Positions 1 through 47,445 of a stretch of DNA of 47,445 bases are shown here, piece after piece. The stretch is from a virus. Within the stretch, counting starts at the first letter, position 1; the number at the start of each line of letters is the position of its first letter. The notes under the pieces were generated by a model. The model ran no database searches. It was not told the DNA's origin and saw only the letters and a program-made list of their open reading frames with translations. Both the position numbers and the translations under genes were made by a program. The stretch is from positions 1 to 47,445 of the IMG/VR virus record IMGVR_UViG_3300033074_001474, one strand, 5' to 3'.

Positions 1-96
1 GCCGTAGCCGTCGCCGTAGCCGTTGCCGTTGCCGTAGCCGTCGCCGTCGCCGTTGCCGTTGCCGTAGCCGTCGCCGTCGCCGTAGCCGTAGCCGTA
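1..96. repeat. GCCGTN hexanucleotide array (N = A/T/C only), copy 2; runs off the window start and continues from 47380..47445
   Basis: 16 perfect in-phase hexamers gccgt[a/t/c]. The first 60 nt are identical to 47386..47445. Confidence 0.9.
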
Positions 97-138
97 GGAT
101 GTTTTTTGATCTTCAAAATTTATTGTTCTTTTAGACAT
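1..138 (-). CDS. (Tyr/Asn/Asp)-Gly dipeptide-repeat small protein, copy 2, 5' part (3' end at 47374..47445 if the window is circular; about 49 aa)
   Basis: ATG at 138 gives the same N-terminus, MSKRTINFEDQKTS, as the 46517..46756 ORF. The ATG lies inside ATGTCTAA, overlapping the stop of the upstream 112-aa ORF. Confidence 0.55.
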   Translation of the reverse strand, partial: MSKRTINFEDQKTSYGYGYGDGDGYGNGNGDGDGYGNGNGYGDGYG

Positions 139-469
139 ATTTTTTCCAAAGAGTTTGATTACAGCTTATTGCTGTAACAACTGTTAGATAATCGAATTCT
201 ACTAATCCATTAGTGGGATCTAATTTTGTTGAAGAAGTTGGACCATTTCCCGCTATTTCTCCTAATCCTCTTGTTGTTCCCCAATTACGAATTACACTCG
301 CTCCATGGAGTTTACATTCACTTCCATTTCTCTCTAAACGCCCCACCATTACCCAGCCACGCTGCAATACTATTATTTTTATATCCCCTTCGTACTGCTG
401 TTTTTGTTCTGAACCTTTTTGTACGTAAGTGACTCCATTTATTTGAATCTCTGTTACTTCTTGTTTCAT
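131..469 (-). CDS. hypothetical protein, 112 aa (identical second copy at 46749..47087)
   Basis: ORF track. The protein duplicate is identical. GGAG-type RBS upstream. No family recognised. Confidence 0.7.
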   Translation of the reverse strand: MKQEVTEIQINGVTYVQKGSEQKQQYEGDIKIIVLQRGWVMVGRLERNGSECKLHGASVIRNWGTTRGLGEIAGNGPTSSTKLDPTNGLVEFDYLTVVTAISCNQTLWKKYV

Positions 470-502
470 TTTACTTCTCCTTTGTTTAAATTGATAATTT
501 CT

Positions 503-691
503 TTATTTCCCATGATTCCACATCCAAGGGGTGCTCTTTTTAACGCTTAACTCCTGAACTAATTTCTCTTGTGATGTAACCTTTAAATCCTTTAGTATAC
601 TAGGCACCAAGATAGCTGCTACTAGCACACTTAAAGCCAAACTATTACCTTTCATCTGAACGCTCCCACTCTTTTTCTGCATGACTTGCAT
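503..691 (-). CDS. small membrane/secreted protein (62 aa from the ATG at 691)
   Basis: Hydrophobic stretch LALSVLVAAILVPSIL. GAGGGAG lies 6 nt upstream of the ATG at 691. The longer 721 start lies outside the duplicated segment. Confidence 0.5.
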   Translation of the reverse strand: MQVMQKKSGSVQMKGNSLALSVLVAAILVPSILKDLKVTSQEKLVQELSVKKSTPWMWNHGK

Positions 692-923
692 TGTAATCTC
701 CCTCAAAATCTTGATACTCATATAAGTTAATCATAGCTTCTTTTTCTTCTAACTTCCAATTTATTTTTTCATATGTCTCAAAATCGATATTAACAGCCTT
801 CCCATCTTGGGATGTTATATCAACGTCTTGTATTAATATCCCATTAACAGGAGAAAATTTTAAACTAAAGGATACTAATAACCCCTCATACTCAAAACTT
901 CTTTCATACATATCTTGGCTCAT
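645..923 (-). CDS. hypothetical acidic protein, 92 aa
   Basis: ORF track. Its last 59 nt are duplicated and fused into the chimeric ORF at 47263..47370. Confidence 0.6.
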   Translation of the reverse strand: MSQDMYERSFEYEGLLVSFSLKFSPVNGILIQDVDITSQDGKAVNIDFETYEKINWKLEEKEAMINLYEYQDFEGDYNASHAEKEWERSDER

Positions 924-1195
924 AGTCCTTCGCCCCCATCTTTCTTTTCTTTTGGTTTTTCCTTATACTTAGGACACCAGTGAGAGTGCCAATACTGTGA
1001 CTCTTCAGTTTGCTTGTATGTTACATCAACGCCGCACTCGCATTTAGCTGATATAAACCTTGCTTGATCGTTCTCTGCGCCCATCCAGTCCATGAAGCTA
1101 TCTTGATTTCCTGGTGGTAGTTTGGGGGACCAAGACCCTGACATAGTTACTTTTATATATTTCCATACTTCTTCATTTTCTTCTTTAGTAAACAT
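920..1195 (-). CDS. hypothetical Cys/His-containing protein, 91 aa
   Basis: ORF track. 4-nt start/stop overlap with neighbours. CECG...HSHWC is a possible metal-binding motif. Confidence 0.6.
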   Translation of the reverse strand: MFTKEENEEVWKYIKVTMSGSWSPKLPPGNQDSFMDWMGAENDQARFISAKCECGVDVTYKQTEESQYWHSHWCPKYKEKPKEKKDGGEGL

Positions 1196-1525
1196 CTATT
1201 TACCCTGTTGACCTTGTTGTTCCTGTTGTGATTGAATAAAGTCTAAGAACTTTTGCATGAAAGCTTGAGATTTCTCTGAAATACATGCAGCTACGAATTG
1301 TTCAAAAGGAGGAGTATCTCTTTGTAACCCCCCTTGAATAGCTAGGGATTCGCACTCAGCCCTAAAGATTTGCTCTAATTGAGCGGAGATTTCGATTGAG
1401 TGGACAATCCTAGCGGTAGCTTCGCCTGATGTTACGATGTCTAATCTTTTGGGAATGTTTACTCTGTTATTAAACCCACATGAACATAAGCTAATAACTG
1501 CTAAACTTAACATTAACTGTTTCAT
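1196..1525 (-). CDS. secreted protein / lipoprotein candidate, 109 aa
   Basis: N-terminal signal-like MKQLMLSLAVISLCSCG. Confidence 0.6.
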   Translation of the reverse strand: MKQLMLSLAVISLCSCGFNNRVNIPKRLDIVTSGEATARIVHSIEISAQLEQIFRAECESLAIQGGLQRDTPPFEQFVAACISEKSQAFMQKFLDFIQSQQEQQGQQGK

Positions 1526-1533
1526 TTTAATAT

Positions 1534-1872
1534 CTACCCTTCCCTATGCCATTTTAATTTGTAACTGTCATATCCTAGGTCTATAATCTGTTTATAAAGC
1601 TTGTCTAAATTCTCATCTAAAGTATTTCTGTCTTTTATACTATTTTTGTATTTCTTTATGCAACTTTTAATTTCTTTCGCATTATACAAAGAATCAATAT
1701 AACGTTTAGCATCCTTTAAACTCTCAAACTTCTTTAGTCCAACTCTGAAAATTTCATAACTAATTTCTTGATATGTACCTGTACCTCTGGTATCACATCC
1801 TTCTCTCTCTCGAATTTCTTTATAATGAGATTCCCATTCAGTTTTTATTTTCTTATTTTTGTAAGTAATCAT
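1534..1872 (-). CDS. hypothetical protein, 112 aa
   Basis: ORF track. Same-strand operon packing. Confidence 0.6.
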   Translation of the reverse strand: MITYKNKKIKTEWESHYKEIREREGCDTRGTGTYQEISYEIFRVGLKKFESLKDAKRYIDSLYNAKEIKSCIKKYKNSIKDRNTLDENLDKLYKQIIDLGYDSYKLKWHREG

Positions 1873-1958
1873 TTTAAATCCTCACCATTAATACCAAGAC
1901 CACTATTTAAATCTTCATAAATTTCTTGTAAATGCTTTAAATCGTTTATCTTTTTCAT
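1869..1958 (-). CDS. 29-aa mini-ORF (MKKINDLKHLQEIYEDLNSGLGINGEDLK)
   Basis: Fills the gap between two genes exactly, with an ATGA start/stop overlap at both ends. Below the ORF-track size cutoff. Confidence 0.3.
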   Translation of the reverse strand: MKKINDLKHLQEIYEDLNSGLGINGEDLK

Positions 1959-2716
1959 CCTAACACCTCTTTCAATTCTTGTCTTATCTTGTCATCTTGT
2001 TTAGCTTGAAAATACTTATCAGCCGTTGTGATTGATGACCAGCCAAAGATTCTTTTAATATCAGCATGAGAAAATCCCGACCTAGAGAGTTTTGTAGCAA
2101 GAAGTTTTCTGAGTGAATGTGGTTTAAGCCCAATCTCTCTAAGAGCCTTTCTCACTTGGTACTCTCCTGGAAGTTTCCCTCTGTAGTCAAAAAATACAGT
2201 TCTCTCAATCCCGCCCTTACCAATCACAGACGATGTCTCATGATTTACGTTGTAAGCTTCTTCAATCCTAAGTCCTGAATTCAAAAGGGCCATGCAAAAT
2301 CCGCGAACAGCTTCGTCTTTAATCAAACTAATTTTCTCCCTAGCAGTATCGAAATCTATTTTCAATCTCTCTGGTCTGTAGGCTCTGTTCATTGCTGTAC
2401 GACTTCGGTGCATTTCATTCTTAAAGGGGTTTAAGCCCTTAGGGAATGCGCCCTTGTTAGCTCCAAACTCATAATAAGAGGCTGCACGTATTAGCATAGT
2501 CTTTATCGTATAAGAGCCGTAGCCTCTATCCGTGAGGCTTTTATGAAATTCATTTCCTGACATACCAGTCTCTGTTTTAATAATGTGAATAATTTTCTTA
2601 AGCCTAGCTGCTTCTGATTTATAACAAGATTCAGTCCAAGCTGTTTTATGAAAGTCTAAATACTTGTCGTAAAGTTCCCAATAAGTATCTCTTAAATCAA
2701 CCGTTATTTTTTCCAT
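1955..2716 (-). CDS. tyrosine recombinase / integrase-family protein (short, 253 aa)
   Basis: Catalytic-type motifs: SGLRIEEA (Arg), GKGGIERTV (Lys), PHSLRKLLAT (H-x-x-R), GWSSITTADKYF (Trp/His position plus nucleophile Tyr). Confidence 0.8.
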   Translation of the reverse strand: MEKITVDLRDTYWELYDKYLDFHKTAWTESCYKSEAARLKKIIHIIKTETGMSGNEFHKSLTDRGYGSYTIKTMLIRAASYYEFGANKGAFPKGLNPFKNEMHRSRTAMNRAYRPERLKIDFDTAREKISLIKDEAVRGFCMALLNSGLRIEEAYNVNHETSSVIGKGGIERTVFFDYRGKLPGEYQVRKALREIGLKPHSLRKLLATKLSRSGFSHADIKRIFGWSSITTADKYFQAKQDDKIRQELKEVLG

Positions 2717-3152
2717 CTAATCCTCTTGCATTAAGATTAGATTGGTTTTGTGAAATAGTCAATCGATTTAAGGTTTCATTCTGTACTTTTAATATCTCAA
2801 TGAAAGAATTCATAGCCTCTTCGAGCGCAACTACGCGGGACTCAAGAGGATTTGGTTGTGGAGCTTGAATCTCAGGTTGAGATTGGATTTCTGGCTGTGT
2901 CTGGATTTGAGACGCAGCGACTTCATTAGCTGCAGCTTCTTGTGATCCTCTTTTTGCCATTATTGCTGTTAGCATTGAATTTGATCCAGAATACGTTGCA
3001 ATAACTCCAAGAATCCCAACAACAACTTCTGTTGTCAGATTCATTGGATTAAGACTAGCTAAGATAACAAGTGCTACCATCCCAATTAAAGAGAGTAAGA
3101 ATTTTCTTCCGCCAAAGCGTTGAAAAACATCCTTTGATTCATTTTCATTCAT
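2697..3152 (-). CDS. membrane protein, 151 aa
   Basis: Two hydrophobic helices (FLLSLIGMVALVILA, VVVGILGVIATY). QPEIQ short repeats. Confidence 0.6.
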   Translation of the reverse strand: MNENESKDVFQRFGGRKFLLSLIGMVALVILASLNPMNLTTEVVVGILGVIATYSGSNSMLTAIMAKRGSQEAAANEVAASQIQTQPEIQSQPEIQAPQPNPLESRVVALEEAMNSFIEILKVQNETLNRLTISQNQSNLNARGLDGKNNG

Positions 3153-3568
3153 ATAAGTCGTCCTTTTACTTGTTTATTGTTTACAATTAATCCTGATAAT
3201 TGGTCATACTTCTCTTCAGGAGTTAGAAATGACCTGACAAATTTTACATATTCTTCTTTACCTGGATGCCAAAAAGTTTTGGTCTCATGAGCTACTGTTG
3301 TGTAGTATAATAATTTTTCTAGCGCATCTTTTGGAATCTCAACTTCTAAATTGATTCTGCCTTGAAGCTTGTCGGCAGACTCCTCTGCGTCTAGATAGTA
3401 GATTTCTGGATCTGATATTCCAATATAGAAATGATATAAGAGTACGGCCATCTGACTTAATGTCACCGTTCTTTTGTCACTCTCTAATGAAGTAGGTTCC
3501 TTAGGCTTTTTTACCCTAGCCAAATCTCTTTGGTAGGAGACTAAAGAACCAGACTTTTTAATGTTCAT
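3149..3568 (-). CDS. hypothetical protein, 139 aa
   Basis: ORF track. GAGGAAG RBS upstream of the ATG at 3568. Confidence 0.6.
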   Translation of the reverse strand: MNIKKSGSLVSYQRDLARVKKPKEPTSLESDKRTVTLSQMAVLLYHFYIGISDPEIYYLDAEESADKLQGRINLEVEIPKDALEKLLYYTTVAHETKTFWHPGKEEYVKFVRSFLTPEEKYDQLSGLIVNNKQVKGRLI

Positions 3569-3588
3569 ACTTCCTCAATAATCAAAAA

Positions 3589-3806
3589 GCGTCCTGTGCC
3601 CCGCGCGACTGAGACTTAACTTAAAGGGACGTCTTTAAGCCGCTCGTACTTAACGTCCTAATGTACGTGACTGCGTGTCTCTAGTGGGTGATACGTTTAC
3701 TACTCGGAACAGCCTTTCGACCACGCACCCACAGCTTTTTCCAACGCTCACTTTTCAGTTCACGTCAGAATCCAACTTTCGTTGGCTTCCACGCCGACAG
3801 GACATA
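3589..3806 (-). ncRNA. candidate structured RNA element in a GC-rich ORF-free island
   Basis: No ORF in any frame. Closing helix gtcctgt (3591-3597) / acaggac (3798-3804). On the '-' (transcribed) strand there are two GAAA-capped hairpins (CCAAC-GAAA-GUUGG at 3771-3785; GGUC-GAAA-GGCU near 3712-3723). Further helices: cttaaag/ctttaag (3620-3639), cgtac/gtacg (3645-3667), GUGGGUG/CACCCAC. Confidence 0.35.
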
Positions 3807-3815
3807 AAAATTTCT

Positions 3816-4154
3816 TTATTTACCCTTTAAAGAAGCAATGCGGCTTGAAGTTCCAGTTGCAACAGCTCCGGCTTTAGGGGTGCTAGCTTTTTTACTAAAA
3901 ACTTCACCCTTCTCCTGAACTTCCTTTACAAACAAAAATGCAGTGTCATCGCTATAGTGGATTTGAAGCTTAACTCGTGCTTTAATTTTACCAAGCTCTT
4001 CAATAATTTGTTTAGTTTCCTCTTCAGAAAATCTCAAGTCAAGCTTAGTTCGGCCCTTAGAATCCTCGCCTACAGATTTTGATTTAACAAAAATCAATGT
4101 GTCTTTAGGAAGTGCTTCAGTTGTTGAAGCTGTTTGTTCAGTTTGTTGTTCCAT
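3816..4154 (-). CDS. hypothetical protein, 112 aa
   Basis: ORF track. Confidence 0.6.
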   Translation of the reverse strand: MEQQTEQTASTTEALPKDTLIFVKSKSVGEDSKGRTKLDLRFSEEETKQIIEELGKIKARVKLQIHYSDDTAFLFVKEVQEKGEVFSKKASTPKAGAVATGTSSRIASLKGK

Positions 4155-4365
4155 TTATATTTTCTCCTTGTTTAAGTTGTGCCATTTTGGCAAGAATATC
4201 TTGTTTAGTTTCTCTTACTGGTAAGCTTACGCCGCCCGCTAATAACACTATGACACCCATTGTTGGGCTTTCGGTTAGTCCTAAAACTTTGTCACTAAAA
4301 ATAGTTATTGTTTGTCCACCAGGGACCTTATTTAGTCCGTGAGATAATGTTAAGTCGATAGTCAT
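4138..4365 (-). CDS. hypothetical protein, 75 aa
   Basis: ORF track. Co-oriented with neighbours, with short overlaps. Confidence 0.5.
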   Translation of the reverse strand: MTIDLTLSHGLNKVPGGQTITIFSDKVLGLTESPTMGVIVLLAGGVSLPVRETKQDILAKMAQLKQGENINGTTN

Positions 4366-4760
4366 AGTCCAGCCTCAATATTTGTTAAAAGTTCTGCGTA
4401 CATTGAGTCAGTAGCTGCGGCTTTGTTAATGTACTCTTTATAACGCTCTTTTAAATCTTCTTTCTCTTCTTTTTTCATCCTCTCTTCATAACCTGGGATT
4501 AATAGTTCATTTAAAAGCTTCCGTCCATTTAGACATAATGACTGAAGTGCTCTGAGCTCTTGTCTATTAAAGTTTATATCTTTTAGGTGCATTTCCTTTG
4601 GAGCTCCAAGTGGTATCATCTTATTTAGTAAAGACTTAAGAAGCTTATACTCTGCTTGTTTTCTACGCACTTCCCTGGGAGTTGTTTTATTTCTGTGATC
4701 ATATAATTTTTGAAGTTGTCTTACAATTAGGTTGAACTGTTCTTCTGATTTAAATTTCAT
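4362..4760 (-). CDS. hypothetical protein, 132 aa
   Basis: ORF track. 4-nt overlaps. Confidence 0.6.
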   Translation of the reverse strand: MKFKSEEQFNLIVRQLQKLYDHRNKTTPREVRRKQAEYKLLKSLLNKMIPLGAPKEMHLKDINFNRQELRALQSLCLNGRKLLNELLIPGYEERMKKEEKEDLKERYKEYINKAAATDSMYAELLTNIEAGL

Positions 4761-5047
4761 TTAAAAGCCTCTTTCGTTAAAATTGGTCCAATAGTTGATC
4801 CAAATGGGGTTTCCTTTTTCTTTGCTTTTCTAAAGTTCTTGTGCGACTCCCCACACCTATGGCAATTCAAGAACTCTTGTTTGTACGAGGGTGGTCTGTC
4901 CTTAATTCCATAGCTCTCACGAGTTTCCTCTGAAAATTTAAGCCAGTGATCTATCCAAGTATCCTGCCAGTCTAGAACATACTCTAAACTAACTTCGAAA
5001 TGTACCCAGCCGCAGCTGCAGCATATTACTTCCTTATTTTCTTTCAT
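4757..5047 (-). CDS. zinc-ribbon-like protein, 96 aa
   Basis: CCSCGW ... CHRCG cysteine pairs. Confidence 0.6.
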   Translation of the reverse strand: MKENKEVICCSCGWVHFEVSLEYVLDWQDTWIDHWLKFSEETRESYGIKDRPPSYKQEFLNCHRCGESHKNFRKAKKKETPFGSTIGPILTKEAFK

Positions 5048-5319
5048 TAAGGTATTCCTGGCTTAGTTCTTTTTATATTAAGTTTGTTAGTTATATTTAT
5101 CCAATCGGATTTTTGCTCTACTGGGATCAGTATCTCTTGGATCATATCCCCATAGGGTCTATATGGGGCTCCAGCGTAACCGAGGTTTACCCAATTAACT
5201 GAAATATTCAAGTTATCTGGGCTTTTATAATTTATTTTTTTAACTTCAATACCTACATCCATAGCATTTTTATGCATATAAGTATCCCCAACTTCGAAAT
5301 GATTATCAAATGCTATCAT
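5047..5319 (-). CDS. hypothetical protein, 90 aa
   Basis: ORF track. Confidence 0.6.
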   Translation of the reverse strand: MIAFDNHFEVGDTYMHKNAMDVGIEVKKINYKSPDNLNISVNWVNLGYAGAPYRPYGDMIQEILIPVEQKSDWINITNKLNIKRTKPGIP

Positions 5320-6521
5320 AACTTGCTCCGTCTAAGGTCCATTGAGTTCTTTAGCACTTTGAGTTCATATATAGGTCCGCCGTATTCTAATTGCACCTTA
5401 TAAACCTTATTCTCATATAATACCTTCATTAGTTGCTCTTGTAAAGCTTCTCTTTCTTTAGCCGTGTCTGTTAGATTGTGGAATCTTTTTAAATCTTCAA
5501 CAAAGGTCTCGCCCAATTCTATAGCCTTTTTAGGCCAATCCTTGTTTGGTAAAGTTTTAAAAAATGCTTTTAGGGTGTCCAGACCCTTCCAACAATCTTT
5601 CTTATAGCTACAAAAAGCGCACTTCATATTACCTGGACTAAACTCCTGTTTAGCAAGGGTTACATCCCCCACTTCTGCGGCCTTAGTTGCATTCTTGAAT
5701 CGTTGTTCTACTTCATTGTACAATCCTTGACTTGGTTTAAAACGAATCTCTCTAAGTCTACTTGAGTTTTTGTCATAGTAAAGAAGTGCTGCATGATCAA
5801 AGCCCTTAGCTTTAAAGAAGTCTGATAACACATATAAATTTAATTGATAAAAATTCATAGCCATGAAGGGATCATTTAATTCTTTTAGGAATGACTGAAC
5901 ATCCTCAACATACCATCCATCATGGGAGTCTGGTATTGGAACTATTGTATGCATCTCTTTAAACCTCTCTGACTGCTCATCCCAGGAATCCTTAAAGTAG
6001 TTTGAGTGTTTTACTTTTTTTGACTTAACGTCTATTAACACCTTCCATCCGTGTGATTCATTCTGAAACGCGGCATCTGTAGAACCCTCAATATAGGTAT
6101 TAAGTTTAGGGTTTGATGATTCTATTTTAAAGAATAATAAGCTTTGCTGCTGGTAGGAGATTTTTAAAAGCTCTACTTGTTTGAATTGATATAGAAGGTG
6201 ACTTTCAATGCTGTGACCTAAACTAAATATTAACTGTGTCTCTGGGTCTAGCGGTTCTTTCTCATAGAAAGCTTGGCCGGAGAATTCCATTAGCTCATAA
6301 GCTAGCTCTCTCTCGCACTTTCCCGCACTACTAGGTCTTAGAGGGTTCTTTTTTCCGCCATTTTCTTTTAAATCATCTAATTCTTTTTTAGACTTTTCAA
6401 ATAAATGGTCTCTAAGCAAGTCCGTATAAGCTACAGGACACCCAGGAATCTGGACGTTAGAAGCTTTATCCTTTTTCTTGATAGGATTTGTTATATCAAA
6501 GTCCTCGTTATCTTCTATCAT
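5316..6521 (-). CDS. PD-(D/E)XK exonuclease with Cas4/AddB-type Cys cluster
   Basis: N-terminal Cys (SSAGKCERE), IDVKSKK (D-x-K core), C-terminal CAFCSYKKDC (C-x2-C-x5-C). Confidence 0.7.
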   Translation of the reverse strand: MIEDNEDFDITNPIKKKDKASNVQIPGCPVAYTDLLRDHLFEKSKKELDDLKENGGKKNPLRPSSAGKCERELAYELMEFSGQAFYEKEPLDPETQLIFSLGHSIESHLLYQFKQVELLKISYQQQSLLFFKIESSNPKLNTYIEGSTDAAFQNESHGWKVLIDVKSKKVKHSNYFKDSWDEQSERFKEMHTIVPIPDSHDGWYVEDVQSFLKELNDPFMAMNFYQLNLYVLSDFFKAKGFDHAALLYYDKNSSRLREIRFKPSQGLYNEVEQRFKNATKAAEVGDVTLAKQEFSPGNMKCAFCSYKKDCWKGLDTLKAFFKTLPNKDWPKKAIELGETFVEDLKRFHNLTDTAKEREALQEQLMKVLYENKVYKVQLEYGGPIYELKVLKNSMDLRRSKL

Positions 6522-6522
6522 C

Positions 6523-6873
6523 CTAGACTTCTTTCTTTAAATGTTTTTCTATATCTTTTTCAAATCTGTTATCTAAATCTTTGTAGTTATGTATAGTATA
6601 GCATGCCATAGCTAATGACGCCAACGCGTGCCCTAAATGGGTAACGCCAGATTCAGGATCTAATGTCTCCCCATCAAGATGCTGGTAGATGTGTCTTACA
6701 GCAGCTGCTATCTGCCTACTAACTAGCATCCCATTTCTAAAATTATTTTTCCCATACTTCTTCTGTCCGTATGAGAAGGCTCTACCCATTTCCCACATAG
6801 CTTCTTTTGGAATATCCGTAAGGTCTGGTTTATCTCCGTCGAATTTTTTCCCTATGTTATCACTCACAAGCAC
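6523..6873 (-). CDS. DUF5664 / dATP-dGTP diphosphohydrolase N-terminal-like domain protein
   Basis: KFDGDKPDL..IPKEAMWEMGRAFSYGQKKYGKNNFRNG..SR..AA..RH...H..GE..DPESGVTHLGHA matches my recollection of this common phage domain. GTG start; 6867 is an alternative. Confidence 0.5.
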   Translation of the reverse strand: MLVSDNIGKKFDGDKPDLTDIPKEAMWEMGRAFSYGQKKYGKNNFRNGMLVSRQIAAAVRHIYQHLDGETLDPESGVTHLGHALASLAMACYTIHNYKDLDNRFEKDIEKHLKKEV

Positions 6874-7014
6874 GCTCCAATAAGTAAATCAATTGCATGT
6901 AACAATTTTGTTGTCATATTCTCGTAAGAATAAATCATTCCTTGCTGGAATAAGACAAATAGAACTAGCAAAACAGTTACTACTACCAAAAATGTTTTTG
7001 ATACTGTATCTTCT

Positions 7015-7569
7015 TTATTCCCCATTTTTCTTCCTCTTTTTATATTTTTTCCAGTTTTTCTTATTATACTCTTTCATATAAGCTTTTCTATCCACAGGTA
7101 GTTTAATTTTCCTTCTATTTAAGTTTTGCGTTTTATATGTAGCCCATCTTACATTTCCTGGCTCGTAGTTACCATTATTATCAATTCTATCTATGGTTAG
7201 ACCTTCTTTAGGTAGATTGTCCATATAGTCTTTAAATAGCTGAAAATTATTTTTCCAGTCCTCATATACAGAAATCCCTCGGCCACCATAGTGCATAAAT
7301 TTTTTATCTTTAGCATTATAACACCTCTGTATGATGCTTACCCAAACTTTATACAACTTTGTATCACTTGCCCCATGCCGCATTGTAGAACAAGATCTAC
7401 AACTCTTTGTTAATCCTCTTGTAACATTCTCAAGAAAAGGATAAAATATAACCCCGCAAGTATCGCAGAAAACCTCAGCAATATAGCGTCTTTTTGGGGT
7501 CGTTCGCTCTGGCCTATTATCAATATAATCCTTAAAAGAGAATCTGTTATTTAATATTACTACTCCCAT
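7015..7569 (-). CDS. HNH_3-like (degenerate, D-R) homing-endonuclease-like protein
   Basis: YKVWVSIIQRCYN...YGGRGISVYEDW...TIDRIDNNGNYEPGNVRWAT..QN.N. N-terminal Cys pairs. Paralog of 13706..14284. Its start overlaps the DNA polymerase stop by 10 nt. Confidence 0.6.
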   Translation of the reverse strand: MGVVILNNRFSFKDYIDNRPERTTPKRRYIAEVFCDTCGVIFYPFLENVTRGLTKSCRSCSTMRHGASDTKLYKVWVSIIQRCYNAKDKKFMHYGGRGISVYEDWKNNFQLFKDYMDNLPKEGLTIDRIDNNGNYEPGNVRWATYKTQNLNRRKIKLPVDRKAYMKEYNKKNWKKYKKRKKNGE

Positions 7570-9500
7570 GTAGCATTTGCTCCGCCATCTACTGTTAAAG
7601 GAAGATTTTTATCTCCTACTGGGAGTTTGAATTTGGTAAACTCATATTCAATTCGTTTACATAATTCTTCAACACTATTGCCATCAATCTCCGTCAATAC
7701 AGAATCATGAATAAATCCTAAGGGAGTACATCCTTTAATTGCAGCTATGTCTGTTGCAGCTTGCTGACATAGATCGGAAGCTGATCCTTGAATGAGTCTA
7801 TTAAGACCCTTCATATAAACATCTTCTGGGTTATCAATCTTAAACGGCCGCCCGAAAAGATTGAATAATACTGCCCCGGATTCAAGTTCGGCATCCAGTT
7901 CTTGTTTGAACTTCCAAACTCCTGAATAATGCTCCCGTAGGTTGTACACAATATCTTTACACTGCTTTTCAGTTACATGTAGCCCTTGTGAAGTAGTTTC
8001 AGCTTGAACCCTCCGCCAACCGCTGCCATAAATACAGGATAATCCAACCGTTTTAGCAATAAACCTTAATATAGGATAAGCATCTTTAACCTCGGATTCT
8101 GTAATTCCTGGCTCCATAAAATTATGGAACATAGTAATAGTATTTAGGTTATGGAATGACTGTCCATTAAAAATTAAATCACACAGGGCTTTATCTTGAC
8201 TGAAGTAAGCTAGTATTACAGGCTCAATAGCGCCTAAGTCATAGGTTGCTATTAGTTTACCTGGTGAGGCTTTAAATAAGGGCTTAAGCGATTTAGGTGT
8301 TTGTTGAAGGTTCGGGTTGCTGCACGATAATCTACCAGTCCTCGTACCATCAAAATTAAACGTAGAATGAATTTTTCCTTTGTACTCTTCTTTTCTATAA
8401 GTTGGAAGAAATCCAGTTAAAATCTTTGAAGTCTCTCTGTACTCAAGCAGTGTTTTAATCTCGGGCTCAGACTTGGCAAGCCTCTCAAGGACTTCAGCTC
8501 CTGTGCTCTCTTCTCCGTAAAAGTTTCTAATATCAAGCTTTAAATAGTCTTTAAGAAGCCATTTCATCTGCACTGGAGAATCTAGATTAAATTTAAATTC
8601 GCTTTGAGCGTACGCTTTATCGTACAGATTTTTATATTTTAGTTGTAGGTTATCTACATCCTTTGGCTTTTTAGTAGGTTTTTGATAAGCCTTTTCAAAC
8701 ATCTCTTGATATTTCTTCTGAAGATTTAAAACTTCAATTCTTTCATACTCGTTAAAAGCCTCGCCCCACTGTCCATAGATTTTATTTTTGAGTTCCTGTT
8801 CCTTTTCTTTAAATTCACCTTCGAGCTTATTAAGCTTCTCAACATCAAAATTTATTCCAGTAACTTCGGCTTGCAATAAGGTTCTAGCCCAGGGCATTCC
8901 GTAATTGCAGTAGAAATCTAATTGAAATAACTTTTTAAGTCTTTGTCTTAAAAAAAGACGAAGCTGCGTGGTATACCGCACATCTAAAGTTACATACTCA
9001 TCTGAATCATGGTCTGCTGGATTTTCCCAAAAAGGCTGAACACCTAGAAAATACGGGGCCAAAGTTTTAAGAGAGTGTAGCCCTGCTGGTCTATGATTTA
9101 TTCCTGGGGGCAGTTCCTCATTTAGTCTTTTTCTGTCCTCTTCATAAACGCCTAGCCAATGCTCATCTATTTTATCCGTACACACATAGGCCATAAGCCT
9201 CGTGTCTTCCTCGTAAGCTGAGTATCCGTTAGCGGGGAGGGAACCTAAGTGGTGTGTTAAAACTCTAAAATCCCATTTGAAATTGTGGCCACAGAATAAA
9301 AATTCAGGATCATTCCAAATCTCTTTTTTGAAGGTTTCTAAATCTCTGTATATGATAACTTCATTACTTTCTCTAGATGCATTCTGAACACCAATGACTG
9401 TTATTTTATTTTTAAAGGGATTCAGAGCATCTTCTTTTTCAGAAGTTACACTTTGGGTCTCAATATCTATCGTAAGCAGGGTTTTATCAAAAACACTCAT
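7560..9500 (-). CDS. family A DNA polymerase with 3'-5' exonuclease domain
   Basis: Exo I: LTIDIETQS. Exo II: HNFKWDFRVL. RTGRLSCSNPNLQQTP. Motif A: YDLGAIEPVILAY. Motif B: RFIAKTVGLSCIYGSG. Motif C: FIHDSVL. Confidence 0.9.
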   Translation of the reverse strand: MSVFDKTLLTIDIETQSVTSEKEDALNPFKNKITVIGVQNASRESNEVIIYRDLETFKKEIWNDPEFLFCGHNFKWDFRVLTHHLGSLPANGYSAYEEDTRLMAYVCTDKIDEHWLGVYEEDRKRLNEELPPGINHRPAGLHSLKTLAPYFLGVQPFWENPADHDSDEYVTLDVRYTTQLRLFLRQRLKKLFQLDFYCNYGMPWARTLLQAEVTGINFDVEKLNKLEGEFKEKEQELKNKIYGQWGEAFNEYERIEVLNLQKKYQEMFEKAYQKPTKKPKDVDNLQLKYKNLYDKAYAQSEFKFNLDSPVQMKWLLKDYLKLDIRNFYGEESTGAEVLERLAKSEPEIKTLLEYRETSKILTGFLPTYRKEEYKGKIHSTFNFDGTRTGRLSCSNPNLQQTPKSLKPLFKASPGKLIATYDLGAIEPVILAYFSQDKALCDLIFNGQSFHNLNTITMFHNFMEPGITESEVKDAYPILRFIAKTVGLSCIYGSGWRRVQAETTSQGLHVTEKQCKDIVYNLREHYSGVWKFKQELDAELESGAVLFNLFGRPFKIDNPEDVYMKGLNRLIQGSASDLCQQAATDIAAIKGCTPLGFIHDSVLTEIDGNSVEELCKRIEYEFTKFKLPVGDKNLPLTVDGGANATWE

Positions 9501-10071
9501 TCATACCATCCGAGTCTACTAGTTTTAAATATTTTCTTATATGTTTTAAATCTACTGTATCAATAGTAAAGACTTTCCAGTCCTCTGTGGAGTCTTGAAA
9601 CAAGCCCTCACTCAAGACTTGAATATCTACCTTTAAATCTTCATCTCTAGTGTCTTTTCTTATTAAGACTATGTCGCCCTGCTTAAATTGCCTAGCCATA
9701 TTGATCAATTCTGAATCAAGGATATCCTCTTTAAATTTAAATTCTCCAAAACTTAAAGTAAAATCTTCTGTAACTTCATAAGTGTATATGTGTCTAAAAT
9801 CTGTTCCAAAGATTAAATGTAATTTCTCCTCTGGATTTAAGTCATATTTAATATTATTTTCCCAAACACTTGGCCTATCTATGAATAGCTTATATATCTT
9901 CATAAGCTCCGGTGAGGATCTATATGGGCTGAAGTACTTCGGATAACTTCTATTTAGCCAAGCTAGGTTTTGTAACTTGGTTATAGCTAGACTAAGCTGA
10001 GCCTTAGGAGTATTTAGGACATGTCTTTTAGCCTTCTTCATCAAAGAATTCCTTTTCAGCTTGCTCCTCAT
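9487..10071 (-). CDS. hypothetical protein, 194 aa
   Basis: ORF track. Confidence 0.6.
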   Translation of the reverse strand: MRSKLKRNSLMKKAKRHVLNTPKAQLSLAITKLQNLAWLNRSYPKYFSPYRSSPELMKIYKLFIDRPSVWENNIKYDLNPEEKLHLIFGTDFRHIYTYEVTEDFTLSFGEFKFKEDILDSELINMARQFKQGDIVLIRKDTRDEDLKVDIQVLSEGLFQDSTEDWKVFTIDTVDLKHIRKYLKLVDSDGMNECF

Positions 10072-10372
10072 CTTGAGCCTCTACTTCCTCTTTTAAGAAG
10101 AACATTAATAATCCTAAAATTACGCCCTTACCAAAATCAGAATTCAAATGCTCATAAATAAAGTCAGGTTGAAATTGGTTTTTAGTTAATAAATCTAAAA
10201 TCACAGATTCATCACTTCCAAAATACAACTCAAGTAAGTTGCCACACTGCCCTCTTTGATCTAAAATTGCTTGATATAGAGTTGTTGCTACTTCCTCCTT
10301 ATCAAAGACTTCATCTGCCCAGTAAGGCATAACACTTTTTTTATTTGGCTTTTTAAAATGAACAATTCCCAT
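10028..10372 (-). CDS. hypothetical acidic protein, 114 aa
   Basis: ORF track. Confidence 0.55.
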   Translation of the reverse strand: MGIVHFKKPNKKSVMPYWADEVFDKEEVATTLYQAILDQRGQCGNLLELYFGSDESVILDLLTKNQFQPDFIYEHLNSDFGKGVILGLLMFFLKEEVEAQDEEQAEKEFFDEEG

Positions 10373-10375
10373 TCA

Positions 10376-10945
10376 TTACTTCTTATTATTCTTTTTTATA
10401 TTACTCTTTAATAAAAACTTCTCAAACCCCGTAACACCTACTGCTATTGAATCTAATGCATCATACCTGTGAGCTTTAATTAAATCAAGTAATAGACTAT
10501 CCTCTGGAAAAAATGGAATTAATCCAAGAGCTACTTGCTCCTTATCTGATTTTCCACTTCCCCCAACAAAGGACTTAATCTGCATATTTGATACGTGCTC
10601 CATTTGCACGCCAGAAGGGATGACTGCCATGATTGCTCCAATAACTCTCTGTAAGCTCTCTCCGCCCTTACCTAACATCACCGTAGACTCTACGAACACC
10701 ACATAATTAAGCTTATTTTCATCAAGTTTTTTAAATTCTTTAACAAGCTGTATTACTAACCCCTTTATCCTAGTTCTAAGCTCTGGTGATGGCATAACCA
10801 TTTCTTTAGCGACTAAAACTTTTTGAGTATTTGGATCAAATACAGAGAATCCAAGTGCAGACCTTGAACCTGTTGATGGGTCAATCCCTACTACTAAGGG
10901 GAACTCTTTACTTTTGCTTTGCTTTTCGTTTTTCTTGTCTTGCAT
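10376..10945 (-). CDS. RuvC-like Holliday junction resolvase
   Basis: VVGIDPSTG (first Asp), VFVESTV (Glu), AHRYDALDSIAVG (C-terminal D-x-x-D). Confidence 0.65.
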   Translation of the reverse strand: MQDKKNEKQSKSKEFPLVVGIDPSTGSRSALGFSVFDPNTQKVLVAKEMVMPSPELRTRIKGLVIQLVKEFKKLDENKLNYVVFVESTVMLGKGGESLQRVIGAIMAVIPSGVQMEHVSNMQIKSFVGGSGKSDKEQVALGLIPFFPEDSLLLDLIKAHRYDALDSIAVGVTGFEKFLLKSNIKKNNKK

Positions 10946-11264
10946 TTAAAAATTCCTGTAGTGAAGTGTTCTGAAATAATTTTATTAAATAGGCGCCTAG
11001 GACGTCACACCTATTCTCTTCATTCAGCCTGTGGGTTTCAGCCTCCATATAATGGATTAGTTCGTGAAAAAATGTGTGAAGCAATCTTTCTTGTGGAAGC
11101 TCTGCGGCCAAGAATATAGTATTCTTAACCTCATCATAAAACCCATTATATCCCTCCCCTTCCTTGAGGAGGTTTTTATATTTCTTATTTAAAGATTTCT
11201 CCGGCAAAATTTTTATTTTCAATTGATGAAAAACTCCGGGAATATAATAAGTTTTTGTACGCAT
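10908..11264 (-). CDS. HExxH metallopeptidase-like protein
   Basis: LHTFFHELIHYMEAE. The start is uncertain (11282 or 11264). Either start overlaps the upstream SLT gene by 80-98 nt. Confidence 0.45.
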   Translation of the reverse strand: MRTKTYYIPGVFHQLKIKILPEKSLNKKYKNLLKEGEGYNGFYDEVKNTIFLAAELPQERLLHTFFHELIHYMEAETHRLNEENRCDVLGAYLIKLFQNTSLQEFLNARQEKRKAKQK

Positions 11265-11655
11265 TTTGCACCTTCGTCTCATACCGAGTTATCTTATAAT
11301 TTAGTTTCTTAGCTCTTGTAGGACCCATGTTCCAACATTGAAGAAACTTCTTACCACACTGAACCTTTAGCTTTTGCAGATACTTAATAGCTGCTAGAGT
11401 CTGCTGTTTAACCGATGCATTAAGACTTATCGAATGAAACTCTGGTCTAAGCTGAAAAAGTCCTATTTCACCTATTTTCCCTATAGCCTTTGGATTTAAG
11501 TTGCTTTCAATAAAAGCTATAGACTGTAATAAAATGGGATCTTCTCCATGATCCCGTGCTATTACTCCTATGCTCTCTTTAATATCTTCCTTTAAATTTC
11601 CTGCTAAGCTTGTATTAGTCCAAAGAATAAGTGTTATTGCTAGTACCTTTTCCAT
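11185..11655 (-). CDS. lytic transglycosylase (SLT domain) with signal peptide
   Basis: IAFIESNLNPKAIGKIGEIGLFQL (catalytic E-S and GLxQ motifs). N-terminal hydrophobic leader. Confidence 0.75.
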   Translation of the reverse strand: MEKVLAITLILWTNTSLAGNLKEDIKESIGVIARDHGEDPILLQSIAFIESNLNPKAIGKIGEIGLFQLRPEFHSISLNASVKQQTLAAIKYLQKLKVQCGKKFLQCWNMGPTRAKKLNYKITRYETKVQNAYKNLLYSRSFSSIENKNFAGEIFK

Positions 11656-11658
11656 AAA

Positions 11659-12192
11659 TTAATACTTTGTTATAGGATATTCAATTTGATTAAATTGGTT
11701 AATCCTAAATGTACATTTTTGTTTGTCAGTAGTTTGATAAGTAGTATTTGGTTGAAGAATAGTTAAGAACCTGCGCCCGCCGCCATCTTCAAAAAATGCT
11801 ACCAATCTACCACTTTCAGTTTCGCCTTCATCAAGTCTGATAAGAACTTCGTCGTAGTGGCCTGGGAAGTCGTCACATGGGTCAATCAAGCTAATGCCTT
11901 TTTTAAGGGTTGCATAATAAGTAAGCTGCGCTTGCATTGCATTTATTTCAAGTTGAAGATCTTCATTATTCTTGTTAATCTCTGTAGTAATTTCAGCAGC
12001 AACTTCAAACAATAATTTTTCATTATCGTCAATTCTTGCATCTTGCTGACGGTCTTTATAACCAAAAACTAAATCGCATCCTGCTTCGAGAAATGAGCCC
12101 CTACACGCTGAGTTTAGGCCATCTGTTACACCACAACCTGTCTGTAATAAAGCCGAAGCTGCTAGTAAACTACCTATTATTAAATTTCTCAT
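11659..12192 (-). CDS. lipoprotein, 177 aa
   Basis: Signal plus lipobox: SLLAASALLQTGCG. Confidence 0.7.
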   Translation of the reverse strand: MRNLIIGSLLAASALLQTGCGVTDGLNSACRGSFLEAGCDLVFGYKDRQQDARIDDNEKLLFEVAAEITTEINKNNEDLQLEINAMQAQLTYYATLKKGISLIDPCDDFPGHYDEVLIRLDEGETESGRLVAFFEDGGGRRFLTILQPNTTYQTTDKQKCTFRINQFNQIEYPITKY

Positions 12193-12499
12193 TTAGAAGT
12201 CCTCCTGTTATTATTCCTATTAGGAATGTTGTTATAGGTCTAGAATACCAAGGAGGTTCTTGAAGTGCAAGAATTTCTTTTTGTTGTGCACCAACTTGAG
12301 ACAATAAATCATTATTTGTCGTATCTAGAAACTGGATTAGTTCTTGTTGTCTCTTTATAATATTATCAGCCTTATTAATAGTGTCTTGGCATGAGACTTT
12401 TAACTCCTCACATAGGCTTGCAGCCTTAACTTGCTGGGGTATCATCTCCATTATCGATACGCTTAATAATATCAAGAGTTTCATTTTTAGATTGTTCAT
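12170..12499 (-). CDS. secreted/membrane coiled-coil protein, 109 aa
   Basis: N-terminal signal-like segment, central coiled coil, C-terminal hydrophobic TTFLIGIITGGLL. Overlaps the upstream ORF. Confidence 0.5.
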   Translation of the reverse strand: MNNLKMKLLILLSVSIMEMIPQQVKAASLCEELKVSCQDTINKADNIIKRQQELIQFLDTTNNDLLSQVGAQQKEILALQEPPWYSRPITTFLIGIITGGLLNEKFNNR

Positions 12500-12704
12500 A
12501 GCTTGATTTCTCCTCTGCTATTTTATCTGTGTACTTAACTACTTGTTCACGAATTTCTTTTCTTCTTCTGGCAATCTCCATATCAATGAGCTTGCTTTCT
12601 GCTCGCTGAGCCCTAGTTTTATAAAAGACGAAGCTGCTGATACCCCCGATGATTAATAGAAGATTTATTAGTGCGTTGAAATCATTCCCCATTTTGGGCC
12701 CCAA
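12426..12704 (-). CDS. N-terminal-anchor membrane protein with coiled coil (holin / i-spanin-like architecture)
   Basis: LINLLLIIGGISSFVFY TM segment, then a charged coiled coil. Confidence 0.5.
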   Translation of the reverse strand: MGPKMGNDFNALINLLLIIGGISSFVFYKTRAQRAESKLIDMEIARRRKEIREQVVKYTDKIAEEKSSYEQSKNETLDIIKRIDNGDDTPAS

Positions 12705-13017
12705 TTTCTTCTTGAATTTTGTGGTTGTCTACTAATACATATCCTGATTGTATTCCCTTTTCTAATTCCACTGGTGCATAGTTGAGCATGTAGAGGCCTA
12801 CAGCATATTCAAACTGATCTGATTTATTTTTTCCAAATTCTATAATCTCTTTTTTAAAGTTTTTTTCAACATTTTTTCTTAGTTTAGCGTAATCTTTCTT
12901 ATTCATAAAGACTTGAGAAGGAAATGCTAATTTCATCTCATCACTCACTGCTCCTACTGCTCTTAATAAAGCTACTGGATCACTCATCATTTTTTTGTTT
13001 AGTTTAAACGCTTTCAT
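12682..13017 (-). CDS. hypothetical protein (start taken at MKAFKLNKK)
   Basis: ORF track 12682..13077. The internal ATG at 13017 reduces the overlap with the upstream ORF to 14 nt. Confidence 0.5.
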   Translation of the reverse strand: MKAFKLNKKMMSDPVALLRAVGAVSDEMKLAFPSQVFMNKKDYAKLRKNVEKNFKKEIIEFGKNKSDQFEYAVGLYMLNYAPVELEKGIQSGYVLVDNHKIQEEIGAQNGE

Positions 13018-13189
13018 TTTCGTCCTCTTTATCCCAGTCAAATTTACCCTTTTTATTGCAGGGAATTGGAAATCCACTTGAAAGTAAAAAATCTAGTGCT
13101 AAATTACACTCTTCATCTGAAGCTATATAATCTGAATCCAATAAATAAATAGCCTCTTGAATAACTGCTATTGCTTCACTTCGTTTCAT
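13004..13189 (-). CDS. hypothetical protein, 61 aa
   Basis: ORF track. Confidence 0.5.
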   Translation of the reverse strand: MKRSEAIAVIQEAIYLLDSDYIASDEECNLALDFLLSSGFPIPCNKKGKFDWDKEDENESV

Positions 13190-13500
13190 TGGAATAAGTC
13201 TCCCTTAATATTCAAATGCATTCCAAAACCACCCATGTTTCCATCACCAATTGGAAGTGCTTTTTTATTATAGCGATTTGCTATAAATGCTACATAGCCC
13301 ACTCGATAACTATCCAGAGTTTCATAATCCACTCTAGCTAGTATATGAGGAATCTTGCAGTCTCTTAAGGTTTTCTTCAAGTCTTCAAGAAGAATCCTAG
13401 GAACTGGATCACACCAAGTATTTGCTGGTACTAATTCAATCTGTTCATCAGTCGTAGCCTCTAACACTCTTACTTCTAAAAATTTCTCTATTGTATTCAT
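13186..13500 (-). CDS. hypothetical protein, 104 aa
   Basis: ORF track. 4-nt overlaps. Confidence 0.6.
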   Translation of the reverse strand: MNTIEKFLEVRVLEATTDEQIELVPANTWCDPVPRILLEDLKKTLRDCKIPHILARVDYETLDSYRVGYVAFIANRYNKKALPIGDGNMGGFGMHLNIKGDLFQ

Positions 13501-13706
13501 TTCTTTTTTCCTTTAAAAATACCTACAAAATCTCTTTTATTATCATATCTAATTTTAAATCCTGATTTCTTTAAAGCCTTATTAAACTTATATATTGTGG
13601 CTTGAGACCTCTCTAAATAAAAAACATAACTTAATGGCCAAGGTTTGAAATTCTTCTTGTTAAAATGATTCCTAATATCCCTTAAAGTTAGTTTTAATTG
13701 TTTCAT
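13497..13706 (-). CDS. hypothetical basic protein, 69 aa
   Basis: ORF track. Confidence 0.55.
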   Translation of the reverse strand: MKQLKLTLRDIRNHFNKKNFKPWPLSYVFYLERSQATIYKFNKALKKSGFKIRYDNKRDFVGIFKGKKK

Positions 13707-14284
13707 TATTTTGTTCCTCTAACTGGTGTACTTAATGTTTTTTCTATAGACCAATTATATCTACTGAGTCTTTTGTCTATAGTAGACTGCTTTAATCCTG
13801 TAATTTCACTCCATTCAGCTTGGGTTTTTTCTGTTCCCTTATAAGTTAGTTTCTTATTGTATTTTCCTCTATTCCTGTTCTGTTCCTTCTTTGTAGCCCA
13901 TCTACAGTTATCTTTGCTATAGCCTTTATTATTATCTATTCTATCTATAGAGCATTCTTTAGATGGCCTTGGCCCCATATCCTTATAAAAAGTTTCAAAG
14001 CTGTTTTTCCATTCATCACAGACAGTTATTCCTCTAGCTCCATAGTTTTCGTATCCACTTACTCTAGGATCTTGACATCTTCTTCTTATATCTATCCATA
14101 TTCTGTATTCTGTACTTTTTGTTCTTCTATGTTTACTCTTTAAGCAGCCACAAGATTTTTGTATTTTATTTTTTATTCTTGAAGCAATACATGTAAAAAC
14201 CTTACCGCAAAAACACTCATATAAACCGTACCTTTTTAATTTATGCTTTTTATAAAATGGTGATAAGCAAACAAGGTTCTTCAT
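13706..14284 (-). CDS. HNH_3-like (degenerate, D-R) homing-endonuclease-like protein, paralog of 7015..7569
   Basis: YRIWIDIRRRCQD...YGARGITVCDEW...SIDRIDNNKGYSKDNCRWATKKEQNRN. N-terminal Cys pairs. Confidence 0.6.
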   Translation of the reverse strand: MKNLVCLSPFYKKHKLKRYGLYECFCGKVFTCIASRIKNKIQKSCGCLKSKHRRTKSTEYRIWIDIRRRCQDPRVSGYENYGARGITVCDEWKNSFETFYKDMGPRPSKECSIDRIDNNKGYSKDNCRWATKKEQNRNRGKYNKKLTYKGTEKTQAEWSEITGLKQSTIDKRLSRYNWSIEKTLSTPVRGTK

Positions 14285-14727
14285 GGGGACCTTCTGTTTG
14301 GATTATAACTATTAAACCATTTATCTCCACCAATGTCTAGGTGGACCCAGGCTACATCTATTTCGCCTCTATATGGCCAAATATCTTTTCTTTGTTGAAG
14401 ATCCCTTTTTATGTACTCAACTCCTAATCCTGGGATTAAAAAGTCAACAGCAGCTCCCGACTTATGGAAAGAAAACGGCGCCCCGCCGATCATCTTGTTA
14501 TAAGCGTCTGGTCTTAGCCAGCTAGTGATCTGTATAGGCTTTCCATAGTGATCTCTCACCCTATCCAGGGCCCCGGCAAGTTTCATGATGTTCATCTGTT
14601 GATCCAGAGATGGGTTTGCGTAAGCGTTAACTTTTGGTAAAAGTAAAGCTTCAGCCCAGGTGAAGTACTTACTTCCTGGAATCTTGCTGTATAACTTGTC
14701 CCAAGTAAAGATATTAGCTGAACTCAT
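14281..14727 (-). CDS. peptidase M15A-family cell-wall hydrolase (endolysin candidate)
   Basis: SWLRPDAYNKMIGGAPFSFHKSGAAVDF and VHLD (zinc-ligand H/D/H pattern). Confidence 0.7.
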   Translation of the reverse strand: MSSANIFTWDKLYSKIPGSKYFTWAEALLLPKVNAYANPSLDQQMNIMKLAGALDRVRDHYGKPIQITSWLRPDAYNKMIGGAPFSFHKSGAAVDFLIPGLGVEYIKRDLQQRKDIWPYRGEIDVAWVHLDIGGDKWFNSYNPNRRSP

Positions 14728-15014
14728 TTATCCAAAACCCCAATTAAATCACAGTCAAATTGACTTGCTGTTTTTAATCCTTCAAATGTAATATAGTTTT
14801 TTCTTTTATATATAACATTTTCAACTACTGCTCCGAACTTACCAACAATCTCTATCTTAAACCAATTATTACCAACAACATAGCATTCCCCAATTTCATG
14901 CTTGGGCTTTTCTGGTGGCGTTTGTGATTTAAATAATCTGAATCCTACAACCAAGATAAGACTTAATACTGCACCTAAACTTATTCCAAACACTATTTTA
15001 TCTACTCTATCCAT
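14724..15014 (-). CDS. single-pass membrane protein, 96 aa (holin candidate by position)
   Basis: FGISLGAVLSLILVVGF TM segment. Immediately upstream of the M15 peptidase. Confidence 0.45.
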   Translation of the reverse strand: MDRVDKIVFGISLGAVLSLILVVGFRLFKSQTPPEKPKHEIGECYVVGNNWFKIEIVGKFGAVVENVIYKRKNYITFEGLKTASQFDCDLIGVLDK

Positions 15015-15016
15015 CT

Positions 15017-15100
15017 TTAGCCCCTATCGTCCTCTTGTATTGCACATAAGAAATATCCAATTACAAAACCTAAAAACATTCCAAATAAAAGCCAGCCCAT
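15017..15100 (-). CDS. 27-aa hydrophobic mini-protein (MGWLLFGMFLGFVIGYFLCAIQEDDRG)
   Basis: ATG 2 nt after the protease stop; its own stop is 2 nt before the next ATG. Below the ORF-track cutoff. Confidence 0.3.
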   Translation of the reverse strand: MGWLLFGMFLGFVIGYFLCAIQEDDRG

Positions 15101-15102
15101 AA

Positions 15103-15954
15103 TCAATTTCCTAAGCTTACATTGTTTTTCTTAAGAAACTGGATTATAGACGAAGCTGGTACCATATATCCTTGTGCTGGGTATGGGATAGCATATTCTT
15201 TAGCAAAGATGATTCCAGCTAATGACAAGGTTCCGTCGTTTAATGAGTAAACGCCGCCGCCTGAATCTCCATAGTTTATTAAACTTGAAAGCTTGTACAT
15301 AGGCCCTGCAAACTGTTCCGCGTATGGTGGCTCTCCTTCTTGTAGTTTTGGGTAGTTGATTGAGTTATGATTCATTGTGGAGCGTTCTAAAACCTGCGCC
15401 CTACGCTCTTGGAACATAAAGAAACTACTCATTTCTCCTCTTGCATTTGTTTGAGGATTTGCATAAGAGTAAGCAGCTCCAATTAAGGTATCTGTAACTT
15501 GTGGGTCTGGATCTAAGATATTCAAGATTGGGAGATATTTAAGGTGAATTTTGTTTACCTTTAACAGGCAGAGGTCTTTCATGTTATCAACAACTTGTGA
15601 ATCTATTTTATATTCATCTCCATATGTATCTTGAATTAGAAAATAAATGTGTGGTATTTCGTTTTCTTTCTTCATTCCTTGGCATATGTGATGGTTCGTC
15701 AGTACCAAGCCTTTGGCGACATAAATGCCATTTCCTGTATAATAATTTCTTTTTAAGTTTTCCTCAGTTATTGATTCATCTGATCGAACTATAATCCGAA
15801 TAGCTCTGGCCTCCATTTGCTCCCTTGGAGATTGAGAGAATACTGGAGTTGATGCAAAGCCTCTTGTTAAGGCTGCCTCTCCTAATATTACACCTAAACT
15901 AAAAAAGGTTATAAATATTAGCGCTAGAACTAGTACTGTGAATATTTTTTTCAT
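15103..15954 (-). CDS. secreted trypsin-like (S1) serine protease
   Basis: Triad context: LTNHHIC (His), DLCLLKV (Asp), GDSGGGVY (Ser). N-terminal hydrophobic signal/anchor. Confidence 0.7.
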   Translation of the reverse strand: MKKIFTVLVLALIFITFFSLGVILGEAALTRGFASTPVFSQSPREQMEARAIRIIVRSDESITEENLKRNYYTGNGIYVAKGLVLTNHHICQGMKKENEIPHIYFLIQDTYGDEYKIDSQVVDNMKDLCLLKVNKIHLKYLPILNILDPDPQVTDTLIGAAYSYANPQTNARGEMSSFFMFQERRAQVLERSTMNHNSINYPKLQEGEPPYAEQFAGPMYKLSSLINYGDSGGGVYSLNDGTLSLAGIIFAKEYAIPYPAQGYMVPASSIIQFLKKNNVSLGN

Positions 15955-16049
15955 CCTTGAATTCTCCCTTTATTAATCTTATATGGTAAGAAAGTTTATT
16001 AAGACCATTAATAAGCTGTTTCATATTAAGACGAAGCTGCTTGATGTCC

Positions 16050-18119
16050 TTAGTTTCCTTTGTCATACTCTTTACTGCCCTCTTTAATAAGACCTTTCAA
16101 TAAGTCAATCCGGTTAATACCTTCGGTGATTTTTGGTCTGGTAGTATTGTTTAATGATTGAATGGAGACATAATATTTCTTCACATTCCCATGATTTACT
16201 TCTTTGATTTTCTTTTTAGTCATCCAATCTCTAATAGAGCGCCTGTCTGAGTTCTTCAATTCATTTAAGCCGAGCTGGTCGGCGATCTCTTTAAGCGTAT
16301 AGCACTTATCTCCTGCTGTAACTCGCGCCTCGAAGCTCTCTAAGATATCACTACGGGATATGAATCTCTCGTTATATTGGTTAACAGTATCAATTTCAGC
16401 TTGATTAAACCAGGCTCTCTCCCCCTGCTCCATTAATACCTTAGCCTCTGCGAATACTTGTCCAATGTCTACAGTATGATTTGCATTTACTGATTCAACT
16501 AGCATAATTAAATAGCGGCGATTGCCCGTGGTGTCATATAGGAAGTCTCTTGAATTTACACTCGCGCAAAAGCTTGTAATAGCTGAGCCAATTACTTCGT
16601 GCCTTCCATAGGCGGGTCTTGCCCGAACTTCAGACTTAGTGATGAAATCTTTTATGGCTCCAACATCTTTTGACCAAGTGACAGTATCTAGTTCACTAAC
16701 AGACCAGATGAAATATTTTAATAAGTTTAGATGAGAGTCTTTATCATCTGTATTAATATGAGCTTCAATGAAGCCTTGTGGGTAGGGCTGAGCTAATCGC
16801 CGGAACCATCTAGTTTTTCCTGCCCCTTGCGCCCCTACAAACACCAACATATTATTTTCTGAACCTGGCTTATAGATTCTAGTAACTACTCCAATTAGCC
16901 ACTTACGCAAAAAGATTTCATAAAGTTTTAGGTCTTCTTGGGTCACTTCCTCTGGGAATGTGAGAGTACCAAGCAAGTCATTGAACCTTGATTTACCGTC
17001 CCATACCACAGCTTCTAGGCTTGATTTCAGTGGATCATATCCGTTTTCTCTCCCAATTTTATTGACGACATCATTTAATAAGTCCTTACTACATCCAAGT
17101 TTATAATCATTTGCTGCAATACTTATATCACTTAAATCCATGTCATTAATGTACTCGCCTTCAGTTTTTTCAATTAAGTTCATTCTGGTATTAAGCCGCA
17201 GCTGCATCTTCATTACATTTTGAATTAAGTACCTAGCATTTTTAGCAGAGTTTTTTTCAATGATTGTAACTAGATCACCATTCCTATCTTCTTTGTATTT
17301 AACATCAGGCCAAGGACTTCTTTTCTCCCCTGGTTCGCCCCTGTCATTAAGGTATACATCTTCTAATTGATCAATATCCGTTTGATCAAGTGCTCCCTCA
17401 GGACTTGCTTTAGCTAACTCTTCAGCAGCCTCAACGTGTGTGTAGCCTTGTGTTTTTAGGTCTATCGCAGCTGCAATAAAACTTTCGTGCCAGCCTCTGC
17501 CATCAGAAACTCTTGCAATAAAACTTAATGTTTTACTGTTTAACTTACCTTTTATTAAACTGTCCTTTTTAGGTCTCCCTACTTTCTTTTTAAAATCTAG
17601 TAATTCAATTTTGTACAGAGTCTCTTTTGATTCATCCTCTATTTGATTAAAAACAATCTCCTTACAAGGGAAAAAATATCTTGCAGCATCTTTTGCAGCT
17701 TCATCTGCTATTCCATTTAGTCCAAGCTTTTCTTTGTAATAATTCCAGTGTGCTGTGTATTGGGCCGCATCCGTGATGGGTTTATCTAGAGTGAAGATAA
17801 TTCTATATCTATCAGCAGGTGGGTTCTTACCCTTTTGAACCTGATGAGATTTAGTTGTTCCCAAGATTACTCTATAGTCCTTAAAAAGCTCCTTAGCTTC
17901 ATCAAGACGAAGCTGCTTTTGTTCTGGGTAATTGTCTATATCGTAGGCTAAAACCGAGGAACTCTCGAAATTTTTGATGCTTCTGGTGCCATTAAATAGA
18001 CTTGGGGACCAAGGATATTCCGTTATTTCGGGCCCGAGATCTCCTAGATGATCAGAAAAAATAGATTGGGCCGGGGTTTTAGCTGCAAGTTTACTTAAAA
18101 ATGTTATTTTAAAATTCAT
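16050..18119 (-). CDS. VirE-family primase/helicase (VirE_N-like plus P-loop NTPase)
   Basis: N-terminal AYDIDN...YRIIFTLD primase-like region. Walker A: VGAQGAGKTRW. Walker B-like: YLIMLVES. Confidence 0.8.
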   Translation of the reverse strand: MNFKITFLSKLAAKTPAQSIFSDHLGDLGPEITEYPWSPSLFNGTRSIKNFESSSVLAYDIDNYPEQKQLRLDEAKELFKDYRVILGTTKSHQVQKGKNPPADRYRIIFTLDKPITDAAQYTAHWNYYKEKLGLNGIADEAAKDAARYFFPCKEIVFNQIEDESKETLYKIELLDFKKKVGRPKKDSLIKGKLNSKTLSFIARVSDGRGWHESFIAAAIDLKTQGYTHVEAAEELAKASPEGALDQTDIDQLEDVYLNDRGEPGEKRSPWPDVKYKEDRNGDLVTIIEKNSAKNARYLIQNVMKMQLRLNTRMNLIEKTEGEYINDMDLSDISIAANDYKLGCSKDLLNDVVNKIGRENGYDPLKSSLEAVVWDGKSRFNDLLGTLTFPEEVTQEDLKLYEIFLRKWLIGVVTRIYKPGSENNMLVFVGAQGAGKTRWFRRLAQPYPQGFIEAHINTDDKDSHLNLLKYFIWSVSELDTVTWSKDVGAIKDFITKSEVRARPAYGRHEVIGSAITSFCASVNSRDFLYDTTGNRRYLIMLVESVNANHTVDIGQVFAEAKVLMEQGERAWFNQAEIDTVNQYNERFISRSDILESFEARVTAGDKCYTLKEIADQLGLNELKNSDRRSIRDWMTKKKIKEVNHGNVKKYYVSIQSLNNTTRPKITEGINRIDLLKGLIKEGSKEYDKGN

Positions 18120-18120
18120 T

Positions 18121-18543
18121 TTAATGACTCCCTTGTTTATTATAAGACTGCTAGGGTACCTCGGTAGGTTAATGGGTTTTAATAAAAAAGAAAAAATAAT
18201 CTACCTAGGTGAATTGTTCTTCTAAACCCTTCTAGGAGACTATCTCTAATACAATAGAGCTTATAATGGGAATATGGTGTTATGTTAGTGTTAATATATT
18301 ATATATATAGAGGGAATAGAAAAATAAATTAATTAAGAAGGATAAGATAAATAGATTAAATATATTTATAGGGCTATATAAGAAAAAGAAAATTGACCCA
18401 CAACTAACTTTATCATTAAAGTGCGCTAAAAGGACTACCCTAGGCTACCCTAGTGACCCCTTAAAAAGAATTGAAAGGATTTTTGTCAAATCAAAATAAA
18501 CAACGATAGGGATAAATATAACTAGGGCTTATAACAGAGAAAT
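18121..18543. promoter_or_regulatory. AT-rich ORF-free region with TACCCTAG repeats upstream of the primase/helicase gene (ori and/or promoter/operator candidate)
   Basis: CTACCCTAG occurs twice in tandem (18435-18443, 18445-18453). There is an inverted copy CTAGGGTA (18151-18158) and a related CTACCTAGG (18201-18209). These flank a very AT-rich core (18290-18400). On the '-' strand, TATAAT lies 26 nt upstream of the primase ATG. Confidence 0.35.
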
Positions 18544-18741
18544 CTATGTCTTAAGTATTGCTAAAACATGTTTTAATTGGATCTCATTGAACTTAAATAT
18601 GCCCTCAGAGGTTTCGGTGACAAAATTTGTCCCTTCAGGATAAGTCCTTAGGCTCCTATCTAATCTTTGACATAAGATTGAATCATATACAAAAACCTTA
18701 TAGGTCCCATTAGACAGTTTTATTACTTCATATTTTTCCAT
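18544..18741 (-). CDS. hypothetical protein, 65 aa
   Basis: ORF track. Confidence 0.5.
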   Translation of the reverse strand: MEKYEVIKLSNGTYKVFVYDSILCQRLDRSLRTYPEGTNFVTETSEGIFKFNEIQLKHVLAILKT

Positions 18742-18964
18742 TTTTACTCCTTTTTATTCCCCAAGGGTGGGTTGACTTGTCATAGCAGCTGCGTCTAGTC
18801 TGCAGCTTTGGCTCATAATCATCTAAGAAGTCTGCACCGAAGCCATTTTCTGGACTTAAGAGCCCTGCACCACAACATTCAGACATCACATCATCATCTT
18901 CGTTTTCTAATACAGCACTAGAATGTTCCTTGCACCTAGAGCACAAACCTTCAATTGTTTTCAT
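18728..18964 (-). CDS. hypothetical Cys-rich protein, 78 aa
   Basis: CSRCKEH...CCG cysteines. Confidence 0.55.
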   Translation of the reverse strand: MKTIEGLCSRCKEHSSAVLENEDDDVMSECCGAGLLSPENGFGADFLDDYEPKLQTRRSCYDKSTHPWGIKRSKNGKI

Positions 18965-18965
18965 T

Positions 18966-19241
18966 TTATTGATCCTTGCTTGAATGAAGCCGAAGCTTTT
19001 TCTTAAATCTCTGCTTGAATGAAGCCGAAGCTGCTGGTTGTTTTAATCTCTTGCATCTGTCAAAATTAGTCTCAACTTCTATTTCGCCATTGGATAGTCT
19101 AAAGACAAACTTGCCTTGGTCGAGTGTTGACAAGTAACCACAGAAACTACTAACATCAATTAGGGTATCGTCGAAACATCTTATGGCGCGTCTTTCAATA
19201 TCTTCAGTTTTAATTGTGGCTATCCATGTTTTATTTTTCAT
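18966..19241 (-). CDS. hypothetical protein, 91 aa
   Basis: ORF track. Its 3' end contains the 21-nt direct repeat. Confidence 0.55.
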   Translation of the reverse strand: MKNKTWIATIKTEDIERRAIRCFDDTLIDVSSFCGYLSTLDQGKFVFRLSNGEIEVETNFDRCKRLKQPAASASFKQRFKKKLRLHSSKDQ

Positions 19242-19242
19242 T

Positions 19243-19416
19243 TCATCCAGCCTTTCTTTGGTTTTCTTTGTCTAAAGCCTCAACCAAAGATGTTAATAAA
19301 CAATCTCGCTGCATCTTTAATTCAAAGGCTCTTAAGTAATCTGATTCCTCAATAGCATTTCGTAATTCAATTTCATTAGTACATAATTCTAATTTTAAAT
19401 CATTTATTGATAGCAT
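19243..19416 (-). CDS. 57-aa ORF (MLSINDLKLELCTNEIELRN...)
   Basis: AAGGAG lies 6 nt upstream of the ATG at 19416. The stop is 1 nt before the next ATG. Below the ORF-track cutoff. Confidence 0.45.
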   Translation of the reverse strand: MLSINDLKLELCTNEIELRNAIEESDYLRAFELKMQRDCLLTSLVEALDKENQRKAG

Positions 19417-19434
19417 AAACGCTCCTTTGTTTAG

Positions 19435-19629
19435 TTATATTAAAATTACTGTTACTTGATAACCTAATTGTTCTAAAGCTTTTATTGTTTTATCATTAAT
19501 TCTATTTGTTTTTATTGTAATCTTTTTCATATTAACCTCTTGTATATATGTAATTGCAATCGAAATGCCAGGATTTAAAGCAATAAGCTTCGCCATATTT
19601 GTCACATTGTATAAAAATTTCTCGCCCAA
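19435..19629 (-). CDS. hypothetical small protein (64 aa, or 31 aa from the ATG at 19530)
   Basis: ORF track. The internal ATG at 19530 has AAGAGG upstream. Confidence 0.35.
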   Translation of the reverse strand: MGEKFLYNVTNMAKLIALNPGISIAITYIQEVNMKKITIKTNRINDKTIKALEQLGYQVTVILI

Positions 19630-19850
19630 TCATGAGAATTGATATAAGCTGTTGAAAGCAGGGAATAAAAAGAAGTGTAAAACTTATAGGCAAATTGAAA
19701 AAGTTATACATATCAAATAGCTACACTATTTTATAATGCAAAATATTGATATTAAACTCAATCTCATGCATTTTATGTATATATGTAGAAAATATGTAAA
19801 TTGCTAAAGTTTGCAAAAAGCGACGCAAAAAGGTACTTTTTAAAAACATG

Positions 19851-19859
19851 TGTTATAAT
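19851..19859 (+). promoter_or_regulatory. extended -10 promoter candidate (TGtTATAAT)
   Basis: tgttataat in the divergent intergenic region. No good -35. Confidence 0.25.
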
Positions 19860-20290
19860 GCATTCAAGCTTAATAATAAGAGATATAATTAATCATTATA
19901 ATCTAGTTATTGGGCAAAAATTGTGAGAAAGTTGTATGTGTACAAAATATGTACATTTGATTTTTTGCGCGAATTGTATCTACATACAATCCACATCTAA
20001 TAAAATCAATAGGTTACAAATCCACACAAGCCAATCCAACCCATAATGCAACCTAAAAGACTCCAACTTAGCTAACCTAAACCTCTCTAGCGCAATATAT
20101 AAGGTATAATAAGGACTACATTGAATGTAATGGGGGATATAGACGAGCTTATTCCATGGCTTGCCCTTAAATTTGAGATGGGGCGCGTGCCAGCCACGAC
20201 TGCGACCAACCTTAAGCTTAGGGTAGTTAAAAGCGTAAGGGACAGCTATTAAACCCCACTTATGATATAATTAAACTCAGGAGGCGGGAT

Positions 20291-20806
20291 ATGAGAGTTT
20301 GTTATATATGCAAGATTGCAGGGGAGGAGGAAAGTTTCCCTCTGAGCCATGGGAAAAGGGAAAACAGGTGTAAGAAATGTAAGAGTAAGGCGAATAAGGA
20401 TTACTATAATAAACTGAAAACTGATCCTATAAGATTGGATAAATATAGAGAAGGGGCTAGAAAAGCTAAATATAAAAGTAATAGAACTATTGAAGGCCGT
20501 TATGGGAACCTTATTAAACAAGCTAAGAATAGAAATATAGAAGTTAAACTTACCTTAGAAGAGTATTCCTATATTATAAAGGATTTAAAATGCCATTACT
20601 GTAAGAAGGAATTACATGCCACTGGAAGTGGTTTAGATAGGAAAGATAATAATAGAGGATATGAGAAAAATAATGTAGTTGCTTGCTGCAAACACTGCAA
20701 TGAGAGAAAATCAAACTGGTTAACTTATGATGAGTACATAAAAATCATTGAGTTTTTAGAGATTAGTAGGGGAACAAGGAATATTAATTTAAAAAACAGG
20801 ACTTAA
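20291..20806 (+). CDS. HNH-like endonuclease (D-R variant), upstream of the packaging genes
   Basis: CHYCKKEL..GSGLDRKDNNRGYEKNNVVACCKHCNERKSN. AGGAGG RBS. Paralog of 43425..43778. Confidence 0.7.
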   Translation: MRVCYICKIAGEEESFPLSHGKRENRCKKCKSKANKDYYNKLKTDPIRLDKYREGARKAKYKSNRTIEGRYGNLIKQAKNRNIEVKLTLEEYSYIIKDLKCHYCKKELHATGSGLDRKDNNRGYEKNNVVACCKHCNERKSNWLTYDEYIKIIEFLEISRGTRNINLKNRT

Positions 20807-21032
20807 CTGCAGCTTCGGCTTAATTATAATTTACTTTACAGCAGTTAAGCTCAAGTATACTTTACATAAAAGACGCTGTATTCGATCTGAGCCCCCGCGC
20901 CTCCAGTAAGTTACATATCAAGTCACATACTGGTATGATTCCACGAAGTGGGATGTGAGCGGAGCGATATGCGAGCGTAGCGAGTATTAACCGATTTACT
21001 CACCAGAAGTGTCTTAGAGACAGGAGTACCAG

Positions 21033-21464
21033 ATGAAGAATAAGGCTAAGCCCAAGGGCAAGGACTTAAAAACCAATGAGATTGTATCATTCATTGAGGA
21101 AACCAACTCAATTCAAGACACCCGCGCTCGGAACATAGACGACCTAGTACTCCACGATGACCTAATGATGGGTGTCCTAGGAACCATAAAGAAGGACCTA
21201 GCAGCTGGACTAACCTCAGAGCAGATTCTAGAGAAATACTCATCATTAGCAGCCGCCCGCGTAGCATCCATAGCTGCAACCGAAGCTGACTCCTCTAAAG
21301 CCCTAGCTGCGGCTAAGGACATTCTGGATCGGGCCCAAGGCAGGGCAGTGGAGAGAAAGCAAATTCATCATAAGCTTGATAAAGTGGACGAAAAGCAACT
21401 TGATGCGATCTTATTAACTGAGCTTGAAGGATTAGAATTAGAGGAGGAAAAAGATGAAATATGA
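21033..21464 (+). CDS. small terminase subunit candidate
   Basis: First gene of the packaging block. AGGAG RBS. AAKDILDRAQGRAVERK resembles TerS C-terminal motifs. Acidic tail. Weak. Confidence 0.35.
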   Translation: MKNKAKPKGKDLKTNEIVSFIEETNSIQDTRARNIDDLVLHDDLMMGVLGTIKKDLAAGLTSEQILEKYSSLAAARVASIAATEADSSKALAAAKDILDRAQGRAVERKQIHHKLDKVDEKQLDAILLTELEGLELEEEKDEI

Positions 21465-21972
21465 AAAGGCTGACTTAATTTCTCGTTGTTTTGAGTTATT
21501 TTCAGAGTTAGACGGAATGAGTATCGAAAAAAGAGTAGATTATTTGAATAAAATAAGGAAAGACCTGGCAAAATACAGTCCATTTAAGACTGAACCCGTT
21601 GATTGTATTCAGTGGATACCTGCTGAAAATGTAAAAGCAAATGATTACAACCCGAATACTGTGGCCCCACCAGAGATGAAGCTTCTTGAACTCAGTATTC
21701 AAGAGGATGGTTATACGCAGCCAATAGTATCCTGGAAGAAAGAGGATAAATTTGAAGTTATTGATGGGTTTCATAGACATCGGGTGGGAAAAGAGTCAAG
21801 AGCTATCCAAAAGAGGGTAAAAGGATATCTACCATTAGTAGTAATTAATGAGAATAGAACAGATTTAAGTGATCGAATGGCGTCTACTATTAGACATAAT
21901 AGAGCTCGTGGAAAACATCAAGTAGACAGTATGTCAGATATTGTTGTGGAACTTAAGAGAAGGAATCCGTAG
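21454..21972 (+). CDS. IbrB-like ParB/Srx-domain protein, C-terminally truncated
   Basis: RVDYLNKIR...SPFKTEPVDCIQW...ANDYNPNTVAPPEMKLLELSIQEDGYTQPIV...VIDGFHRHRVGKE...MASTIRHNRARGKHQVDSMSDIVVELKRRN, then a stop. Confidence 0.75.
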   Translation: MKYEKADLISRCFELFSELDGMSIEKRVDYLNKIRKDLAKYSPFKTEPVDCIQWIPAENVKANDYNPNTVAPPEMKLLELSIQEDGYTQPIVSWKKEDKFEVIDGFHRHRVGKESRAIQKRVKGYLPLVVINENRTDLSDRMASTIRHNRARGKHQVDSMSDIVVELKRRNP

Positions 21973-22094
21973 ATCCGGACGCCAATAGGATTCAGCACTT
22001 CGAATCTAGGGTCGACAAATTGGTATATGAATTGTACGGTCTTAGCGAAGAGCAAATTGATCAAATTGAAGGGGCATTTAATGGCGAGAGGTAA
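21957..22094 (+). pseudogene. start-less remnant resembling the C-terminus of a type IIG / BREX-type N6-adenine methyltransferase
   Basis: The open frame reads ...VDPDANRIQHFESRVDKLVYELYGLSEEQIDQIEGAFNGER*. No ATG/GTG start. The stop overlaps the ATG of the next ORF (AATGGCGAGAGGTAA). Confidence 0.4.
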
Positions 22095-22326
22095 AAACGA
22101 GAAACAACGTGATGTTCTCGCGGAGCTTTTTGCGAACCGAGATAAGAATATTGAATCCGCCAAAAATTGGACAATTTGGGAGATCCAAGATCAGCTAAAA
22201 CGAGTGGAAGCTGCAAAAGAAAGTTTTTTACTTAAAGATCCCAATCACGATGTCTCAATAGTTAATGAGCATATTGAGCAACTCACTCAAGCATTGAAAA
22301 TTAAATCTGGCGATGTCTCTATATAG
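22081..22326 (+). CDS. hypothetical protein, 81 aa (MARGKNEKQRDVLAELF...)
   Basis: Internal ATG of ORF 22027..22326, coupled to the upstream remnant frame. GAAGGGG RBS. Confidence 0.5.
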   Translation: MARGKNEKQRDVLAELFANRDKNIESAKNWTIWEIQDQLKRVEAAKESFLLKDPNHDVSIVNEHIEQLTQALKIKSGDVSI

Positions 22327-22436
22327 ATTTCTTCAGATGTAGTATTATGTCGTAGGAACATTTCTAAGTAACCGGATTTACTGATGAGTCCGATTCAGAA
22401 AGTCTCCCTACCAAATGTCGTCCGGAGACGAGGGCG

Positions 22437-22736
22437 ATGGATTCTGATGAGGTTTTAAGACTATGTCAGGTATCGGGACTTACAGAATTGTTCAGTAACA
22501 GTAGAAAGCAAATGAATAAGGTTATTATGGAAGTCGAAGAAGAGTTAATCAAGGCTTGTGATAAGTTTCCAGGATTTCATTCCGAGCATGAAGGCTACGC
22601 TGTTATATTAGAAGAAGTAGATGAGCTTTGGGAGATGGTGAAACTTAAGCCAGAAAATAGAGATAAAGAACTAATGAAGAGAGAAGCTATACAGATAGCT
22701 GCAATGTCTTTGAGGTTTATTAAAGACCTATGTTAG
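22437..22736 (+). CDS. MazG-like all-alpha NTP pyrophosphohydrolase candidate carrying the displaced IbrB C-terminal segment at its N-terminus
   Basis: The first 20 aa, MDSDEVLRLCQVSGLTELFS, look like the missing IbrB tail. Then EVEEEL...(about 20 aa)...LEEVDEL fits an EXXE-N-EXXD arrangement. Alternative starts at M26/M31. Confidence 0.5.
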   Translation: MDSDEVLRLCQVSGLTELFSNSRKQMNKVIMEVEEELIKACDKFPGFHSEHEGYAVILEEVDELWEMVKLKPENRDKELMKREAIQIAAMSLRFIKDLC

Positions 22737-22746
22737 TATTAGTTGT

Positions 22747-24219
22747 ATGAAAAGAGTTGACCCACACAAACTTTCTCAATTATCAAAAGAAGAAAAGCTT
22801 AAGCTATACGATACGCTTCAAAAAAAGAAGCAGCTTGCCAAGGCCAGCCGCGACACATTTAAGCCCCATCCTGGACAATTGCCAGTTTTAAAATCTGAAA
22901 AGTATATTCGCTTAGTCACAGCAGGTAACGGATATGGGAAAACGGCGTTAGCTGTAAACCACGCCCTGTATGCAGTTAACGGTTACCAGCCCTACTGGAA
23001 AAAACATACTAAAGCACCAAGTGTAGGAATAGTTGTACTAGATAATCCACTAAAGGTAAAAGAAGTTTGGATAAAGGAATTAGATAAGTGGTGCAATCTA
23101 ACTGAAGTTGAGCAACTAAAAAATGGGAAGCCCTATGTTAATGAGCTAGTATTCAAAAATGGGAGCCGGATTATTTTCATGTTCCATGAGCAAGAAGATA
23201 TGATTTTTGAGTCAATGGAAATGGATTGGGTCATATATGATGAGCCCCCACCAAGAAATATATTCATAGCGCTATCCCGAGGTCAAAGGAATAAATCCTC
23301 AAAGCCTTGGCAATTAATAATTGGAACGCCGTTAGCAGCAGCTTGGCTTCGCCAAGAGGTTTTCGAGCCCTGGGAGCGCGGTGAAAGAGATGACGTCGAA
23401 TGTTTTCGTGGAAGTACAGAGCAAAATAAACAAAACCTATCTGATGGGTATATGGAGCAATTTTCAAGACTCCTAACTGAAGAAGAGAAAAAAATTCGAT
23501 TAGAGGGGCAGTGGTTTGATTTAGGAGGACTTGCATTAAAACACTTAATCAAGCCAGAGCTGCATTACGTCTCGCCCTACCCATGGCACCACGATGATCC
23601 AGTAATAATTGCAATCGACCCACATCCGTCTAAAGCCCACGTAGCGATAGCTTTAGGCAAGAATAAATATGGAAGGAAGTATGCAATTGGGGAGTTAGCA
23701 GCTAAGGCCACCGCCCGTGATTTCGCCTTAAAGTTGCACGAGTGGTCTAGAGGCTGGAAGGTAGCAGATATCGTAGTAGACTCATTAGGTTCAGCAGATA
23801 CTACCGGAGGAGAAGGCTTTGCTAGCTTCATTCAAGTCTTAAAGGATTGCGGAATTAAGTGCCGGGCCACTACGTTTGAAGAAAAGGATGATGAAAGCTG
23901 GATTGATCGTATAAGATCTGTTCTTGAGATTCCTCAAACACCAGATAATTTTGGACAAACCTTACCGGGGCTTCAGATATTCAGAAACTGTCCCAACTTG
24001 ATTAAGGACATAGAGAATGTGGCTTGGTTAAAATATAAGAATCTAGATATGAATAAGCCGAAGCTGGATATTAGCCATAAAGACTACTTGGCTTGTCTTA
24101 AGTATGCGCTAGCTGCGGACGCAAATCACTCATCCCACTTAAACAGGGAAGCTAAAACAATCAGATTAGCAGAAAATAAGGCGGTAAGCATAAGAAACCG
24201 CTATTTTAATAGAAGGTGA
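22747..24219 (+). CDS. terL: terminase large subunit
   Basis: Walker A-like: TAGNGYGKTAL. Walker B: WVIYDEPP. C-terminal RNase H-like nuclease: IIAIDPH...VVDSLG. Position immediately upstream of the portal. Confidence 0.85.
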   Translation: MKRVDPHKLSQLSKEEKLKLYDTLQKKKQLAKASRDTFKPHPGQLPVLKSEKYIRLVTAGNGYGKTALAVNHALYAVNGYQPYWKKHTKAPSVGIVVLDNPLKVKEVWIKELDKWCNLTEVEQLKNGKPYVNELVFKNGSRIIFMFHEQEDMIFESMEMDWVIYDEPPPRNIFIALSRGQRNKSSKPWQLIIGTPLAAAWLRQEVFEPWERGERDDVECFRGSTEQNKQNLSDGYMEQFSRLLTEEEKKIRLEGQWFDLGGLALKHLIKPELHYVSPYPWHHDDPVIIAIDPHPSKAHVAIALGKNKYGRKYAIGELAAKATARDFALKLHEWSRGWKVADIVVDSLGSADTTGGEGFASFIQVLKDCGIKCRATTFEEKDDESWIDRIRSVLEIPQTPDNFGQTLPGLQIFRNCPNLIKDIENVAWLKYKNLDMNKPKLDISHKDYLACLKYALAADANHSSHLNREAKTIRLAENKAVSIRNRYFNRR

Positions 24220-24246
24220 TATACTTCTAGTGTCGGGGGACTAAAG

Positions 24247-26451
24247 ATGGCATTAACGATAAATCAGGATTCAAAAACAGCTCAAGATGGACGAAAAAAC
24301 GAACTTGAGGGCATTGAAGAGGGTTTAATTGAGAAATCTCCAAAGAAGCTACTAAAAACGCTTGAAAAAGAGAATTTCGGAAAGACTATTGAGCAACTTT
24401 GGCGTCAAGGAAATATGGACCGGAGTGCTTGGCTTACTCGTCAAGAAGCCTTCTTACAGCAGTACGACGAATTCTTAGATCCTATTATTGAGTCTCCTAG
24501 TTCCTGGTCCGCAGACTTACATTTACCTGTAGCACTCACTATCGGAAAAACATTTCACGCAAGATTCTTCTCAGCCCTTATGGGTACAGAACCTTATTGC
24601 AATGTAAAAGCTAGACAAGCAGCCAACGAGGACCGGACCACATTAGTATCGGACCTCATGCAATATACTCTAAAATCATGGGCTAACGATTACACGGGGA
24701 TTGAAGCTGAAATTGATTCCTTTGTGTGGAACTGGGCTATGCGAGGGATCGGGATAGTAAAATTAGGCTGGGATAAGAAGTATTCTAGAATCATTGATGT
24801 TGTAAAAAAACCTAGGCCAGTAATTAAATTTGTCATAGGACCTGAAGGCCAAGAGATTCCAATTGAAACAGTTGAATTTGATGAAGTTGAAGAAGAGATG
24901 GTAATTGAGGAGTGCAATGCTCCAAGAATAAAAAGAATTGCCCCAGAAGATTTAGTCATCATTGGAGGAAAGGGAGATATAGATCAAGCTGATGCGGTGA
25001 TCGAGTCTTGTTTCCTAACAGCTTCGGATCTCTGGACTCTAGTAGACCAAGGCGTTTTTGATGAGGACGCTGTAAAAGAAATGATTAAAAATGGAGATCA
25101 GCCAAGATCAGCAGACCAAAATGCTGGCATCACTTTAATGCAAGAACAAAAAGCTGGAATGTCCTCAATAGAAAAACCACATGACCTTGATCGATATCAA
25201 GTTCTAGAAGCTTATATCAAAAAGGATGTTGATGGTTCTGGGATTAATTCTGATATTGTTGTGTGGGCAGATGCAAGAAGTGGTAAGCTGCTAAGAGCTA
25301 CTTACCTACACAGGATTAACAAGAAAACTAAAAAACGCCCTTATGCAAAAGCTGACTTCTATTTGAGAGAAGGTCAAAACTACGGGGTAGGGTTAATTGA
25401 ATTAACTTACTCAATCTGTAATGAAATTGACTCCCTAAACAACATGGCACTTGATTTTGGGCTATTATCCACATTACCGTTTGGTTATTACAGAGCAGGA
25501 TCTAATTTATCCCAGGAAACAATTCAAGTTGAGCCAGGAACTCTTATTCCAGTCGAAGATCCTTCTAGTATATTTTTCCCAACACTCGGAAATAGAGCAG
25601 CATTCTCAATGCAGCACTTACAATTCTTATACTCGATCATTGAGCGCCTAACAGGAATCTCTGATTTAAATTTTGGTATCATCGGCGGTCAAGGAGCTAC
25701 TAGAACAGCTTCAGGTGTTAGAGCTGTAATGTCTGAAAGCAATAACAACTTAGACATTTTCCTACGCAGACTTAATAGAGCAATGCGAAAGATATTTCAA
25801 TACACTTTTGCAATGATTCAAGAAAAAATGCCGGCTAACTTTGAGTTTAGGGTTCTTGGGGATTCCGGAGAAGATTATTTTAAAGTAATTAAATCTAGAG
25901 AAGAAATTTCAGGACACTTTGATTTTGAACTTGAGCCGAATTCAGCAGCTAGTAATCCGAGTATACGAATGGATACAGCAAGCCAAGTTGTACAGCTTAC
26001 TAGTAACCCACTTGATATTCAATTAGGAATAGTAACACCAGTGCAAAGATATGCTGCACTAAAAAATTATCTAATAGCTCTTGGTGTAAAAGACTACGGA
26101 AAATTTATACAAAAACCACAAGGAATGGAAAGAGCTTTCACTCCTGAGGAAATGGCTAATAGAGTTCTAGCTGGAATTGATGCTCCTCTTAGTCCAAATA
26201 TGGATTTAGAGGGCTTCGTAACTTACGCACAAGAGATAATGGATAATGATGAGTTACTTGGACAATTTAATGTTGATCAAGCTAAGGCACTAGCAGCTAA
26301 ACAAAAAGAAGCTATACAAATGATTCAGGCTCTTAAAGAAATGGCAGCACAGCAAGCTAACGCACAGCAAATGCAGCGTAACTCGCAACAATCTATGCAA
26401 CAGGTTCCACAAACTGTAACCGCGCCTCAAGCCCCACCAGCCGAAGGATAA
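24247..26451 (+). CDS. portal protein
   Basis: 734 aa, immediately after terL. Gln-rich C-terminus. Called on size and position. Confidence 0.7.
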   Translation: MALTINQDSKTAQDGRKNELEGIEEGLIEKSPKKLLKTLEKENFGKTIEQLWRQGNMDRSAWLTRQEAFLQQYDEFLDPIIESPSSWSADLHLPVALTIGKTFHARFFSALMGTEPYCNVKARQAANEDRTTLVSDLMQYTLKSWANDYTGIEAEIDSFVWNWAMRGIGIVKLGWDKKYSRIIDVVKKPRPVIKFVIGPEGQEIPIETVEFDEVEEEMVIEECNAPRIKRIAPEDLVIIGGKGDIDQADAVIESCFLTASDLWTLVDQGVFDEDAVKEMIKNGDQPRSADQNAGITLMQEQKAGMSSIEKPHDLDRYQVLEAYIKKDVDGSGINSDIVVWADARSGKLLRATYLHRINKKTKKRPYAKADFYLREGQNYGVGLIELTYSICNEIDSLNNMALDFGLLSTLPFGYYRAGSNLSQETIQVEPGTLIPVEDPSSIFFPTLGNRAAFSMQHLQFLYSIIERLTGISDLNFGIIGGQGATRTASGVRAVMSESNNNLDIFLRRLNRAMRKIFQYTFAMIQEKMPANFEFRVLGDSGEDYFKVIKSREEISGHFDFELEPNSAASNPSIRMDTASQVVQLTSNPLDIQLGIVTPVQRYAALKNYLIALGVKDYGKFIQKPQGMERAFTPEEMANRVLAGIDAPLSPNMDLEGFVTYAQEIMDNDELLGQFNVDQAKALAAKQKEAIQMIQALKEMAAQQANAQQMQRNSQQSMQQVPQTVTAPQAPPAEG

Positions 26452-26453
26452 CT

Positions 26454-26705
26454 ATGTCTGTTAATAAGCCATATAAACTGACACAAGAAGAACTGGACTT
26501 GGCTGAAGAGATACTATCTCATGAGGGCTGGTCTACTTTGATGAAGATAATAGAAACACACGTTGAGGATATTGAGGCCCAAATTCACAAGATTCAGCCT
26601 ACTTCAAAAGAGTGTGGTACAATACTTATAATTGAAAGATCTAAGGCAGTAGGGGCTAAGAACCTGCTCCATAGAATCAAAAATTTGAAAGCAAAGAAGT
26701 CATAA
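26454..26705 (+). CDS. hypothetical protein, 83 aa
   Basis: ORF track. Confidence 0.6.
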   Translation: MSVNKPYKLTQEELDLAEEILSHEGWSTLMKIIETHVEDIEAQIHKIQPTSKECGTILIIERSKAVGAKNLLHRIKNLKAKKS

Positions 26706-26761
26706 GGACTCTTTGTTAAACCCAACAAACCGAGTGACGCCGTTAGCAGTCAGGGGGAAAT

Positions 26762-27469
26762 ATGTCAGAGGACAAGTCTGGCGAAAGCCAATCTAATGCT
26801 CAGTCTCAAGAGCAAGATCCAATAAAACAGATAAAATCTGAATTTGGTAGGAAGCAAGATAATGTGATGAATGAGCTAAATAGCTTAAAATCACAGCTTA
26901 GCCAAATAGCAGACACCGTTATTCAAGCCGCAGCTACAAAACGCGCAGCTTCAGAATCCAGCGAAGAAATGCCTGATCCAGTTATGGATCCAAAAGGATA
27001 CAAGGAATATATGCGTAAGGAATTGCGTAGAGATGTAGATGAGTCTCTAAATGCAGAGCGAGAACGAAATACAGTTCTTAGTTCCTTAGTAGCTAATTAC
27101 CCGGAACTTCAGTCAGGAAGTTCGGAACTAACTCAAACAGCACTCCGAATTTATAACAGCTTGTCAGCTTCTGAAAAAGCATCGCCGTCTGGTTATAAGA
27201 TTGCAGTGATGCAAGCTGCACAAGAAGTGGGAGTATTACCAATGAACAAAAGACAAAAACAATCTCAAGGTGACGAAGATTTTACTTTATCATCATCTAG
27301 TTCTACAGCAAGACAAAAGCCGTCTCAAAGAGCGAAAGAAGAAAAAATCGACGACAAGACTTTAGAGTTTGCAAAACTTTTAGGCCGTCCGGTGAATGAT
27401 GACAAGTACATTGAGAGATTAAAAACAACTATATCTTCTCGTAAGAGAAGTTGGTCAAAATTTGAGTAA
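26762..27469 (+). CDS. scaffolding protein candidate
   Basis: Hydrophilic, charged, helix-prone 235 aa between the portal and capsid genes. Confidence 0.45.
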   Translation: MSEDKSGESQSNAQSQEQDPIKQIKSEFGRKQDNVMNELNSLKSQLSQIADTVIQAAATKRAASESSEEMPDPVMDPKGYKEYMRKELRRDVDESLNAERERNTVLSSLVANYPELQSGSSELTQTALRIYNSLSASEKASPSGYKIAVMQAAQEVGVLPMNKRQKQSQGDEDFTLSSSSSTARQKPSQRAKEEKIDDKTLEFAKLLGRPVNDDKYIERLKTTISSRKRSWSKFE

Positions 27470-27479
27470 GGAATAATAT

Positions 27480-27977
27480 ATGAGTAAAGAAATTAAAAAA
27501 CAAAATACACAGGGCCGAGTTCCAGTAACACAAAAAAATAAAATTTCAGAATATGAGTTTGGGAATAAAGCAAAATCAATGTTGGATATTCCAGAAGATT
27601 GCGCAAAAGAATTAGAAGCAAGTGGGCTTGAGGGGCGCTGGGTTGATGTCGTGGAACTAAAGAAAAATCATGGATGGCACAAACGCGAGTGGACACCCTT
27701 TAAATTTAAATGTTTAGGTCAATCAGCAGTCAATCCTTTTGGAGCCTCTGAAGGCTTATATGACGGGTATTTAATACGTAAACAGTTAGTATTAGCAGCG
27801 AAAACTAAGGAAAAGGCTGATTCTAGAAGGGCTTATACAAAGATGAGAGCTAAAATGCAGTCTAATCCTGGAAAGACCTCTATTGAGGAATTTAAGAAAT
27901 TCATTCACGAAAACGACCGTTCCGCTAAAGTCCTAGAGTGGAATGATAAGGACGAAGAACAGACTGAAATAGACTGA
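27480..27977 (+). CDS. hypothetical basic protein, 165 aa
   Basis: ORF track. Confidence 0.6.
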   Translation: MSKEIKKQNTQGRVPVTQKNKISEYEFGNKAKSMLDIPEDCAKELEASGLEGRWVDVVELKKNHGWHKREWTPFKFKCLGQSAVNPFGASEGLYDGYLIRKQLVLAAKTKEKADSRRAYTKMRAKMQSNPGKTSIEEFKKFIHENDRSAKVLEWNDKDEEQTEID

Positions 27978-28081
27978 ATAAGGCTTTTAGGGCAAAAAAC
28001 AGGCTTTTTTAAAACCTGTGGTAGTATTCTTCTTTAGAGGGGCAGTTTAGCCCAAAAACTATAAAAAGGAGAAAAAATCAC

Positions 28082-28564
28082 ATGGCAAATAAAAATATGC
28101 CTGTAGGCCTAAAACCCTACGAACAACTATTACGGGCTAGAAAATATACAGCTGGAAGCACTGTATATCCTGGTGACACAGTAGCACTAGCAGCAGATGG
28201 TCAAGTTGATTCTTCAATCACTGTACCCTTGATTGGCGTTGCATTAAATTATGCAACAGTTGGACAAGACATAATGATTGCAGATCACCCAGACCAAATG
28301 TTCATTGCAGAAGCAGACGAAGCACTCGTTGCAGCGGATGTTGGAAAAAACTGTGAACTAGCATTAGGAACAGCTTCAACAACTTATAAAATGTCACGAG
28401 CTTATGTAGACGGATCACAAGTTGCTGACACTGCAACTCTCGCAGTTAAAATCTTAGGTATTGGTGAAGCAATAGACAATGCCGCAGGTTCAGACAACGT
28501 AGACGTAATCGTAAAAATTAACAATCACAGTCTTGGCAGCCATACTGGTACTGCTGGATTATAA
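28082..28564 (+). CDS. head decoration-like protein candidate
   Basis: Strong AAGGAG RBS. 160 aa, directly upstream of the capsid gene. Gly/Ala/Val-rich, beta-type composition. Confidence 0.35.
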   Translation: MANKNMPVGLKPYEQLLRARKYTAGSTVYPGDTVALAADGQVDSSITVPLIGVALNYATVGQDIMIADHPDQMFIAEADEALVAADVGKNCELALGTASTTYKMSRAYVDGSQVADTATLAVKILGIGEAIDNAAGSDNVDVIVKINNHSLGSHTGTAGL

Positions 28565-28581
28565 TAGGAAGGAATTAATAT

Positions 28582-29511
28582 ATGTCAGCACCCGTTTTTT
28601 TGAGATCGAATTATTCGGACCTATTTGGTTCAAGCATGCTTCCAGTTTTGGAAGAGTTATTCCGTTCAGAACTAGCTCAGCACCCAATGCGACGCGAGCA
28701 ATTATTTAAAGTAGTTTCTACAGATCGAGACATTTGGCAATCAAGTGAATTACATGATATGCCTTTGTTTCAACAAGTTGCAGAGGGCGCAGACTATAGT
28801 TTTTATAGACAAAATCAAGGTGTAAGCAAAACTCTACAAGTTTTGAAATACGGCCTGGGTTTTTCTATTTCTGAAGAAGCTATGGACGATGGTAAAATTG
28901 ACTTTATCGCAGACGCTGTTAGAAAAATGGCTAAATCTGCAAGAGAGTCTCAAGAGATTTCTGCAATGAACATTTTCAATAATGGATTTACATCTGAAAC
29001 TTCAGCAGATGGTCAATATGTATTTGATACAGATCATAGTTTACCAAGTGGTTTAACTTTCAGAAATAAACTTTCAACAGATGCAGATCTTTCTCCATCT
29101 TCTTTAGAACAAATGCTAGTTGATTTTGAAACTCAATTTGTTGGAGATTCAGGGATAATTGAATTTATAACTCCAAAGATATTGTTAGTTCATCCTGAAA
29201 ATAAACGTTATGCAATGGAGATTATCGGCTCTGAGTTAAAAGCAGACAGCGCAGATAACAACATGAATTCTCTTAAACAAGATGGTTTAGTAGTTGTCTC
29301 CTCTCCTCATTTGACTGATTCTGATGCTTGGTTCTTACTTGCATCTCCAGAGCAAACTGGTTTAAGAATCGTTCAACGTACTGGAATCCAAACTAAAGGT
29401 TCTGGTGAGGACGTTGGCTTCTTAAATGACAGTATCTACTATAAATCACGCTACCGTGAAAAAATTGGCGTTACTCATGCAAAAGGTATATTTGGATCTC
29501 AAGGCGCTTAA
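28582..29511 (+). CDS. major capsid protein candidate
   Basis: 309 aa. AGGAAGGA RBS. Position after the scaffold. Followed by a strong intrinsic terminator. Confidence 0.65.
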   Translation: MSAPVFLRSNYSDLFGSSMLPVLEELFRSELAQHPMRREQLFKVVSTDRDIWQSSELHDMPLFQQVAEGADYSFYRQNQGVSKTLQVLKYGLGFSISEEAMDDGKIDFIADAVRKMAKSARESQEISAMNIFNNGFTSETSADGQYVFDTDHSLPSGLTFRNKLSTDADLSPSSLEQMLVDFETQFVGDSGIIEFITPKILLVHPENKRYAMEIIGSELKADSADNNMNSLKQDGLVVVSSPHLTDSDAWFLLASPEQTGLRIVQRTGIQTKGSGEDVGFLNDSIYYKSRYREKIGVTHAKGIFGSQGA

Positions 29512-29539
29512 TCGTAAAAAAGCTTAAGTAATAAGCCTT

Positions 29540-29567
29540 AAAGGGGTACATAAGTGCCCCTTTTTTA
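29540..29567 (+). terminator. rho-independent terminator after the capsid gene
   Basis: 10-bp stem aaaggggtac / gtgccccttt (one G-U pair), loop ataa, then a T-run tttttt. Confidence 0.7.
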
Positions 29568-29573
29568 TTTGTA

Positions 29574-29582
29574 TGATATAAT
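29574..29582 (+). promoter_or_regulatory. extended -10 promoter candidate (TGaTATAAT) just after the terminator
   Basis: tgatataat. Followed by the hairpin cggca-tag-tgccg (29598-29610) and the RBS of 29642. Confidence 0.3.
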
Positions 29583-29641
29583 AATAACGATATAGATCGG
29601 CATAGTGCCGAACTTAGAAAACTAAGACTATAGGAGAAAAT

Positions 29642-30370
29642 ATGGCAGTTTCAGACAGATCAGGTGTCCACTTTAATGGACCAATCAAAAATAAAGTAAA
29701 ACGATCAGGTGCAAGACAATGGTATGGCGACTTAAATGTAGGTCAAGAACCAGATTTATGTGTTCTATTTAATGACTTCTTAATGACACAAGATTATTCA
29801 GCAAATGACTGGACAATAACAACTACAGAAGCTGGAGCAGGAGATGCTACAGAAGCAATCGCTGCGGATGAAGCTTGTGGCGCGTTACTGATTACTAATG
29901 ATGATGCAGAAAATGACGTAGATTCTCTTCAAATGAACGAAGAGAACTGGCGCTTGTCATCTGGCAAGCAGTTGTGGATGGAGTTAAGAATAAAGGTTGG
30001 AGATGTAGATGAAGCTGATATGTTTGTAGGCTTAGCAATTACTGACACTACTCCTAGGGATGCTTCAGATAGAATTGGATTTGCATTGGCAGATGGATCA
30101 GCAGCTTTGTCTTGTGTTAATGCTAAGAATTCTACAGCGACAACTACAAGTTCAATCGCAACACTAGCAGATGCGACTTATGTTAAGTGTGGTCTACACT
30201 GGGATGGTAAAAATAAAGTTGAATTCTTTATCAATGGCAGCATTGTTGCAACACACTCAACAAATATTCCAGATGATGAGAATTTAGCTGTTACACTAAA
30301 TATTCAAAATGGTGCAGCTGCGGCTAATACATTAACAGTTGATTACATCTATGTAGCTCAAGAAAGATAA
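29642..30370 (+). CDS. virion structural protein, 242 aa
   Basis: TAGGAG RBS. Beta-rich composition. Located in the head/tail block. Confidence 0.5.
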   Translation: MAVSDRSGVHFNGPIKNKVKRSGARQWYGDLNVGQEPDLCVLFNDFLMTQDYSANDWTITTTEAGAGDATEAIAADEACGALLITNDDAENDVDSLQMNEENWRLSSGKQLWMELRIKVGDVDEADMFVGLAITDTTPRDASDRIGFALADGSAALSCVNAKNSTATTTSSIATLADATYVKCGLHWDGKNKVEFFINGSIVATHSTNIPDDENLAVTLNIQNGAAAANTLTVDYIYVAQER

Positions 30371-30378
30371 GGTGAGTT

Positions 30379-30657
30379 ATGGCTGTAACTATGCAAGAAA
30401 ACGTTATCCGTATAACAGCGGATAACGACACCATTACTGGCACCTTTTATGTTAATTCAATTGTGTATATTCCAGGGACTGGATCACCAGCGATCTCAAT
30501 AAAAGAAACAGATACAAATGGAGAAATATATTGGGAAGCATCTGGAGCAACAGCTATTTATGCGCAAAACCCAATAAGATTAAAGGGAACTACACACATT
30601 GATTTAGCAGGTACAGGAACTATTTTATATCTATATTTAGATGTACATAGTGAGTGA
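30379..30657 (+). CDS. virion-module protein, 92 aa
   Basis: ORF track. Confidence 0.55.
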   Translation: MAVTMQENVIRITADNDTITGTFYVNSIVYIPGTGSPAISIKETDTNGEIYWEASGATAIYAQNPIRLKGTTHIDLAGTGTILYLYLDVHSE

Positions 30658-30665
30658 CCTGATGC

Positions 30666-31004
30666 ATGGCTAACATCATCAATGGTAATACGTTTTATGT
30701 AGACGCAGCTTCGGCTTCTGGTACGGAAGGAAGCTTCCTATTAGGCAAGGATATACAAATTCTTGGCGTTATCTTTACCAGTGACACCATTGGTAACTCA
30801 ATTACTATAAACGATATAAAACAATACAACGATGCAGCCACATCAGCCGCCGGAGCCCTTAAATTAGAAATATCAATTGGAGTAGCAAACGAGACTCAGT
30901 TTATTAGGCTTTCAGATATGCCTATTAGATGTGTGAACGGGATATGGGTTAGTGCTATAAGTGCTAATTCTCATGCTACAATAATCTTTAAGAAAAGTTC
31001 TTAA
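30666..31004 (+). CDS. virion-module protein, 112 aa
   Basis: ORF track. Confidence 0.55.
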   Translation: MANIINGNTFYVDAASASGTEGSFLLGKDIQILGVIFTSDTIGNSITINDIKQYNDAATSAAGALKLEISIGVANETQFIRLSDMPIRCVNGIWVSAISANSHATIIFKKSS

Positions 31005-31020
31005 GAAAGGATGAATAATT

Positions 31021-32568
31021 ATGTCGATTAGATTACTAGACTTCAAAGACATAGTTGATTCAGTAGCAGAAGAATTAAAAGTTCAGGCTGAAGATACAAA
31101 TACAATAGCTCGGATTAAGAGATTAATAAATCAAACTTATATCCAAGAGGTTGTGCCTTTTGCAAGATGGAAGTGGTTAGAAGGTCATACTGCTGTAAAG
31201 TTTAACGCAGCTTACTATGGGGGAACAGCCTCAGTCACTCCAAACTCCACAACGGTGACATTATCCACAGCACCCAGCGTCTCATTAGGCTCCTTTGCTG
31301 GAAAGATGTTCTCAACTGATTCCTTCTCAGAAGCTTACATAATTGAATCTCACACAGCTGGAAGCACGACCGTAACATTATCTGCTCAATATCTTGGAAC
31401 ACTAGATGCTACTGCAAGTTTTAAAATCTGGACAGATAAAATAAATCTCCCCACAGATTGTAGGGAAACAGTGTCAGTATATACGTCAATGAATGCTCGT
31501 CCCATGGAGGGTGTTGGTTGGCAGAAGTTTAGAGAGTTAAGCTTGCTAGCTCCCAAGACTGAAGGCTATCCAAGAATCTATTACACAGGGGACTACTATG
31601 ATCCGTCATCAGGTACAGATGAATTAGAGACAGACCGTTATAGACAACTTAGAGTTTATCCTTCCATTACGAAGAGTGCTTGCACAGTCTACATAGATTA
31701 TATGAAAGAAGTGGAAGAGATGTCAGCTGATGGGGATGAGCCTGTCCTTCCAATTGAAGATAGAATAGTTTTAAAGTATGGTGCGTTAAAAACAGCTTGG
31801 AGAACTATTGCAAGGAATCCAGAAGAAGCCCAAATAAGTTCTCAAGAATTCTATGCAAGACTTAACAGGATGTCGGGGAAAATTGAAGATTCTCAAGACA
31901 ACCCAAGAATTACACCAGACTCCTCCTATTTTAAAAAAAGACGAGCTGGCAAGTATAGGGTTGGCGGTTATGGCGGGGATTTTGGCCCTGTAGGCGGCTC
32001 TGGAAACGCTGCAATAACGTATCTTGAGGATGTAACCATCAATGGGGCTACCATAACTAATAACATAACAGTGTCATCTGGAAAGACTATTGATGGGGTT
32101 GATATCTCTGTTTTAAAAACAGATTTTGACGCCCATATAGCAGATACCACAGACGCACATGATGCTTCAGCAATTTCATATTCAAACACAACATCAGGGC
32201 TAACAGCCGATGATGTTCAAGAAGCAATTGATGAATTAGCATCAGGAACTGTAGGAAAAACATCTGTTACATTAACCGATAACACCTCAAATCAGGTCGT
32301 ATATTCTGCTTCAGTAGCAGCTGCGACCGTATTACGGTTTAGCTATTCTGTAGTTCGGGGAGCAGCTAATATCGAGACTGGTAGTATTAATATAGTCCAT
32401 GATGGAACAAATGCAGCTATAGCTCAAGGTGCGGTAGCTTCATTAGGAACGCTAGGGGTAACCTTTACAACGGACGTTTCTGGTGGTTTAATACGATTGC
32501 TCTCAACTACGACTTCCACAGGAACTAATGCTACAATGAAGTATTCTTTAGATGATTATTTAGCTTAA
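31021..32568 (+). CDS. tail-associated / fibre protein, 515 aa
   Basis: C-terminal part carries DAHIADTTDAHDASAISY...GLTADDVQEAIDEL, a motif common in phage fibre/appendage proteins. Confidence 0.5.
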   Translation: MSIRLLDFKDIVDSVAEELKVQAEDTNTIARIKRLINQTYIQEVVPFARWKWLEGHTAVKFNAAYYGGTASVTPNSTTVTLSTAPSVSLGSFAGKMFSTDSFSEAYIIESHTAGSTTVTLSAQYLGTLDATASFKIWTDKINLPTDCRETVSVYTSMNARPMEGVGWQKFRELSLLAPKTEGYPRIYYTGDYYDPSSGTDELETDRYRQLRVYPSITKSACTVYIDYMKEVEEMSADGDEPVLPIEDRIVLKYGALKTAWRTIARNPEEAQISSQEFYARLNRMSGKIEDSQDNPRITPDSSYFKKRRAGKYRVGGYGGDFGPVGGSGNAAITYLEDVTINGATITNNITVSSGKTIDGVDISVLKTDFDAHIADTTDAHDASAISYSNTTSGLTADDVQEAIDELASGTVGKTSVTLTDNTSNQVVYSASVAAATVLRFSYSVVRGAANIETGSINIVHDGTNAAIAQGAVASLGTLGVTFTTDVSGGLIRLLSTTTSTGTNATMKYSLDDYLA

Positions 32569-32598
32569 TTTCTAAAGATGACATAAGGAGAATGAATT

Positions 32599-35187
32599 AT
32601 GGCAAATAACAGCTTCAAAATAAAAAAGTCAATAAATATTGAGCCTCTAGCAAGCCCCACGCTAAATGCTGAGGGCGATATTGGAATGAACTCTACTTCA
32701 CATAAGCTCGAGGTCAGAGATAACTCAGCCACGCGCAGCGTGGTTACAGAAGATGGAACCGCTACACTCACTAATAAAACCTTTGATGCAGATGGAACAG
32801 GAAACTCAATAACCAACATTGAGAACGCCGACATCAAAGCCGCAGCTGCTATAGCTTTAAACAAGCTGGCTGCAACCACAGCAAGTCGCGCACTAGTTTC
32901 AGATGCATCTGGTTTTGTTTCAGCTGCAACTACGACTTCAACAGAGATTGGTTATGTGAATGGGGTCACATCTGCAATTCAAACTCAAATTGATGGAAAA
33001 ATTTCTGCTTCAAGCTCTGACACTCTAACAAATAAAACAATTGATGCAGATGCAAATACTATAACTAACATTGAGAACGCCGACATCAAAGCCGCAGCTG
33101 CTATAGCTTTAGATAAGTTAGCCGCAACCACTGCATCAAGAGCTTTAGTCTCTGATGCGTCAGGATTTGTAAGTGCAGCTACTACGACTGCTACTGAGAT
33201 AGGCTACGTGAATGGAGTCACATCTGCAATACAGACGCAGCTGGATGGTAAGATTGCTAAAACATTGACTACCACGACTGGGGATATGATTTATGCATCA
33301 AGTGCTAACACCCCAGCTAGACTTCCCATAGGTTCTGCTGGACAGGTGCTAAAAACTGTTGGAGGAATTCCGGCTTGGGCCGCAGCTTCTTCGGGAGGCA
33401 TCAACTACATTTCATCTAACCCTGATGCCGAAGCCGATACTACTGGCTGGGCAACGTATGCTGATGCCGCAGGAACAAGTCCTGTAGATGGAACAGGTGG
33501 AAGCCCCAATATCACTTGGACAAGAACTACATCGTCGCCTTTGCGTGGATCGGGCAGCTTTCTTTTTACTAAAGACGCAGCAAACAGACAAGGCCAAGGC
33601 GCTTCCTATGACTTCACTATTGATTCATCAGATAAAGCAAAAGTTCTTACAATAAATTTTGATTATATTGTGGGAAGTGGAACGTTTAGCGCTGGTTCTA
33701 GCTCTGCAGATTCAGACTTAACAGTTTGGATTTACGACGTAACCAACTCACGATTAATTCAACCAAGTACTATTAAATTATTTTCTAACTCAAGCACTAT
33801 TGCGGATAAATATTCTGCACAATTTCAAACGTCAAGCGACTCAACATCTTATAGATTAATTTTCCATGTAACTTCTACTAGTGCGTCTGCTTATACACTT
33901 AAGTTTGATAATTTCTCTGTTGGACCAAGTTCGTATATATTTGGAACTCCTGTTACGGATTCAAAAAGTTACTCCCCTGCTGGCAGTTGGGAAAATACCA
34001 CTTACAGTGGACAATATTGGAGAGTTGGAGACAAGTTTAATGCCCAGATAAATTTAACATTTTCATCCGCACCTACAACTTCCGATTTTTCTATGACCCC
34101 CGCTCAATTGTTTAATGGTTTGGGAATAACGCTCGATACAGCTAAGTTAGGTTCTGGAGTGATTTCTATAGGAACTTGGGCTGCTCGTGACTTGGGTACA
34201 GCAGAATACAGTGGATCACTCTATCTTTATGCGGGCACAACAATTTATATGGGTGATATTGATGGAAATGGTAACGTCACTAAAACAAATCCTTTTACGA
34301 TTGCTTCTGGAGATTTTTATGACTTACAAATTCACAATCTCCCTATTCTTGGCTGGTCATCATCTGTTCAAATGAGTGACTCAGCTGATACTAGAGTGGT
34401 TGCCGCTGGATACTCAACACTATCCTCAACATCATATACTTCCCCTAATGCAATTGTTCACACCACGAAATTATATGACACACATAACGCTTACAATACC
34501 AGTACAGGGGAATACACTGCACCAGTACCGGGAATATATAAAATAACAATTGGACGTACATATACAGGATCAGGAACCATAAATTATGGAATATATAAAA
34601 ATGGATCAATTTCATTAACAGCAGTAATTCAAGCGGGATCAGTAGCCAGAGTTAATGGCAGCGCCTCAATTCAAGTAAACGCTGGAGATAAGTTAACTGT
34701 AGTTGGAGATACTTCAGTAACCTTTGGAGATACTGGAGGTTATATCTTTTTTGAAAGACTTTCTGGCCCTTCAGCCATAGCTGCTACTGAGACTATTGCA
34801 GCTAAATATACGGCAATAAACACGACGACGTTTACTACCTCAGGAGTTGTGGCAGATTTTGCAACAAAGGTCTTTGATACTCATGGAGCGGTAACTACTG
34901 GGGCGTCTTGGAAATTTACAGCTCCAGCTTATGGAATTTATCATATATCATTAGGATTTTATCCATCATCTACAGTTGGCTTAATCATCAATTTACAAAA
35001 AAATGGGTCGGCTGTTGAAAGACTTGCAGAAATAGCTGCTAGCAGTACAGCTAAAGAAATTAGTGCCTCTACAGAAATTTTATTGAATGCTGGAGATTAT
35101 ATTGACCTAAAAGGTTTTGCAGGATCAACAACATTAACTTTTTTTAATGATTCTACATTAAATAGAATAAGCATTTTTAGGATTTAA
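32599..35187 (+). CDS. tail fibre protein with internal tandem repeat
   Basis: 862 aa, Ser/Thr/Gly/Ala-rich, with an ~86-aa duplicated module near the N-terminus. Confidence 0.65.
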   Translation: MANNSFKIKKSINIEPLASPTLNAEGDIGMNSTSHKLEVRDNSATRSVVTEDGTATLTNKTFDADGTGNSITNIENADIKAAAAIALNKLAATTASRALVSDASGFVSAATTTSTEIGYVNGVTSAIQTQIDGKISASSSDTLTNKTIDADANTITNIENADIKAAAAIALDKLAATTASRALVSDASGFVSAATTTATEIGYVNGVTSAIQTQLDGKIAKTLTTTTGDMIYASSANTPARLPIGSAGQVLKTVGGIPAWAAASSGGINYISSNPDAEADTTGWATYADAAGTSPVDGTGGSPNITWTRTTSSPLRGSGSFLFTKDAANRQGQGASYDFTIDSSDKAKVLTINFDYIVGSGTFSAGSSSADSDLTVWIYDVTNSRLIQPSTIKLFSNSSTIADKYSAQFQTSSDSTSYRLIFHVTSTSASAYTLKFDNFSVGPSSYIFGTPVTDSKSYSPAGSWENTTYSGQYWRVGDKFNAQINLTFSSAPTTSDFSMTPAQLFNGLGITLDTAKLGSGVISIGTWAARDLGTAEYSGSLYLYAGTTIYMGDIDGNGNVTKTNPFTIASGDFYDLQIHNLPILGWSSSVQMSDSADTRVVAAGYSTLSSTSYTSPNAIVHTTKLYDTHNAYNTSTGEYTAPVPGIYKITIGRTYTGSGTINYGIYKNGSISLTAVIQAGSVARVNGSASIQVNAGDKLTVVGDTSVTFGDTGGYIFFERLSGPSAIAATETIAAKYTAINTTTFTTSGVVADFATKVFDTHGAVTTGASWKFTAPAYGIYHISLGFYPSSTVGLIINLQKNGSAVERLAEIAASSTAKEISASTEILLNAGDYIDLKGFAGSTTLTFFNDSTLNRISIFRI
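32770..33260 (+). repeat. two tandem ~250-nt (~86-aa) modules inside the tail fibre gene
   Basis: TNKT(F/I)DAD..ITNIENADIKAAAAIAL.KLAATTASRALVSDASGFVSAATTT.TEIGYVNGVTSAIQTQ.DGKI occurs twice. Long identical nt runs include 32816-32860 = 33068-33112. Confidence 0.85.
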
Positions 35188-35192
35188 TAATT

Positions 35193-37250
35193 ATGTCACG
35201 AAGAACGCAGCTATATCTTAAGGCAAACTGGAACGGGGGACTGAATGATTCAGTCGATCCAGGTGTCTTGCCTGATAATGACTTAGTAATAGCAGACAAT
35301 ACGCTATTTGCAACGAGTGGATCTCGCCTAAAGCGTGAGGGCCTAGATTATTTTGATAACATCACCCTTCCTGCAGTTTCTTCTGTGACACGAGTTGGAA
35401 CTACGGTCACAATAACCTTCGCCTCAAATATTGACTCAGTTTCTAATCAAATTTTATTTGCTGGGGAAAAGGTGACAGTAGTAACATCTGATTCACAGTT
35501 TAACATAACAGACACAGCTATAGCCACAGCTTCAACCAATACGATCACGTACACAGTTGGAGCTACACCCACAGCAGCTTCGGCTACATTTACGTCCTTA
35601 ACTCGCACAGCAACTATAGTTGGAATTCATGATTTTTGGTATTATGATGCAAACAATAATGCTAAGACTCAAGTTTTACTTGCCGTAAACTCTGATGGAC
35701 AATTTTTTAAATATGACACTAGTGGCAACCGAGTTCGATTAACTAATAAAACATATTCTGTAACATTTACAGATGCAGGGGATACGGTAACCTTAAATAG
35801 TCATGGCTTGGTTGAAGGCGATGCTGTTGCGTTTACTTCAATCACATCAACTACAGGAATAGCTGTTGATACAGTCTACTATGTTGGTGGAACTATTACT
35901 GCAAATACATTTCAATTATCGGCTACTAAGGGCGGGGCAGCACTAACTCTTACAACAGATGGATCTGGAACGGCTATCTCACCGCTTAGCACAACTCCAA
36001 TCACAAGTGCAGACTTCTTGACCATCAATGAAAGATGCCTTATTACACTTAGTGGTATAGAGAATTTTCCTAAAATGTATGAGCCCCAAACTTCAACTAC
36101 AGTTGTGAGGGGGGTTTTTGGAGCGCCGCCAAATGCAAGCATCATGAGAGTGCATCAAGGACGTGTGTGGATGAACTCTAAATCTGAACCAGATAGATTA
36201 TATTATTCAAGTCCATTTAATCCTGAAGAGTGGTCTGGCTACGGCGATTCAGGAGTTCTTGATATTGGCTTTGGAGACGGAGATCCAGAAGGCATTGTCG
36301 CTATTGATCCTACATTTAAGGGGTCTTTGTTTACTAAAAAGAGACTTAAAACATATCGGATAGACGGAAATGCACCAGAGAATTATCAAATAAGTCAGGT
36401 GACTTCATCTCTTGGAGCAGTGTCGCATAAAGCAGTCTCTCAAGTTGACTTGGATGATTCAGTTTATATCTCCTACAAAGGAATTCACTCACTCGCCGCA
36501 ACTAGCTCCTACGGAGATTTTGCAGGAACATTCTTAAGTGATAAAGTACAAAATGCTTTCAAAGAGTTTATCTTTGGGCGTCTTAAATTCGCAGCTAGTC
36601 AGTATGTTTCTAGTTTAAATTCCATTTTCTTTGCTGTTTCAACTGGGGATACAAGTCAAACTCAAAACGATGCCTTGTACATCTTTAATACAAAATTTAA
36701 GGAGTGGCATAGGTGGCCTGAGATATCAGCAGCTAGCCTTTGTTTAAGAAGCAACTCCTCTGAAGAGCAACTTTTATTTGGAGATTACGAAGGAAGAATT
36801 CATAGGACACAAATTGGAGAATTCTCTGATTATTCAACTGAACCAATAATATATCGGATTAAAACAGGTGCCATCTATCCAGATGGAAATCCAGCGAGTG
36901 TTAAAGCATTTAAACGAATTGGATTCCTATTTAAACCAAAAGGACAATATACATTCACTGTTAAAGTCAGAATAGATAACGCTCAAACTCAATCTCTTGC
37001 CTTTTCTCAATCAGTAAGCGGAGCACAGCTTGGAGTTGATTTTACTCTTGGAACTTCAGTTTTAGCTTTTGACTCAGTCCTTGCCCCTTCAATGTTGCCA
37101 ATTGACGGTTATGGAAGAGGGATTACAGTAACGGTTGAACAAACGGGCCTTGATGAGCAAGTGGAGATTTATGGTATTGTTATAGAGTACGAACTTGCTG
37201 ATATATCTCAGGAAACGATATCAAACCCTTCAACGGACCCTAACGCTTAA
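35193..37250 (+). CDS. tail structural protein, 685 aa
   Basis: Large beta-rich protein in the tail block. No specific family recognised. Confidence 0.5.
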   Translation: MSRRTQLYLKANWNGGLNDSVDPGVLPDNDLVIADNTLFATSGSRLKREGLDYFDNITLPAVSSVTRVGTTVTITFASNIDSVSNQILFAGEKVTVVTSDSQFNITDTAIATASTNTITYTVGATPTAASATFTSLTRTATIVGIHDFWYYDANNNAKTQVLLAVNSDGQFFKYDTSGNRVRLTNKTYSVTFTDAGDTVTLNSHGLVEGDAVAFTSITSTTGIAVDTVYYVGGTITANTFQLSATKGGAALTLTTDGSGTAISPLSTTPITSADFLTINERCLITLSGIENFPKMYEPQTSTTVVRGVFGAPPNASIMRVHQGRVWMNSKSEPDRLYYSSPFNPEEWSGYGDSGVLDIGFGDGDPEGIVAIDPTFKGSLFTKKRLKTYRIDGNAPENYQISQVTSSLGAVSHKAVSQVDLDDSVYISYKGIHSLAATSSYGDFAGTFLSDKVQNAFKEFIFGRLKFAASQYVSSLNSIFFAVSTGDTSQTQNDALYIFNTKFKEWHRWPEISAASLCLRSNSSEEQLLFGDYEGRIHRTQIGEFSDYSTEPIIYRIKTGAIYPDGNPASVKAFKRIGFLFKPKGQYTFTVKVRIDNAQTQSLAFSQSVSGAQLGVDFTLGTSVLAFDSVLAPSMLPIDGYGRGITVTVEQTGLDEQVEIYGIVIEYELADISQETISNPSTDPNA

Positions 37251-37262
37251 GAGGAGAATAAG

Positions 37263-38015
37263 ATGCCCACATTATCAATAACAAAAACTTATGCAGATGG
37301 AGAAGTTCTTTTTGAATCAGATTTAGATAGTATAAAAAACGACATTGAAACATTTCTTAATACTACTAAAATTGATGACGATAATATTCAAGACGCTGGT
37401 ATTACAGCATCATCTAAGTTAATAGACGGAACTATTACTACTGGCAAACTTGGCGCGGCTTCAGTAACAACTGCTAAGATTGCAGACTCAGCGGTGACTA
37501 CAGGAAAAATTGCAGATTCCGCAGTAACTACTGCAAAGATAAATGACTCTGCTGTAACAACGGCCAAGATAAATGATGGAGCTGTAACTACAGCTAAGAT
37601 TGCAGATGGGGCGGTAACATACGTTAAAAGAGTATCATTAAATTATAAATTAAGTAGTTCTAGTGCAAGCTTTTCAACATCATCAACATCTTATACCGCA
37701 GTAACAAATTTGAGTGTAGCTAGTCTCACTACTAATGGTCGTCCGGTATATGTATCCTTGGTCCCTGCTGAAGGCAGTTTATCAAGCTTTGATCAGTCTG
37801 GTGCCACAGGATCTATATCACTACAATTAGTGAGATCAGGTGCAGTAAACTTAGGGGAACAAACATTTATTTTAAGTTCTGGACAAAGTTCTGGAGTAAC
37901 TCCCTCTTGGATTTGGCTACCAACAGCTGGAACCTATGATTTATCTATTAGCATCAAAGTTTCTGCTGGAACCATTGGAGTAACTAACTACAAACTATTT
38001 TGTTACGAGTTATAA
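37263..38015 (+). CDS. fibre-like protein, paralog A (250 aa)
   Basis: N-terminus M.T..ITKTY.DG..L.E.DLD..KN..ETF.NTTK..DDNIQ.AGITAS.KL.DG.IT is shared with 38019..38780. Confidence 0.55.
37452..37620 (+). repeat. 27-nt (9-aa) tandem repeats (S/G)AVTT(A/G)KI(A/N)D, about 6 units
   Basis: [55 protein letters not shown]. Confidence 0.75.
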
Positions 38016-38018
38016 TTT

Positions 38019-38780
38019 ATGTCAACTATTACTATAACAAAAACCTATGATGATGGAACTCTTCTTGAAGAGGCCGATTTAGATCCATTTAAAAATAATA
38101 CAGAAACATTTTTTAATACTACAAAACTAAATGATGATAATATTCAAAACGCGGGGATAACAGCTTCAGAAAAGCTTCAAGACGGGAGCATTACAGCTGC
38201 GAAGATGGGAACAACTTCAGTCGGAGAATCAAACCTAGCAAGCAGTGCGGTTACAACTATTACTTTAAATGATCTTTCTGTTACCACTGCCAAGATCACA
38301 GACTCAAGTGTTACTACAGCAAAAATTGCTGACAGCGGTGTTGGAACTGCTGATTTTGACTCAGCCTCTGTAACCTATGCAAAAACAACTTTAAACTATG
38401 AAGTGGACGACCCCACAGGTTCAAACACATATCCAAGCTTAGTAGTTAATACTACAACGAGACAATTTCTTTGGGAGGATATGGCTTTTAGTGGAAGGCC
38501 AGTATTAATTCAAGTATTCATTGGAAGAAATGTTGGATCAAGCATTAGCACAGCAACAGTAAGCGTAGACGTTGTGGGACCAGTTATCTCCTATGCTGGA
38601 GATTTACAATTTTCAAATGCAAGTTCAGATTTTAAACTCTGTGGTCCATTAAACTTTTTTGTTCCAGCAACAGATAATGGAAATCATGACATAACCCTTT
38701 TTATTGATGCTTCTGGAGGCACTTTTTCAGCAACAGACACAACTCCAACTCGTCCAACGGTGTTAATCCTTGAACTCTAA
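38019..38780 (+). CDS. fibre-like protein, paralog B (253 aa)
   Basis: Shares the N-terminal about 60 aa and degenerate SVTTAKI repeats with 37263..38015. The C-terminus diverges. Confidence 0.55.
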   Translation: MSTITITKTYDDGTLLEEADLDPFKNNTETFFNTTKLNDDNIQNAGITASEKLQDGSITAAKMGTTSVGESNLASSAVTTITLNDLSVTTAKITDSSVTTAKIADSGVGTADFDSASVTYAKTTLNYEVDDPTGSNTYPSLVVNTTTRQFLWEDMAFSGRPVLIQVFIGRNVGSSISTATVSVDVVGPVISYAGDLQFSNASSDFKLCGPLNFFVPATDNGNHDITLFIDASGGTFSATDTTPTRPTVLILEL

Positions 38781-39177
38781 TAATTGCACAACACGCAGCT
38801 TCGACTTAATTAAAGACTGGCCTGATGTGTGCTGCTGGTGGCAAGCTCAAGACTGGCCCACGATCCCTAGAGACCACCTATCAACCATGGGGTTTATTGG
38901 GGAGATAAACGGTAAAAAAGCCGTAGCTGCATGGGTTTATACTACAAATAGCGCCTTTTGCCTATTAGAATATATTGTAATGAGCCCTGAAATTAGACGG
39001 GAAGAGCGTAAGGTAGCTTTCGACCATTTTTTAAATGATATGGTAGAATATACCAAGGATCTTGGTTTTAAGACTATATTCTTAACGACCAAATCTGAAG
39101 GTTTGATTTCACGTTTAACAAAGCATGAATTTCAAACAACTGATGTAGGAATGAAAAATTTGATAAGGAGATTGTGA
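38770..39177 (+). CDS. GNAT-like acetyltransferase candidate, 135 aa
   Basis: Length and pattern (..AVAAWVYTT...LLEYIVMSPEIRREERKVAFDHFLNDMVEYTKDLGFKTIFLTT) resemble the GNAT beta4-alpha3 core. Weak. Confidence 0.35.
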   Translation: MNSNNCTTRSFDLIKDWPDVCCWWQAQDWPTIPRDHLSTMGFIGEINGKKAVAAWVYTTNSAFCLLEYIVMSPEIRREERKVAFDHFLNDMVEYTKDLGFKTIFLTTKSEGLISRLTKHEFQTTDVGMKNLIRRL

Positions 39178-39178
39178 G

Positions 39179-40204
39179 ATGGCAATAGGAACTACCACAG
39201 CACTGATTGGTGGCGCCCTTTTAGGCAGCATAGCTGGAAGCCAAAAAGACAGATCAAGTCAATCTCAAACCTCATACACGGACGCGGGGGCAGCAACTCA
39301 AGAAGAAAAATTAGCTACAGCAGCGGTTAGTAAAAACTTTCAAGATTTACAAAGAATGGCTGATCTTGGTCCTGGGGATAAGGACGTCACTGCAGGGTTA
39401 GAATCCCAGCGCAGTCTAGCTGCTATGCTTGAGCAATACTCAAAAGGGGGCTATGCTCCGACTTCCCAGGACGTCTCCTTAGCTGGTCAAATGCTTGCTC
39501 CGCAGCAGCTTGCTTTACAGCAAAATTTAAAACAGATTCAAGAACAAGCTTCAAGACAGCAAGCGTTATCAGGACGCGGTCCAACGGATTTTGTTTTTCA
39601 AAACAGATTAAATAGAAATCAATTAGACCTTACTCAGCAGCTTGCTGCACAGCAATCTCAATTAGCAGCTCAGCAGCCTTTTCAAAGATTAGACTTTGCA
39701 CAGAACTTAGCTCAAATTAGATCTGGATTAGCATCTCAAGCTATGCAAAATCGTCAAGCTATAATGGGGTTAGGATCGCAGATCCAAGCTGCTGAAAGAA
39801 ATTTCAGGCTTGGAACAGCAACGAGAACTGGAAATCAAAGTACAGAATCAGGTGGGGGTTTGAAAGGTGCTATTAGCGGGGCACTGGGCGGAGCCGGAGC
39901 TGCTTTTGGTTTGATGAACTCTTTTGGTGGCTTGGGAGGAAAGACAGGCCCTTCTATGGACGTTGCAGGGGGCACAACTCAATTTAGTTCTGACTACTTA
40001 AACCAAACTCAAAACTTTGGAAACTTCCAGCAAGCAATGCCAAGAATGTCTGTTCCTAGAATTCCAGCGAGTACCCAAGCACCTCAAACAATGTTTAGCC
40101 AGCCGCCTCCAGTAAATTATGGCGCTCAAATGGGACCGATGCAGGGGACACAACCTTACTATCCATCACTTAATAATATGTTAAATCCATTTGGAGGCTA
40201 CTAA
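39179..40204 (+). CDS. Gln/Gly-rich internal virion protein candidate
   Basis: Low-complexity Q/G/A-rich 341 aa following the tail genes. Confidence 0.45.
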   Translation: MAIGTTTALIGGALLGSIAGSQKDRSSQSQTSYTDAGAATQEEKLATAAVSKNFQDLQRMADLGPGDKDVTAGLESQRSLAAMLEQYSKGGYAPTSQDVSLAGQMLAPQQLALQQNLKQIQEQASRQQALSGRGPTDFVFQNRLNRNQLDLTQQLAAQQSQLAAQQPFQRLDFAQNLAQIRSGLASQAMQNRQAIMGLGSQIQAAERNFRLGTATRTGNQSTESGGGLKGAISGALGGAGAAFGLMNSFGGLGGKTGPSMDVAGGTTQFSSDYLNQTQNFGNFQQAMPRMSVPRIPASTQAPQTMFSQPPPVNYGAQMGPMQGTQPYYPSLNNMLNPFGGY

Positions 40205-41177
40205 GATGGCAATGGACGACTTATTTCAAGCATTAAGAATGTTTCAAGATGGTGCTAAAGAGTATGCTACTGGTAATGCTATACGAAGTGCTGCTGAAAA
40301 TGTGAAACAAATAAACTCCATTCAGCAAGATGAGTTTGTTAAGCGTCAGCAGCTTGAGGAAACTGGTAAGCAGCTCGCCCTGCAGCTAGGCTCTATGGGC
40401 GCTCCTATCTCTCAGATTCAAAGCTCTGTTGGAGCTATTATGCCTCAACAACTTAATTCTCCTGATGCCTTTTTTCAACAAAGCCTAACGGCTACTAACC
40501 CGGAAGCTGCTAAAGAGTTAGCTTCAGCTGGCATGTCTTTTCAAAAATTCTTAGCTAAAGCTCCACTAACTACAGCACAACAAGAACAGATGAAACTTGG
40601 TTGGGCTCAGCTATTTGGCGCTCAGCAACAACAAAAAGAAACTTTAAATCAACAACGAGATTTAAAAGTTCAAGAACAACTTGATAAAGTTGATGAAGCC
40701 ACTTACAGAAAACAAAATCTTCAAACAAATGCTCTTAAATTAAAAAGCATAATTGGAGAGCACGGAACAAATATATTAGCAGGCCCAGAGGGAACAGAAA
40801 TGGACAGCCTCCTGTATCAAATGGCAGTTGACTATGCAAAACTTGTTGATCCTTCTTCTGTTGCTCGTGAAGGAGAGGTAGCAGCTGCTCAAAAATACAT
40901 GTTACCAATCAGAGACTGGGGAGGCCTTGGATATTCAAATGCAACAGCGCAAAAGATTATTGATCAGTACCTAGTGTCCTTAGATGACCGAATGCGAAAT
41001 ACTACTGCTGCAAAACTTGGAGCAAGAACTGGAATTACACCACTTCCAGCTAGAGATGCCCAAATTATAGAGACGGAAAATAGATTAAAAGATAAAATAA
41101 AAGCTAATCCAAATGATCCAAAAATAGATGCGTTGCAGCGCGCACTTGAAGCTTCAAAAAGAGTTCCAAGGAAGTAG
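40191..41177 (+). CDS. internal virion protein candidate, 328 aa
   Basis: Position; Q-rich, helix-prone. Confidence 0.45.
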   Translation: MEATKMAMDDLFQALRMFQDGAKEYATGNAIRSAAENVKQINSIQQDEFVKRQQLEETGKQLALQLGSMGAPISQIQSSVGAIMPQQLNSPDAFFQQSLTATNPEAAKELASAGMSFQKFLAKAPLTTAQQEQMKLGWAQLFGAQQQQKETLNQQRDLKVQEQLDKVDEATYRKQNLQTNALKLKSIIGEHGTNILAGPEGTEMDSLLYQMAVDYAKLVDPSSVAREGEVAAAQKYMLPIRDWGGLGYSNATAQKIIDQYLVSLDDRMRNTTAAKLGARTGITPLPARDAQIIETENRLKDKIKANPNDPKIDALQRALEASKRVPRK

Positions 41178-41185
41178 GGGCTAAT

Positions 41186-43234
41186 ATGGCAAAACGCGGA
41201 AAATTGAATTTAGATCAAATTGAATCTTTGAAGGACATGTCTTTAGAACAAATTCAAGGCGCAGTAAATGATCAAATGCGAAGGGGTCCTACTTCTTCTA
41301 AGGAAGAGCCAACACAAGCATCTCAGCAAGCTGATTCTCAATTAGTTCCTTATGATGAAGACACCTTCATTCAAAAGTACCTAGATCCAGCAACACTTGA
41401 ATCTCGTCCTGAATATGCAAATGGCTCATCACCAGCTTCGGCTATAAATAAGTCACCTTTAAGTTTAGTTGATCGAATGAAGATGTCTATTGGGGATGAA
41501 AAGGGAAAGCTTAATTTCCTAAAGGAAAAATACTCTGAAGTTCAGCCTATGAGAAGTGGCTCCTTAGCTGTTAAAGACAAAGACGGGATGTGGTATCAAG
41601 TTGACCCCGATGGCGCGGGTCAAGGTGACGCTTGGGATAGAACAAAAGAAATAGCTAAGGATATTTTAGGAGATTACGCAGGAACAATAGGTACAACCGC
41701 AGCCGTAATTGGTGCTACAGCCGCTGCTCCTGCTACTGGTGGAGCTTCCTTGGTTGCAGCCGGGGCTGCTGGCTTAGGTGCAGCTTTGACCCGCACAAGC
41801 CTCGGGAGACTCATTGGAACGTACGACGCAACTCCTGAAGAGCAATTAAAAGATGTGGCTCTTGAAACAGTATTGAATGTAGGTGGTCAAGCATTTGCTC
41901 TTGGGATTAAACCAACTGCTCAAGTTGTTGGAAGCATGTTTAAAAAGGGGGCGCAAACTCTTAAAGGACTTCCAGAGGAATCAATAAATATCCTAGCTAA
42001 AGCTCAAGGAAATATCAGCGGAGTTGGAGAAGATGTAGCTCAAACTTGGATCAGGAATTCTGATGAAGTTGGTCAAGCTCTCTTAGAGAATGGTAAGGGG
42101 GCAGTTTCATCTGAAGCTGTAACTCAAAACCTATTACAAAAAAATATAGCTAATACAAAAGCTATCGCTAATGAAACTCGTGCTGGCCTCTCTAAGTGGT
42201 ATGCTACAAATATGGATGAAGTTATAAAAGAGGCTGGTGGCAAGTTTAATCCCAGTGTATCATCTTCAGTTAAAGAGTCTTTATCAGAATACGCAGAAAA
42301 AGGTTTTGGGGAAATGCTTCCTAATGGAACTTTTAAACTTAAGCCCTTAAAGGAACTTTTATCAATGCAGCAAGCCTCTGGAAATGTCAGTGTTATAAGT
42401 GATCCAAAAGGTTACCGTCTACTAAAAGATTTTGTAAATGATGTTAACAGGTATGCAGCTCAAGCAGACCAAGTTGGTAAAGATGGGGTTAGGCAGTTCA
42501 TAGCCTTTGAACAGCAACTTGGACAGAAGATCCGCGAATTAAGCCTTGATGCTGCTGAATCTGGCGGCAAGGAGATCATTGATTTATTCAAAAATGTAAA
42601 AGCTAGCATTCAAAATAAAATAATGGATAACACTAGTAAAAGCTTAGCTTCAGCTGGTGTGAAAAAAGATGTTGTTGGAATGTTTGGAAATATCCAAAAA
42701 CAATACTCCACACTAAAGGATGCTCTAAATCCAATTCTTGACGCTCACACTTCTGCCATTAGAAAGGGCTCATCTGACGCCTATGCTAATCTTTATAATA
42801 ACCTTTTTAAAGTTAGCTCTCTCAGTCCTAAAGGTTCTTTGGCTAAAGGTTCTCTTGACACGGCCCTTTTTGCTCTTGGGGAGTTTTCTCCTAACATAGC
42901 TAAAAATGTGCAACAGATAGCTGTTAACAAAGCCGCAGCTGCAAGCCTCCCTCTAACTAGAGGTGGTTTTTTGGGTCAAAGTTCTGTCGGATTACTTACA
43001 ACTCCACTCACAAGTCCACGGCTTAACTTTCAATCAGCTAAGCTTGCTGGCAGCGCTTTAAAGGGGCTGGAGTGGATGAAATCACTTGATCCTAATATGA
43101 AAACGCAATTATTCCAAGATCCAAAAGCGTTATCTCAGTTTATGTCAACTGTTGTAAATACGCCCATGGTTCAAGATTCAGTTAAGAACGATTTAATGGG
43201 TCAGGTTTTAGGGGGCCAAGGTGCTACACAATGA
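41186..43234 (+). CDS. large internal virion / ejection protein candidate, 682 aa
   Basis: Ala/Gly-rich hydrophobic segment GTIGTTAAVIGATAAAPATGGASLVAAGAAGLGAAL. Last large gene of the structural arm. Confidence 0.5.
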   Translation: MAKRGKLNLDQIESLKDMSLEQIQGAVNDQMRRGPTSSKEEPTQASQQADSQLVPYDEDTFIQKYLDPATLESRPEYANGSSPASAINKSPLSLVDRMKMSIGDEKGKLNFLKEKYSEVQPMRSGSLAVKDKDGMWYQVDPDGAGQGDAWDRTKEIAKDILGDYAGTIGTTAAVIGATAAAPATGGASLVAAGAAGLGAALTRTSLGRLIGTYDATPEEQLKDVALETVLNVGGQAFALGIKPTAQVVGSMFKKGAQTLKGLPEESINILAKAQGNISGVGEDVAQTWIRNSDEVGQALLENGKGAVSSEAVTQNLLQKNIANTKAIANETRAGLSKWYATNMDEVIKEAGGKFNPSVSSSVKESLSEYAEKGFGEMLPNGTFKLKPLKELLSMQQASGNVSVISDPKGYRLLKDFVNDVNRYAAQADQVGKDGVRQFIAFEQQLGQKIRELSLDAAESGGKEIIDLFKNVKASIQNKIMDNTSKSLASAGVKKDVVGMFGNIQKQYSTLKDALNPILDAHTSAIRKGSSDAYANLYNNLFKVSSLSPKGSLAKGSLDTALFALGEFSPNIAKNVQQIAVNKAAAASLPLTRGGFLGQSSVGLLTTPLTSPRLNFQSAKLAGSALKGLEWMKSLDPNMKTQLFQDPKALSQFMSTVVNTPMVQDSVKNDLMGQVLGGQGATQ

Positions 43235-43463
43235 TAAAATGTTAGAAATCATATTAGAGATTCAAAAGGACGTAAAAGAAATTGATAAGACTTTGGCTCG
43301 TAATACGGATAGCCTCGATGTTCATATAAAGCGCACTAATATATTAGAAAAAAAGATGGAGCGGGTAGACGTTCACGTTAATAAAGTCGAAGCTGTTATT
43401 AAGTTCATTCTTAGTGGTAGTGTACTAGTTGCGCTTTATGAGTTTTTGTCTAAAAGCCTTTAG
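43221..43463 (+). CDS. XhlA-like architecture protein (N-terminal coiled coil plus C-terminal TM), 80 aa
   Basis: The C-terminus FILSGSVLVALYEFL is hydrophobic. Converges on, and overlaps, the 3' end of the HNH gene by 39 nt. Confidence 0.35.
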   Translation: MLHNDKMLEIILEIQKDVKEIDKTLARNTDSLDVHIKRTNILEKKMERVDVHVNKVEAVIKFILSGSVLVALYEFLSKSL

Positions 43464-43778
43464 GGCGCGAATTACAAAAATAGCCTCTTCAAAATTAAAT
43501 CTATTACTCTTTATCCAGTTGCATTTATTACAGCAAACTACAACGTTATTTAGGTAGTAACTTTTAGAATTGTTTATTCGATCAAGGCAATGTCCAGATC
43601 CTTTTGATAAGTCTAGTGGCTCCTCACAATAAAAACAAGATGCCTCATCCATGAGGTACAGGTATTCTTCCATGCTAATGAGGAGTTTTAGGTCGCGGTC
43701 TTTAGCTGATCGGCGCAGCTGTCGATACCGCCCCTTTATTGTAGCATTATACTTTTTATGATCTTGTTTTTTACGCAT
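43425..43778 (-). CDS. HNH-like endonuclease (D-R variant), paralog of 20291..20806
   Basis: CFYCEEPL..GSGHCLDRINNSKSYYLNNVVVCCNKCNWIKSN. Shared N-terminal GRY..L...AK.R motif. Confidence 0.7.
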   Translation of the reverse strand: MRKKQDHKKYNATIKGRYRQLRRSAKDRDLKLLISMEEYLYLMDEASCFYCEEPLDLSKGSGHCLDRINNSKSYYLNNVVVCCNKCNWIKSNRFNFEEAIFVIRALKAFRQKLIKRN

Positions 43779-43779
43779 T

Positions 43780-44217
43780 TTATGAGTTTAAAAGTTGCTC
43801 GTATTTGTCATAAGCTTCTTGATTTGGGAAAATCATTTGAATATCAGACTCTGAGGTCAGAGCAAGGGTATTCTTTGTGTAATTAGCTATACCAGGGAAG
43901 GTACTAAAGTACTTTAAACCTAATTCATTTATCATAACAATATTCCCCACTTCCACGTCCATAGGAATTGGGTTATTATCTGCATCAACATACCCAGCAC
44001 CTGTTAATAAGACTATTCCTAGTAAGTGTTGTTGGCTCTCAGCAGTTACTTTAACATGATCTTTTGGGGCACTCAGAATGATTCCTGATGCCGTTTTTAT
44101 TTCCCGTGCAGGTAGGACTTCAATAAGAACCCTTGCTCCTTGAAGTCTGAATAATTGTCTGGCTTCCTCTGTTTGAAGCTTTTTAAAACTCTCTAAATAC
44201 TTTATATTGTTTTCCAT
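43780..44217 (-). CDS. GroES-like co-chaperonin (Cpn10/gp31-like) with N-terminal extension
   Basis: Collinear with GroES. ARVLIEVLPAREIKTASGIILSAPK aligns with the mobile loop ETK(T/S)AGGIVL. GIVLLTGAGYVDADNNPIPMDVEVGNIVMINE aligns with GEV.AVG.G......PLDVKVGD.V.F. LALTSESDIQMIF aligns with L.MSESDILAIV. Confidence 0.7.
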   Translation of the reverse strand: MENNIKYLESFKKLQTEEARQLFRLQGARVLIEVLPAREIKTASGIILSAPKDHVKVTAESQQHLLGIVLLTGAGYVDADNNPIPMDVEVGNIVMINELGLKYFSTFPGIANYTKNTLALTSESDIQMIFPNQEAYDKYEQLLNS

Positions 44218-44233
44218 CTTTTCCTCCTCGTTT

Positions 44234-44464
44234 TTAGTTTAAACGATATATTATTACTTTTTTATGATTGGTAGGTGTCCAATTTGAAATTGTTGCCTCA
44301 TATTCCATACTGCCTCCCTTTGACATGTATTCATAAGCTTCATCTTCTTCAATACGCGGGTCTGCGAAACTATAGTAGCCTTGTAATTCATCACCTTCCA
44401 GTATGCGAATTTCTGCATCATCTGGCAAAGCTTCAATCATTTTTATTAAGGCTTGTTTTTTCAT
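44234..44464 (-). CDS. hypothetical protein, 76 aa
   Basis: ORF track. 4-nt overlap with the upstream ORF. Confidence 0.55.
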   Translation of the reverse strand: MKKQALIKMIEALPDDAEIRILEGDELQGYYSFADPRIEEDEAYEYMSKGGSMEYEATISNWTPTNHKKVIIYRLN

Positions 44465-44739
44465 TCCTCAATCCTCCTTGGCTTTCTGGTCCTCCGACGC
44501 GCTAGTCGGTCTGCTTCTATGGCTTCGCGGGCGATATCCTCTTGGTGATCTGCTGTAAAACCTCTGCAAATTTCATTCAAAGCTTCCAAAAGCTTCTTGT
44601 GCCGGGCTTCGAGGGCTTGGTATGCTGAGTATTCAATGACATGGATTTCTTCATCAGTATCTGCGGAATACAATGGTTTATTTGAGACCCATGTTGAATA
44701 CGGAGGCTCTCTGATTATCCAAAACTCTCTCGCCTTCAT
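44461..44739 (-). CDS. hypothetical protein, 92 aa
   Basis: ORF track. The ATG lies in an ATGA overlap with the upstream frame. Confidence 0.6.
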   Translation of the reverse strand: MKAREFWIIREPPYSTWVSNKPLYSADTDEEIHVIEYSAYQALEARHKKLLEALNEICRGFTADHQEDIAREAIEADRLARRRTRKPRRIEE

Positions 44740-44852
44740 TTCTCACCTGATATTTTGTTGAGTGTTTGTTTCGCATAGTCGGCAACTCCATGCCAACCAT
44801 CTTCATAAGATTTATATTTTTCACAACCTGGATGCAATTCTTCGCATGTAGA

Positions 44853-45032
44853 TTAATCAGCAACTTTCTCCCATCTTTCAATACACTCAAGCAACTGCTC
44901 AGCGATTCGGGCGTTTTCCTCGGTAGATTCAATAGCACCATAAGATAAAGTTGATCTATAAAATTCAATGTCTACTTTTTGAATTCTTATATACTCTCTC
45001 AGCTCGGCTTTGCGTTTTTCGATGGGAGTCAT
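44853..45032 (-). CDS. 59-aa ORF (MTPIEKRKAELREYIRIQK...WEKVAD) ending at an in-frame TAA
   Basis: ATGA overlap with the stop of 45029..45244. The same frame stays open for 36 more codons after the TAA and ends in an ATGA overlap with the next gene. Confidence 0.45.
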   Translation of the reverse strand: MTPIEKRKAELREYIRIQKVDIEFYRSTLSYGAIESTEENARIAEQLLECIERWEKVAD

Positions 45033-45244
45033 TTTAGTTCCTTTCTTCGCATTGCTTCAGTGTATCTATCAACAAGTACGGAGCAATTCTCTACTGATTC
45101 TATTTTATACCCGTCTTTTAGATGAATTATTGTCTGCGTGTGATTTCCGTTATACGCCTGAAAGTACGACACATTTTCATTTGGAATAAAAATATTTTGG
45201 TTTCTTCCATTTGTCGGTTCCGTCCAAAATCCAACTTCACTCAT
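45029..45244 (-). CDS. hypothetical protein, 71 aa
   Basis: ORF track. Confidence 0.6.
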   Translation of the reverse strand: MSEVGFWTEPTNGRNQNIFIPNENVSYFQAYNGNHTQTIIHLKDGYKIESVENCSVLVDRYTEAMRRKELK

Positions 45245-45245
45245 C

Positions 45246-45797
45246 TTACTCCTCCATCATTCGCTTGTGATCAGCGAGGGCTTGTTCAGCATAATAATTT
45301 AAAATTTCTGTCTCAATTTCTGGATTATCAGGGTATTTGTTATATACTTCTTTAATTGGAATACTTTCATACATTTTTAAAGCCTCAACAAGCTTCGCCT
45401 CGCGCTCTTTAGCGATAACATCTCTTGCGTCCCAGCCTTTTTTAAAGCCAAGAGTTTCTATACCGCCTGAATGATACGGATCATAAGGACATATTTTTTC
45501 AGCAAGCTCATCCCGAATTCTCTCTAAACTCGATTTCTTTGGTATGTGCTTATCATGATAATCATTACAAGCTGGACATTGCCCAAGAGGCTTTATGTCT
45601 CTCGTTACGTGGTTGTGTTTTTCGTTCATTCCTCCAAACCTTGGGTCATAAAGTGACCCTATTCCAGAGAATCCTGATGTAGCAGCATCATAACCAGCCA
45701 TAAAGCCTGTTATGTGGGCGCTTTCGACAGTATAGTCAAAATGGCCTTTTATTGATTTAGAATATTCTTCTATAGCCTCTTTTCTCTTATTCTCCAT
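45246..45797 (-). CDS. hypothetical protein, 183 aa
   Basis: ORF track. CPACNDYHDKH is a possible metal site. Confidence 0.6.
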   Translation of the reverse strand: MENKRKEAIEEYSKSIKGHFDYTVESAHITGFMAGYDAATSGFSGIGSLYDPRFGGMNEKHNHVTRDIKPLGQCPACNDYHDKHIPKKSSLERIRDELAEKICPYDPYHSGGIETLGFKKGWDARDVIAKEREAKLVEALKMYESIPIKEVYNKYPDNPEIETEILNYYAEQALADHKRMMEE

Positions 45798-46314
45798 ACT
45801 GAACCTCCAAAAAACCTGGATTATAGCTCTCTGATATGAAAAAATCCTCTTTATTCAACTTTTTCCTAAGAGAAAGTATAGCGAACCTAACATTTGCCTT
45901 ATTAGTATCATAATTAATTCTTTTAGGTTTTCTATCTATCTTACAGCCAAGTCCATACCAAGACGAAACTGCTTTTTTTTGTTTCTTTGGAAGCTTATTA
46001 ACAGCGGCATTAATTCTAATAACACTGTCCTGCTCCATTAAAATATCCTCAACATTAGCAGATTTGTCCCGTAATCTTATTGCAACAGTCTCCTCTGGAA
46101 AATATCTCTTATTAACCTGCCTTATATTTAGAGCCTGGTTATAAATGCATTGTGATATAAATGCTTTAATATTCTTCACAGTATCCTCTTTAGAGAGGAT
46201 TCTAATAGCTAGAGACTGAATTACATCCTCGGCTAACTCCCTCTTTTTAACTACTTTATAGGCTATTTGTAAGTAGTAATTGTAATTTTTATAAAGCTCA
46301 TCAATTAATATCAT
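45787..46314 (-). CDS. sigma-70-family (ECF-sized) sigma factor-like protein
   Basis: Region-2-like ELAEDVIQSLAIRIL. Region-4-like LPKKQKKAVSSWYGLG. 175 aa. Confidence 0.5.
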   Translation of the reverse strand: MILIDELYKNYNYYLQIAYKVVKKRELAEDVIQSLAIRILSKEDTVKNIKAFISQCIYNQALNIRQVNKRYFPEETVAIRLRDKSANVEDILMEQDSVIRINAAVNKLPKKQKKAVSSWYGLGCKIDRKPKRINYDTNKANVRFAILSLRKKLNKEDFFISESYNPGFLEVQYGE

Positions 46315-46513
46315 CTATTGCCTCTGTTGATTTTCTGTTTAAATTATATTCAATATTGATCTTATTTATTTCACAAAAAGCCTTAACTATATAAAAGACG
46401 TTAGCCGAGCGTGGGTCAACATCTGTTGGGCGAGTTTCATCAACCCACATCCTCGTGGCTGCCTCACGAATCTCTTCTAATGAATTTTTATCAAATTTTA
46501 TATTGAAGCTCAT
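46301..46513 (-). CDS. hypothetical protein, 70 aa
   Basis: ORF track. Its first 52 nt are duplicated at 47319..47370. Confidence 0.6.
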   Translation of the reverse strand: MSFNIKFDKNSLEEIREAATRMWVDETRPTDVDPRSANVFYIVKAFCEINKINIEYNLNRKSTEAIDDIN

Positions 46514-46516
46514 AAA

Positions 46517-46756
46517 TCACCAGCCGTAGCCGTTGCCGTAGCCGTCGCCGTCGCCGTTGCCGTTGCCGTAGCCGTCGCCGTAGCCGTTGCCGTAGCCGTC
46601 GCCGTAGCCGTTGCCGTTGCCGTAGCCGTCGCCGTTGCCGTAGCCGTTGCCGTAGCCGTAGCCGTCGCCGTCGCCGTTGCCGTTGCCGTAGCCGTCGCCG
46701 TAGCCGTAGCCGTAGGATGTTTTTTGATCTTCAAAATTTATTGTTCTTTTAGACAT
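46517..46756 (-). CDS. (Tyr/Asn/Asp)-Gly dipeptide-repeat small protein, copy 1 (79 aa)
   Basis: MSKRTINFEDQKTS plus 32 x (Y/N/D)-G plus W. The ATG overlaps the upstream stop (ATGTCTAA). The stop TGA is followed 3 nt later by the next ATG. Confidence 0.6.
   Translation of the reverse strand: MSKRTINFEDQKTSYGYGYGDGYGNGNGDGDGYGYGNGYGNGDGYGNGNGYGDGYGNGYGDGYGNGNGDGDGYGNGYGW
46523..46714. repeat. GCCGTN hexanucleotide array, copy 1 (32 units)
   Basis: 32 in-phase gccgt[a/t/c] units. G never occupies the variable position. Confidence 0.95.
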
Positions 46757-47087
46757 ATTTTTTCCAAAGAGTTTGATTACAGCTTATTGCTGTAACAACT
46801 GTTAGATAATCGAATTCTACTAATCCATTAGTGGGATCTAATTTTGTTGAAGAAGTTGGACCATTTCCCGCTATTTCTCCTAATCCTCTTGTTGTTCCCC
46901 AATTACGAATTACACTCGCTCCATGGAGTTTACATTCACTTCCATTTCTCTCTAAACGCCCCACCATTACCCAGCCACGCTGCAATACTATTATTTTTAT
47001 ATCCCCTTCGTACTGCTGTTTTTGTTCTGAACCTTTTTGTACGTAAGTGACTCCATTTATTTGAATCTCTGTTACTTCTTGTTTCAT
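46749..47087 (-). CDS. hypothetical protein, 112 aa (copy 1; identical to 131..469)
   Basis: ORF track; identical protein. Confidence 0.7.
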   Translation of the reverse strand: MKQEVTEIQINGVTYVQKGSEQKQQYEGDIKIIVLQRGWVMVGRLERNGSECKLHGASVIRNWGTTRGLGEIAGNGPTSSTKLDPTNGLVEFDYLTVVTAISCNQTLWKKYV

Positions 47088-47120
47088 TTTACTTCTCCTT
47101 TGTTTAAATTGATAATTTCT

Positions 47121-47309
47121 TTATTTCCCATGATTCCACATCCAAGGGGTGCTCTTTTTAACGCTTAACTCCTGAACTAATTTCTCTTGTGATGTAACCT
47201 TTAAATCCTTTAGTATACTAGGCACCAAGATAGCTGCTACTAGCACACTTAAAGCCAAACTATTACCTTTCATCTGAACGCTCCCACTCTTTTTCTGCAT
47301 GACTTGCAT
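47121..47309 (-). CDS. small membrane/secreted protein (copy 1; identical to 503..691)
   Basis: Same ATG and RBS as 691. Lies within the duplicated segment. Confidence 0.5.
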   Translation of the reverse strand: MQVMQKKSGSVQMKGNSLALSVLVAAILVPSILKDLKVTSQEKLVQELSVKKSTPWMWNHGK

Positions 47310-47370
47310 TGTAATCTCCCTCACGAATCTCTTCTAATGAATTTTTATCAAATTTTATATTGAAGCTCAT
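47263..47370 (-). CDS. 35-aa chimeric junction ORF (MSFNIKFDKNSLEEIRE|GDYNASHAEKEWERSDER)
   Basis: The first 17 codons of the 70-aa gene are fused in frame, at a TGAGG/CCTCA microhomology, to the last 18 codons of the 92-aa gene. Confidence 0.4.
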   Translation of the reverse strand: MSFNIKFDKNSLEEIREGDYNASHAEKEWERSDER

Positions 47371-47445
47371 AAATCACCAGCCGTAGCCGTAGCCGTCGCC
47401 GTAGCCGTTGCCGTTGCCGTAGCCGTCGCCGTCGCCGTTGCCGTT
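47319..47445. repeat. tandem duplication, unit 2 (start; continues at 1..705 if circular)
   Basis: See unit 1. Confidence 0.8.
47374..47445 (-). CDS. (Tyr/Asn/Asp)-Gly repeat protein, copy 2, 3' end (partial at window edge)
   Basis: Same ...GYGW-TGA ending as copy 1, at offset 857. Confidence 0.5.
   Translation of the reverse strand, partial: NGNGDGDGYGNGNGYGDGYGYGW

Follow-up and report, generated by a model that had tools for sequence, protein, structure and literature searches.

What keeps nine copies of a single 13-base word in the genome of an uncultured phage, each reading in the direction of the genes around it, and what might read them? The window considered here, the whole stretch of 47,445 nt, represents a complete genome whose ends overlap by 827 nt. 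The word, GCAGCTTCGNCTT, has 12 invariant positions and no dyad symmetry; position 10 (N) is G, T or A, never C.

Selection and polarity of the word

The initial annotation described nine exact copies, all sense, with the orientation flipping across the 19.6-20.3 kb divergent region, and this was borne out: there are nine matches in the window, six on the minus strand and three on the plus strand (Table 1), every copy runs in the direction of its local ORFs, and the flip falls between 19034 and 20809, across that region. The last copy, which had been placed at 38796, starts one base earlier. The annotation's view that chance is an unlikely origin also holds, dinucleotide shuffles giving an expectation of 0.01 copies and a maximum of 1. 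As a stricter null model, synonymous codons were permuted 1000 times with every protein sequence held fixed, which gave 0.016 coding copies and no antisense copies, compared with 8 coding copies observed. Codon or dipeptide usage is thus no explanation for the word, which is real and under selection at the nucleic-acid level. Together with the core counts and the relatives considered below, this result agrees with the earlier proposal of a polar signal, tied to gene direction and selected on DNA or RNA, not on protein.

The polarity is strong yet not absolute, with about 30 sense versus 6 antisense copies over the clade. The 10-base core AGCTTCGNCT occurs 13 times in sense and 5 times in antisense orientation, where 0.17 and 0.28 are expected; it is enriched both ways with a skew of ~3:1, and 9:0 is seen for the full 13-mer only. 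One-mismatch antisense copies such as those at 2307, 24055 and 43384 likewise show the core to be enriched in the opposite orientation. One-mismatch copies number 11 and are without sense bias, so that the list given earlier was incomplete. With orthologous sites counted once, the sense:antisense tally is 13:5 for the window lineage, and the variants of two relatives give 8:0 (L010, where a separate count adds a sense copy that has no CAGCT head) and 8:1 (L011).

Placement at cistron junctions

In six of the nine exact copies the first base falls 3-48 nt past the stop of the preceding gene in the same orientation, compared with a background of 7.1% (P ~9e-6). L006 and L007 have this placement too; antisense copies do not. 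Eight copies are intragenic, and in four cases the copy comes 25-67 nt after the start codon of the very gene that it would, as a promoter, have to drive. Two copies had been called intergenic: the one at 20809 is the only clearly non-coding copy, and the one at 16028 falls within a conserved 55-aa ORF. The word is associated with cistron junctions and clusters at the entrances to both arms. Site density is high only between the early region and the DNA polymerase; the structural arm has few sites, and the window has none at 1-8.9 kb or 43.4-47.4 kb. Part of this preference for junctions could stem from the tolerance of signal or transmembrane segments at protein N termini to sequence change.

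Ahead of the primase-helicase gene, arrays with a 31-35 nt period adjoin an AT-rich stretch, and an array with a (TA)n-rich stretch upstream of the primase is also present in L007 and L011. The array period of ~31 bp, about three helical turns, suggests binding to one face of duplex DNA, and the enrichment of the core in both orientations points to DNA over RNA.

Table 1. Copies of the word and related features in the window, with their counterparts in relatives
Feature	Coordinates	Strand	Context	Relatives
Exact copy, N=T	8955-8967	-	In DNA polymerase A gene, 533 nt from start; reads Q-L-R-L	Exact orthologue at L006 18416 (N=G); one mismatch in L014
Exact copy, N=G	12150-12162	-	Signal peptide of lipoprotein gene; 8 nt past upstream gene's stop	Kept at equivalent place in L004, L006, L007
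Exact copy, N=T	12625-12637	-	Transmembrane segment of small lysis-cluster protein; 45 nt past upstream stop	Single and syntenic in L006 (14753); paired in tandem in L014 (10778/10795)
Near copy CAGCTTCGTCT, sense	15148-15158	-	Near 3' end of protease gene	Syntenic near copies in L006 (13031), L012 (13000), L014 (9156)
Exact copy, N=T	16028-16040	-	In conserved small ORF 15899-16066; 10 nt past primase-helicase stop, 74 nt upstream of protease gene	ORF homologue in L006; syntenic copy in L006 (12105); L010-type variant 52 nt past L010 primase stop
Primase-helicase (VapE-like)	16050-18119	-	Candidate binder under initiator model	
Exact copy, N=T	17904-17916	-	203 nt into primase-helicase gene; Q-L-R-L	Exact in L006 and L007; one mismatch in L001/L005/L012; tandem pair of L010's own variant at +240/+256 of its primase gene
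AT-rich non-coding stretch, 424 nt	18120-18543	-	Separates arrays from primase-helicase start; possible unwinding element/origin or promoter region	
Two-copy array	18987-19034	-	Exact copy 19022-19034 (N=G) and 11-base copy 18987-18997, 35 nt apart; 3' end of early ORF 18966-19241	Equivalents of 2-3 copies, 27-31 nt period, in L007, L014, L005/L012, L011; L010 variant at +207 of homologous gene
Exact copy, N=G	20809-20821, within 20803-20830	+	3 nt past HNH stop, 212 nt before terS; fills spacer of predicted sigma-70-like promoter TTAACT-16-TATAAT	Kept 212-214 nt ahead of terS in L001, L005, L012, L014; at head of structural arm, three variant copies in L011, two in L010
Hairpin-type relative CAGCTTGGC-TTC-GCCAAG, sense	23339-23356	+	Terminase large-subunit-like gene; 6-bp stem, 3-nt loop	Same type in terS leader of L001/L005/L012/L014; three copies in L006
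Exact copy, N=G	30705-30717	+	39 nt into ORF 30666-31004; 48 nt past upstream stop	Missing from L003 orthologue
Exact copy, N=A	38795-38807	+	15 nt past stop of tail-fibre-like gene 38019-38780; start of ORF 38770-39177	
Antisense one-mismatch copy ACAGCTTCGTCTT	2307-2319	+		
Antisense one-mismatch copy	24055-24067	-		
Antisense one-mismatch copy	43384-43396	-		
Phage sigma-like protein, 175 aa, Sigma70_r2	45787-46314	-	Candidate trans-acting factor	

Conservation and turnover in relatives

The 13-mer is over-represented in close relatives from independent assemblies. In more distant ones the equivalent places, namely ahead of terS and ahead of, within and directly behind the primase gene, are taken by other GC-rich words that share the CAGCT head. 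At least four positions keep an element of lineage-specific sequence: the head of the structural arm, +207 of the small pre-primase gene, +200 to +256 of the primase gene, and just past the primase stop. Kept positions with lineage-specific sequence are as expected of a cis site that would co-evolve with its reader. Individual sites are gained and lost among relatives, and some antisense copies are conserved, for example a tandem pair in the protease gene. At the 12625 site the protein has the same length in single-copy and tandem-pair relatives; copies replace coding sequence at unchanged protein length and are therefore not insertions.

A possible transcriptional role

Among the mechanisms that might account for these features, we lean, with rather less than even confidence, towards one that was not among the three hypotheses of the initial annotation: by analogy with the operators and stoperators of L5-type phages, the 13-mer may be an asymmetric binding site for a lineage-specific phage protein that acts on transcribing RNA polymerase. 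L5-type repressors bind more than 20 asymmetric 13-bp sites in promoters and short intergenic spaces; these are oriented with transcription, lose function on reversal and have a subcluster-specific consensus (PMC6550527, PMC9283540). The sites of the Cluster A mycobacteriophages (L5 gp71, Bxb1 and TipsytheTRex repressors) resemble the word considered here in being 13 bp long and asymmetric, in numbering about ten to thirty per genome with some in promoters and most at gene boundaries, in an orientation that tracks transcription in both arms, and in a consensus that varies between related lineages while syntenic sites are kept. In our model, the putative sequence-specific reader would be encoded by this phage clade and act on transcription. 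The copy at 20809, overlapping the predicted promoter that heads the late (terS) operon, would serve as an operator, and most other copies, a few bases past one gene's stop and within the first codons of the next, would be places where the bound protein halts, pauses or otherwise modifies RNA polymerase coming from one direction. Such a one-sided effect might punctuate the long replication/lysis and structural operons. That a protein binds the 13-mer, that it does so on double-stranded DNA and that it affects elongating polymerase are inferences.

The differences from Cluster A are considerable. The window has no homologue of the L5 gp71 repressor, so the present system would be an analogue, not a member, of the L5 type, and no helix-turn-helix protein was found among the early ORFs by Pfam and PHROGs. 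Neither the phage group nor the probable host is related, the genome here being AT-rich with Gram-negative-type lysis genes and an SU10-type portal. The copies sit within the first codons of genes instead of in intergenic gaps and are concentrated in the replication/lysis module, whereas L5 sites are spread genome-wide; their role, unlike that of the Cluster A sites, is putative and read from sequence. Lysogeny is not evident: apart from a small tyrosine recombinase the window shows no sign of it, and a search of 185,579 species genomes yielded no prophage relative, which makes an L5-like silencing role doubtful.

Unlikely is the alternative that a replication initiator, most probably the VapE-type primase-helicase, binds the 13-mer, with the arrays by the AT-rich stretch forming the origin and the dispersed copies acting as secondary loading, titration or regulatory sites in the manner of DnaA boxes. 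Iterons and initiator boxes of plasmid and phage origins, DnaA boxes included, are direct-repeat arrays of lineage-specific sequence by an AT-rich stretch and an initiator gene, and the arrangement here, with the primase-helicase gene as candidate initiator, is alike in each of these respects. In every lineage, two to three direct copies (27-35 nt period) and an inverted copy lie beside the (TA)n-rich stretch upstream of the primase-helicase gene, which is itself bracketed and penetrated by copies as in an iteron replicon; lineage-specific covariation would suit an initiator-iteron pair, and so would a core enriched in both orientations. However, the word is dispersed over 30 kb, with copies up to 19 kb off in polymerase, lysis and tail genes, its post-stop, transcription-matched placement has no obvious replication rationale, those array copies that separate the AT-rich stretch from the divergent promoters track transcription instead of forks leaving the stretch, and one copy occupies the promoter spacer ahead of terS. 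The peak of site density around the primase-helicase gene by the AT-rich stretch fits a replication role equally well.

That the copies are middle or late promoters of a single-element kind for host RNA polymerase carrying the phage sigma-like protein, a version of the promoter hypothesis in the initial annotation, we consider fairly improbable. The parts of that suggestion that stand are the sigma gene itself and the promoter-like context at 20809. Copies precede the protease gene and the primase region as well as heading the terS operon; those at 20809 and 16028 have in common GGAC upstream and a TAAT-like element downstream; window copies are strictly co-oriented, and the sigma-gene cluster is without an exact copy. 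The portal is of SU10/phiEco32 type, and phiEco32 gp36, likewise a phage-encoded sigma factor, works from one short element (consensus AATGTA, centred at -11.5; PMC12276001) that, like the present word, is co-oriented with the genes and found at the late-gene head. Yet the present word is GC-rich, 13 bases long and mostly intragenic, four copies lying downstream of the start of the very gene to be expressed; a spacing of 17 nt or 31 nt between tandem copies is unlike that of promoters, relatives conserve antisense copies, and GGAC is missing upstream of most copies. The typical -35/-10 spacing of ECF sigma promoters is not matched either.

Distinctly improbable, in our estimate, is an RNA-level element, which a phage factor would recognise in the mRNA or, as RfaH does with ops, in the transcription bubble's non-template strand, so as to set 3' ends, processing, stability or processivity where cistrons meet. 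Sense bias and post-stop placement would fit, the L010, L011 and terS-leader variants consist of CAGCT followed by small GC hairpins with covarying stems, and N=G copies contain a C(UUCG)G tetraloop. In the window lineage the hairpin is not maintained, though: the three window copies in which N is synonymous all have T there, so that no hairpin appears to be selected and the base looks uncontacted. No common fold was found, and no Rfam family matches. Strong antisense enrichment of the core, the conserved antisense copies and the 31-bp arrays, which suggest duplex DNA, also argue against it.

Site-specific nicks on the non-template strand, proposed earlier for an HNH-like enzyme, are highly improbable: the nick motifs of T5, phiKMV-like and tf/LUZ24-like phages (e.g. 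TACT/RTGMC) are similarly short, strict, family-conserved and inside genes, with 4-14 copies compared with the ~10 here, and several HNH/endonuclease VII genes are present, but documented motifs keep to one physical strand even with bidirectional transcription while the 13-mer switches strand with the genes (6 versus 3), the HNH genes are not conserved in motif-carrying relatives, no conserved nickase candidate was found, and arrays and promoter overlap would be left unexplained. Equally hard to credit is a Chi-like anti-nuclease signal, also proposed earlier, or a selfish GC-rich mini-element spread by conversion; a skew of ~3:1, a core enriched both ways and individual sites that come and go resemble Chi statistics, and L014 has identical 30-mers (a tandem pair) in two unrelated genes, but syntenic positions persist through lineage-specific changes of sequence, the sites favour cistron junctions, a strict 13-base word is far longer than any known Chi, and replacement at unchanged protein length speaks against a selfish insertion. 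By direct reading, the 13-mer is free of stop codons in all six frames, a property that would suit a mobile word of this kind.

Conservation of a polar 13-base word

The polar 13-base word GCAGCTTCGNCTT, whose position 10 is free, is real, strongly non-random, conserved across the clade and under selection at the level of the nucleic acid. Exact search found nine copies in the window, compared with 0.01 expected from dinucleotide shuffles, and the orientation of all nine is that of the local ORFs, the strand switch falling between 19034 and 20809 and spanning the divergent region. Both the nine sense-strand copies and the orientation flip described in the initial annotation were thus reproduced, apart from the rightmost copy, which starts at 38795, one base from the 38796 reported there. 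Under a stricter null, in which synonymous codons were permuted 1000 times with all proteins held constant, 0.016 coding 13-mers (antisense, 0) were expected and eight were observed. This rules out codon or dipeptide composition as the cause of the word and upholds the earlier suggestion that selection acts on nucleic acid rather than on protein.

The polarity itself needs some qualification. The 10-base core AGCTTCGNCT is enriched in both orientations, with 13 sense copies versus 0.17 expected and five antisense copies versus 0.28 expected; this is a skew of about 3:1, and the 9:0 ratio is true only of the full 13-mer. One-mismatch copies of the 13-mer, of which the initial annotation had listed only some, number 11 in the window and are without sense bias. 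Sense to antisense copies sum to about 30:6 across three lineages, and the window lineage, with each orthologous site counted once, has 13 sense and five antisense loci. The sites in the window, nine exact and about nine core copies, lie mostly at 8.9-20.8 kb, and 13-mer sites are absent from 1-8.9 kb and 43.4-47.4 kb.

Coordinates of the 13-mer copies and of other features of the window
Feature	Position	Strand or location	Basis or remark
Exact 13-mer copies	8955, 12150, 12625, 16028, 17904, 19022	-	exact match search
Exact 13-mer copies	20809, 30705, 38795	+	exact match search
VapE-type primase-helicase	16050-18119	leftward arm	
DNA polymerase A	7560-9500	leftward arm	
MazZ-like dATP/dGTP diphosphohydrolase	6523-6873	-	PF18909, E = 4e-25
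Small tyrosine recombinase, 253 aa	1955-2716	-	HxxR...W...Y motif
Sigma-like protein	45787-46314	leftward cluster, 43.4-47.1 kb	Sigma70_r2, E = 2e-5, and PHROG sigma family
Free-standing HNH/endonuclease VII-type genes (four)	7015-7569, 13706-14284, 20291-20806, 43425-43778		
Mutually repeated ends	1-827, 46619-47445		98% identity over 300 nt, spacing 46618
Long tandem GCCGT(A/C/T) hexamer repeats	1-100, 46520-46745		
Unusually GC-rich non-coding stretches	3569-3815, 4155-4361, 20830-21030, 22327-22436		
Palindrome TGTACAAAATATGTACA	19930-19960	divergent region	
L010-type variant CAGCTCCGGCTCCGCCCAG	39892-39912	-	tail gene
Second repeat family	26910-26937, 32822-32849, 33074-33101, 38903-38930, 42915-42942	sense strand of structural genes	
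Internal duplication, 252 nt	32791-33258		

Fourteen related loci were collected from IMG/VR, JGI, ENA and Logan assemblies by way of portal, polymerase and primase. Megablast of 12 kb gave no match among GenBank phages, the sole GenBank relative, MW202601, being at 30-38% amino-acid identity, and a metagenome scan with the primase yielded a single short locus. The close relatives (primase identity 61-91%) carry the exact 13-mer at 4-9 copies per 14-22 kb, a density like that of the window, which excludes an assembly artefact. Some of their sites are orthologous to window sites: a copy upstream of terS is shared by five genomes at 212-214 nt before the ATG, and so are copies in a lipoprotein signal peptide, at primase +203, at polymerase +520, just past the primase stop and in a transmembrane protein. 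The remaining sites have been gained or lost among relatives. These genomes also bear antisense copies: the protease gene has two in tandem, the primase has one near +683, and there are a few elsewhere.

Different words at shared positions in other lineages

Most informative are the relatives whose primase is about 52% identical: the 13-mer is missing from them, and they have over-represented GC-rich words of their own, with the CAGCT head common to the 13-mer. The word of one such locus, L010, is CAGCT(n)GGCTCCGCC, with eight copies carrying the head, all sense, and one more sense copy without it; that of another, L011, is GCAGCTGG with a GC hairpin after it, the stems of which covary, and eight of its copies are sense and one antisense. 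These variants stand at positions matching those of the 13-mer in the window lineage: two or three copies head the structural arm, one lies at +207 of the small gene that precedes the primase, the primase carries a tandem pair at +240/+256, and one more follows the primase stop by 52 nt. Neither L009 nor MW202601, which are more distant relatives, has a word of this type, and MW202601 yielded no over-represented word. Retention of position with altered sequence is, on comparative grounds, what marks a cis element that co-evolves with a putative phage-encoded reader.

Insertion of a mobile mini-element is rejected in view of the tandem pair in L014, a locus with the exact 13-mer, where coding sequence has been replaced with protein length unchanged. 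A single antisense variant of the L010 type lies in a tail gene of the window; lineage variants thus leave traces in one another's genomes.

Placement relative to genes, anatomy and arrays

Six of the nine window copies start 3-48 nt past the stop codon of the preceding gene in the same orientation, a placement for which 7.1% of sense positions qualify (binomial P = 9e-6). Because genes are tightly packed, junction copies fall inside the next gene; eight of the nine are intragenic, and four lie 25-67 nt into the gene that follows. The copy at 16028, initially taken as intergenic, is within a conserved 55-aa ORF (15899-16066), leaving that at 20809 as the only clearly non-coding one. It lies 3 nt past the HNH stop and makes up the spacer in TTAACT-16-TATAAT, a predicted promoter of sigma-70-like type that is among the best promoter matches of its region. 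Junction placement recurs in L006 (four of its seven sense copies) and L007 (two of four), both of which have the exact 13-mer, and is not seen for antisense copies.

The word has 12 invariant positions and one free, with no dyad symmetry. Among 19 non-orthologous sites position 10 has G in 11, T in six and A in two, C being absent, and the flanks show only weak constraint (GG at -9/-8, A-C-C directly upstream, nAT and AG downstream). A G at this position would allow a C(UUCG)G mini-hairpin. In the window, five of the nine copies have T or A here, and wherever the base is a synonymous third position (three copies) it is T; folding of 40 copies with their flanks found no shared RNA structure. 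On these observations a common RNA fold or hairpin is rejected for the window lineage, where the word is therefore read as sequence. Base pairing is retained only in the L010, L011 and type-H variants, the last being a hairpin-type relative of the word; its perfect hairpin, CAGCTTGGC-TTC-GCCAAGCT, is present in terS leaders among the relatives, and the window has one copy, at 23339.

Copies also occur in series. Tandem pairs with a period of 17 nt are found in two unrelated genes of L014, and every lineage has an array with a period of 27-35 nt upstream of the primase gene, beside a (TA)n-rich stretch: 19022/18987 in the window, beside an AT-rich stretch of 424 nt; in L007 a 31-nt repeat occurs three times, and L014, L005/L012 and L011 have arrays as well.

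A possible transcription-acting reader

In Cluster A mycobacteriophages, a monomeric repressor binds more than 20 asymmetric 13-bp sites and blocks initiation or elongation in one orientation only (PMC6550527, PMC9283540). Like the L5 operators and stoperators, which measure 13-14 bp, the latter being repressor sites outside promoters, the word described here is 13 bp long and asymmetric, without dyad or consistent hairpin, its orientation follows transcription in both arms, and its consensus varies by lineage at syntenic sites, as the L010 and L011 variants do. The sites moreover cluster at the entrances to both arms. This match in asymmetry, orientation, clustering and lineage consensus leads us to favour, tentatively and as a possibility that falls short of being probable, binding sites for a phage protein that would act on the transcribing polymerase. 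Number and placement agree in part: L5 has 20-30 dispersed sites, located in promoters and short intergenic spaces, and here there are about ten to twenty, chiefly in the replication/lysis module, with one in a predicted-promoter spacer and most junction copies in the next ORF. A search for a homologue of gp71, the L5 repressor (HTH plus stoperator domain), by tblastn/phmmer against the window and its ORFs of at least 40 aa found none, the best E-value being 0.7, and neither an HTH protein nor a repressor turned up when about 40 small ORFs were scanned with Pfam and PHROGs. Considering these results together with the lack of evident lysogeny and the concentration of sites in one module, we regard the relation to the L5 system as analogy, not membership. 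The ParB-like protein and the HNH enzymes are rejected as readers, being missing from relatives that carry the motif.

A more elaborate scenario, which we consider rather unlikely in its entirety, assumes a clade that is probably virulent, in which the word would be a lineage-specific 13-base 'punctuation mark' in the first codons after the preceding stop. A putative phage factor unrelated to the L5 repressor would meet it in one orientation, and RNA polymerase would then be stopped, paused or re-equipped at the cistron boundary. The same word might be an operator for the late promoter and also provide the iterons of the origin, a double use by which replication and the timing of the lysis and late genes would be coupled.

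Among documented systems the stoperator network comes closest, and the word would extend it to unrelated phages. If the sites are orientation-dependent roadblocks or loading sites, stoperator logic, so far known in one cluster of actinobacteriophages only, would reach beyond actinobacteriophages to an unrelated AT-rich phage clade with a putative unrelated reader protein, and regulatory words would be embeddable in coding sequence at cistron junctions. With three versions of the word at matching genomic positions, there is a ready set of candidate orthogonal protein-DNA pairs. Statistics alone, here an over-represented polar word that covaries between syntenic sites, can bring a regulatory system to light in metagenomic phage genomes for which no host is in culture.

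Alternative readings

Perhaps the word is instead bound by a replication initiator. Direct-repeat arrays beside an AT-rich stretch and an initiator-candidate gene (window, L007, L011) are consistent with such boxes, as is the bracketing of the primase-helicase gene by copies; however, the sites are not confined to the origin (copies at 8955, 12150, 12625, 30705 and 38795), and junction placement and promoter overlap do not fit, so that we give initiator boxes only a small chance. A promoter for the phage sigma factor, suggested in the initial annotation, draws on the sigma gene, which is indeed present, and on the phiEco32 precedent of a single-element promoter, but it is unlikely given the tandem arrays and the intragenic position of most copies, several of them already past the downstream start codon and not upstream of genes to be driven. 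That the word acts as an RNA or non-template-strand element would account for sense bias, junction placement and the hairpin variants; we regard this as unlikely in view of the antisense enrichment and of a hairpin that the window lineage does not maintain.

Nicking by an HNH enzyme, also put forward initially, is very improbable, since documented phage nick motifs all keep to a single physical strand, even if a genome is transcribed bidirectionally, whereas the word uses both (six minus, three plus), and there is no conserved nickase. Equally hard to credit is a Chi-like signal, as had been proposed, or a selfish element: Chi is short (5-8 nt), host-specified and without positional conservation, whereas the word has 12 specified bases and is lineage-specific, and its synteny with covarying sequence and its place at junctions argue against both a host-specified word and random spread.

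No RNA polymerase gene was found in the window, and a promoter for a single-subunit RNA polymerase is rejected on that ground. Half-sites of the tyrosine recombinase were likewise rejected, as contexts inspected by eye held no inverted partner at a 6-8 bp spacer. The loxP arm ATAACTTCGTATA has 8 of 13 bases in common with the word, presumably by coincidence.

Genome context and other repeats

Since its ends repeat each other, the window is a complete phage genome (46.6 kb, 38% G+C, terminal overlap 827 nt), with either a direct terminal repeat or a circular assembly. The two end copies do not contain equal numbers of GCCGTN hexamers, and on the minus strand these repeats encode a low-complexity peptide rich in Gly, Tyr, Asn and Asp (YGYGDGYGNG...), upstream of the sigma-like gene, in a cluster that also encodes a GroES-like protein. 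Besides the primase-helicase, polymerase, MazZ-like enzyme and tyrosine recombinase, the leftward arm holds small early ORFs (18544-19629), a protease, lysis genes, a RuvC-like nuclease and a Cas4-type exonuclease; the rightward arm runs from the HNH gene through terS, a ParB-like gene, a terL-like gene, an SU10-type portal and a capsid protein to tail genes. Neither tRNAs (ARAGORN) nor Rfam families (permissive threshold) were found in the window.

The MazZ-like gene adjoins the DNA polymerase gene and is kept in all relatives, and the ORFs scanned gave no PurZ family match; its product may serve nucleotide pool cleaning or base modification. The tyrosine recombinase is the sole sign of possible lysogeny in the genome, and a scan of 185,579 species genomes gave no prophage relatives or host clue. 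Those HNH/endonuclease VII-type genes that could be checked against relatives are missing there at the equivalent places; several relatives (L006, L010, L014) have a DNA polymerase intein instead. The GC-rich non-coding stretches, which have no Rfam match, may be structured RNAs or a packaging site, and the terS leader in relatives retains its 212-214 nt length and a GATCTGAGnCCCCGCGCCTC block. The palindrome, set among several sigma-70-like -10 elements, looks from its sequence like a conventional dimeric operator, distinct from the 13-mer.

Tandem repeats of the CTTATGCTGCT type, unrelated to the 13-mer, occur in two different genes of L007 (1057-1260 and 7907-8080). The second repeat family of the window encodes K-A-A-A-like peptides and ends in AAGCCGCAGCTGC, which on the opposite strand reads as the word with one mismatch; two of its copies are part of the internal duplication.

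What the first reader, a model, noticed from the sequence alone, without database searches (positions are those of the whole stretch)
21454..22500. IbrB-like ParB-domain gene interrupted: its conserved C-terminal segment reappears ~470 bp downstream
ORF 21454..21972 matches the IbrB-type ParB/Srx family along its length. It stops right after ...MSDIVVELKRRN.

As I recall them, family members continue roughly W-x4-IA-x-ELG-MD-x-DE-(I/V)-LRLCQ-x-x-GL.

The next sizeable ORF (22437) begins MDSDEVLRLCQVSGLTELFS and then runs on into a MazG-like domain.

The gene therefore appears split after codon 171. About 11 codons are lost and about 470 nt of foreign sequence (21967..22436) is inserted.

Removing 21967..22436 would restore the frame (...RRN-MDSDE...).

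The options are an insertion/deletion scar, a split gene expressed as two polypeptides, or a spliced intervening sequence.
Basis: partly seen in the sequence, partly recalled or inferred. Interest (0 to 1): 0.7.

Follow-up and report, generated by a model that had tools for sequence, protein, structure and literature searches.

The report
ParB gene split by captured DNA
A phage's IbrB-like ParB gene is cut in two by a 455-base patch copied almost verbatim from a restriction-enzyme locus of another mobile element, which makes it an ordinary recombination scar and not an intron or a deliberately split gene.

Summary
ORF 21454-21972 is the first 171 codons of an IbrB-type ParB gene. More than 100 homologues are 212-260 aa and continue ...KKRN-RSEDWIAKHLG-MDADEVLRLCQVSGLVEMFSNS-EFSKSW.... 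The window resumes at 22437 with MDSDEVLRLCQVSGLTELFSNS, so 11 codons are missing.

The intervening DNA is not an intron. Window 21960-22414 (455 nt) is 98.7% identical, without gaps, to a stretch of an integrase-bearing mobile element (L009/L020). That stretch holds the last 44 codons of a 984-aa MmeI-like type IIG restriction-modification gene, a complete overlapping 81-aa ORF, and 88 nt of 3' flank.

The left junction lies in a 7-8 nt microhomology (AAGGAAT[C]). The right junction has 22 nt of filler of unknown origin. Rfam finds no intron core.

ParB also lacks its last 25 codons. Its 22-codon remnant is fused in frame to a 74-aa gene whose native start is 22512. The window has no IbrA partner, which relatives always carry.

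Verdict: a recent illegitimate-recombination or template-switch scar in a decaying accessory module, sitting in the variable TerS-TerL slot of an SU10-like phage. Interest is low. The one open point is whether the intact captured 81-aa ORF does anything for the phage.

The parts
21033..21464 (+). TerS-like gene (143 aa). It is the upstream border of the variable slot, and its stop overlaps the ParB start.
   Evidence: PHROG 2538 terminase small subunit, E=3.9e-6. An orthologue of 146 aa is present in relative L008 at 5106-5546.
21454..21972 (+). Truncated IbrB-type ParB/Srx gene. Codons 1-171 are ParB. Codon 172 (CCG) and the TAG stop are read from the captured DNA.
   Evidence: All 78 columns that are invariant across the window sequence plus 35 relatives (alignment A5) lie within the retained 171 residues.
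21960..21967 (+). Left junction. AAGGAAT (plus C if the ancestral Arg codon was CGN) is shared by the ParB coding sequence and the donor RM gene.
   Evidence: Alignment A3 and junction print-out. Relative L006 reads AAAAGGAATCGTAG at the same place.
21960..22414 (+). Captured 455-nt patch, 449/455 identical with no gaps to L009 6880-7334 and L010 683-1137.
   Evidence: blastn 98.68% identity, 6 mismatches at 21990, 22291, 22311, 22321, 22323, 22358. Alignment.
21960..22094 (+). Remnant of a MmeI-like type IIG RM gene: its last 44 codons plus the TAA stop. It has no start codon and is in a different frame from ParB.
   Evidence: L009 RM residues 941-984 match at 97.7%. The PADLOC REase_MTase_IIG model hits at its extreme C-terminus, E=2.6e-5. 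The donor gene carries HSDR_N, N6_Mtase, MmeI_Mtase, Eco57I and TaqI_C.
22081..22326 (+). Complete 81-aa ORF (ORF81) of unknown function, captured with its own AAGGGG Shine-Dalgarno-like sequence. In donors it overlaps the RM stop by 14 nt.
   Evidence: 98% identical to P0241. It lies downstream of a MmeI-like RM gene or an RM-type C-terminal tail in L009-L013 and L017-L019. The mechanical 99-aa ORF from 22027 is an upstream over-extension.
22327..22414 (+). 88 nt of the donor's 3' flank. Donor homology ends after ...CTCCCTACCAA.
22415..22436 (+). 22-nt filler ATGTCGTCCGGAGACGAGGGCG of unknown origin. It contains a GGAG 9 nt upstream of the ATG at 22437.
   Evidence: Unique in the window. Absent from the donor loci. 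The single metagenome match is to an unrelated gene.
22437..22502 (+). ParB C-terminal remnant, MDSDEVLRLCQVSGLTELFSNS, equal to residues 183-204 of 229-aa relatives.
   Evidence: tblastn 78% identity, E=8e-8. Sequences.
22437..22736 (+). 99-aa fusion ORF: ParB remnant, then RKQ, then the native 74-aa gene (22512-22736), which is possibly an all-alpha NTP-PPase/MazG-like fold.
   Evidence: Relative P0121 (74 aa, 93% identity) starts at the position of window 22512. L007 has a different upstream gene and homology breaks near 22508. AF2 and Foldseek.
22747..24219 (+). Large terminase, the downstream border of the variable slot.
   Evidence: PHROG 10250. 75% identical TerL in L008. An SU10-type portal follows.

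Best explanation
This is a recombination scar in a decaying accessory gene of an SU10-like phage.

The phage carried an IbrB-type ParB gene in the variable slot between its small and large terminase genes. Relatives show this gene as part of an IbrB-IbrA (ParB plus PAPS-reductase/DUF3440) module.

Recently, a 455-nt stretch was copied into ParB after codon 171. The source was a MmeI-like type IIG restriction-modification operon carried by an integrase-, primase- and resolvase-bearing mobile element. The copy event probably happened inside a cell that also held that element.

Entry used a 7-8 nt microhomology (AAGGAAT[C]). This fits illegitimate recombination or a replication template switch onto the donor and back. 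The return to the phage template landed 33 nt further on and left 22 nt of filler. Eleven ParB codons were therefore replaced.

Consequences:
- ParB now stops one codon into the patch and gives a 172-aa protein.
- The patch brings an untranslatable RM tail and an intact 81-aa ORF.
- A separate rearrangement removed ParB's last 25 codons and whatever followed them, including any IbrA. It joined the 22-codon ParB remnant in frame to a 74-aa gene.

What is shown: the donor identity, both breakpoints, the missing codons, the absence of IbrA, and the native start of the 74-aa gene.

What is inferred: the molecular mechanism, the direction of transfer (the donor holds the whole gene, the phage only the tail), co-residence in one host, and loss of function.
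For: Donor and patch:
- Window 21960-22414 matches L009 6880-7334 at 98.68% identity, 455 nt, 0 gaps.
- The L009/L020 context is HTH_3 repressor, resolvase, primase (DUF7146/Toprim), HTH_17, integrase, 984-aa RM (N6_Mtase, MmeI_Mtase, Eco57I, TaqI_C), then ORF81.
- The tail peptide hits the type IIG C-terminus.
- ORF81 follows an RM tail in all eight other loci.

ParB side:
- ParB homologues are 212-260 aa and contain the missing 11 residues and the C-terminal tail.
- tblastn gives both halves of ParB.
- The left microhomology is seen directly.
- IbrA/DUF3440 lies beside ParB in L002, L005, L006, Microcystis phage Mwe-JY13 and E. coli phage PhiR5_2. It has no match in the window.

Variable slot:
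- L007 has another gene upstream of the 74-aa gene.
- L008 has neither ParB nor the 74-aa gene.

Not an intron and not an artefact:
- No intron model matches, and the RNA fold z-score is -1.7.
- A Logan assembly (L001, run SRR32380200) is 100% identical to the window over 20.5 kb, and four contigs carry the 172-aa protein.

Recency:
- The patch differs from the donor by only 1.3%.
- No family-invariant residue of ParB-N has changed.
Against: - No closer relative with an intact ParB at this locus was found. The best is 78% amino-acid identity, and exact junction scans of viral contigs found nothing. The ancestral allele and the order of the two lesions are therefore reconstructed, not observed.
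- The right junction has no microhomology, and its 22-nt filler is unexplained.
- The host and the donor organism are unidentified.
- Every family-invariant residue of ParB-N is retained. This also fits continued selection on a still-useful truncated protein.
- The two assemblies may derive from the same or related samples.
Confidence: 0.87

Rival explanations
1. The captured 81-aa ORF is kept because it benefits the phage. As the conserved, translationally coupled partner of a MmeI-like RM enzyme, it could modulate or neutralise that enzyme. On this view the phage hijacked a defence-system component as a counter-defence, and ParB disruption is collateral damage.
For: - ORF81 is intact, with its own Shine-Dalgarno-like AAGGGG, while only a useless stub of the RM gene came along.
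- The family is found only next to MmeI-like RM genes.
- The patch is compact: the ORF plus 121 nt upstream and 88 nt downstream.
Against: - The patch is only 1.3% diverged from the donor, so an intact ORF is expected without any selection.
- Of its 4 differences from the donor, 3 nucleotides give 2 amino-acid changes (A to S, I to L) and 1 is silent, which is uninformative.
- No function could be assigned by Pfam, PHROGs, PADLOC, an AF2 model at pLDDT 71, or Foldseek.
- No second, independent phage capture was found.
Confidence: 0.08
2. The arrangement is a functional split. The 172-aa ParB/Srx domain works on its own, and the C-terminal remnant serves as a new N-terminal extension of the 74-aa protein.
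For: - All 78 family-invariant residues of the ParB N-domain are intact.
- Gene callers call both ORFs.
- A GGAG lies 9 nt upstream of the ATG at 22437.
- The native AAGGAG seen in L007 upstream of the 74-aa gene is lost in the window.
Against: - Eleven nearly invariant residues (RSxxWIAKHLG) and the 25-residue tail are missing.
- The IbrA partner is absent.
- None of the homologues returned or listed shows such a split.
- The event looks too recent for selection to have shaped it.
Confidence: 0.06
3. 21967-22436 is a self-splicing or otherwise spliced intervening sequence (a group I or II intron with an intron ORF), and the mature mRNA encodes a continuous ParB.
For: - The 5' exon would end in U and the insert ends in G.
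- The two ends of the insert can pair: a 16-nt imperfect inverted repeat, 13/16 complementary.
- An ORF lies inside the insert.
Against: - No Rfam intron family matches at E<=10.
- The RNA fold z-score is -1.7, and 7 of 100 shuffles fold at least as well.
- The insert is 98.7% identical to ordinary coding DNA of an RM operon, where it is not flanked by ParB exons.
- A spliced product would lack 11 conserved codons and then run into an unrelated gene.
Confidence: 0.01
4. The patch is an assembly chimera between the phage and a co-occurring element.
For: The sequence comes from a metagenome, and the donor element occurs in similar data sets.
Against: - The patch is embedded, with phage sequence on both sides.
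- The junctions share only 7-8 nt on the left and none on the right, far below assembler k-mer sizes.
- A Logan contig from run SRR32380200 is 100% identical over 20.5 kb, and four contigs carry the 172-aa protein.
- The patch differs from the known donors at 6 positions.
Confidence: 0.02

Closest known systems
Phage genome mosaicism by illegitimate (microhomology-mediated) recombination, gene fragments and 'moron' slots (established knowledge from my own memory, the Hendrix/Hatfull model; not tested against papers here)
   Same: - There is a novel joint at a few bases of shared sequence.
- Foreign DNA sits in a variable slot between conserved genes, here TerS and TerL.
- Neighbouring relatives carry different cargo at the same place (L007, L008).
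   Different: - The joint lies inside a gene, not at a gene boundary, so it destroys the gene.
- The donor is identifiable at 98.7% identity, which is unusual.
- The patch is very short, which fits a template switch better than two independent crossovers.
IbrB/IbrA module (ParB/Srx protein plus PAPS-reductase/DUF3440 protein) of prophages and phages
   Same: - The N-terminal 171 residues are a good family member: 65-75% identity to the 35 metagenomic relatives aligned (up to 78%), and 52% to annotated IbrB of phage PhiR5_2.
- All family-invariant residues are present.
   Different: - Residues 172-182 and 205 to the end are lost.
- There is no IbrA anywhere in the window.
- The window therefore holds a remnant, not a working module.
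MmeI-family type IIG restriction-modification enzymes (described as single-polypeptide systems; PMC2582602, PMC2731913)
   Same: The donor gene has the MmeI-type domain set (HSDR_N, N6_Mtase, MmeI_Mtase, Eco57I, TaqI_C).
   Different: - The window holds only the last 44 codons, with no start codon.
- The donor lineage has a conserved overlapping 81-aa downstream ORF, which is not part of the described MmeI system.
Group I introns in phage genes (T4 td, nrdB and others; from memory)
   Same: A coding gene is interrupted by a few hundred nt that contain an ORF, and the conserved protein sequence resumes downstream.
   Different: - There is no intron core.
- The exons are not contiguous, because 11 codons are missing.
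- The interrupting DNA is a fragment of a foreign protein-coding operon.

Membership tests
IbrB-type ParB/Srx protein | ParB N-terminal (Srx-like) domain with the family's invariant motifs (DGFHR, RHNRARGKH) | tested here: met
   Pfam ParB_N E=1.5e-5. PHROG 2159 E=8.8e-57. All 78 invariant columns are kept. 52% identity to annotated IbrB.
IbrB-type ParB/Srx protein | Full length of about 212-260 aa, including the conserved C-terminal segment RSxxWIAKHLGMDxDEVLRLCQVSGL...FSKSWD | tested here: not met
   The gene stops at residue 172. The 11 residues RSEDWIAKHLG and the last 25 residues are absent. Only 22 residues survive, 470 nt downstream.
IbrB-type ParB/Srx protein | Adjacent IbrA partner (PAPS_reduct and/or DUF3440) | tested here: not met
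   The partner is present next to ParB in L002, L005, L006, Mwe-JY13 and PhiR5_2. tblastn of three IbrA-type proteins against the whole window finds nothing better than E=0.25.
Group I / group II intron | Conserved catalytic RNA core detectable by covariance model | tested here: not met
   Rfam 15 cmscan of 21000-23500 at E<=10 gives only seven chance-level hits, none to an intron family. The RNA fold z-score is -1.7.
Group I / group II intron | Removal restores an uninterrupted homologue of the host gene | tested here: not met
   Joining 21966 to 22437 still lacks 11 nearly invariant residues, and the product runs into an unrelated 74-aa gene.
Group I / group II intron | Splicing of the transcript | not testable with these tools
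   This needs RNA-seq or RT-PCR across 21.9-22.5 kb.
MmeI-like type IIG RM gene (in the window) | Single polypeptide with nuclease, gamma-class N6-MTase and target-recognition domains | tested here: not met
   Only residues 941-984 of the 984-aa donor protein are present, with no start codon. The fragment hits only the last ~35 positions of the PADLOC models.
Transposable element / MITE | Terminal inverted repeats, target-site duplication, and multiple copies | tested here: not met
   - The 16-nt imperfect inverted repeat at the ends has its left arm inside native RM coding sequence of the donor.
- No target-site duplication was seen; 33 nt were deleted instead.
- The patch is single-copy in the window.
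- In all other loci the segment sits in one fixed context.
MazG-like all-alpha NTP pyrophosphatase (the 74-aa gene 22512-22736) | Sequence or fold membership in the MazG/all-alpha NTP-PPase superfamily | tested here: inconclusive
   - No Pfam or PDB sequence hit.
- hhalign against a PF03819 MazG gives probability 0.2%.
- The AF2 model has pLDDT 97.7.
- Foldseek top hit is 2p06, prob 0.97, TM 0.71, but E=0.7. Further weak hits are 2gta, 2oig, 2yxh and 1yvw.
- One homologue is named 'NTP pyrophosphatase' by JGI.

The most novel reading that the evidence does not exclude
The phage has hijacked ORF81 as an anti-restriction or regulatory tool against its host's defence. ORF81 is a rare 81-aa protein found only as the translationally coupled downstream partner of a lineage of MmeI-like type IIG RM enzymes.

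If true, two things would follow. An accessory subunit would exist in a family described as single-polypeptide. And a fresh example would exist of phage counter-defence arising by direct theft of a defence-locus gene.
Probability: 0.07. Interest if true: 0.6.

Novelty: already known. Interest (0 to 1): 0.2.

Why it matters
Mostly this is a caution and a tidy example. A conserved protein segment that reappears a few hundred bases downstream looks like an intron or a split gene. Here it is a datable recombination scar whose donor can be named to the base.

Practical value:
(1) The 455-nt patch at 98.7% identity links this uncultured SU10-like phage to cells that carry a particular integrative element. 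That is a usable host or co-residence marker.
(2) It gives a base-resolved case of microhomology-mediated capture of defence-locus DNA by a phage.
(3) It flags a rare 81-aa ORF that is always coupled to a lineage of MmeI-like enzymes and is uncharacterised.

None of this changes current understanding of phage genome evolution.

Tried and rejected
- Intron: an Rfam E-value scan and an RNA fold gave nothing.
- DNA similarity of the insert to cultured phages: only chance 23-33-nt hits.
- Pfam on the RM tail peptide and on ORF81: nothing.
- Host identification failed. No ORF81 relative was found in 185,579 species genomes. The closest RM relatives are only 28% identical, in Dehalococcoidia and Ferruginibacter MAGs.
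- Ancestral allele: exact scans of IMG/VR for the 24 nt before the left junction and for the 29 nt across the ParB-remnant/74-aa-gene joint gave 0 hits.
- Origin of the 22-nt filler: one metagenome hit lies in an unrelated high-GC ETF-ubiquinone oxidoreductase gene. One 20-mer match is about what chance predicts in a collection that size (my rough estimate, not computed). The filler is absent from the donor loci even with 5-6 mismatches allowed.
- Idea that donor homology ends at an att site or tRNA fragment, because of the motif GTCTCCCTACCA shared by the L009 and L019 flanks: no tRNA and no second copy were found in 12.2 kb of the donor contig. Unsupported.
- Idea that the filler is a diverged remnant of the lost RSED codons: it can be aligned only with indels and free codon choice, so I do not count it as evidence.
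- ORF81 function: AF2 gives 4 helices at pLDDT 71. Foldseek returns only generic helical hairpins such as ribosomal L29. A profile search of 1.84 billion representatives found 10 proteins, none with Pfam domains that explain it.
- Homology of the 74-aa gene to the MazG gene that follows IbrA in L005: none.
Full report
**1. What is in the sequence**

The window is a phage contig with an SU10-type portal and adaptor, a terminase and a capsid gene. It also carries a family A DNA polymerase, a RuvC-like gene and an integrase-like ORF.

On the + strand around the finding lie these genes:
- an HNH/endonuclease VII-like gene (20291-20806);
- a TerS-like gene (21033-21464);
- ORF 21454-21972 (172 aa);
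- an ORF listed mechanically as 22027-22326;
- ORF 22437-22736 (99 aa);
- TerL (22747-24219) and the portal.

**2.

ORF 21454-21972 is a ParB/Srx protein.
- Pfam ParB_N gives E=1.5e-5.
- PHROG 2159 gives E=8.8e-57.
- It is 52% identical to the annotated IbrB of Escherichia phage PhiR5_2 and 64% identical to 'ParB/sulfiredoxin' of Microcystis phage Mwe-JY13.

The 119 best non-self homologues in 5.8 billion proteins are 212-260 aa, against 172 aa here. They continue ...DIVVELKKRN-RSEDWIAKHLG-MDADEVLRLCQVSGLVEMFSNS-EFSKSWDIE....

tblastn of an intact relative places residues 3-166 at window 21475-21966 (75% identity). It places residues 177-199 at 22434-22502 (78% identity, E=8e-8).

The C-terminal segment therefore does reappear 470 nt downstream, and 11 nearly invariant residues are missing.

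Two additions:
- The last 25 residues of ParB are also missing.
- The 99-aa ORF is a fusion. Most homologues listed are 74-90 aa and cover only about three quarters of it. The closest, P0121 (93% identity), starts MNNILMEVEEEL, which corresponds to window 22512.

**3. What the intervening DNA is**

In a third frame, the first ~130 nt of the insert encode ...KESVDPDANRIQHFESRVDKLVYELYGLSEEQIDQIEGAFNGER*. This peptide matches the extreme C-terminus of type IIG RM enzyme models (PADLOC, E=2.6e-5, model positions 1212-1245 of 1247).

The following ORF, with its true start at 22081 (81 aa), has only five homologous clusters in the 5.8-billion-protein database. Every one of their contigs places it overlapping the 3' end of a gene. 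That gene is a MmeI-like type IIG enzyme of 947-984 aa with HSDR_N, N6_Mtase, MmeI_Mtase, Eco57I and TaqI_C domains, or, in short contigs, a fragment ending in the same tail.

At the DNA level, window 21960-22414 equals L009 6880-7334 and L010 683-1137. The match is 449 of 455 bases with no gap.

The donor contig (L020) carries a cI-like repressor, a resolvase, a DUF7146/Toprim primase, an HTH_17 protein and a tyrosine integrase directly upstream of the RM gene. It is therefore a mobile element and not this phage.

The donor has the whole RM gene and the window only its last 44 codons. The direction of transfer was therefore element to phage.

**4. The junctions**

Left junction. The window reads GAACTTAAGAG|AAGGAAT|CCGTAGATCC and the donor reads TTACCCTA|AAGGAAT|CCGTAGATCC.
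- AAGGAAT belongs both to ParB codons 169-171 (..A AGG AAT) and to the donor.
- Relative L006 even reads AAAAGGAATCGTAG there.
- The crossover thus lies in 7-8 nt of microhomology (21960-21967).
- ParB then reads CCG TAG and stops.

Right junction. Donor identity ends at 22414 (...CTCCCTACCAA). It is followed by 22 nt (ATGTCGTCCGGAGACGAGGGCG) that match neither the donor nor ParB nor anything else I could find. The one metagenome hit is an unrelated gene. ParB resumes at the ATG of 22437.

The two ends of the intervening sequence form a 16-nt imperfect inverted repeat, 21974-21989 against 22411-22426, with 13 of 16 positions complementary. The left arm is ordinary donor coding sequence. This may be a trace of a fold-back template switch or it may be chance, and I leave it unexplained.

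**5. Not an intron, not an artefact**

- Rfam 15 at E<=10 on 21000-23500 returns seven chance-level hits and no intron family.
- The insert's RNA fold has z=-1.7.
- Removing the insert does not rebuild ParB.
- The same DNA is native coding sequence elsewhere.

A chimeric assembly is unlikely for three reasons.
- The patch is embedded in phage sequence and shares at most 8 nt at a junction.
- It differs from the donors at six positions.
- A Logan assembly from run SRR32380200 is 100% identical to the window over 20.5 kb, and four contigs carry the 172-aa protein.

**6. Context and consequence**

In every relative examined, the ParB gene sits beside an IbrA-type gene (PAPS_reduct and/or DUF3440). 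This holds for L002, L005, L006, Mwe-JY13 and PhiR5_2. The window has no such gene.

The TerS-TerL interval is a variable slot.
- L007 is about 90% identical by eye (alignment A2; not computed) through the 74-aa gene and the start of TerL. It has a different gene upstream, and homology breaks at about 22508.
- L008 (TerL 75% identity) has neither ParB nor the 74-aa gene.

ParB here is therefore accessory cargo that has lost its partner, its tail and an internal piece.

The N-terminal domain still has every family-invariant residue, and the patch is only 1.3% diverged from the donor. This fits a very recent event. It does not distinguish a dead remnant from a still-useful truncated domain.

The filler happens to place a GGAG 9 nt before the ATG at 22437. 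The AAGGAG that precedes the 74-aa gene in L007 is absent in the window. The 74-aa protein may therefore now be made with a 25-residue extension that includes the ParB remnant. This is inference only.

**7. Mechanism, with status of each step**

Shown:
- the donor, both breakpoints and the left microhomology;
- the loss of 33 nt and the gain of 448 unambiguous donor nt plus 22 nt of filler;
- the premature stop.

Inferred:
- The phage replicated in a cell that held the donor element.
- A microhomology-primed template switch, or two illegitimate crossovers, copied a short stretch and returned 33 nt downstream.
- An independent deletion removed the ParB tail and whatever followed it.

**8. Comparison with known things**

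The phenomenon is standard phage mosaicism by illegitimate recombination (my own knowledge). The window's ParB fails two of the three IbrB-module criteria: full length and an IbrA partner. The insert fails all tested intron criteria and all tested transposon criteria.

'MazG-like' for the 74-aa gene is only weakly supported.

**9. Residual novelty**

ORF81 is a very rare family, with 10 representatives in 1.84 billion proteins. It is always coupled to a MmeI-like enzyme, although MmeI is described as a single-protein system (PMC2582602).

Its function is unknown. The AF2 model is 4 helices at pLDDT 71, with no significant PDB, Pfam, PHROG or PADLOC match.

The phage received it intact. Given how recent the event is, this is expected by chance. 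A counter-defence role is possible but has no positive evidence, and I put it at about 7%.

**10. Verdict**

- This is an ordinary, already-known kind of event.
- Interest is 0.2.

Noticed in passing
window 22081-22326; L009 7001-7246; L011, L012, L013, L017-L019: A very rare 81-aa ORF family: 5 clusters in 5.8 billion proteins and 10 representatives in 1.84 billion. In every locus with context it overlaps the 3' end of a MmeI-like type IIG RM gene by 14 nt. Its function is unknown, and it is not part of the described single-polypeptide MmeI system.
   Followed up: partly
window 21974-21989 and 22411-22426: An imperfect inverted repeat (13/16 complementary) sits at the two ends of the intervening sequence. 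The left arm is native donor coding sequence. The right arm is 4 nt of donor plus 12 nt of the unexplained filler.
   Followed up: partly
window 22403-22414; L009 7323-7334; L019 3' flank: The motif GTCTCCCTACCA is shared by otherwise dissimilar 3' flanks of ORF81 in two donor lineages. Donor homology in the window stops one base after it. No tRNA or second copy was found in 12 kb of the donor contig.
   Followed up: yes
window 21465-22746 vs L007 1-414 and L008 5547-6000: The interval between the TerS-like gene and TerL is a variable cargo slot. L007 has a different upstream gene plus the 74-aa gene. L008 has only two short ORFs and neither ParB nor the 74-aa gene.
   Followed up: yes
window 22485-22514 vs L007 150-182: The strong AAGGAG Shine-Dalgarno sequence before the 74-aa gene in L007 is replaced in the window by AGTAGAAAGCAA. 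A GGAG lies 9 nt before the upstream in-frame ATG at 22437, so the start site of this gene may have shifted.
   Followed up: no
window 22512-22736: The 74-aa protein family (over 1000 metagenomic homologues, no Pfam family) gives a very confident three-helix AF2 model (pLDDT 97.7). Its weak Foldseek hits cluster on all-alpha NTP pyrophosphatases (2p06, 2gta, 2oig, 2yxh, 1yvw).
   Followed up: partly
window 1955-2716 (-), 7560-9500 (-), 10376-10945 (-), 16050-18119 (-): An integrase-like ORF (PF00589, C-terminal part only), a family A DNA polymerase, a RuvC-like resolvase and a VapE-like primase/helicase lie on the minus strand. The integrase hint suggests the phage may be temperate.
   Followed up: no
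window 32599-35187 (+): An 862-aa structural-region protein has a C1q domain hit (PF00386, E=1.8e-9). It is presumably a tail fibre or receptor-binding protein.
   Followed up: no
window 20291-20806 (+); L005 7383-7970; L006 7535-8014: An HNH/endonuclease VII-like gene lies just upstream of the packaging genes in the window. In ParB relatives L005 and L006, an Endonuclease_7 gene lies directly upstream of ParB.
   Followed up: no
L021 3626-4051 (Microcystis phage Mwe-JY13); L005 8669-9037; L006 8669-9052: In several relatives a second small gene (122-141 aa) sits between IbrB and IbrA. It is annotated ParB/sulfiredoxin in Mwe-JY13, so the module there is three genes and not two.
   Followed up: no

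Follow-up and report, generated by a model that had tools for sequence, protein, structure and literature searches.

Phages and poxviruses are well known to adapt quickly by tandem duplication bounded by microhomology. In environmental genomes such duplications are rarely caught, because they are short-lived and are collapsed by assemblers. The dmd-tifA locus of phage T4 undergoes, under toxIN selection, tandem amplifications bounded by microhomologies of 6–10 bp (Srikant et al. 2022, PMC9391042), and earlier duplications of rII and of genes 16–18 are also described in this phage (PMC9391042). Here we analyse a repeat found in a virus contig of 47,445 nucleotides (IMG/VR record IMGVR_UViG_3300033074_001474, positions 1 to 47,445), the whole of which is referred to below as the window. 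As in T4, a small multi-gene segment is repeated head-to-tail, one copy of a short homology remains at the junction, and the duplication takes in whole genes along with the signals for their expression. Unlike in T4, where 6–10 bp are typical, the homology is 5 nt long (about 10 nt if gapped) and only two copies are seen; moreover, the rearrangement is read from an environmental assembly and not from an evolved clone. The "genomic accordions" of poxviruses, with amplification of K3L as the example (Elde et al. 2012, cited in PMC9391042), offer a parallel in concept as far as they are presented in the citing paper: a host-interaction gene gains copies transiently and the copies then diverge. 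The virus type and the recombination machinery differ from those of the poxvirus case, and what we see here is a sequence only.

The genes involved have parallels of their own. Coding short tandem repeats change by slipped-strand mispairing or unequal exchange. Like other such repeats of the contingency-locus type, the perfectly periodic hexamer array described below changes the number and order of its units much faster than its flanks change. In contrast to contingency loci, changes of 6 nt are always in frame and therefore alter the length and composition of the protein and not the on/off state of its expression. Eukaryotic SmD1, SmD3 and LSm4 carry tails of a Gly-X dipeptide (RG), which makes them a loose parallel to the coupling of a predicted Sm-like gene with a (G-X)n gene in the window; unlike in those proteins, the Gly-X partner here is a separate ORF and X is Tyr, Asn or Asp instead of Arg.

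Organization of the tandem repeat

One contiguous segment is repeated head-to-tail: it occupies 46462..47318 (copy 1, 857 nt) and is directly followed by 47319..47445 and then by 1..705 (copy 2). Both copies, as well as all genes and arrays mentioned below, are on the minus strand. Read in the order of this strand, copy 1 comprises the Shine-Dalgarno (SD) sequence and gene of a 62-aa protein (mem62), the gene of a 112-aa protein (p112), the GY gene with its array of 32 units and the first 17 codons of a 70-aa gene. The first piece of copy 2 (47319..47445) contains codons 1–17 of the 70-aa gene, which form the head of a chimeric ORF, the GY stop codon and 11 hexamers, and runs off the contig end. 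Its second piece (1..705) contains 16 hexamers, the GY leader, p112, mem62 and the 3' end of a 92-aa gene. This piece lies in the ancestral context: unique sequence starts at 706, and the related loci L088 and L089 are collinear with the window across 705/706.

Apart from the array the two copies are identical. On the side after the array all of the 609 bases of 97..705 coincide with those of 46715..47323 (609/609), and the identity extends for 24 nt more into the arrays; on the side before the array 46462..46533 matches 47319..47390 in 72/72 positions, CCTCA included. The roughly 680 nt of flank thus compared carry zero substitutions, and an exact repeat of 609 nt is impossible by chance. The copies are offset by 857 nt ahead of the array and by 46618 nt past it, the latter value corresponding to 767 nt on a circle of 47,385 nt. 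A preliminary description of the window had reported the tandem repeat, the identity of the copies outside the hexamer array and both offsets, and all these positions and values were reproduced by sequence comparison and recalculation. It had also called the segment a four-gene cassette; the repeat stands but the gene count does not, since the unit contains three complete genes (mem62, p112 and GY) and two gene fragments.

Genes of the unit and at its edges

The mem62 gene (47121..47309 in copy 1, 503..691 in copy 2) encodes a small membrane protein of 62 aa with one hydrophobic segment. Both copies retain its SD sequence, GAGGGAG, which overlaps the junction. JGI called exactly this 62-aa product, and homologues are present in L088 and L089.

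The p112 gene is located at 46749..47087 in copy 1 and at 131..469 in copy 2. The AF2 model of its product (pLDDT 86.7) superposes on Sm-like proteins (3by7, archaeal SmAP and LSm) and on viral DUF6948 proteins. In the Foldseek comparison 3by7 was matched with an E-value of 6e-4 and TM-scores of 0.72 (target) and 0.51 (query); dozens of other LSm and SmAP proteins were matched as well, and so were the viral DUF6948 proteins of BFVD. The model thus predicts an Sm/LSm fold for p112, that is, a five-stranded barrel of bent beta-sheet superposing on solved Sm proteins. A p112 profile run against PDB sequences found no match below E = 0.17 and thus none of significance to any solved Sm protein. Against the Pfam family DUF6948 (PF22253) p112 scored 19.7 bits at a gathering cut-off of 27, and many of its homologues (72–80% identity) have a precomputed match to PF22253. 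We found no paper on DUF6948 in the literature, and in two papers on Barba phages the terms searched brought up no mention of the locus.

The GY gene of copy 1 (46517..46756, 79 aa) overlaps the stop codon of p112 by 8 nt. Its product consists of the leader MSKRTINFEDQKTS, 32 dipeptides of Gly followed by Tyr, Asn or Asp, and a final Trp. AF2 gave no confident fold for it (pLDDT 39.8), and the search for homologues of the 79-aa protein was uninformative because of its compositional bias. A fusion of p112 with GY by frameshifting was considered and rejected for this genome: although some relatives keep the GY frame open far upstream, numerous stop codons interrupt it in the window. A function of the array at the level of RNA or DNA alone is also disfavoured, since different lineages use different Gly and Tyr codons and yet keep the G-[Y/N/D] pattern together with a conserved leader peptide.

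At its edges the unit overlaps two intact genes. The 70-aa gene downstream of copy 1 (46301..46513) has its 5' 52 nt within the duplicated unit, and its homologues in L097–L099 are situated directly 3' of a GY gene. The 92-aa gene upstream of copy 2 (645..923) has its 3' 61 nt within the unit and homologues in L085, L088 and L089. Searches with the GY, mem62, 92-aa and 70-aa proteins against Pfam, PHROGs, NCBIfam and PADLOC returned nothing significant; for p112, mem62 and GY there was no match in PADLOC and no informative family. Scans of the cassette for promoters and terminators stayed at chance level.

The novel junction

The end of one cassette is joined to the start of the next at 47318/47319, within the sequence TGTAATCTCCCTCACGAATCTCTTC. 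The pentanucleotide CCTCA at the junction (47319..47323; no strand assigned) has parental copies at 46462–46466, within the 5' end of the 70-aa gene, and at 701–705, within the 3' end of the 92-aa gene. CCTCA (5 nt) is the only homology common to the junction and both parents, and a single copy of it is kept. The three occurrences are those given in the preliminary description, and the homology is even slightly longer than claimed there if a 1-nt gap is allowed, namely CCTCA-(CG/A)-AATCT (about 10 nt). At a random junction microhomology of 5 nt or more would be expected with P of about 0.005.

Formation of such a junction by assembler mis-joining calls for shared sequence at least as long as the k-mer or overlap used, and the 5 nt (about 10 with the gap) shared here are far below any assembler k-mer. 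The junction sequence therefore had to be in the reads: with only CCTCA common to the junction and its parents, a graph assembler could not have created it without spanning reads.

The junction creates an in-frame ORF of 35 aa on the minus strand (47263..47370), at the place given in the preliminary description. It is composed of 17 aa of the N terminus of the 70-aa protein and 18 aa of the C terminus of the 92-aa protein; it appears in the ORF list and was called by JGI on this contig only. This ORF is probably a by-product of the junction. No second sequence with the junction was found in the collections searched, so that the contig is the sole retrievable carrier: there was no match to the exact junction or to a 30-mer of the unique region in IMG/VR, or to a 23-mer of the cassette end in JGI metagenome contigs; p112, the 70-aa protein and the 35-aa chimera had no exact counterpart among the proteins searched, and a megablast search against INPHARED phages was negative.

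Two different hexamer arrays

Array 1 (46523..46714) is built of 32 GCCGTN hexamers, corresponding to GGC-NAC (Gly-Tyr/Asn/Asp) on the coding strand, and the longest exact repeat inside it is 53 nt. Array 2 is split over the contig ends into a piece of 16 hexamers on the N-terminal side (1..96) and a piece of 11 hexamers on the C-terminal side (47380..47445). Positions 47386–47445 are identical to positions 1–60, and this overlap of 60 nt, lying within the GCCGTN array, is the only basis for closing the circle. If the overlap is collapsed, array 2 would contain 17 hexamers; as the closure lies inside a periodic array, both this number and the resulting difference of 15 units (90 nt) are conditional on it.

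The units adjoining the flanks differ between the copies at both ends (ATACC...CAAA in copy 1, AACAT...CCAAA in copy 2), and at least two deletions and one insertion are required to relate array 1 to array 2. Thus, neither a single slippage event nor an indel of 15 units can connect them. Of the earlier statement that the arrays have 32 and 17 hexamers and differ by exactly 15 units, the 32 is correct, the 17 and the 15 hold only if the closure does, and the relation by one indel has to be abandoned. There are two distinct array-to-flank boundaries on each side, i.e. two array alleles on identical flanks. Both the junction and the pair of array alleles are accounted for by a single genome carrying two copies. 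At least three array events beside about 680 nt of unchanged flank need either a very high mutation rate of the array or alleles of two strains.

Such arrays demonstrably break assemblies: about 20 of the 56 metagenome contigs and all five Logan relatives (5/5) end in them. Inability of the assembler to pass cleanly through the second array would account for the contig both starting and ending there.

Related loci and variability of the module

Close relatives (83–90% at the nucleotide level) have a single cassette with the gene order 92aa, mem62, p112, GY, 70aa, sigma. Collinearity with the window extends over 2717..67, through 705/706, in L088 and L089 and over 46981..46204 in L098, which covers p112, GY, the 70-aa gene and sigma and reads through a complete array. 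The single-copy state is covered on the 92-aa side by L088, L089 and L085 and on the 70-aa side by L098 and L099. The comparison with related genomes proposed earlier has thus revealed one cassette in L088, L089 and L098, which indicates that the duplication is recent and specific to this lineage. A copy-number check of 84 loci found no locus with two matches of p112. Two GY genes are present in four of the loci fetched, and older, diverged tandem copies of GY or of the whole module are seen in L046, L060, L078 and perhaps L041; these copies in other lineages imply that duplication is recurrent at this locus. The second protein of L041 (126 aa) is not supported as a p112 paralogue (hhalign probability 1.8%).

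The p112-GY pair is kept in nearly all relatives whose contig reaches far enough, including 115 cultured Rheinheimera Barba phages, and the module is represented by at least 900 database proteins. In Rheinheimera phage Barba the genes of interest are gp017–gp019. The upstream small membrane protein was tried as a conserved third member of the module and dismissed, because only a minority of relatives (18 of the 85 rows, including many redundant ones) have it; what is conserved is the p112-GY pair.

Barba isolates with identical flanks (1200/1200 on each side, 2.4 kb) differ in the array by separate insertions of one hexamer, a substitution and a wholesale replacement. Since the arrays of these phages change while the flank stays identical, two copies with the same flanks and different arrays are plausible. 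The proposal that the duplication was followed by repeat slippage is borne out by the Barba isolates as far as the array evolves faster than its flanks; a single slippage event is contradicted by the differences at both array ends.

Some information comes from a second JGI assembly. Two JGI contigs share eight proteins of the unique region, whereas p112, mem62 and the chimeric ORF are found on one only (these are counts, the sequence being unseen). What the second contig shares includes the terminase, portal, PolA, 92-aa and 70-aa proteins. The contig counts suggest that the second assembly breaks at the duplication boundaries. Such breaks would argue for the junction as a real feature of the read set, while the fraction of carriers is not given by them.

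Origin of the repeat

We consider the repeat to be a real duplication of a known kind. Probably, a segment of about 0.8 kb was recently duplicated head-to-tail in this phage lineage and both copies reside in one genome. The recent microhomology-mediated duplication suggested in the preliminary description is supported by the head-to-tail order, the single short homology at the junction and the relatives with one cassette. It likely arose at the CCTCA-n-AATCT microhomology, where sister or concatemeric genomes would have undergone illegitimate recombination or a switch of replication template, as described for tandem amplifications in T4. The unit extends from the ribosome-binding site of mem62 to codon 17 of the 70-aa gene, limits which double three intact, co-oriented and translationally coupled genes: mem62, p112 and GY. 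The 35-aa in-frame fusion ORF would be the scar left by the event. Divergence of the two arrays may have proceeded by slippage or unequal recombination, either later or, through unequal exchange, in the course of the duplication itself, while the flanks have yet to gain a substitution. In most genomes both copies are presumably on one molecule, and the extra dosage of the three genes may be beneficial.

It is possible, although we rather doubt it, that the junction is real but polymorphic, so that only a part of the population is duplicated and the arrays are alleles of co-existing strains, the contig being a composite Eulerian path threaded through the graph of a strain mixture. A population polymorphism collapsed by the assembler was the other alternative named in the preliminary description. 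The several events separating the arrays on identical flanks would suit this, as Barba isolates with identical flanks do carry different arrays; besides, tandem duplications in phages are unstable and their copy number is usually heterogeneous (PMC9391042). The apparent stop of the second JGI contig at the boundaries is expected for any branching graph, fixed or polymorphic. However, a polymorphic junction needs a strain mixture in addition to the duplication, while one genome with two copies covers everything, and at an unresolved branch an assembler normally breaks the contig instead of threading a 609-nt repeat twice.

An artefact seems unlikely. It would imply one cassette, a junction produced by chimeric molecules (MDA or PCR template switching at microhomology, or a chimeric long read), and a second partial copy and a 60-nt closure which are assembly noise in a repeat. 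Template switching in vitro favours microhomology too, the contig ends in an array that breaks many assemblies, and no independent retrievable sequence carries the junction. Yet chimeric junctions are individually rare and normally pruned, and a single chimeric read would not create the distinct array-to-flank boundaries which the second copy has on both sides. Moreover, the breakpoints neatly leave all three genes intact, together with the SD of mem62; breaks near the boundaries also seem to be present in the second JGI contig, and older duplications of the same module exist in other lineages. Far more improbable still is a wrap-around of a circular or terminally redundant genome, in which the assembler overshot and the repeat is a direct terminal repeat. 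It has in its favour that 1..705 repeats 46619..47323 and that the two contig ends share the same 60 nt. An overshoot past 47323 should, however, give the sequence that follows 705, AAATCTTGATAC..., and the contig instead reads CGAATCTCTTC..., with which the cassette begins; the two copies also have different arrays. Direct comparison of 47324..47378 with 706..760 refutes a wrap-around, as 47324 onwards reads CGAATCTC... and 706 onwards AAATCTTG....

Significance of the p112-GY module

Coding hexamer arrays of this type routinely end contigs, and circularity calls and genome lengths of the phages carrying them need caution. If the head-to-tail duplication is real, the window is a natural example of a tandem duplication bounded by microhomology, and it marks the p112-GY module as dosage-relevant and fast-evolving. 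A bolder interpretation can be offered only tentatively, as it may well prove wrong. The duplicated unit would then be no arbitrary stretch of the genome, and the p112-GY pair would be a widespread, undescribed module, in which an Sm-like DUF6948 protein is translationally coupled to a hypervariable disordered (Gly-Tyr/Asn/Asp)n protein, recurrently duplicated in independent lineages and with turnover of the array above that of the flanks. The window would then capture a natural "accordion" in progress at a fast-evolving locus of host interaction or counter-defence, and GY might represent a new class of rapidly diversifying low-complexity effectors.

The kind of rearrangement is ordinary; its target is a widespread uncharacterised phage gene pair with an unusually fast-varying glycine-rich repeat. 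The presence of this module in the cultivable Rheinheimera Barba phages provides a tractable experimental system for a protein family without known function.

Organization of the duplicated unit

A cassette of 46462..47318 (copy 1) is repeated in tandem at 47319..47445, continuing at 1..705 (copy 2). The first 60 nt of the window are identical to its last 60 nt, both stretches being located within an array of GCCGTN hexamers. Past the array 46715..47323 equals 97..705 (609/609 positions), and ahead of it 47319..47390 equals 46462..46533 (72/72). At the junction (47318/47319) the cassette end meets the cassette start via one CCTCA, which is also present at the parental boundaries 46462 and 701. 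The chance probability of a junction microhomology of at least 5 nt is ~0.005, and the homology reaches CCTCA-n-AATCT when a 1-nt gap is allowed. The left breakpoint CCTCA is held in a small hairpin (46453-46469, TCGTG-GCTGCCT-CACGA); such hairpins are about equally frequent in shuffled sequence.

The genes of the locus all lie on the minus strand. With the circle assumed to be closed, they are transcribed in this order: the 92-aa gene (645..923); the genes of the 62-aa membrane protein mem62, the 112-aa protein p112 and the (Gly-Tyr/Asn/Asp)n protein GY with array 2; the 35-aa chimera (47263..47370); mem62, p112 and GY with array 1 (32 units); the 70-aa gene (46301..46513); and the sigma factor. 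The unit starts with the mem62 Shine-Dalgarno sequence GAGGGAG, which overlaps the microhomology and is retained in both copies, and ends 17 codons inside the 70-aa gene; therefore three intact genes are doubled, and not four as proposed in the preliminary description. The coordinates of that description, its offsets of 857 and 767 nt, its array counts (32 units in one array; 11+16 in the other, of which 10 overlap) and the in-frame 35-aa chimeric ORF are all correct. An 8-nt overlap of the GY gene with the p112 stop codon suggests that the pair is translationally coupled.

Divergence of the arrays

The window array varies only at the first position of the NAC codon (T, A or G, corresponding to Tyr, Asn or Asp). 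With one letter per unit, namely the final base of each plus-strand hexamer, array 1 of copy 1 reads ATACCTTACATACATTACTATAACCTTACAAA and array 2 of copy 2 reads AACATTACCTT plus ACATTACCTTACCAAA. The arrays are unlike each other beside both flanks, and at least two deletions and one insertion are needed to interconvert them. A single slip of 15 units is thus insufficient.

Cultured Rheinheimera Barba phages (L090-L096, L021 and L022), in which the array product is gp017 of the locus gp017-gp019, provide a comparison. Over 1,200 nt to either side of the GY gene, seven genomes (six records and L021) are 99.7-100% identical, but their arrays contain two one-hexamer insertions, independent and at different sites, and one Asn/Tyr change. 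In the eighth, L022, the flanks are 99.5-99.9% identical and the array is entirely different and 10 units longer. The array is a mutational or recombinational hot spot within a hypervariable locus; no discussion of this hypervariability was found in the Barba phage papers searched. Since such changes occur in cultured phages, array turnover of this kind is plausible.

Genomic context and closest relatives

The window, a complete phage-like genome, carries genes for terminase, SU10-type portal, capsid protein, PolA, VapE-like primase/helicase, sigma factor and a tyrosine-recombinase-like protein, laid out in two mutually divergent arms. PolA has 646 aa without an intein-splicing domain (7560-9500) and 947 aa with this domain in the related Logan contig L085 (1171-4014). 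Other repeats include a 216-nt direct repeat (32791-33258, 77% identity, spacing 252 nt) within an 862-aa ORF with a C1q domain (32599-35187), probably reflecting an internal repeat in a tail-fibre protein, and a 30-nt tandem repeat (37464-37618, 5.2 copies, 71% matches) within ORF 37263-38015.

The nearest relatives show 83-90% nucleotide identity in the cassette region and at least 90% amino acid identity in p112. Logan contigs L088 and L089, collinear with window 2717..67, carry an integrase-like gene, the 92-aa gene, mem62 and p112 and run into the array; in locus L098, collinear with window 46981..46204, p112 is followed by a GY gene of 95 aa that is complete, then by the 70-aa gene and sigma. 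The ancestral arrangement, with a single cassette, is seen in these relatives. The cassette-to-cassette junction is absent from all relatives examined. As ~680 nt of duplicated flank contain no substitution, the event is recent. An indel was also observed: a 112-aa ORF unrelated to p112 (1534-1872), between the integrase-like gene and a lipoprotein gene, is missing in the otherwise collinear L088, the closest relative.

Duplication or artefact

Wrap-around or terminal redundancy is excluded, as the sequence from 47324 onwards is the cassette start and not that following 705. Five shared nucleotides are too few for a graph or overlap assembler to join two sequences, and the junction must therefore have been present in the reads. 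The array-to-flank boundaries of copy 2 are distinct on either side, departing from copy 1 no more than 12-24 nt from the flank; identical flanks therefore carry two array alleles. The junction and the two alleles are both most simply explained by one genome with two copies. A polymorphic or composite state is a less probable explanation, and an artefact is unlikely.

Indirect support comes from JGI contig counts (protein clusters P0001, P0126, P0129, P0131 and P0134-P0143). Eight unique-region proteins (92-aa, 91-aa, PolA, terminase, portal, 183-aa, sigma and 70-aa) are found on two contigs, and p112, mem62 and the 35-aa chimeric ORF on one only. Because the 92-aa protein (645..923) is on two contigs and mem62 (503..691) on one, the second contig would end less than ~200 nt from the junction at 705. 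A cassette that forms a repeat node makes a graph assembler halt at its edge; with a single copy the contig would continue to the array. The counts thus imply a sibling contig stopping at the duplication boundaries.

Counting against a clean reading, coding hexamer arrays systematically terminate short-read contigs: among loci L027-L089, about 20 of the 56 metagenome contigs carrying a p112 homologue end inside the array or within ~100 nt before it, and all five closest Logan contigs end at most ~70 nt from the p112 stop, at the array or just inside. Circularity calls could be misled by this. Here the circle closure, and hence the value of 17 units (15 fewer), depends on the 60-nt overlap within the array. 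The longest exact repeat inside array 1 being 53 nt, this overlap is not trivial, yet it is not proof. Overall, the interpretation in the preliminary description finds partial support: the best reading is a recent microhomology-mediated duplication, one of the two alternatives given there, with both copies probably sharing one genome in the majority of the population.

Mechanism and recurrence

In the best-supported mechanism, replicating genomes would have undergone illegitimate recombination or template switching with each other at the microhomology, and the arrays would then have changed by slippage or unequal exchange. Duplications of this kind are already known. The T4 dmd-tifA amplifications are likewise bounded by unique microhomologies (6-10 bp), with one copy remaining between the repeats (PMC9391042), as at the single-copy junction here. 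Poxvirus accordions are similar in concept.

Duplication at the p112-GY locus is recurrent, since several other lineages carry older, independent and diverged duplications. GY genes with related yet different leaders or tails lie on either side of p112 in L046 (9687-10650), L060 (62-973) and L078 (2-750), and L041 (1266-2360) has a second array-bearing gene pair immediately downstream.

The p112-GY module

The predicted model of p112 (pLDDT 86.7) is an Sm/LSm-like barrel. Its Foldseek matches include 3by7 (E 6e-4, TM 0.72 on target), then numerous LSm and SmAP proteins, as well as viral DUF6948 proteins. The Pfam DUF6948 score of the window protein is under threshold; close homologues are annotated PF22253, and at least 907 homologues are present in the protein database. 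GY79 has no confident fold (pLDDT 39.8).

A GY-type ORF directly follows p112 in all IMG/VR relatives and in nearly all other loci with enough contig (L001-L099). Its leader is short and often reads M.KRTINFE[DE]; (Gly-X)n follows, with X mostly Tyr, Asn or Asp, and the ORF usually ends with Gly-Trp, Gly-Tyr or Gly-Phe. The two genes (46517-47087 and 1-469 in the window) thus form a conserved module; the small membrane protein beside them is not generally conserved. Among 70 distinct arrays, Gly codons (GGC vs GGA/GGT/GGG) and Tyr codons (TAC vs TAT) differ by lineage, codons within a single array are homogeneous and the dipeptide pattern is constant, which points to selection on the GY protein and to concerted evolution of the repeat. 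Searches for the module returned neither a function nor a published account, and no cassette protein matched defence or anti-defence families. This recurrently duplicated module of an Sm-like and a hypervariable Gly-Tyr/Asn/Asp protein, which has cultivable representatives, is a by-product of the analysis more interesting than the duplication itself.
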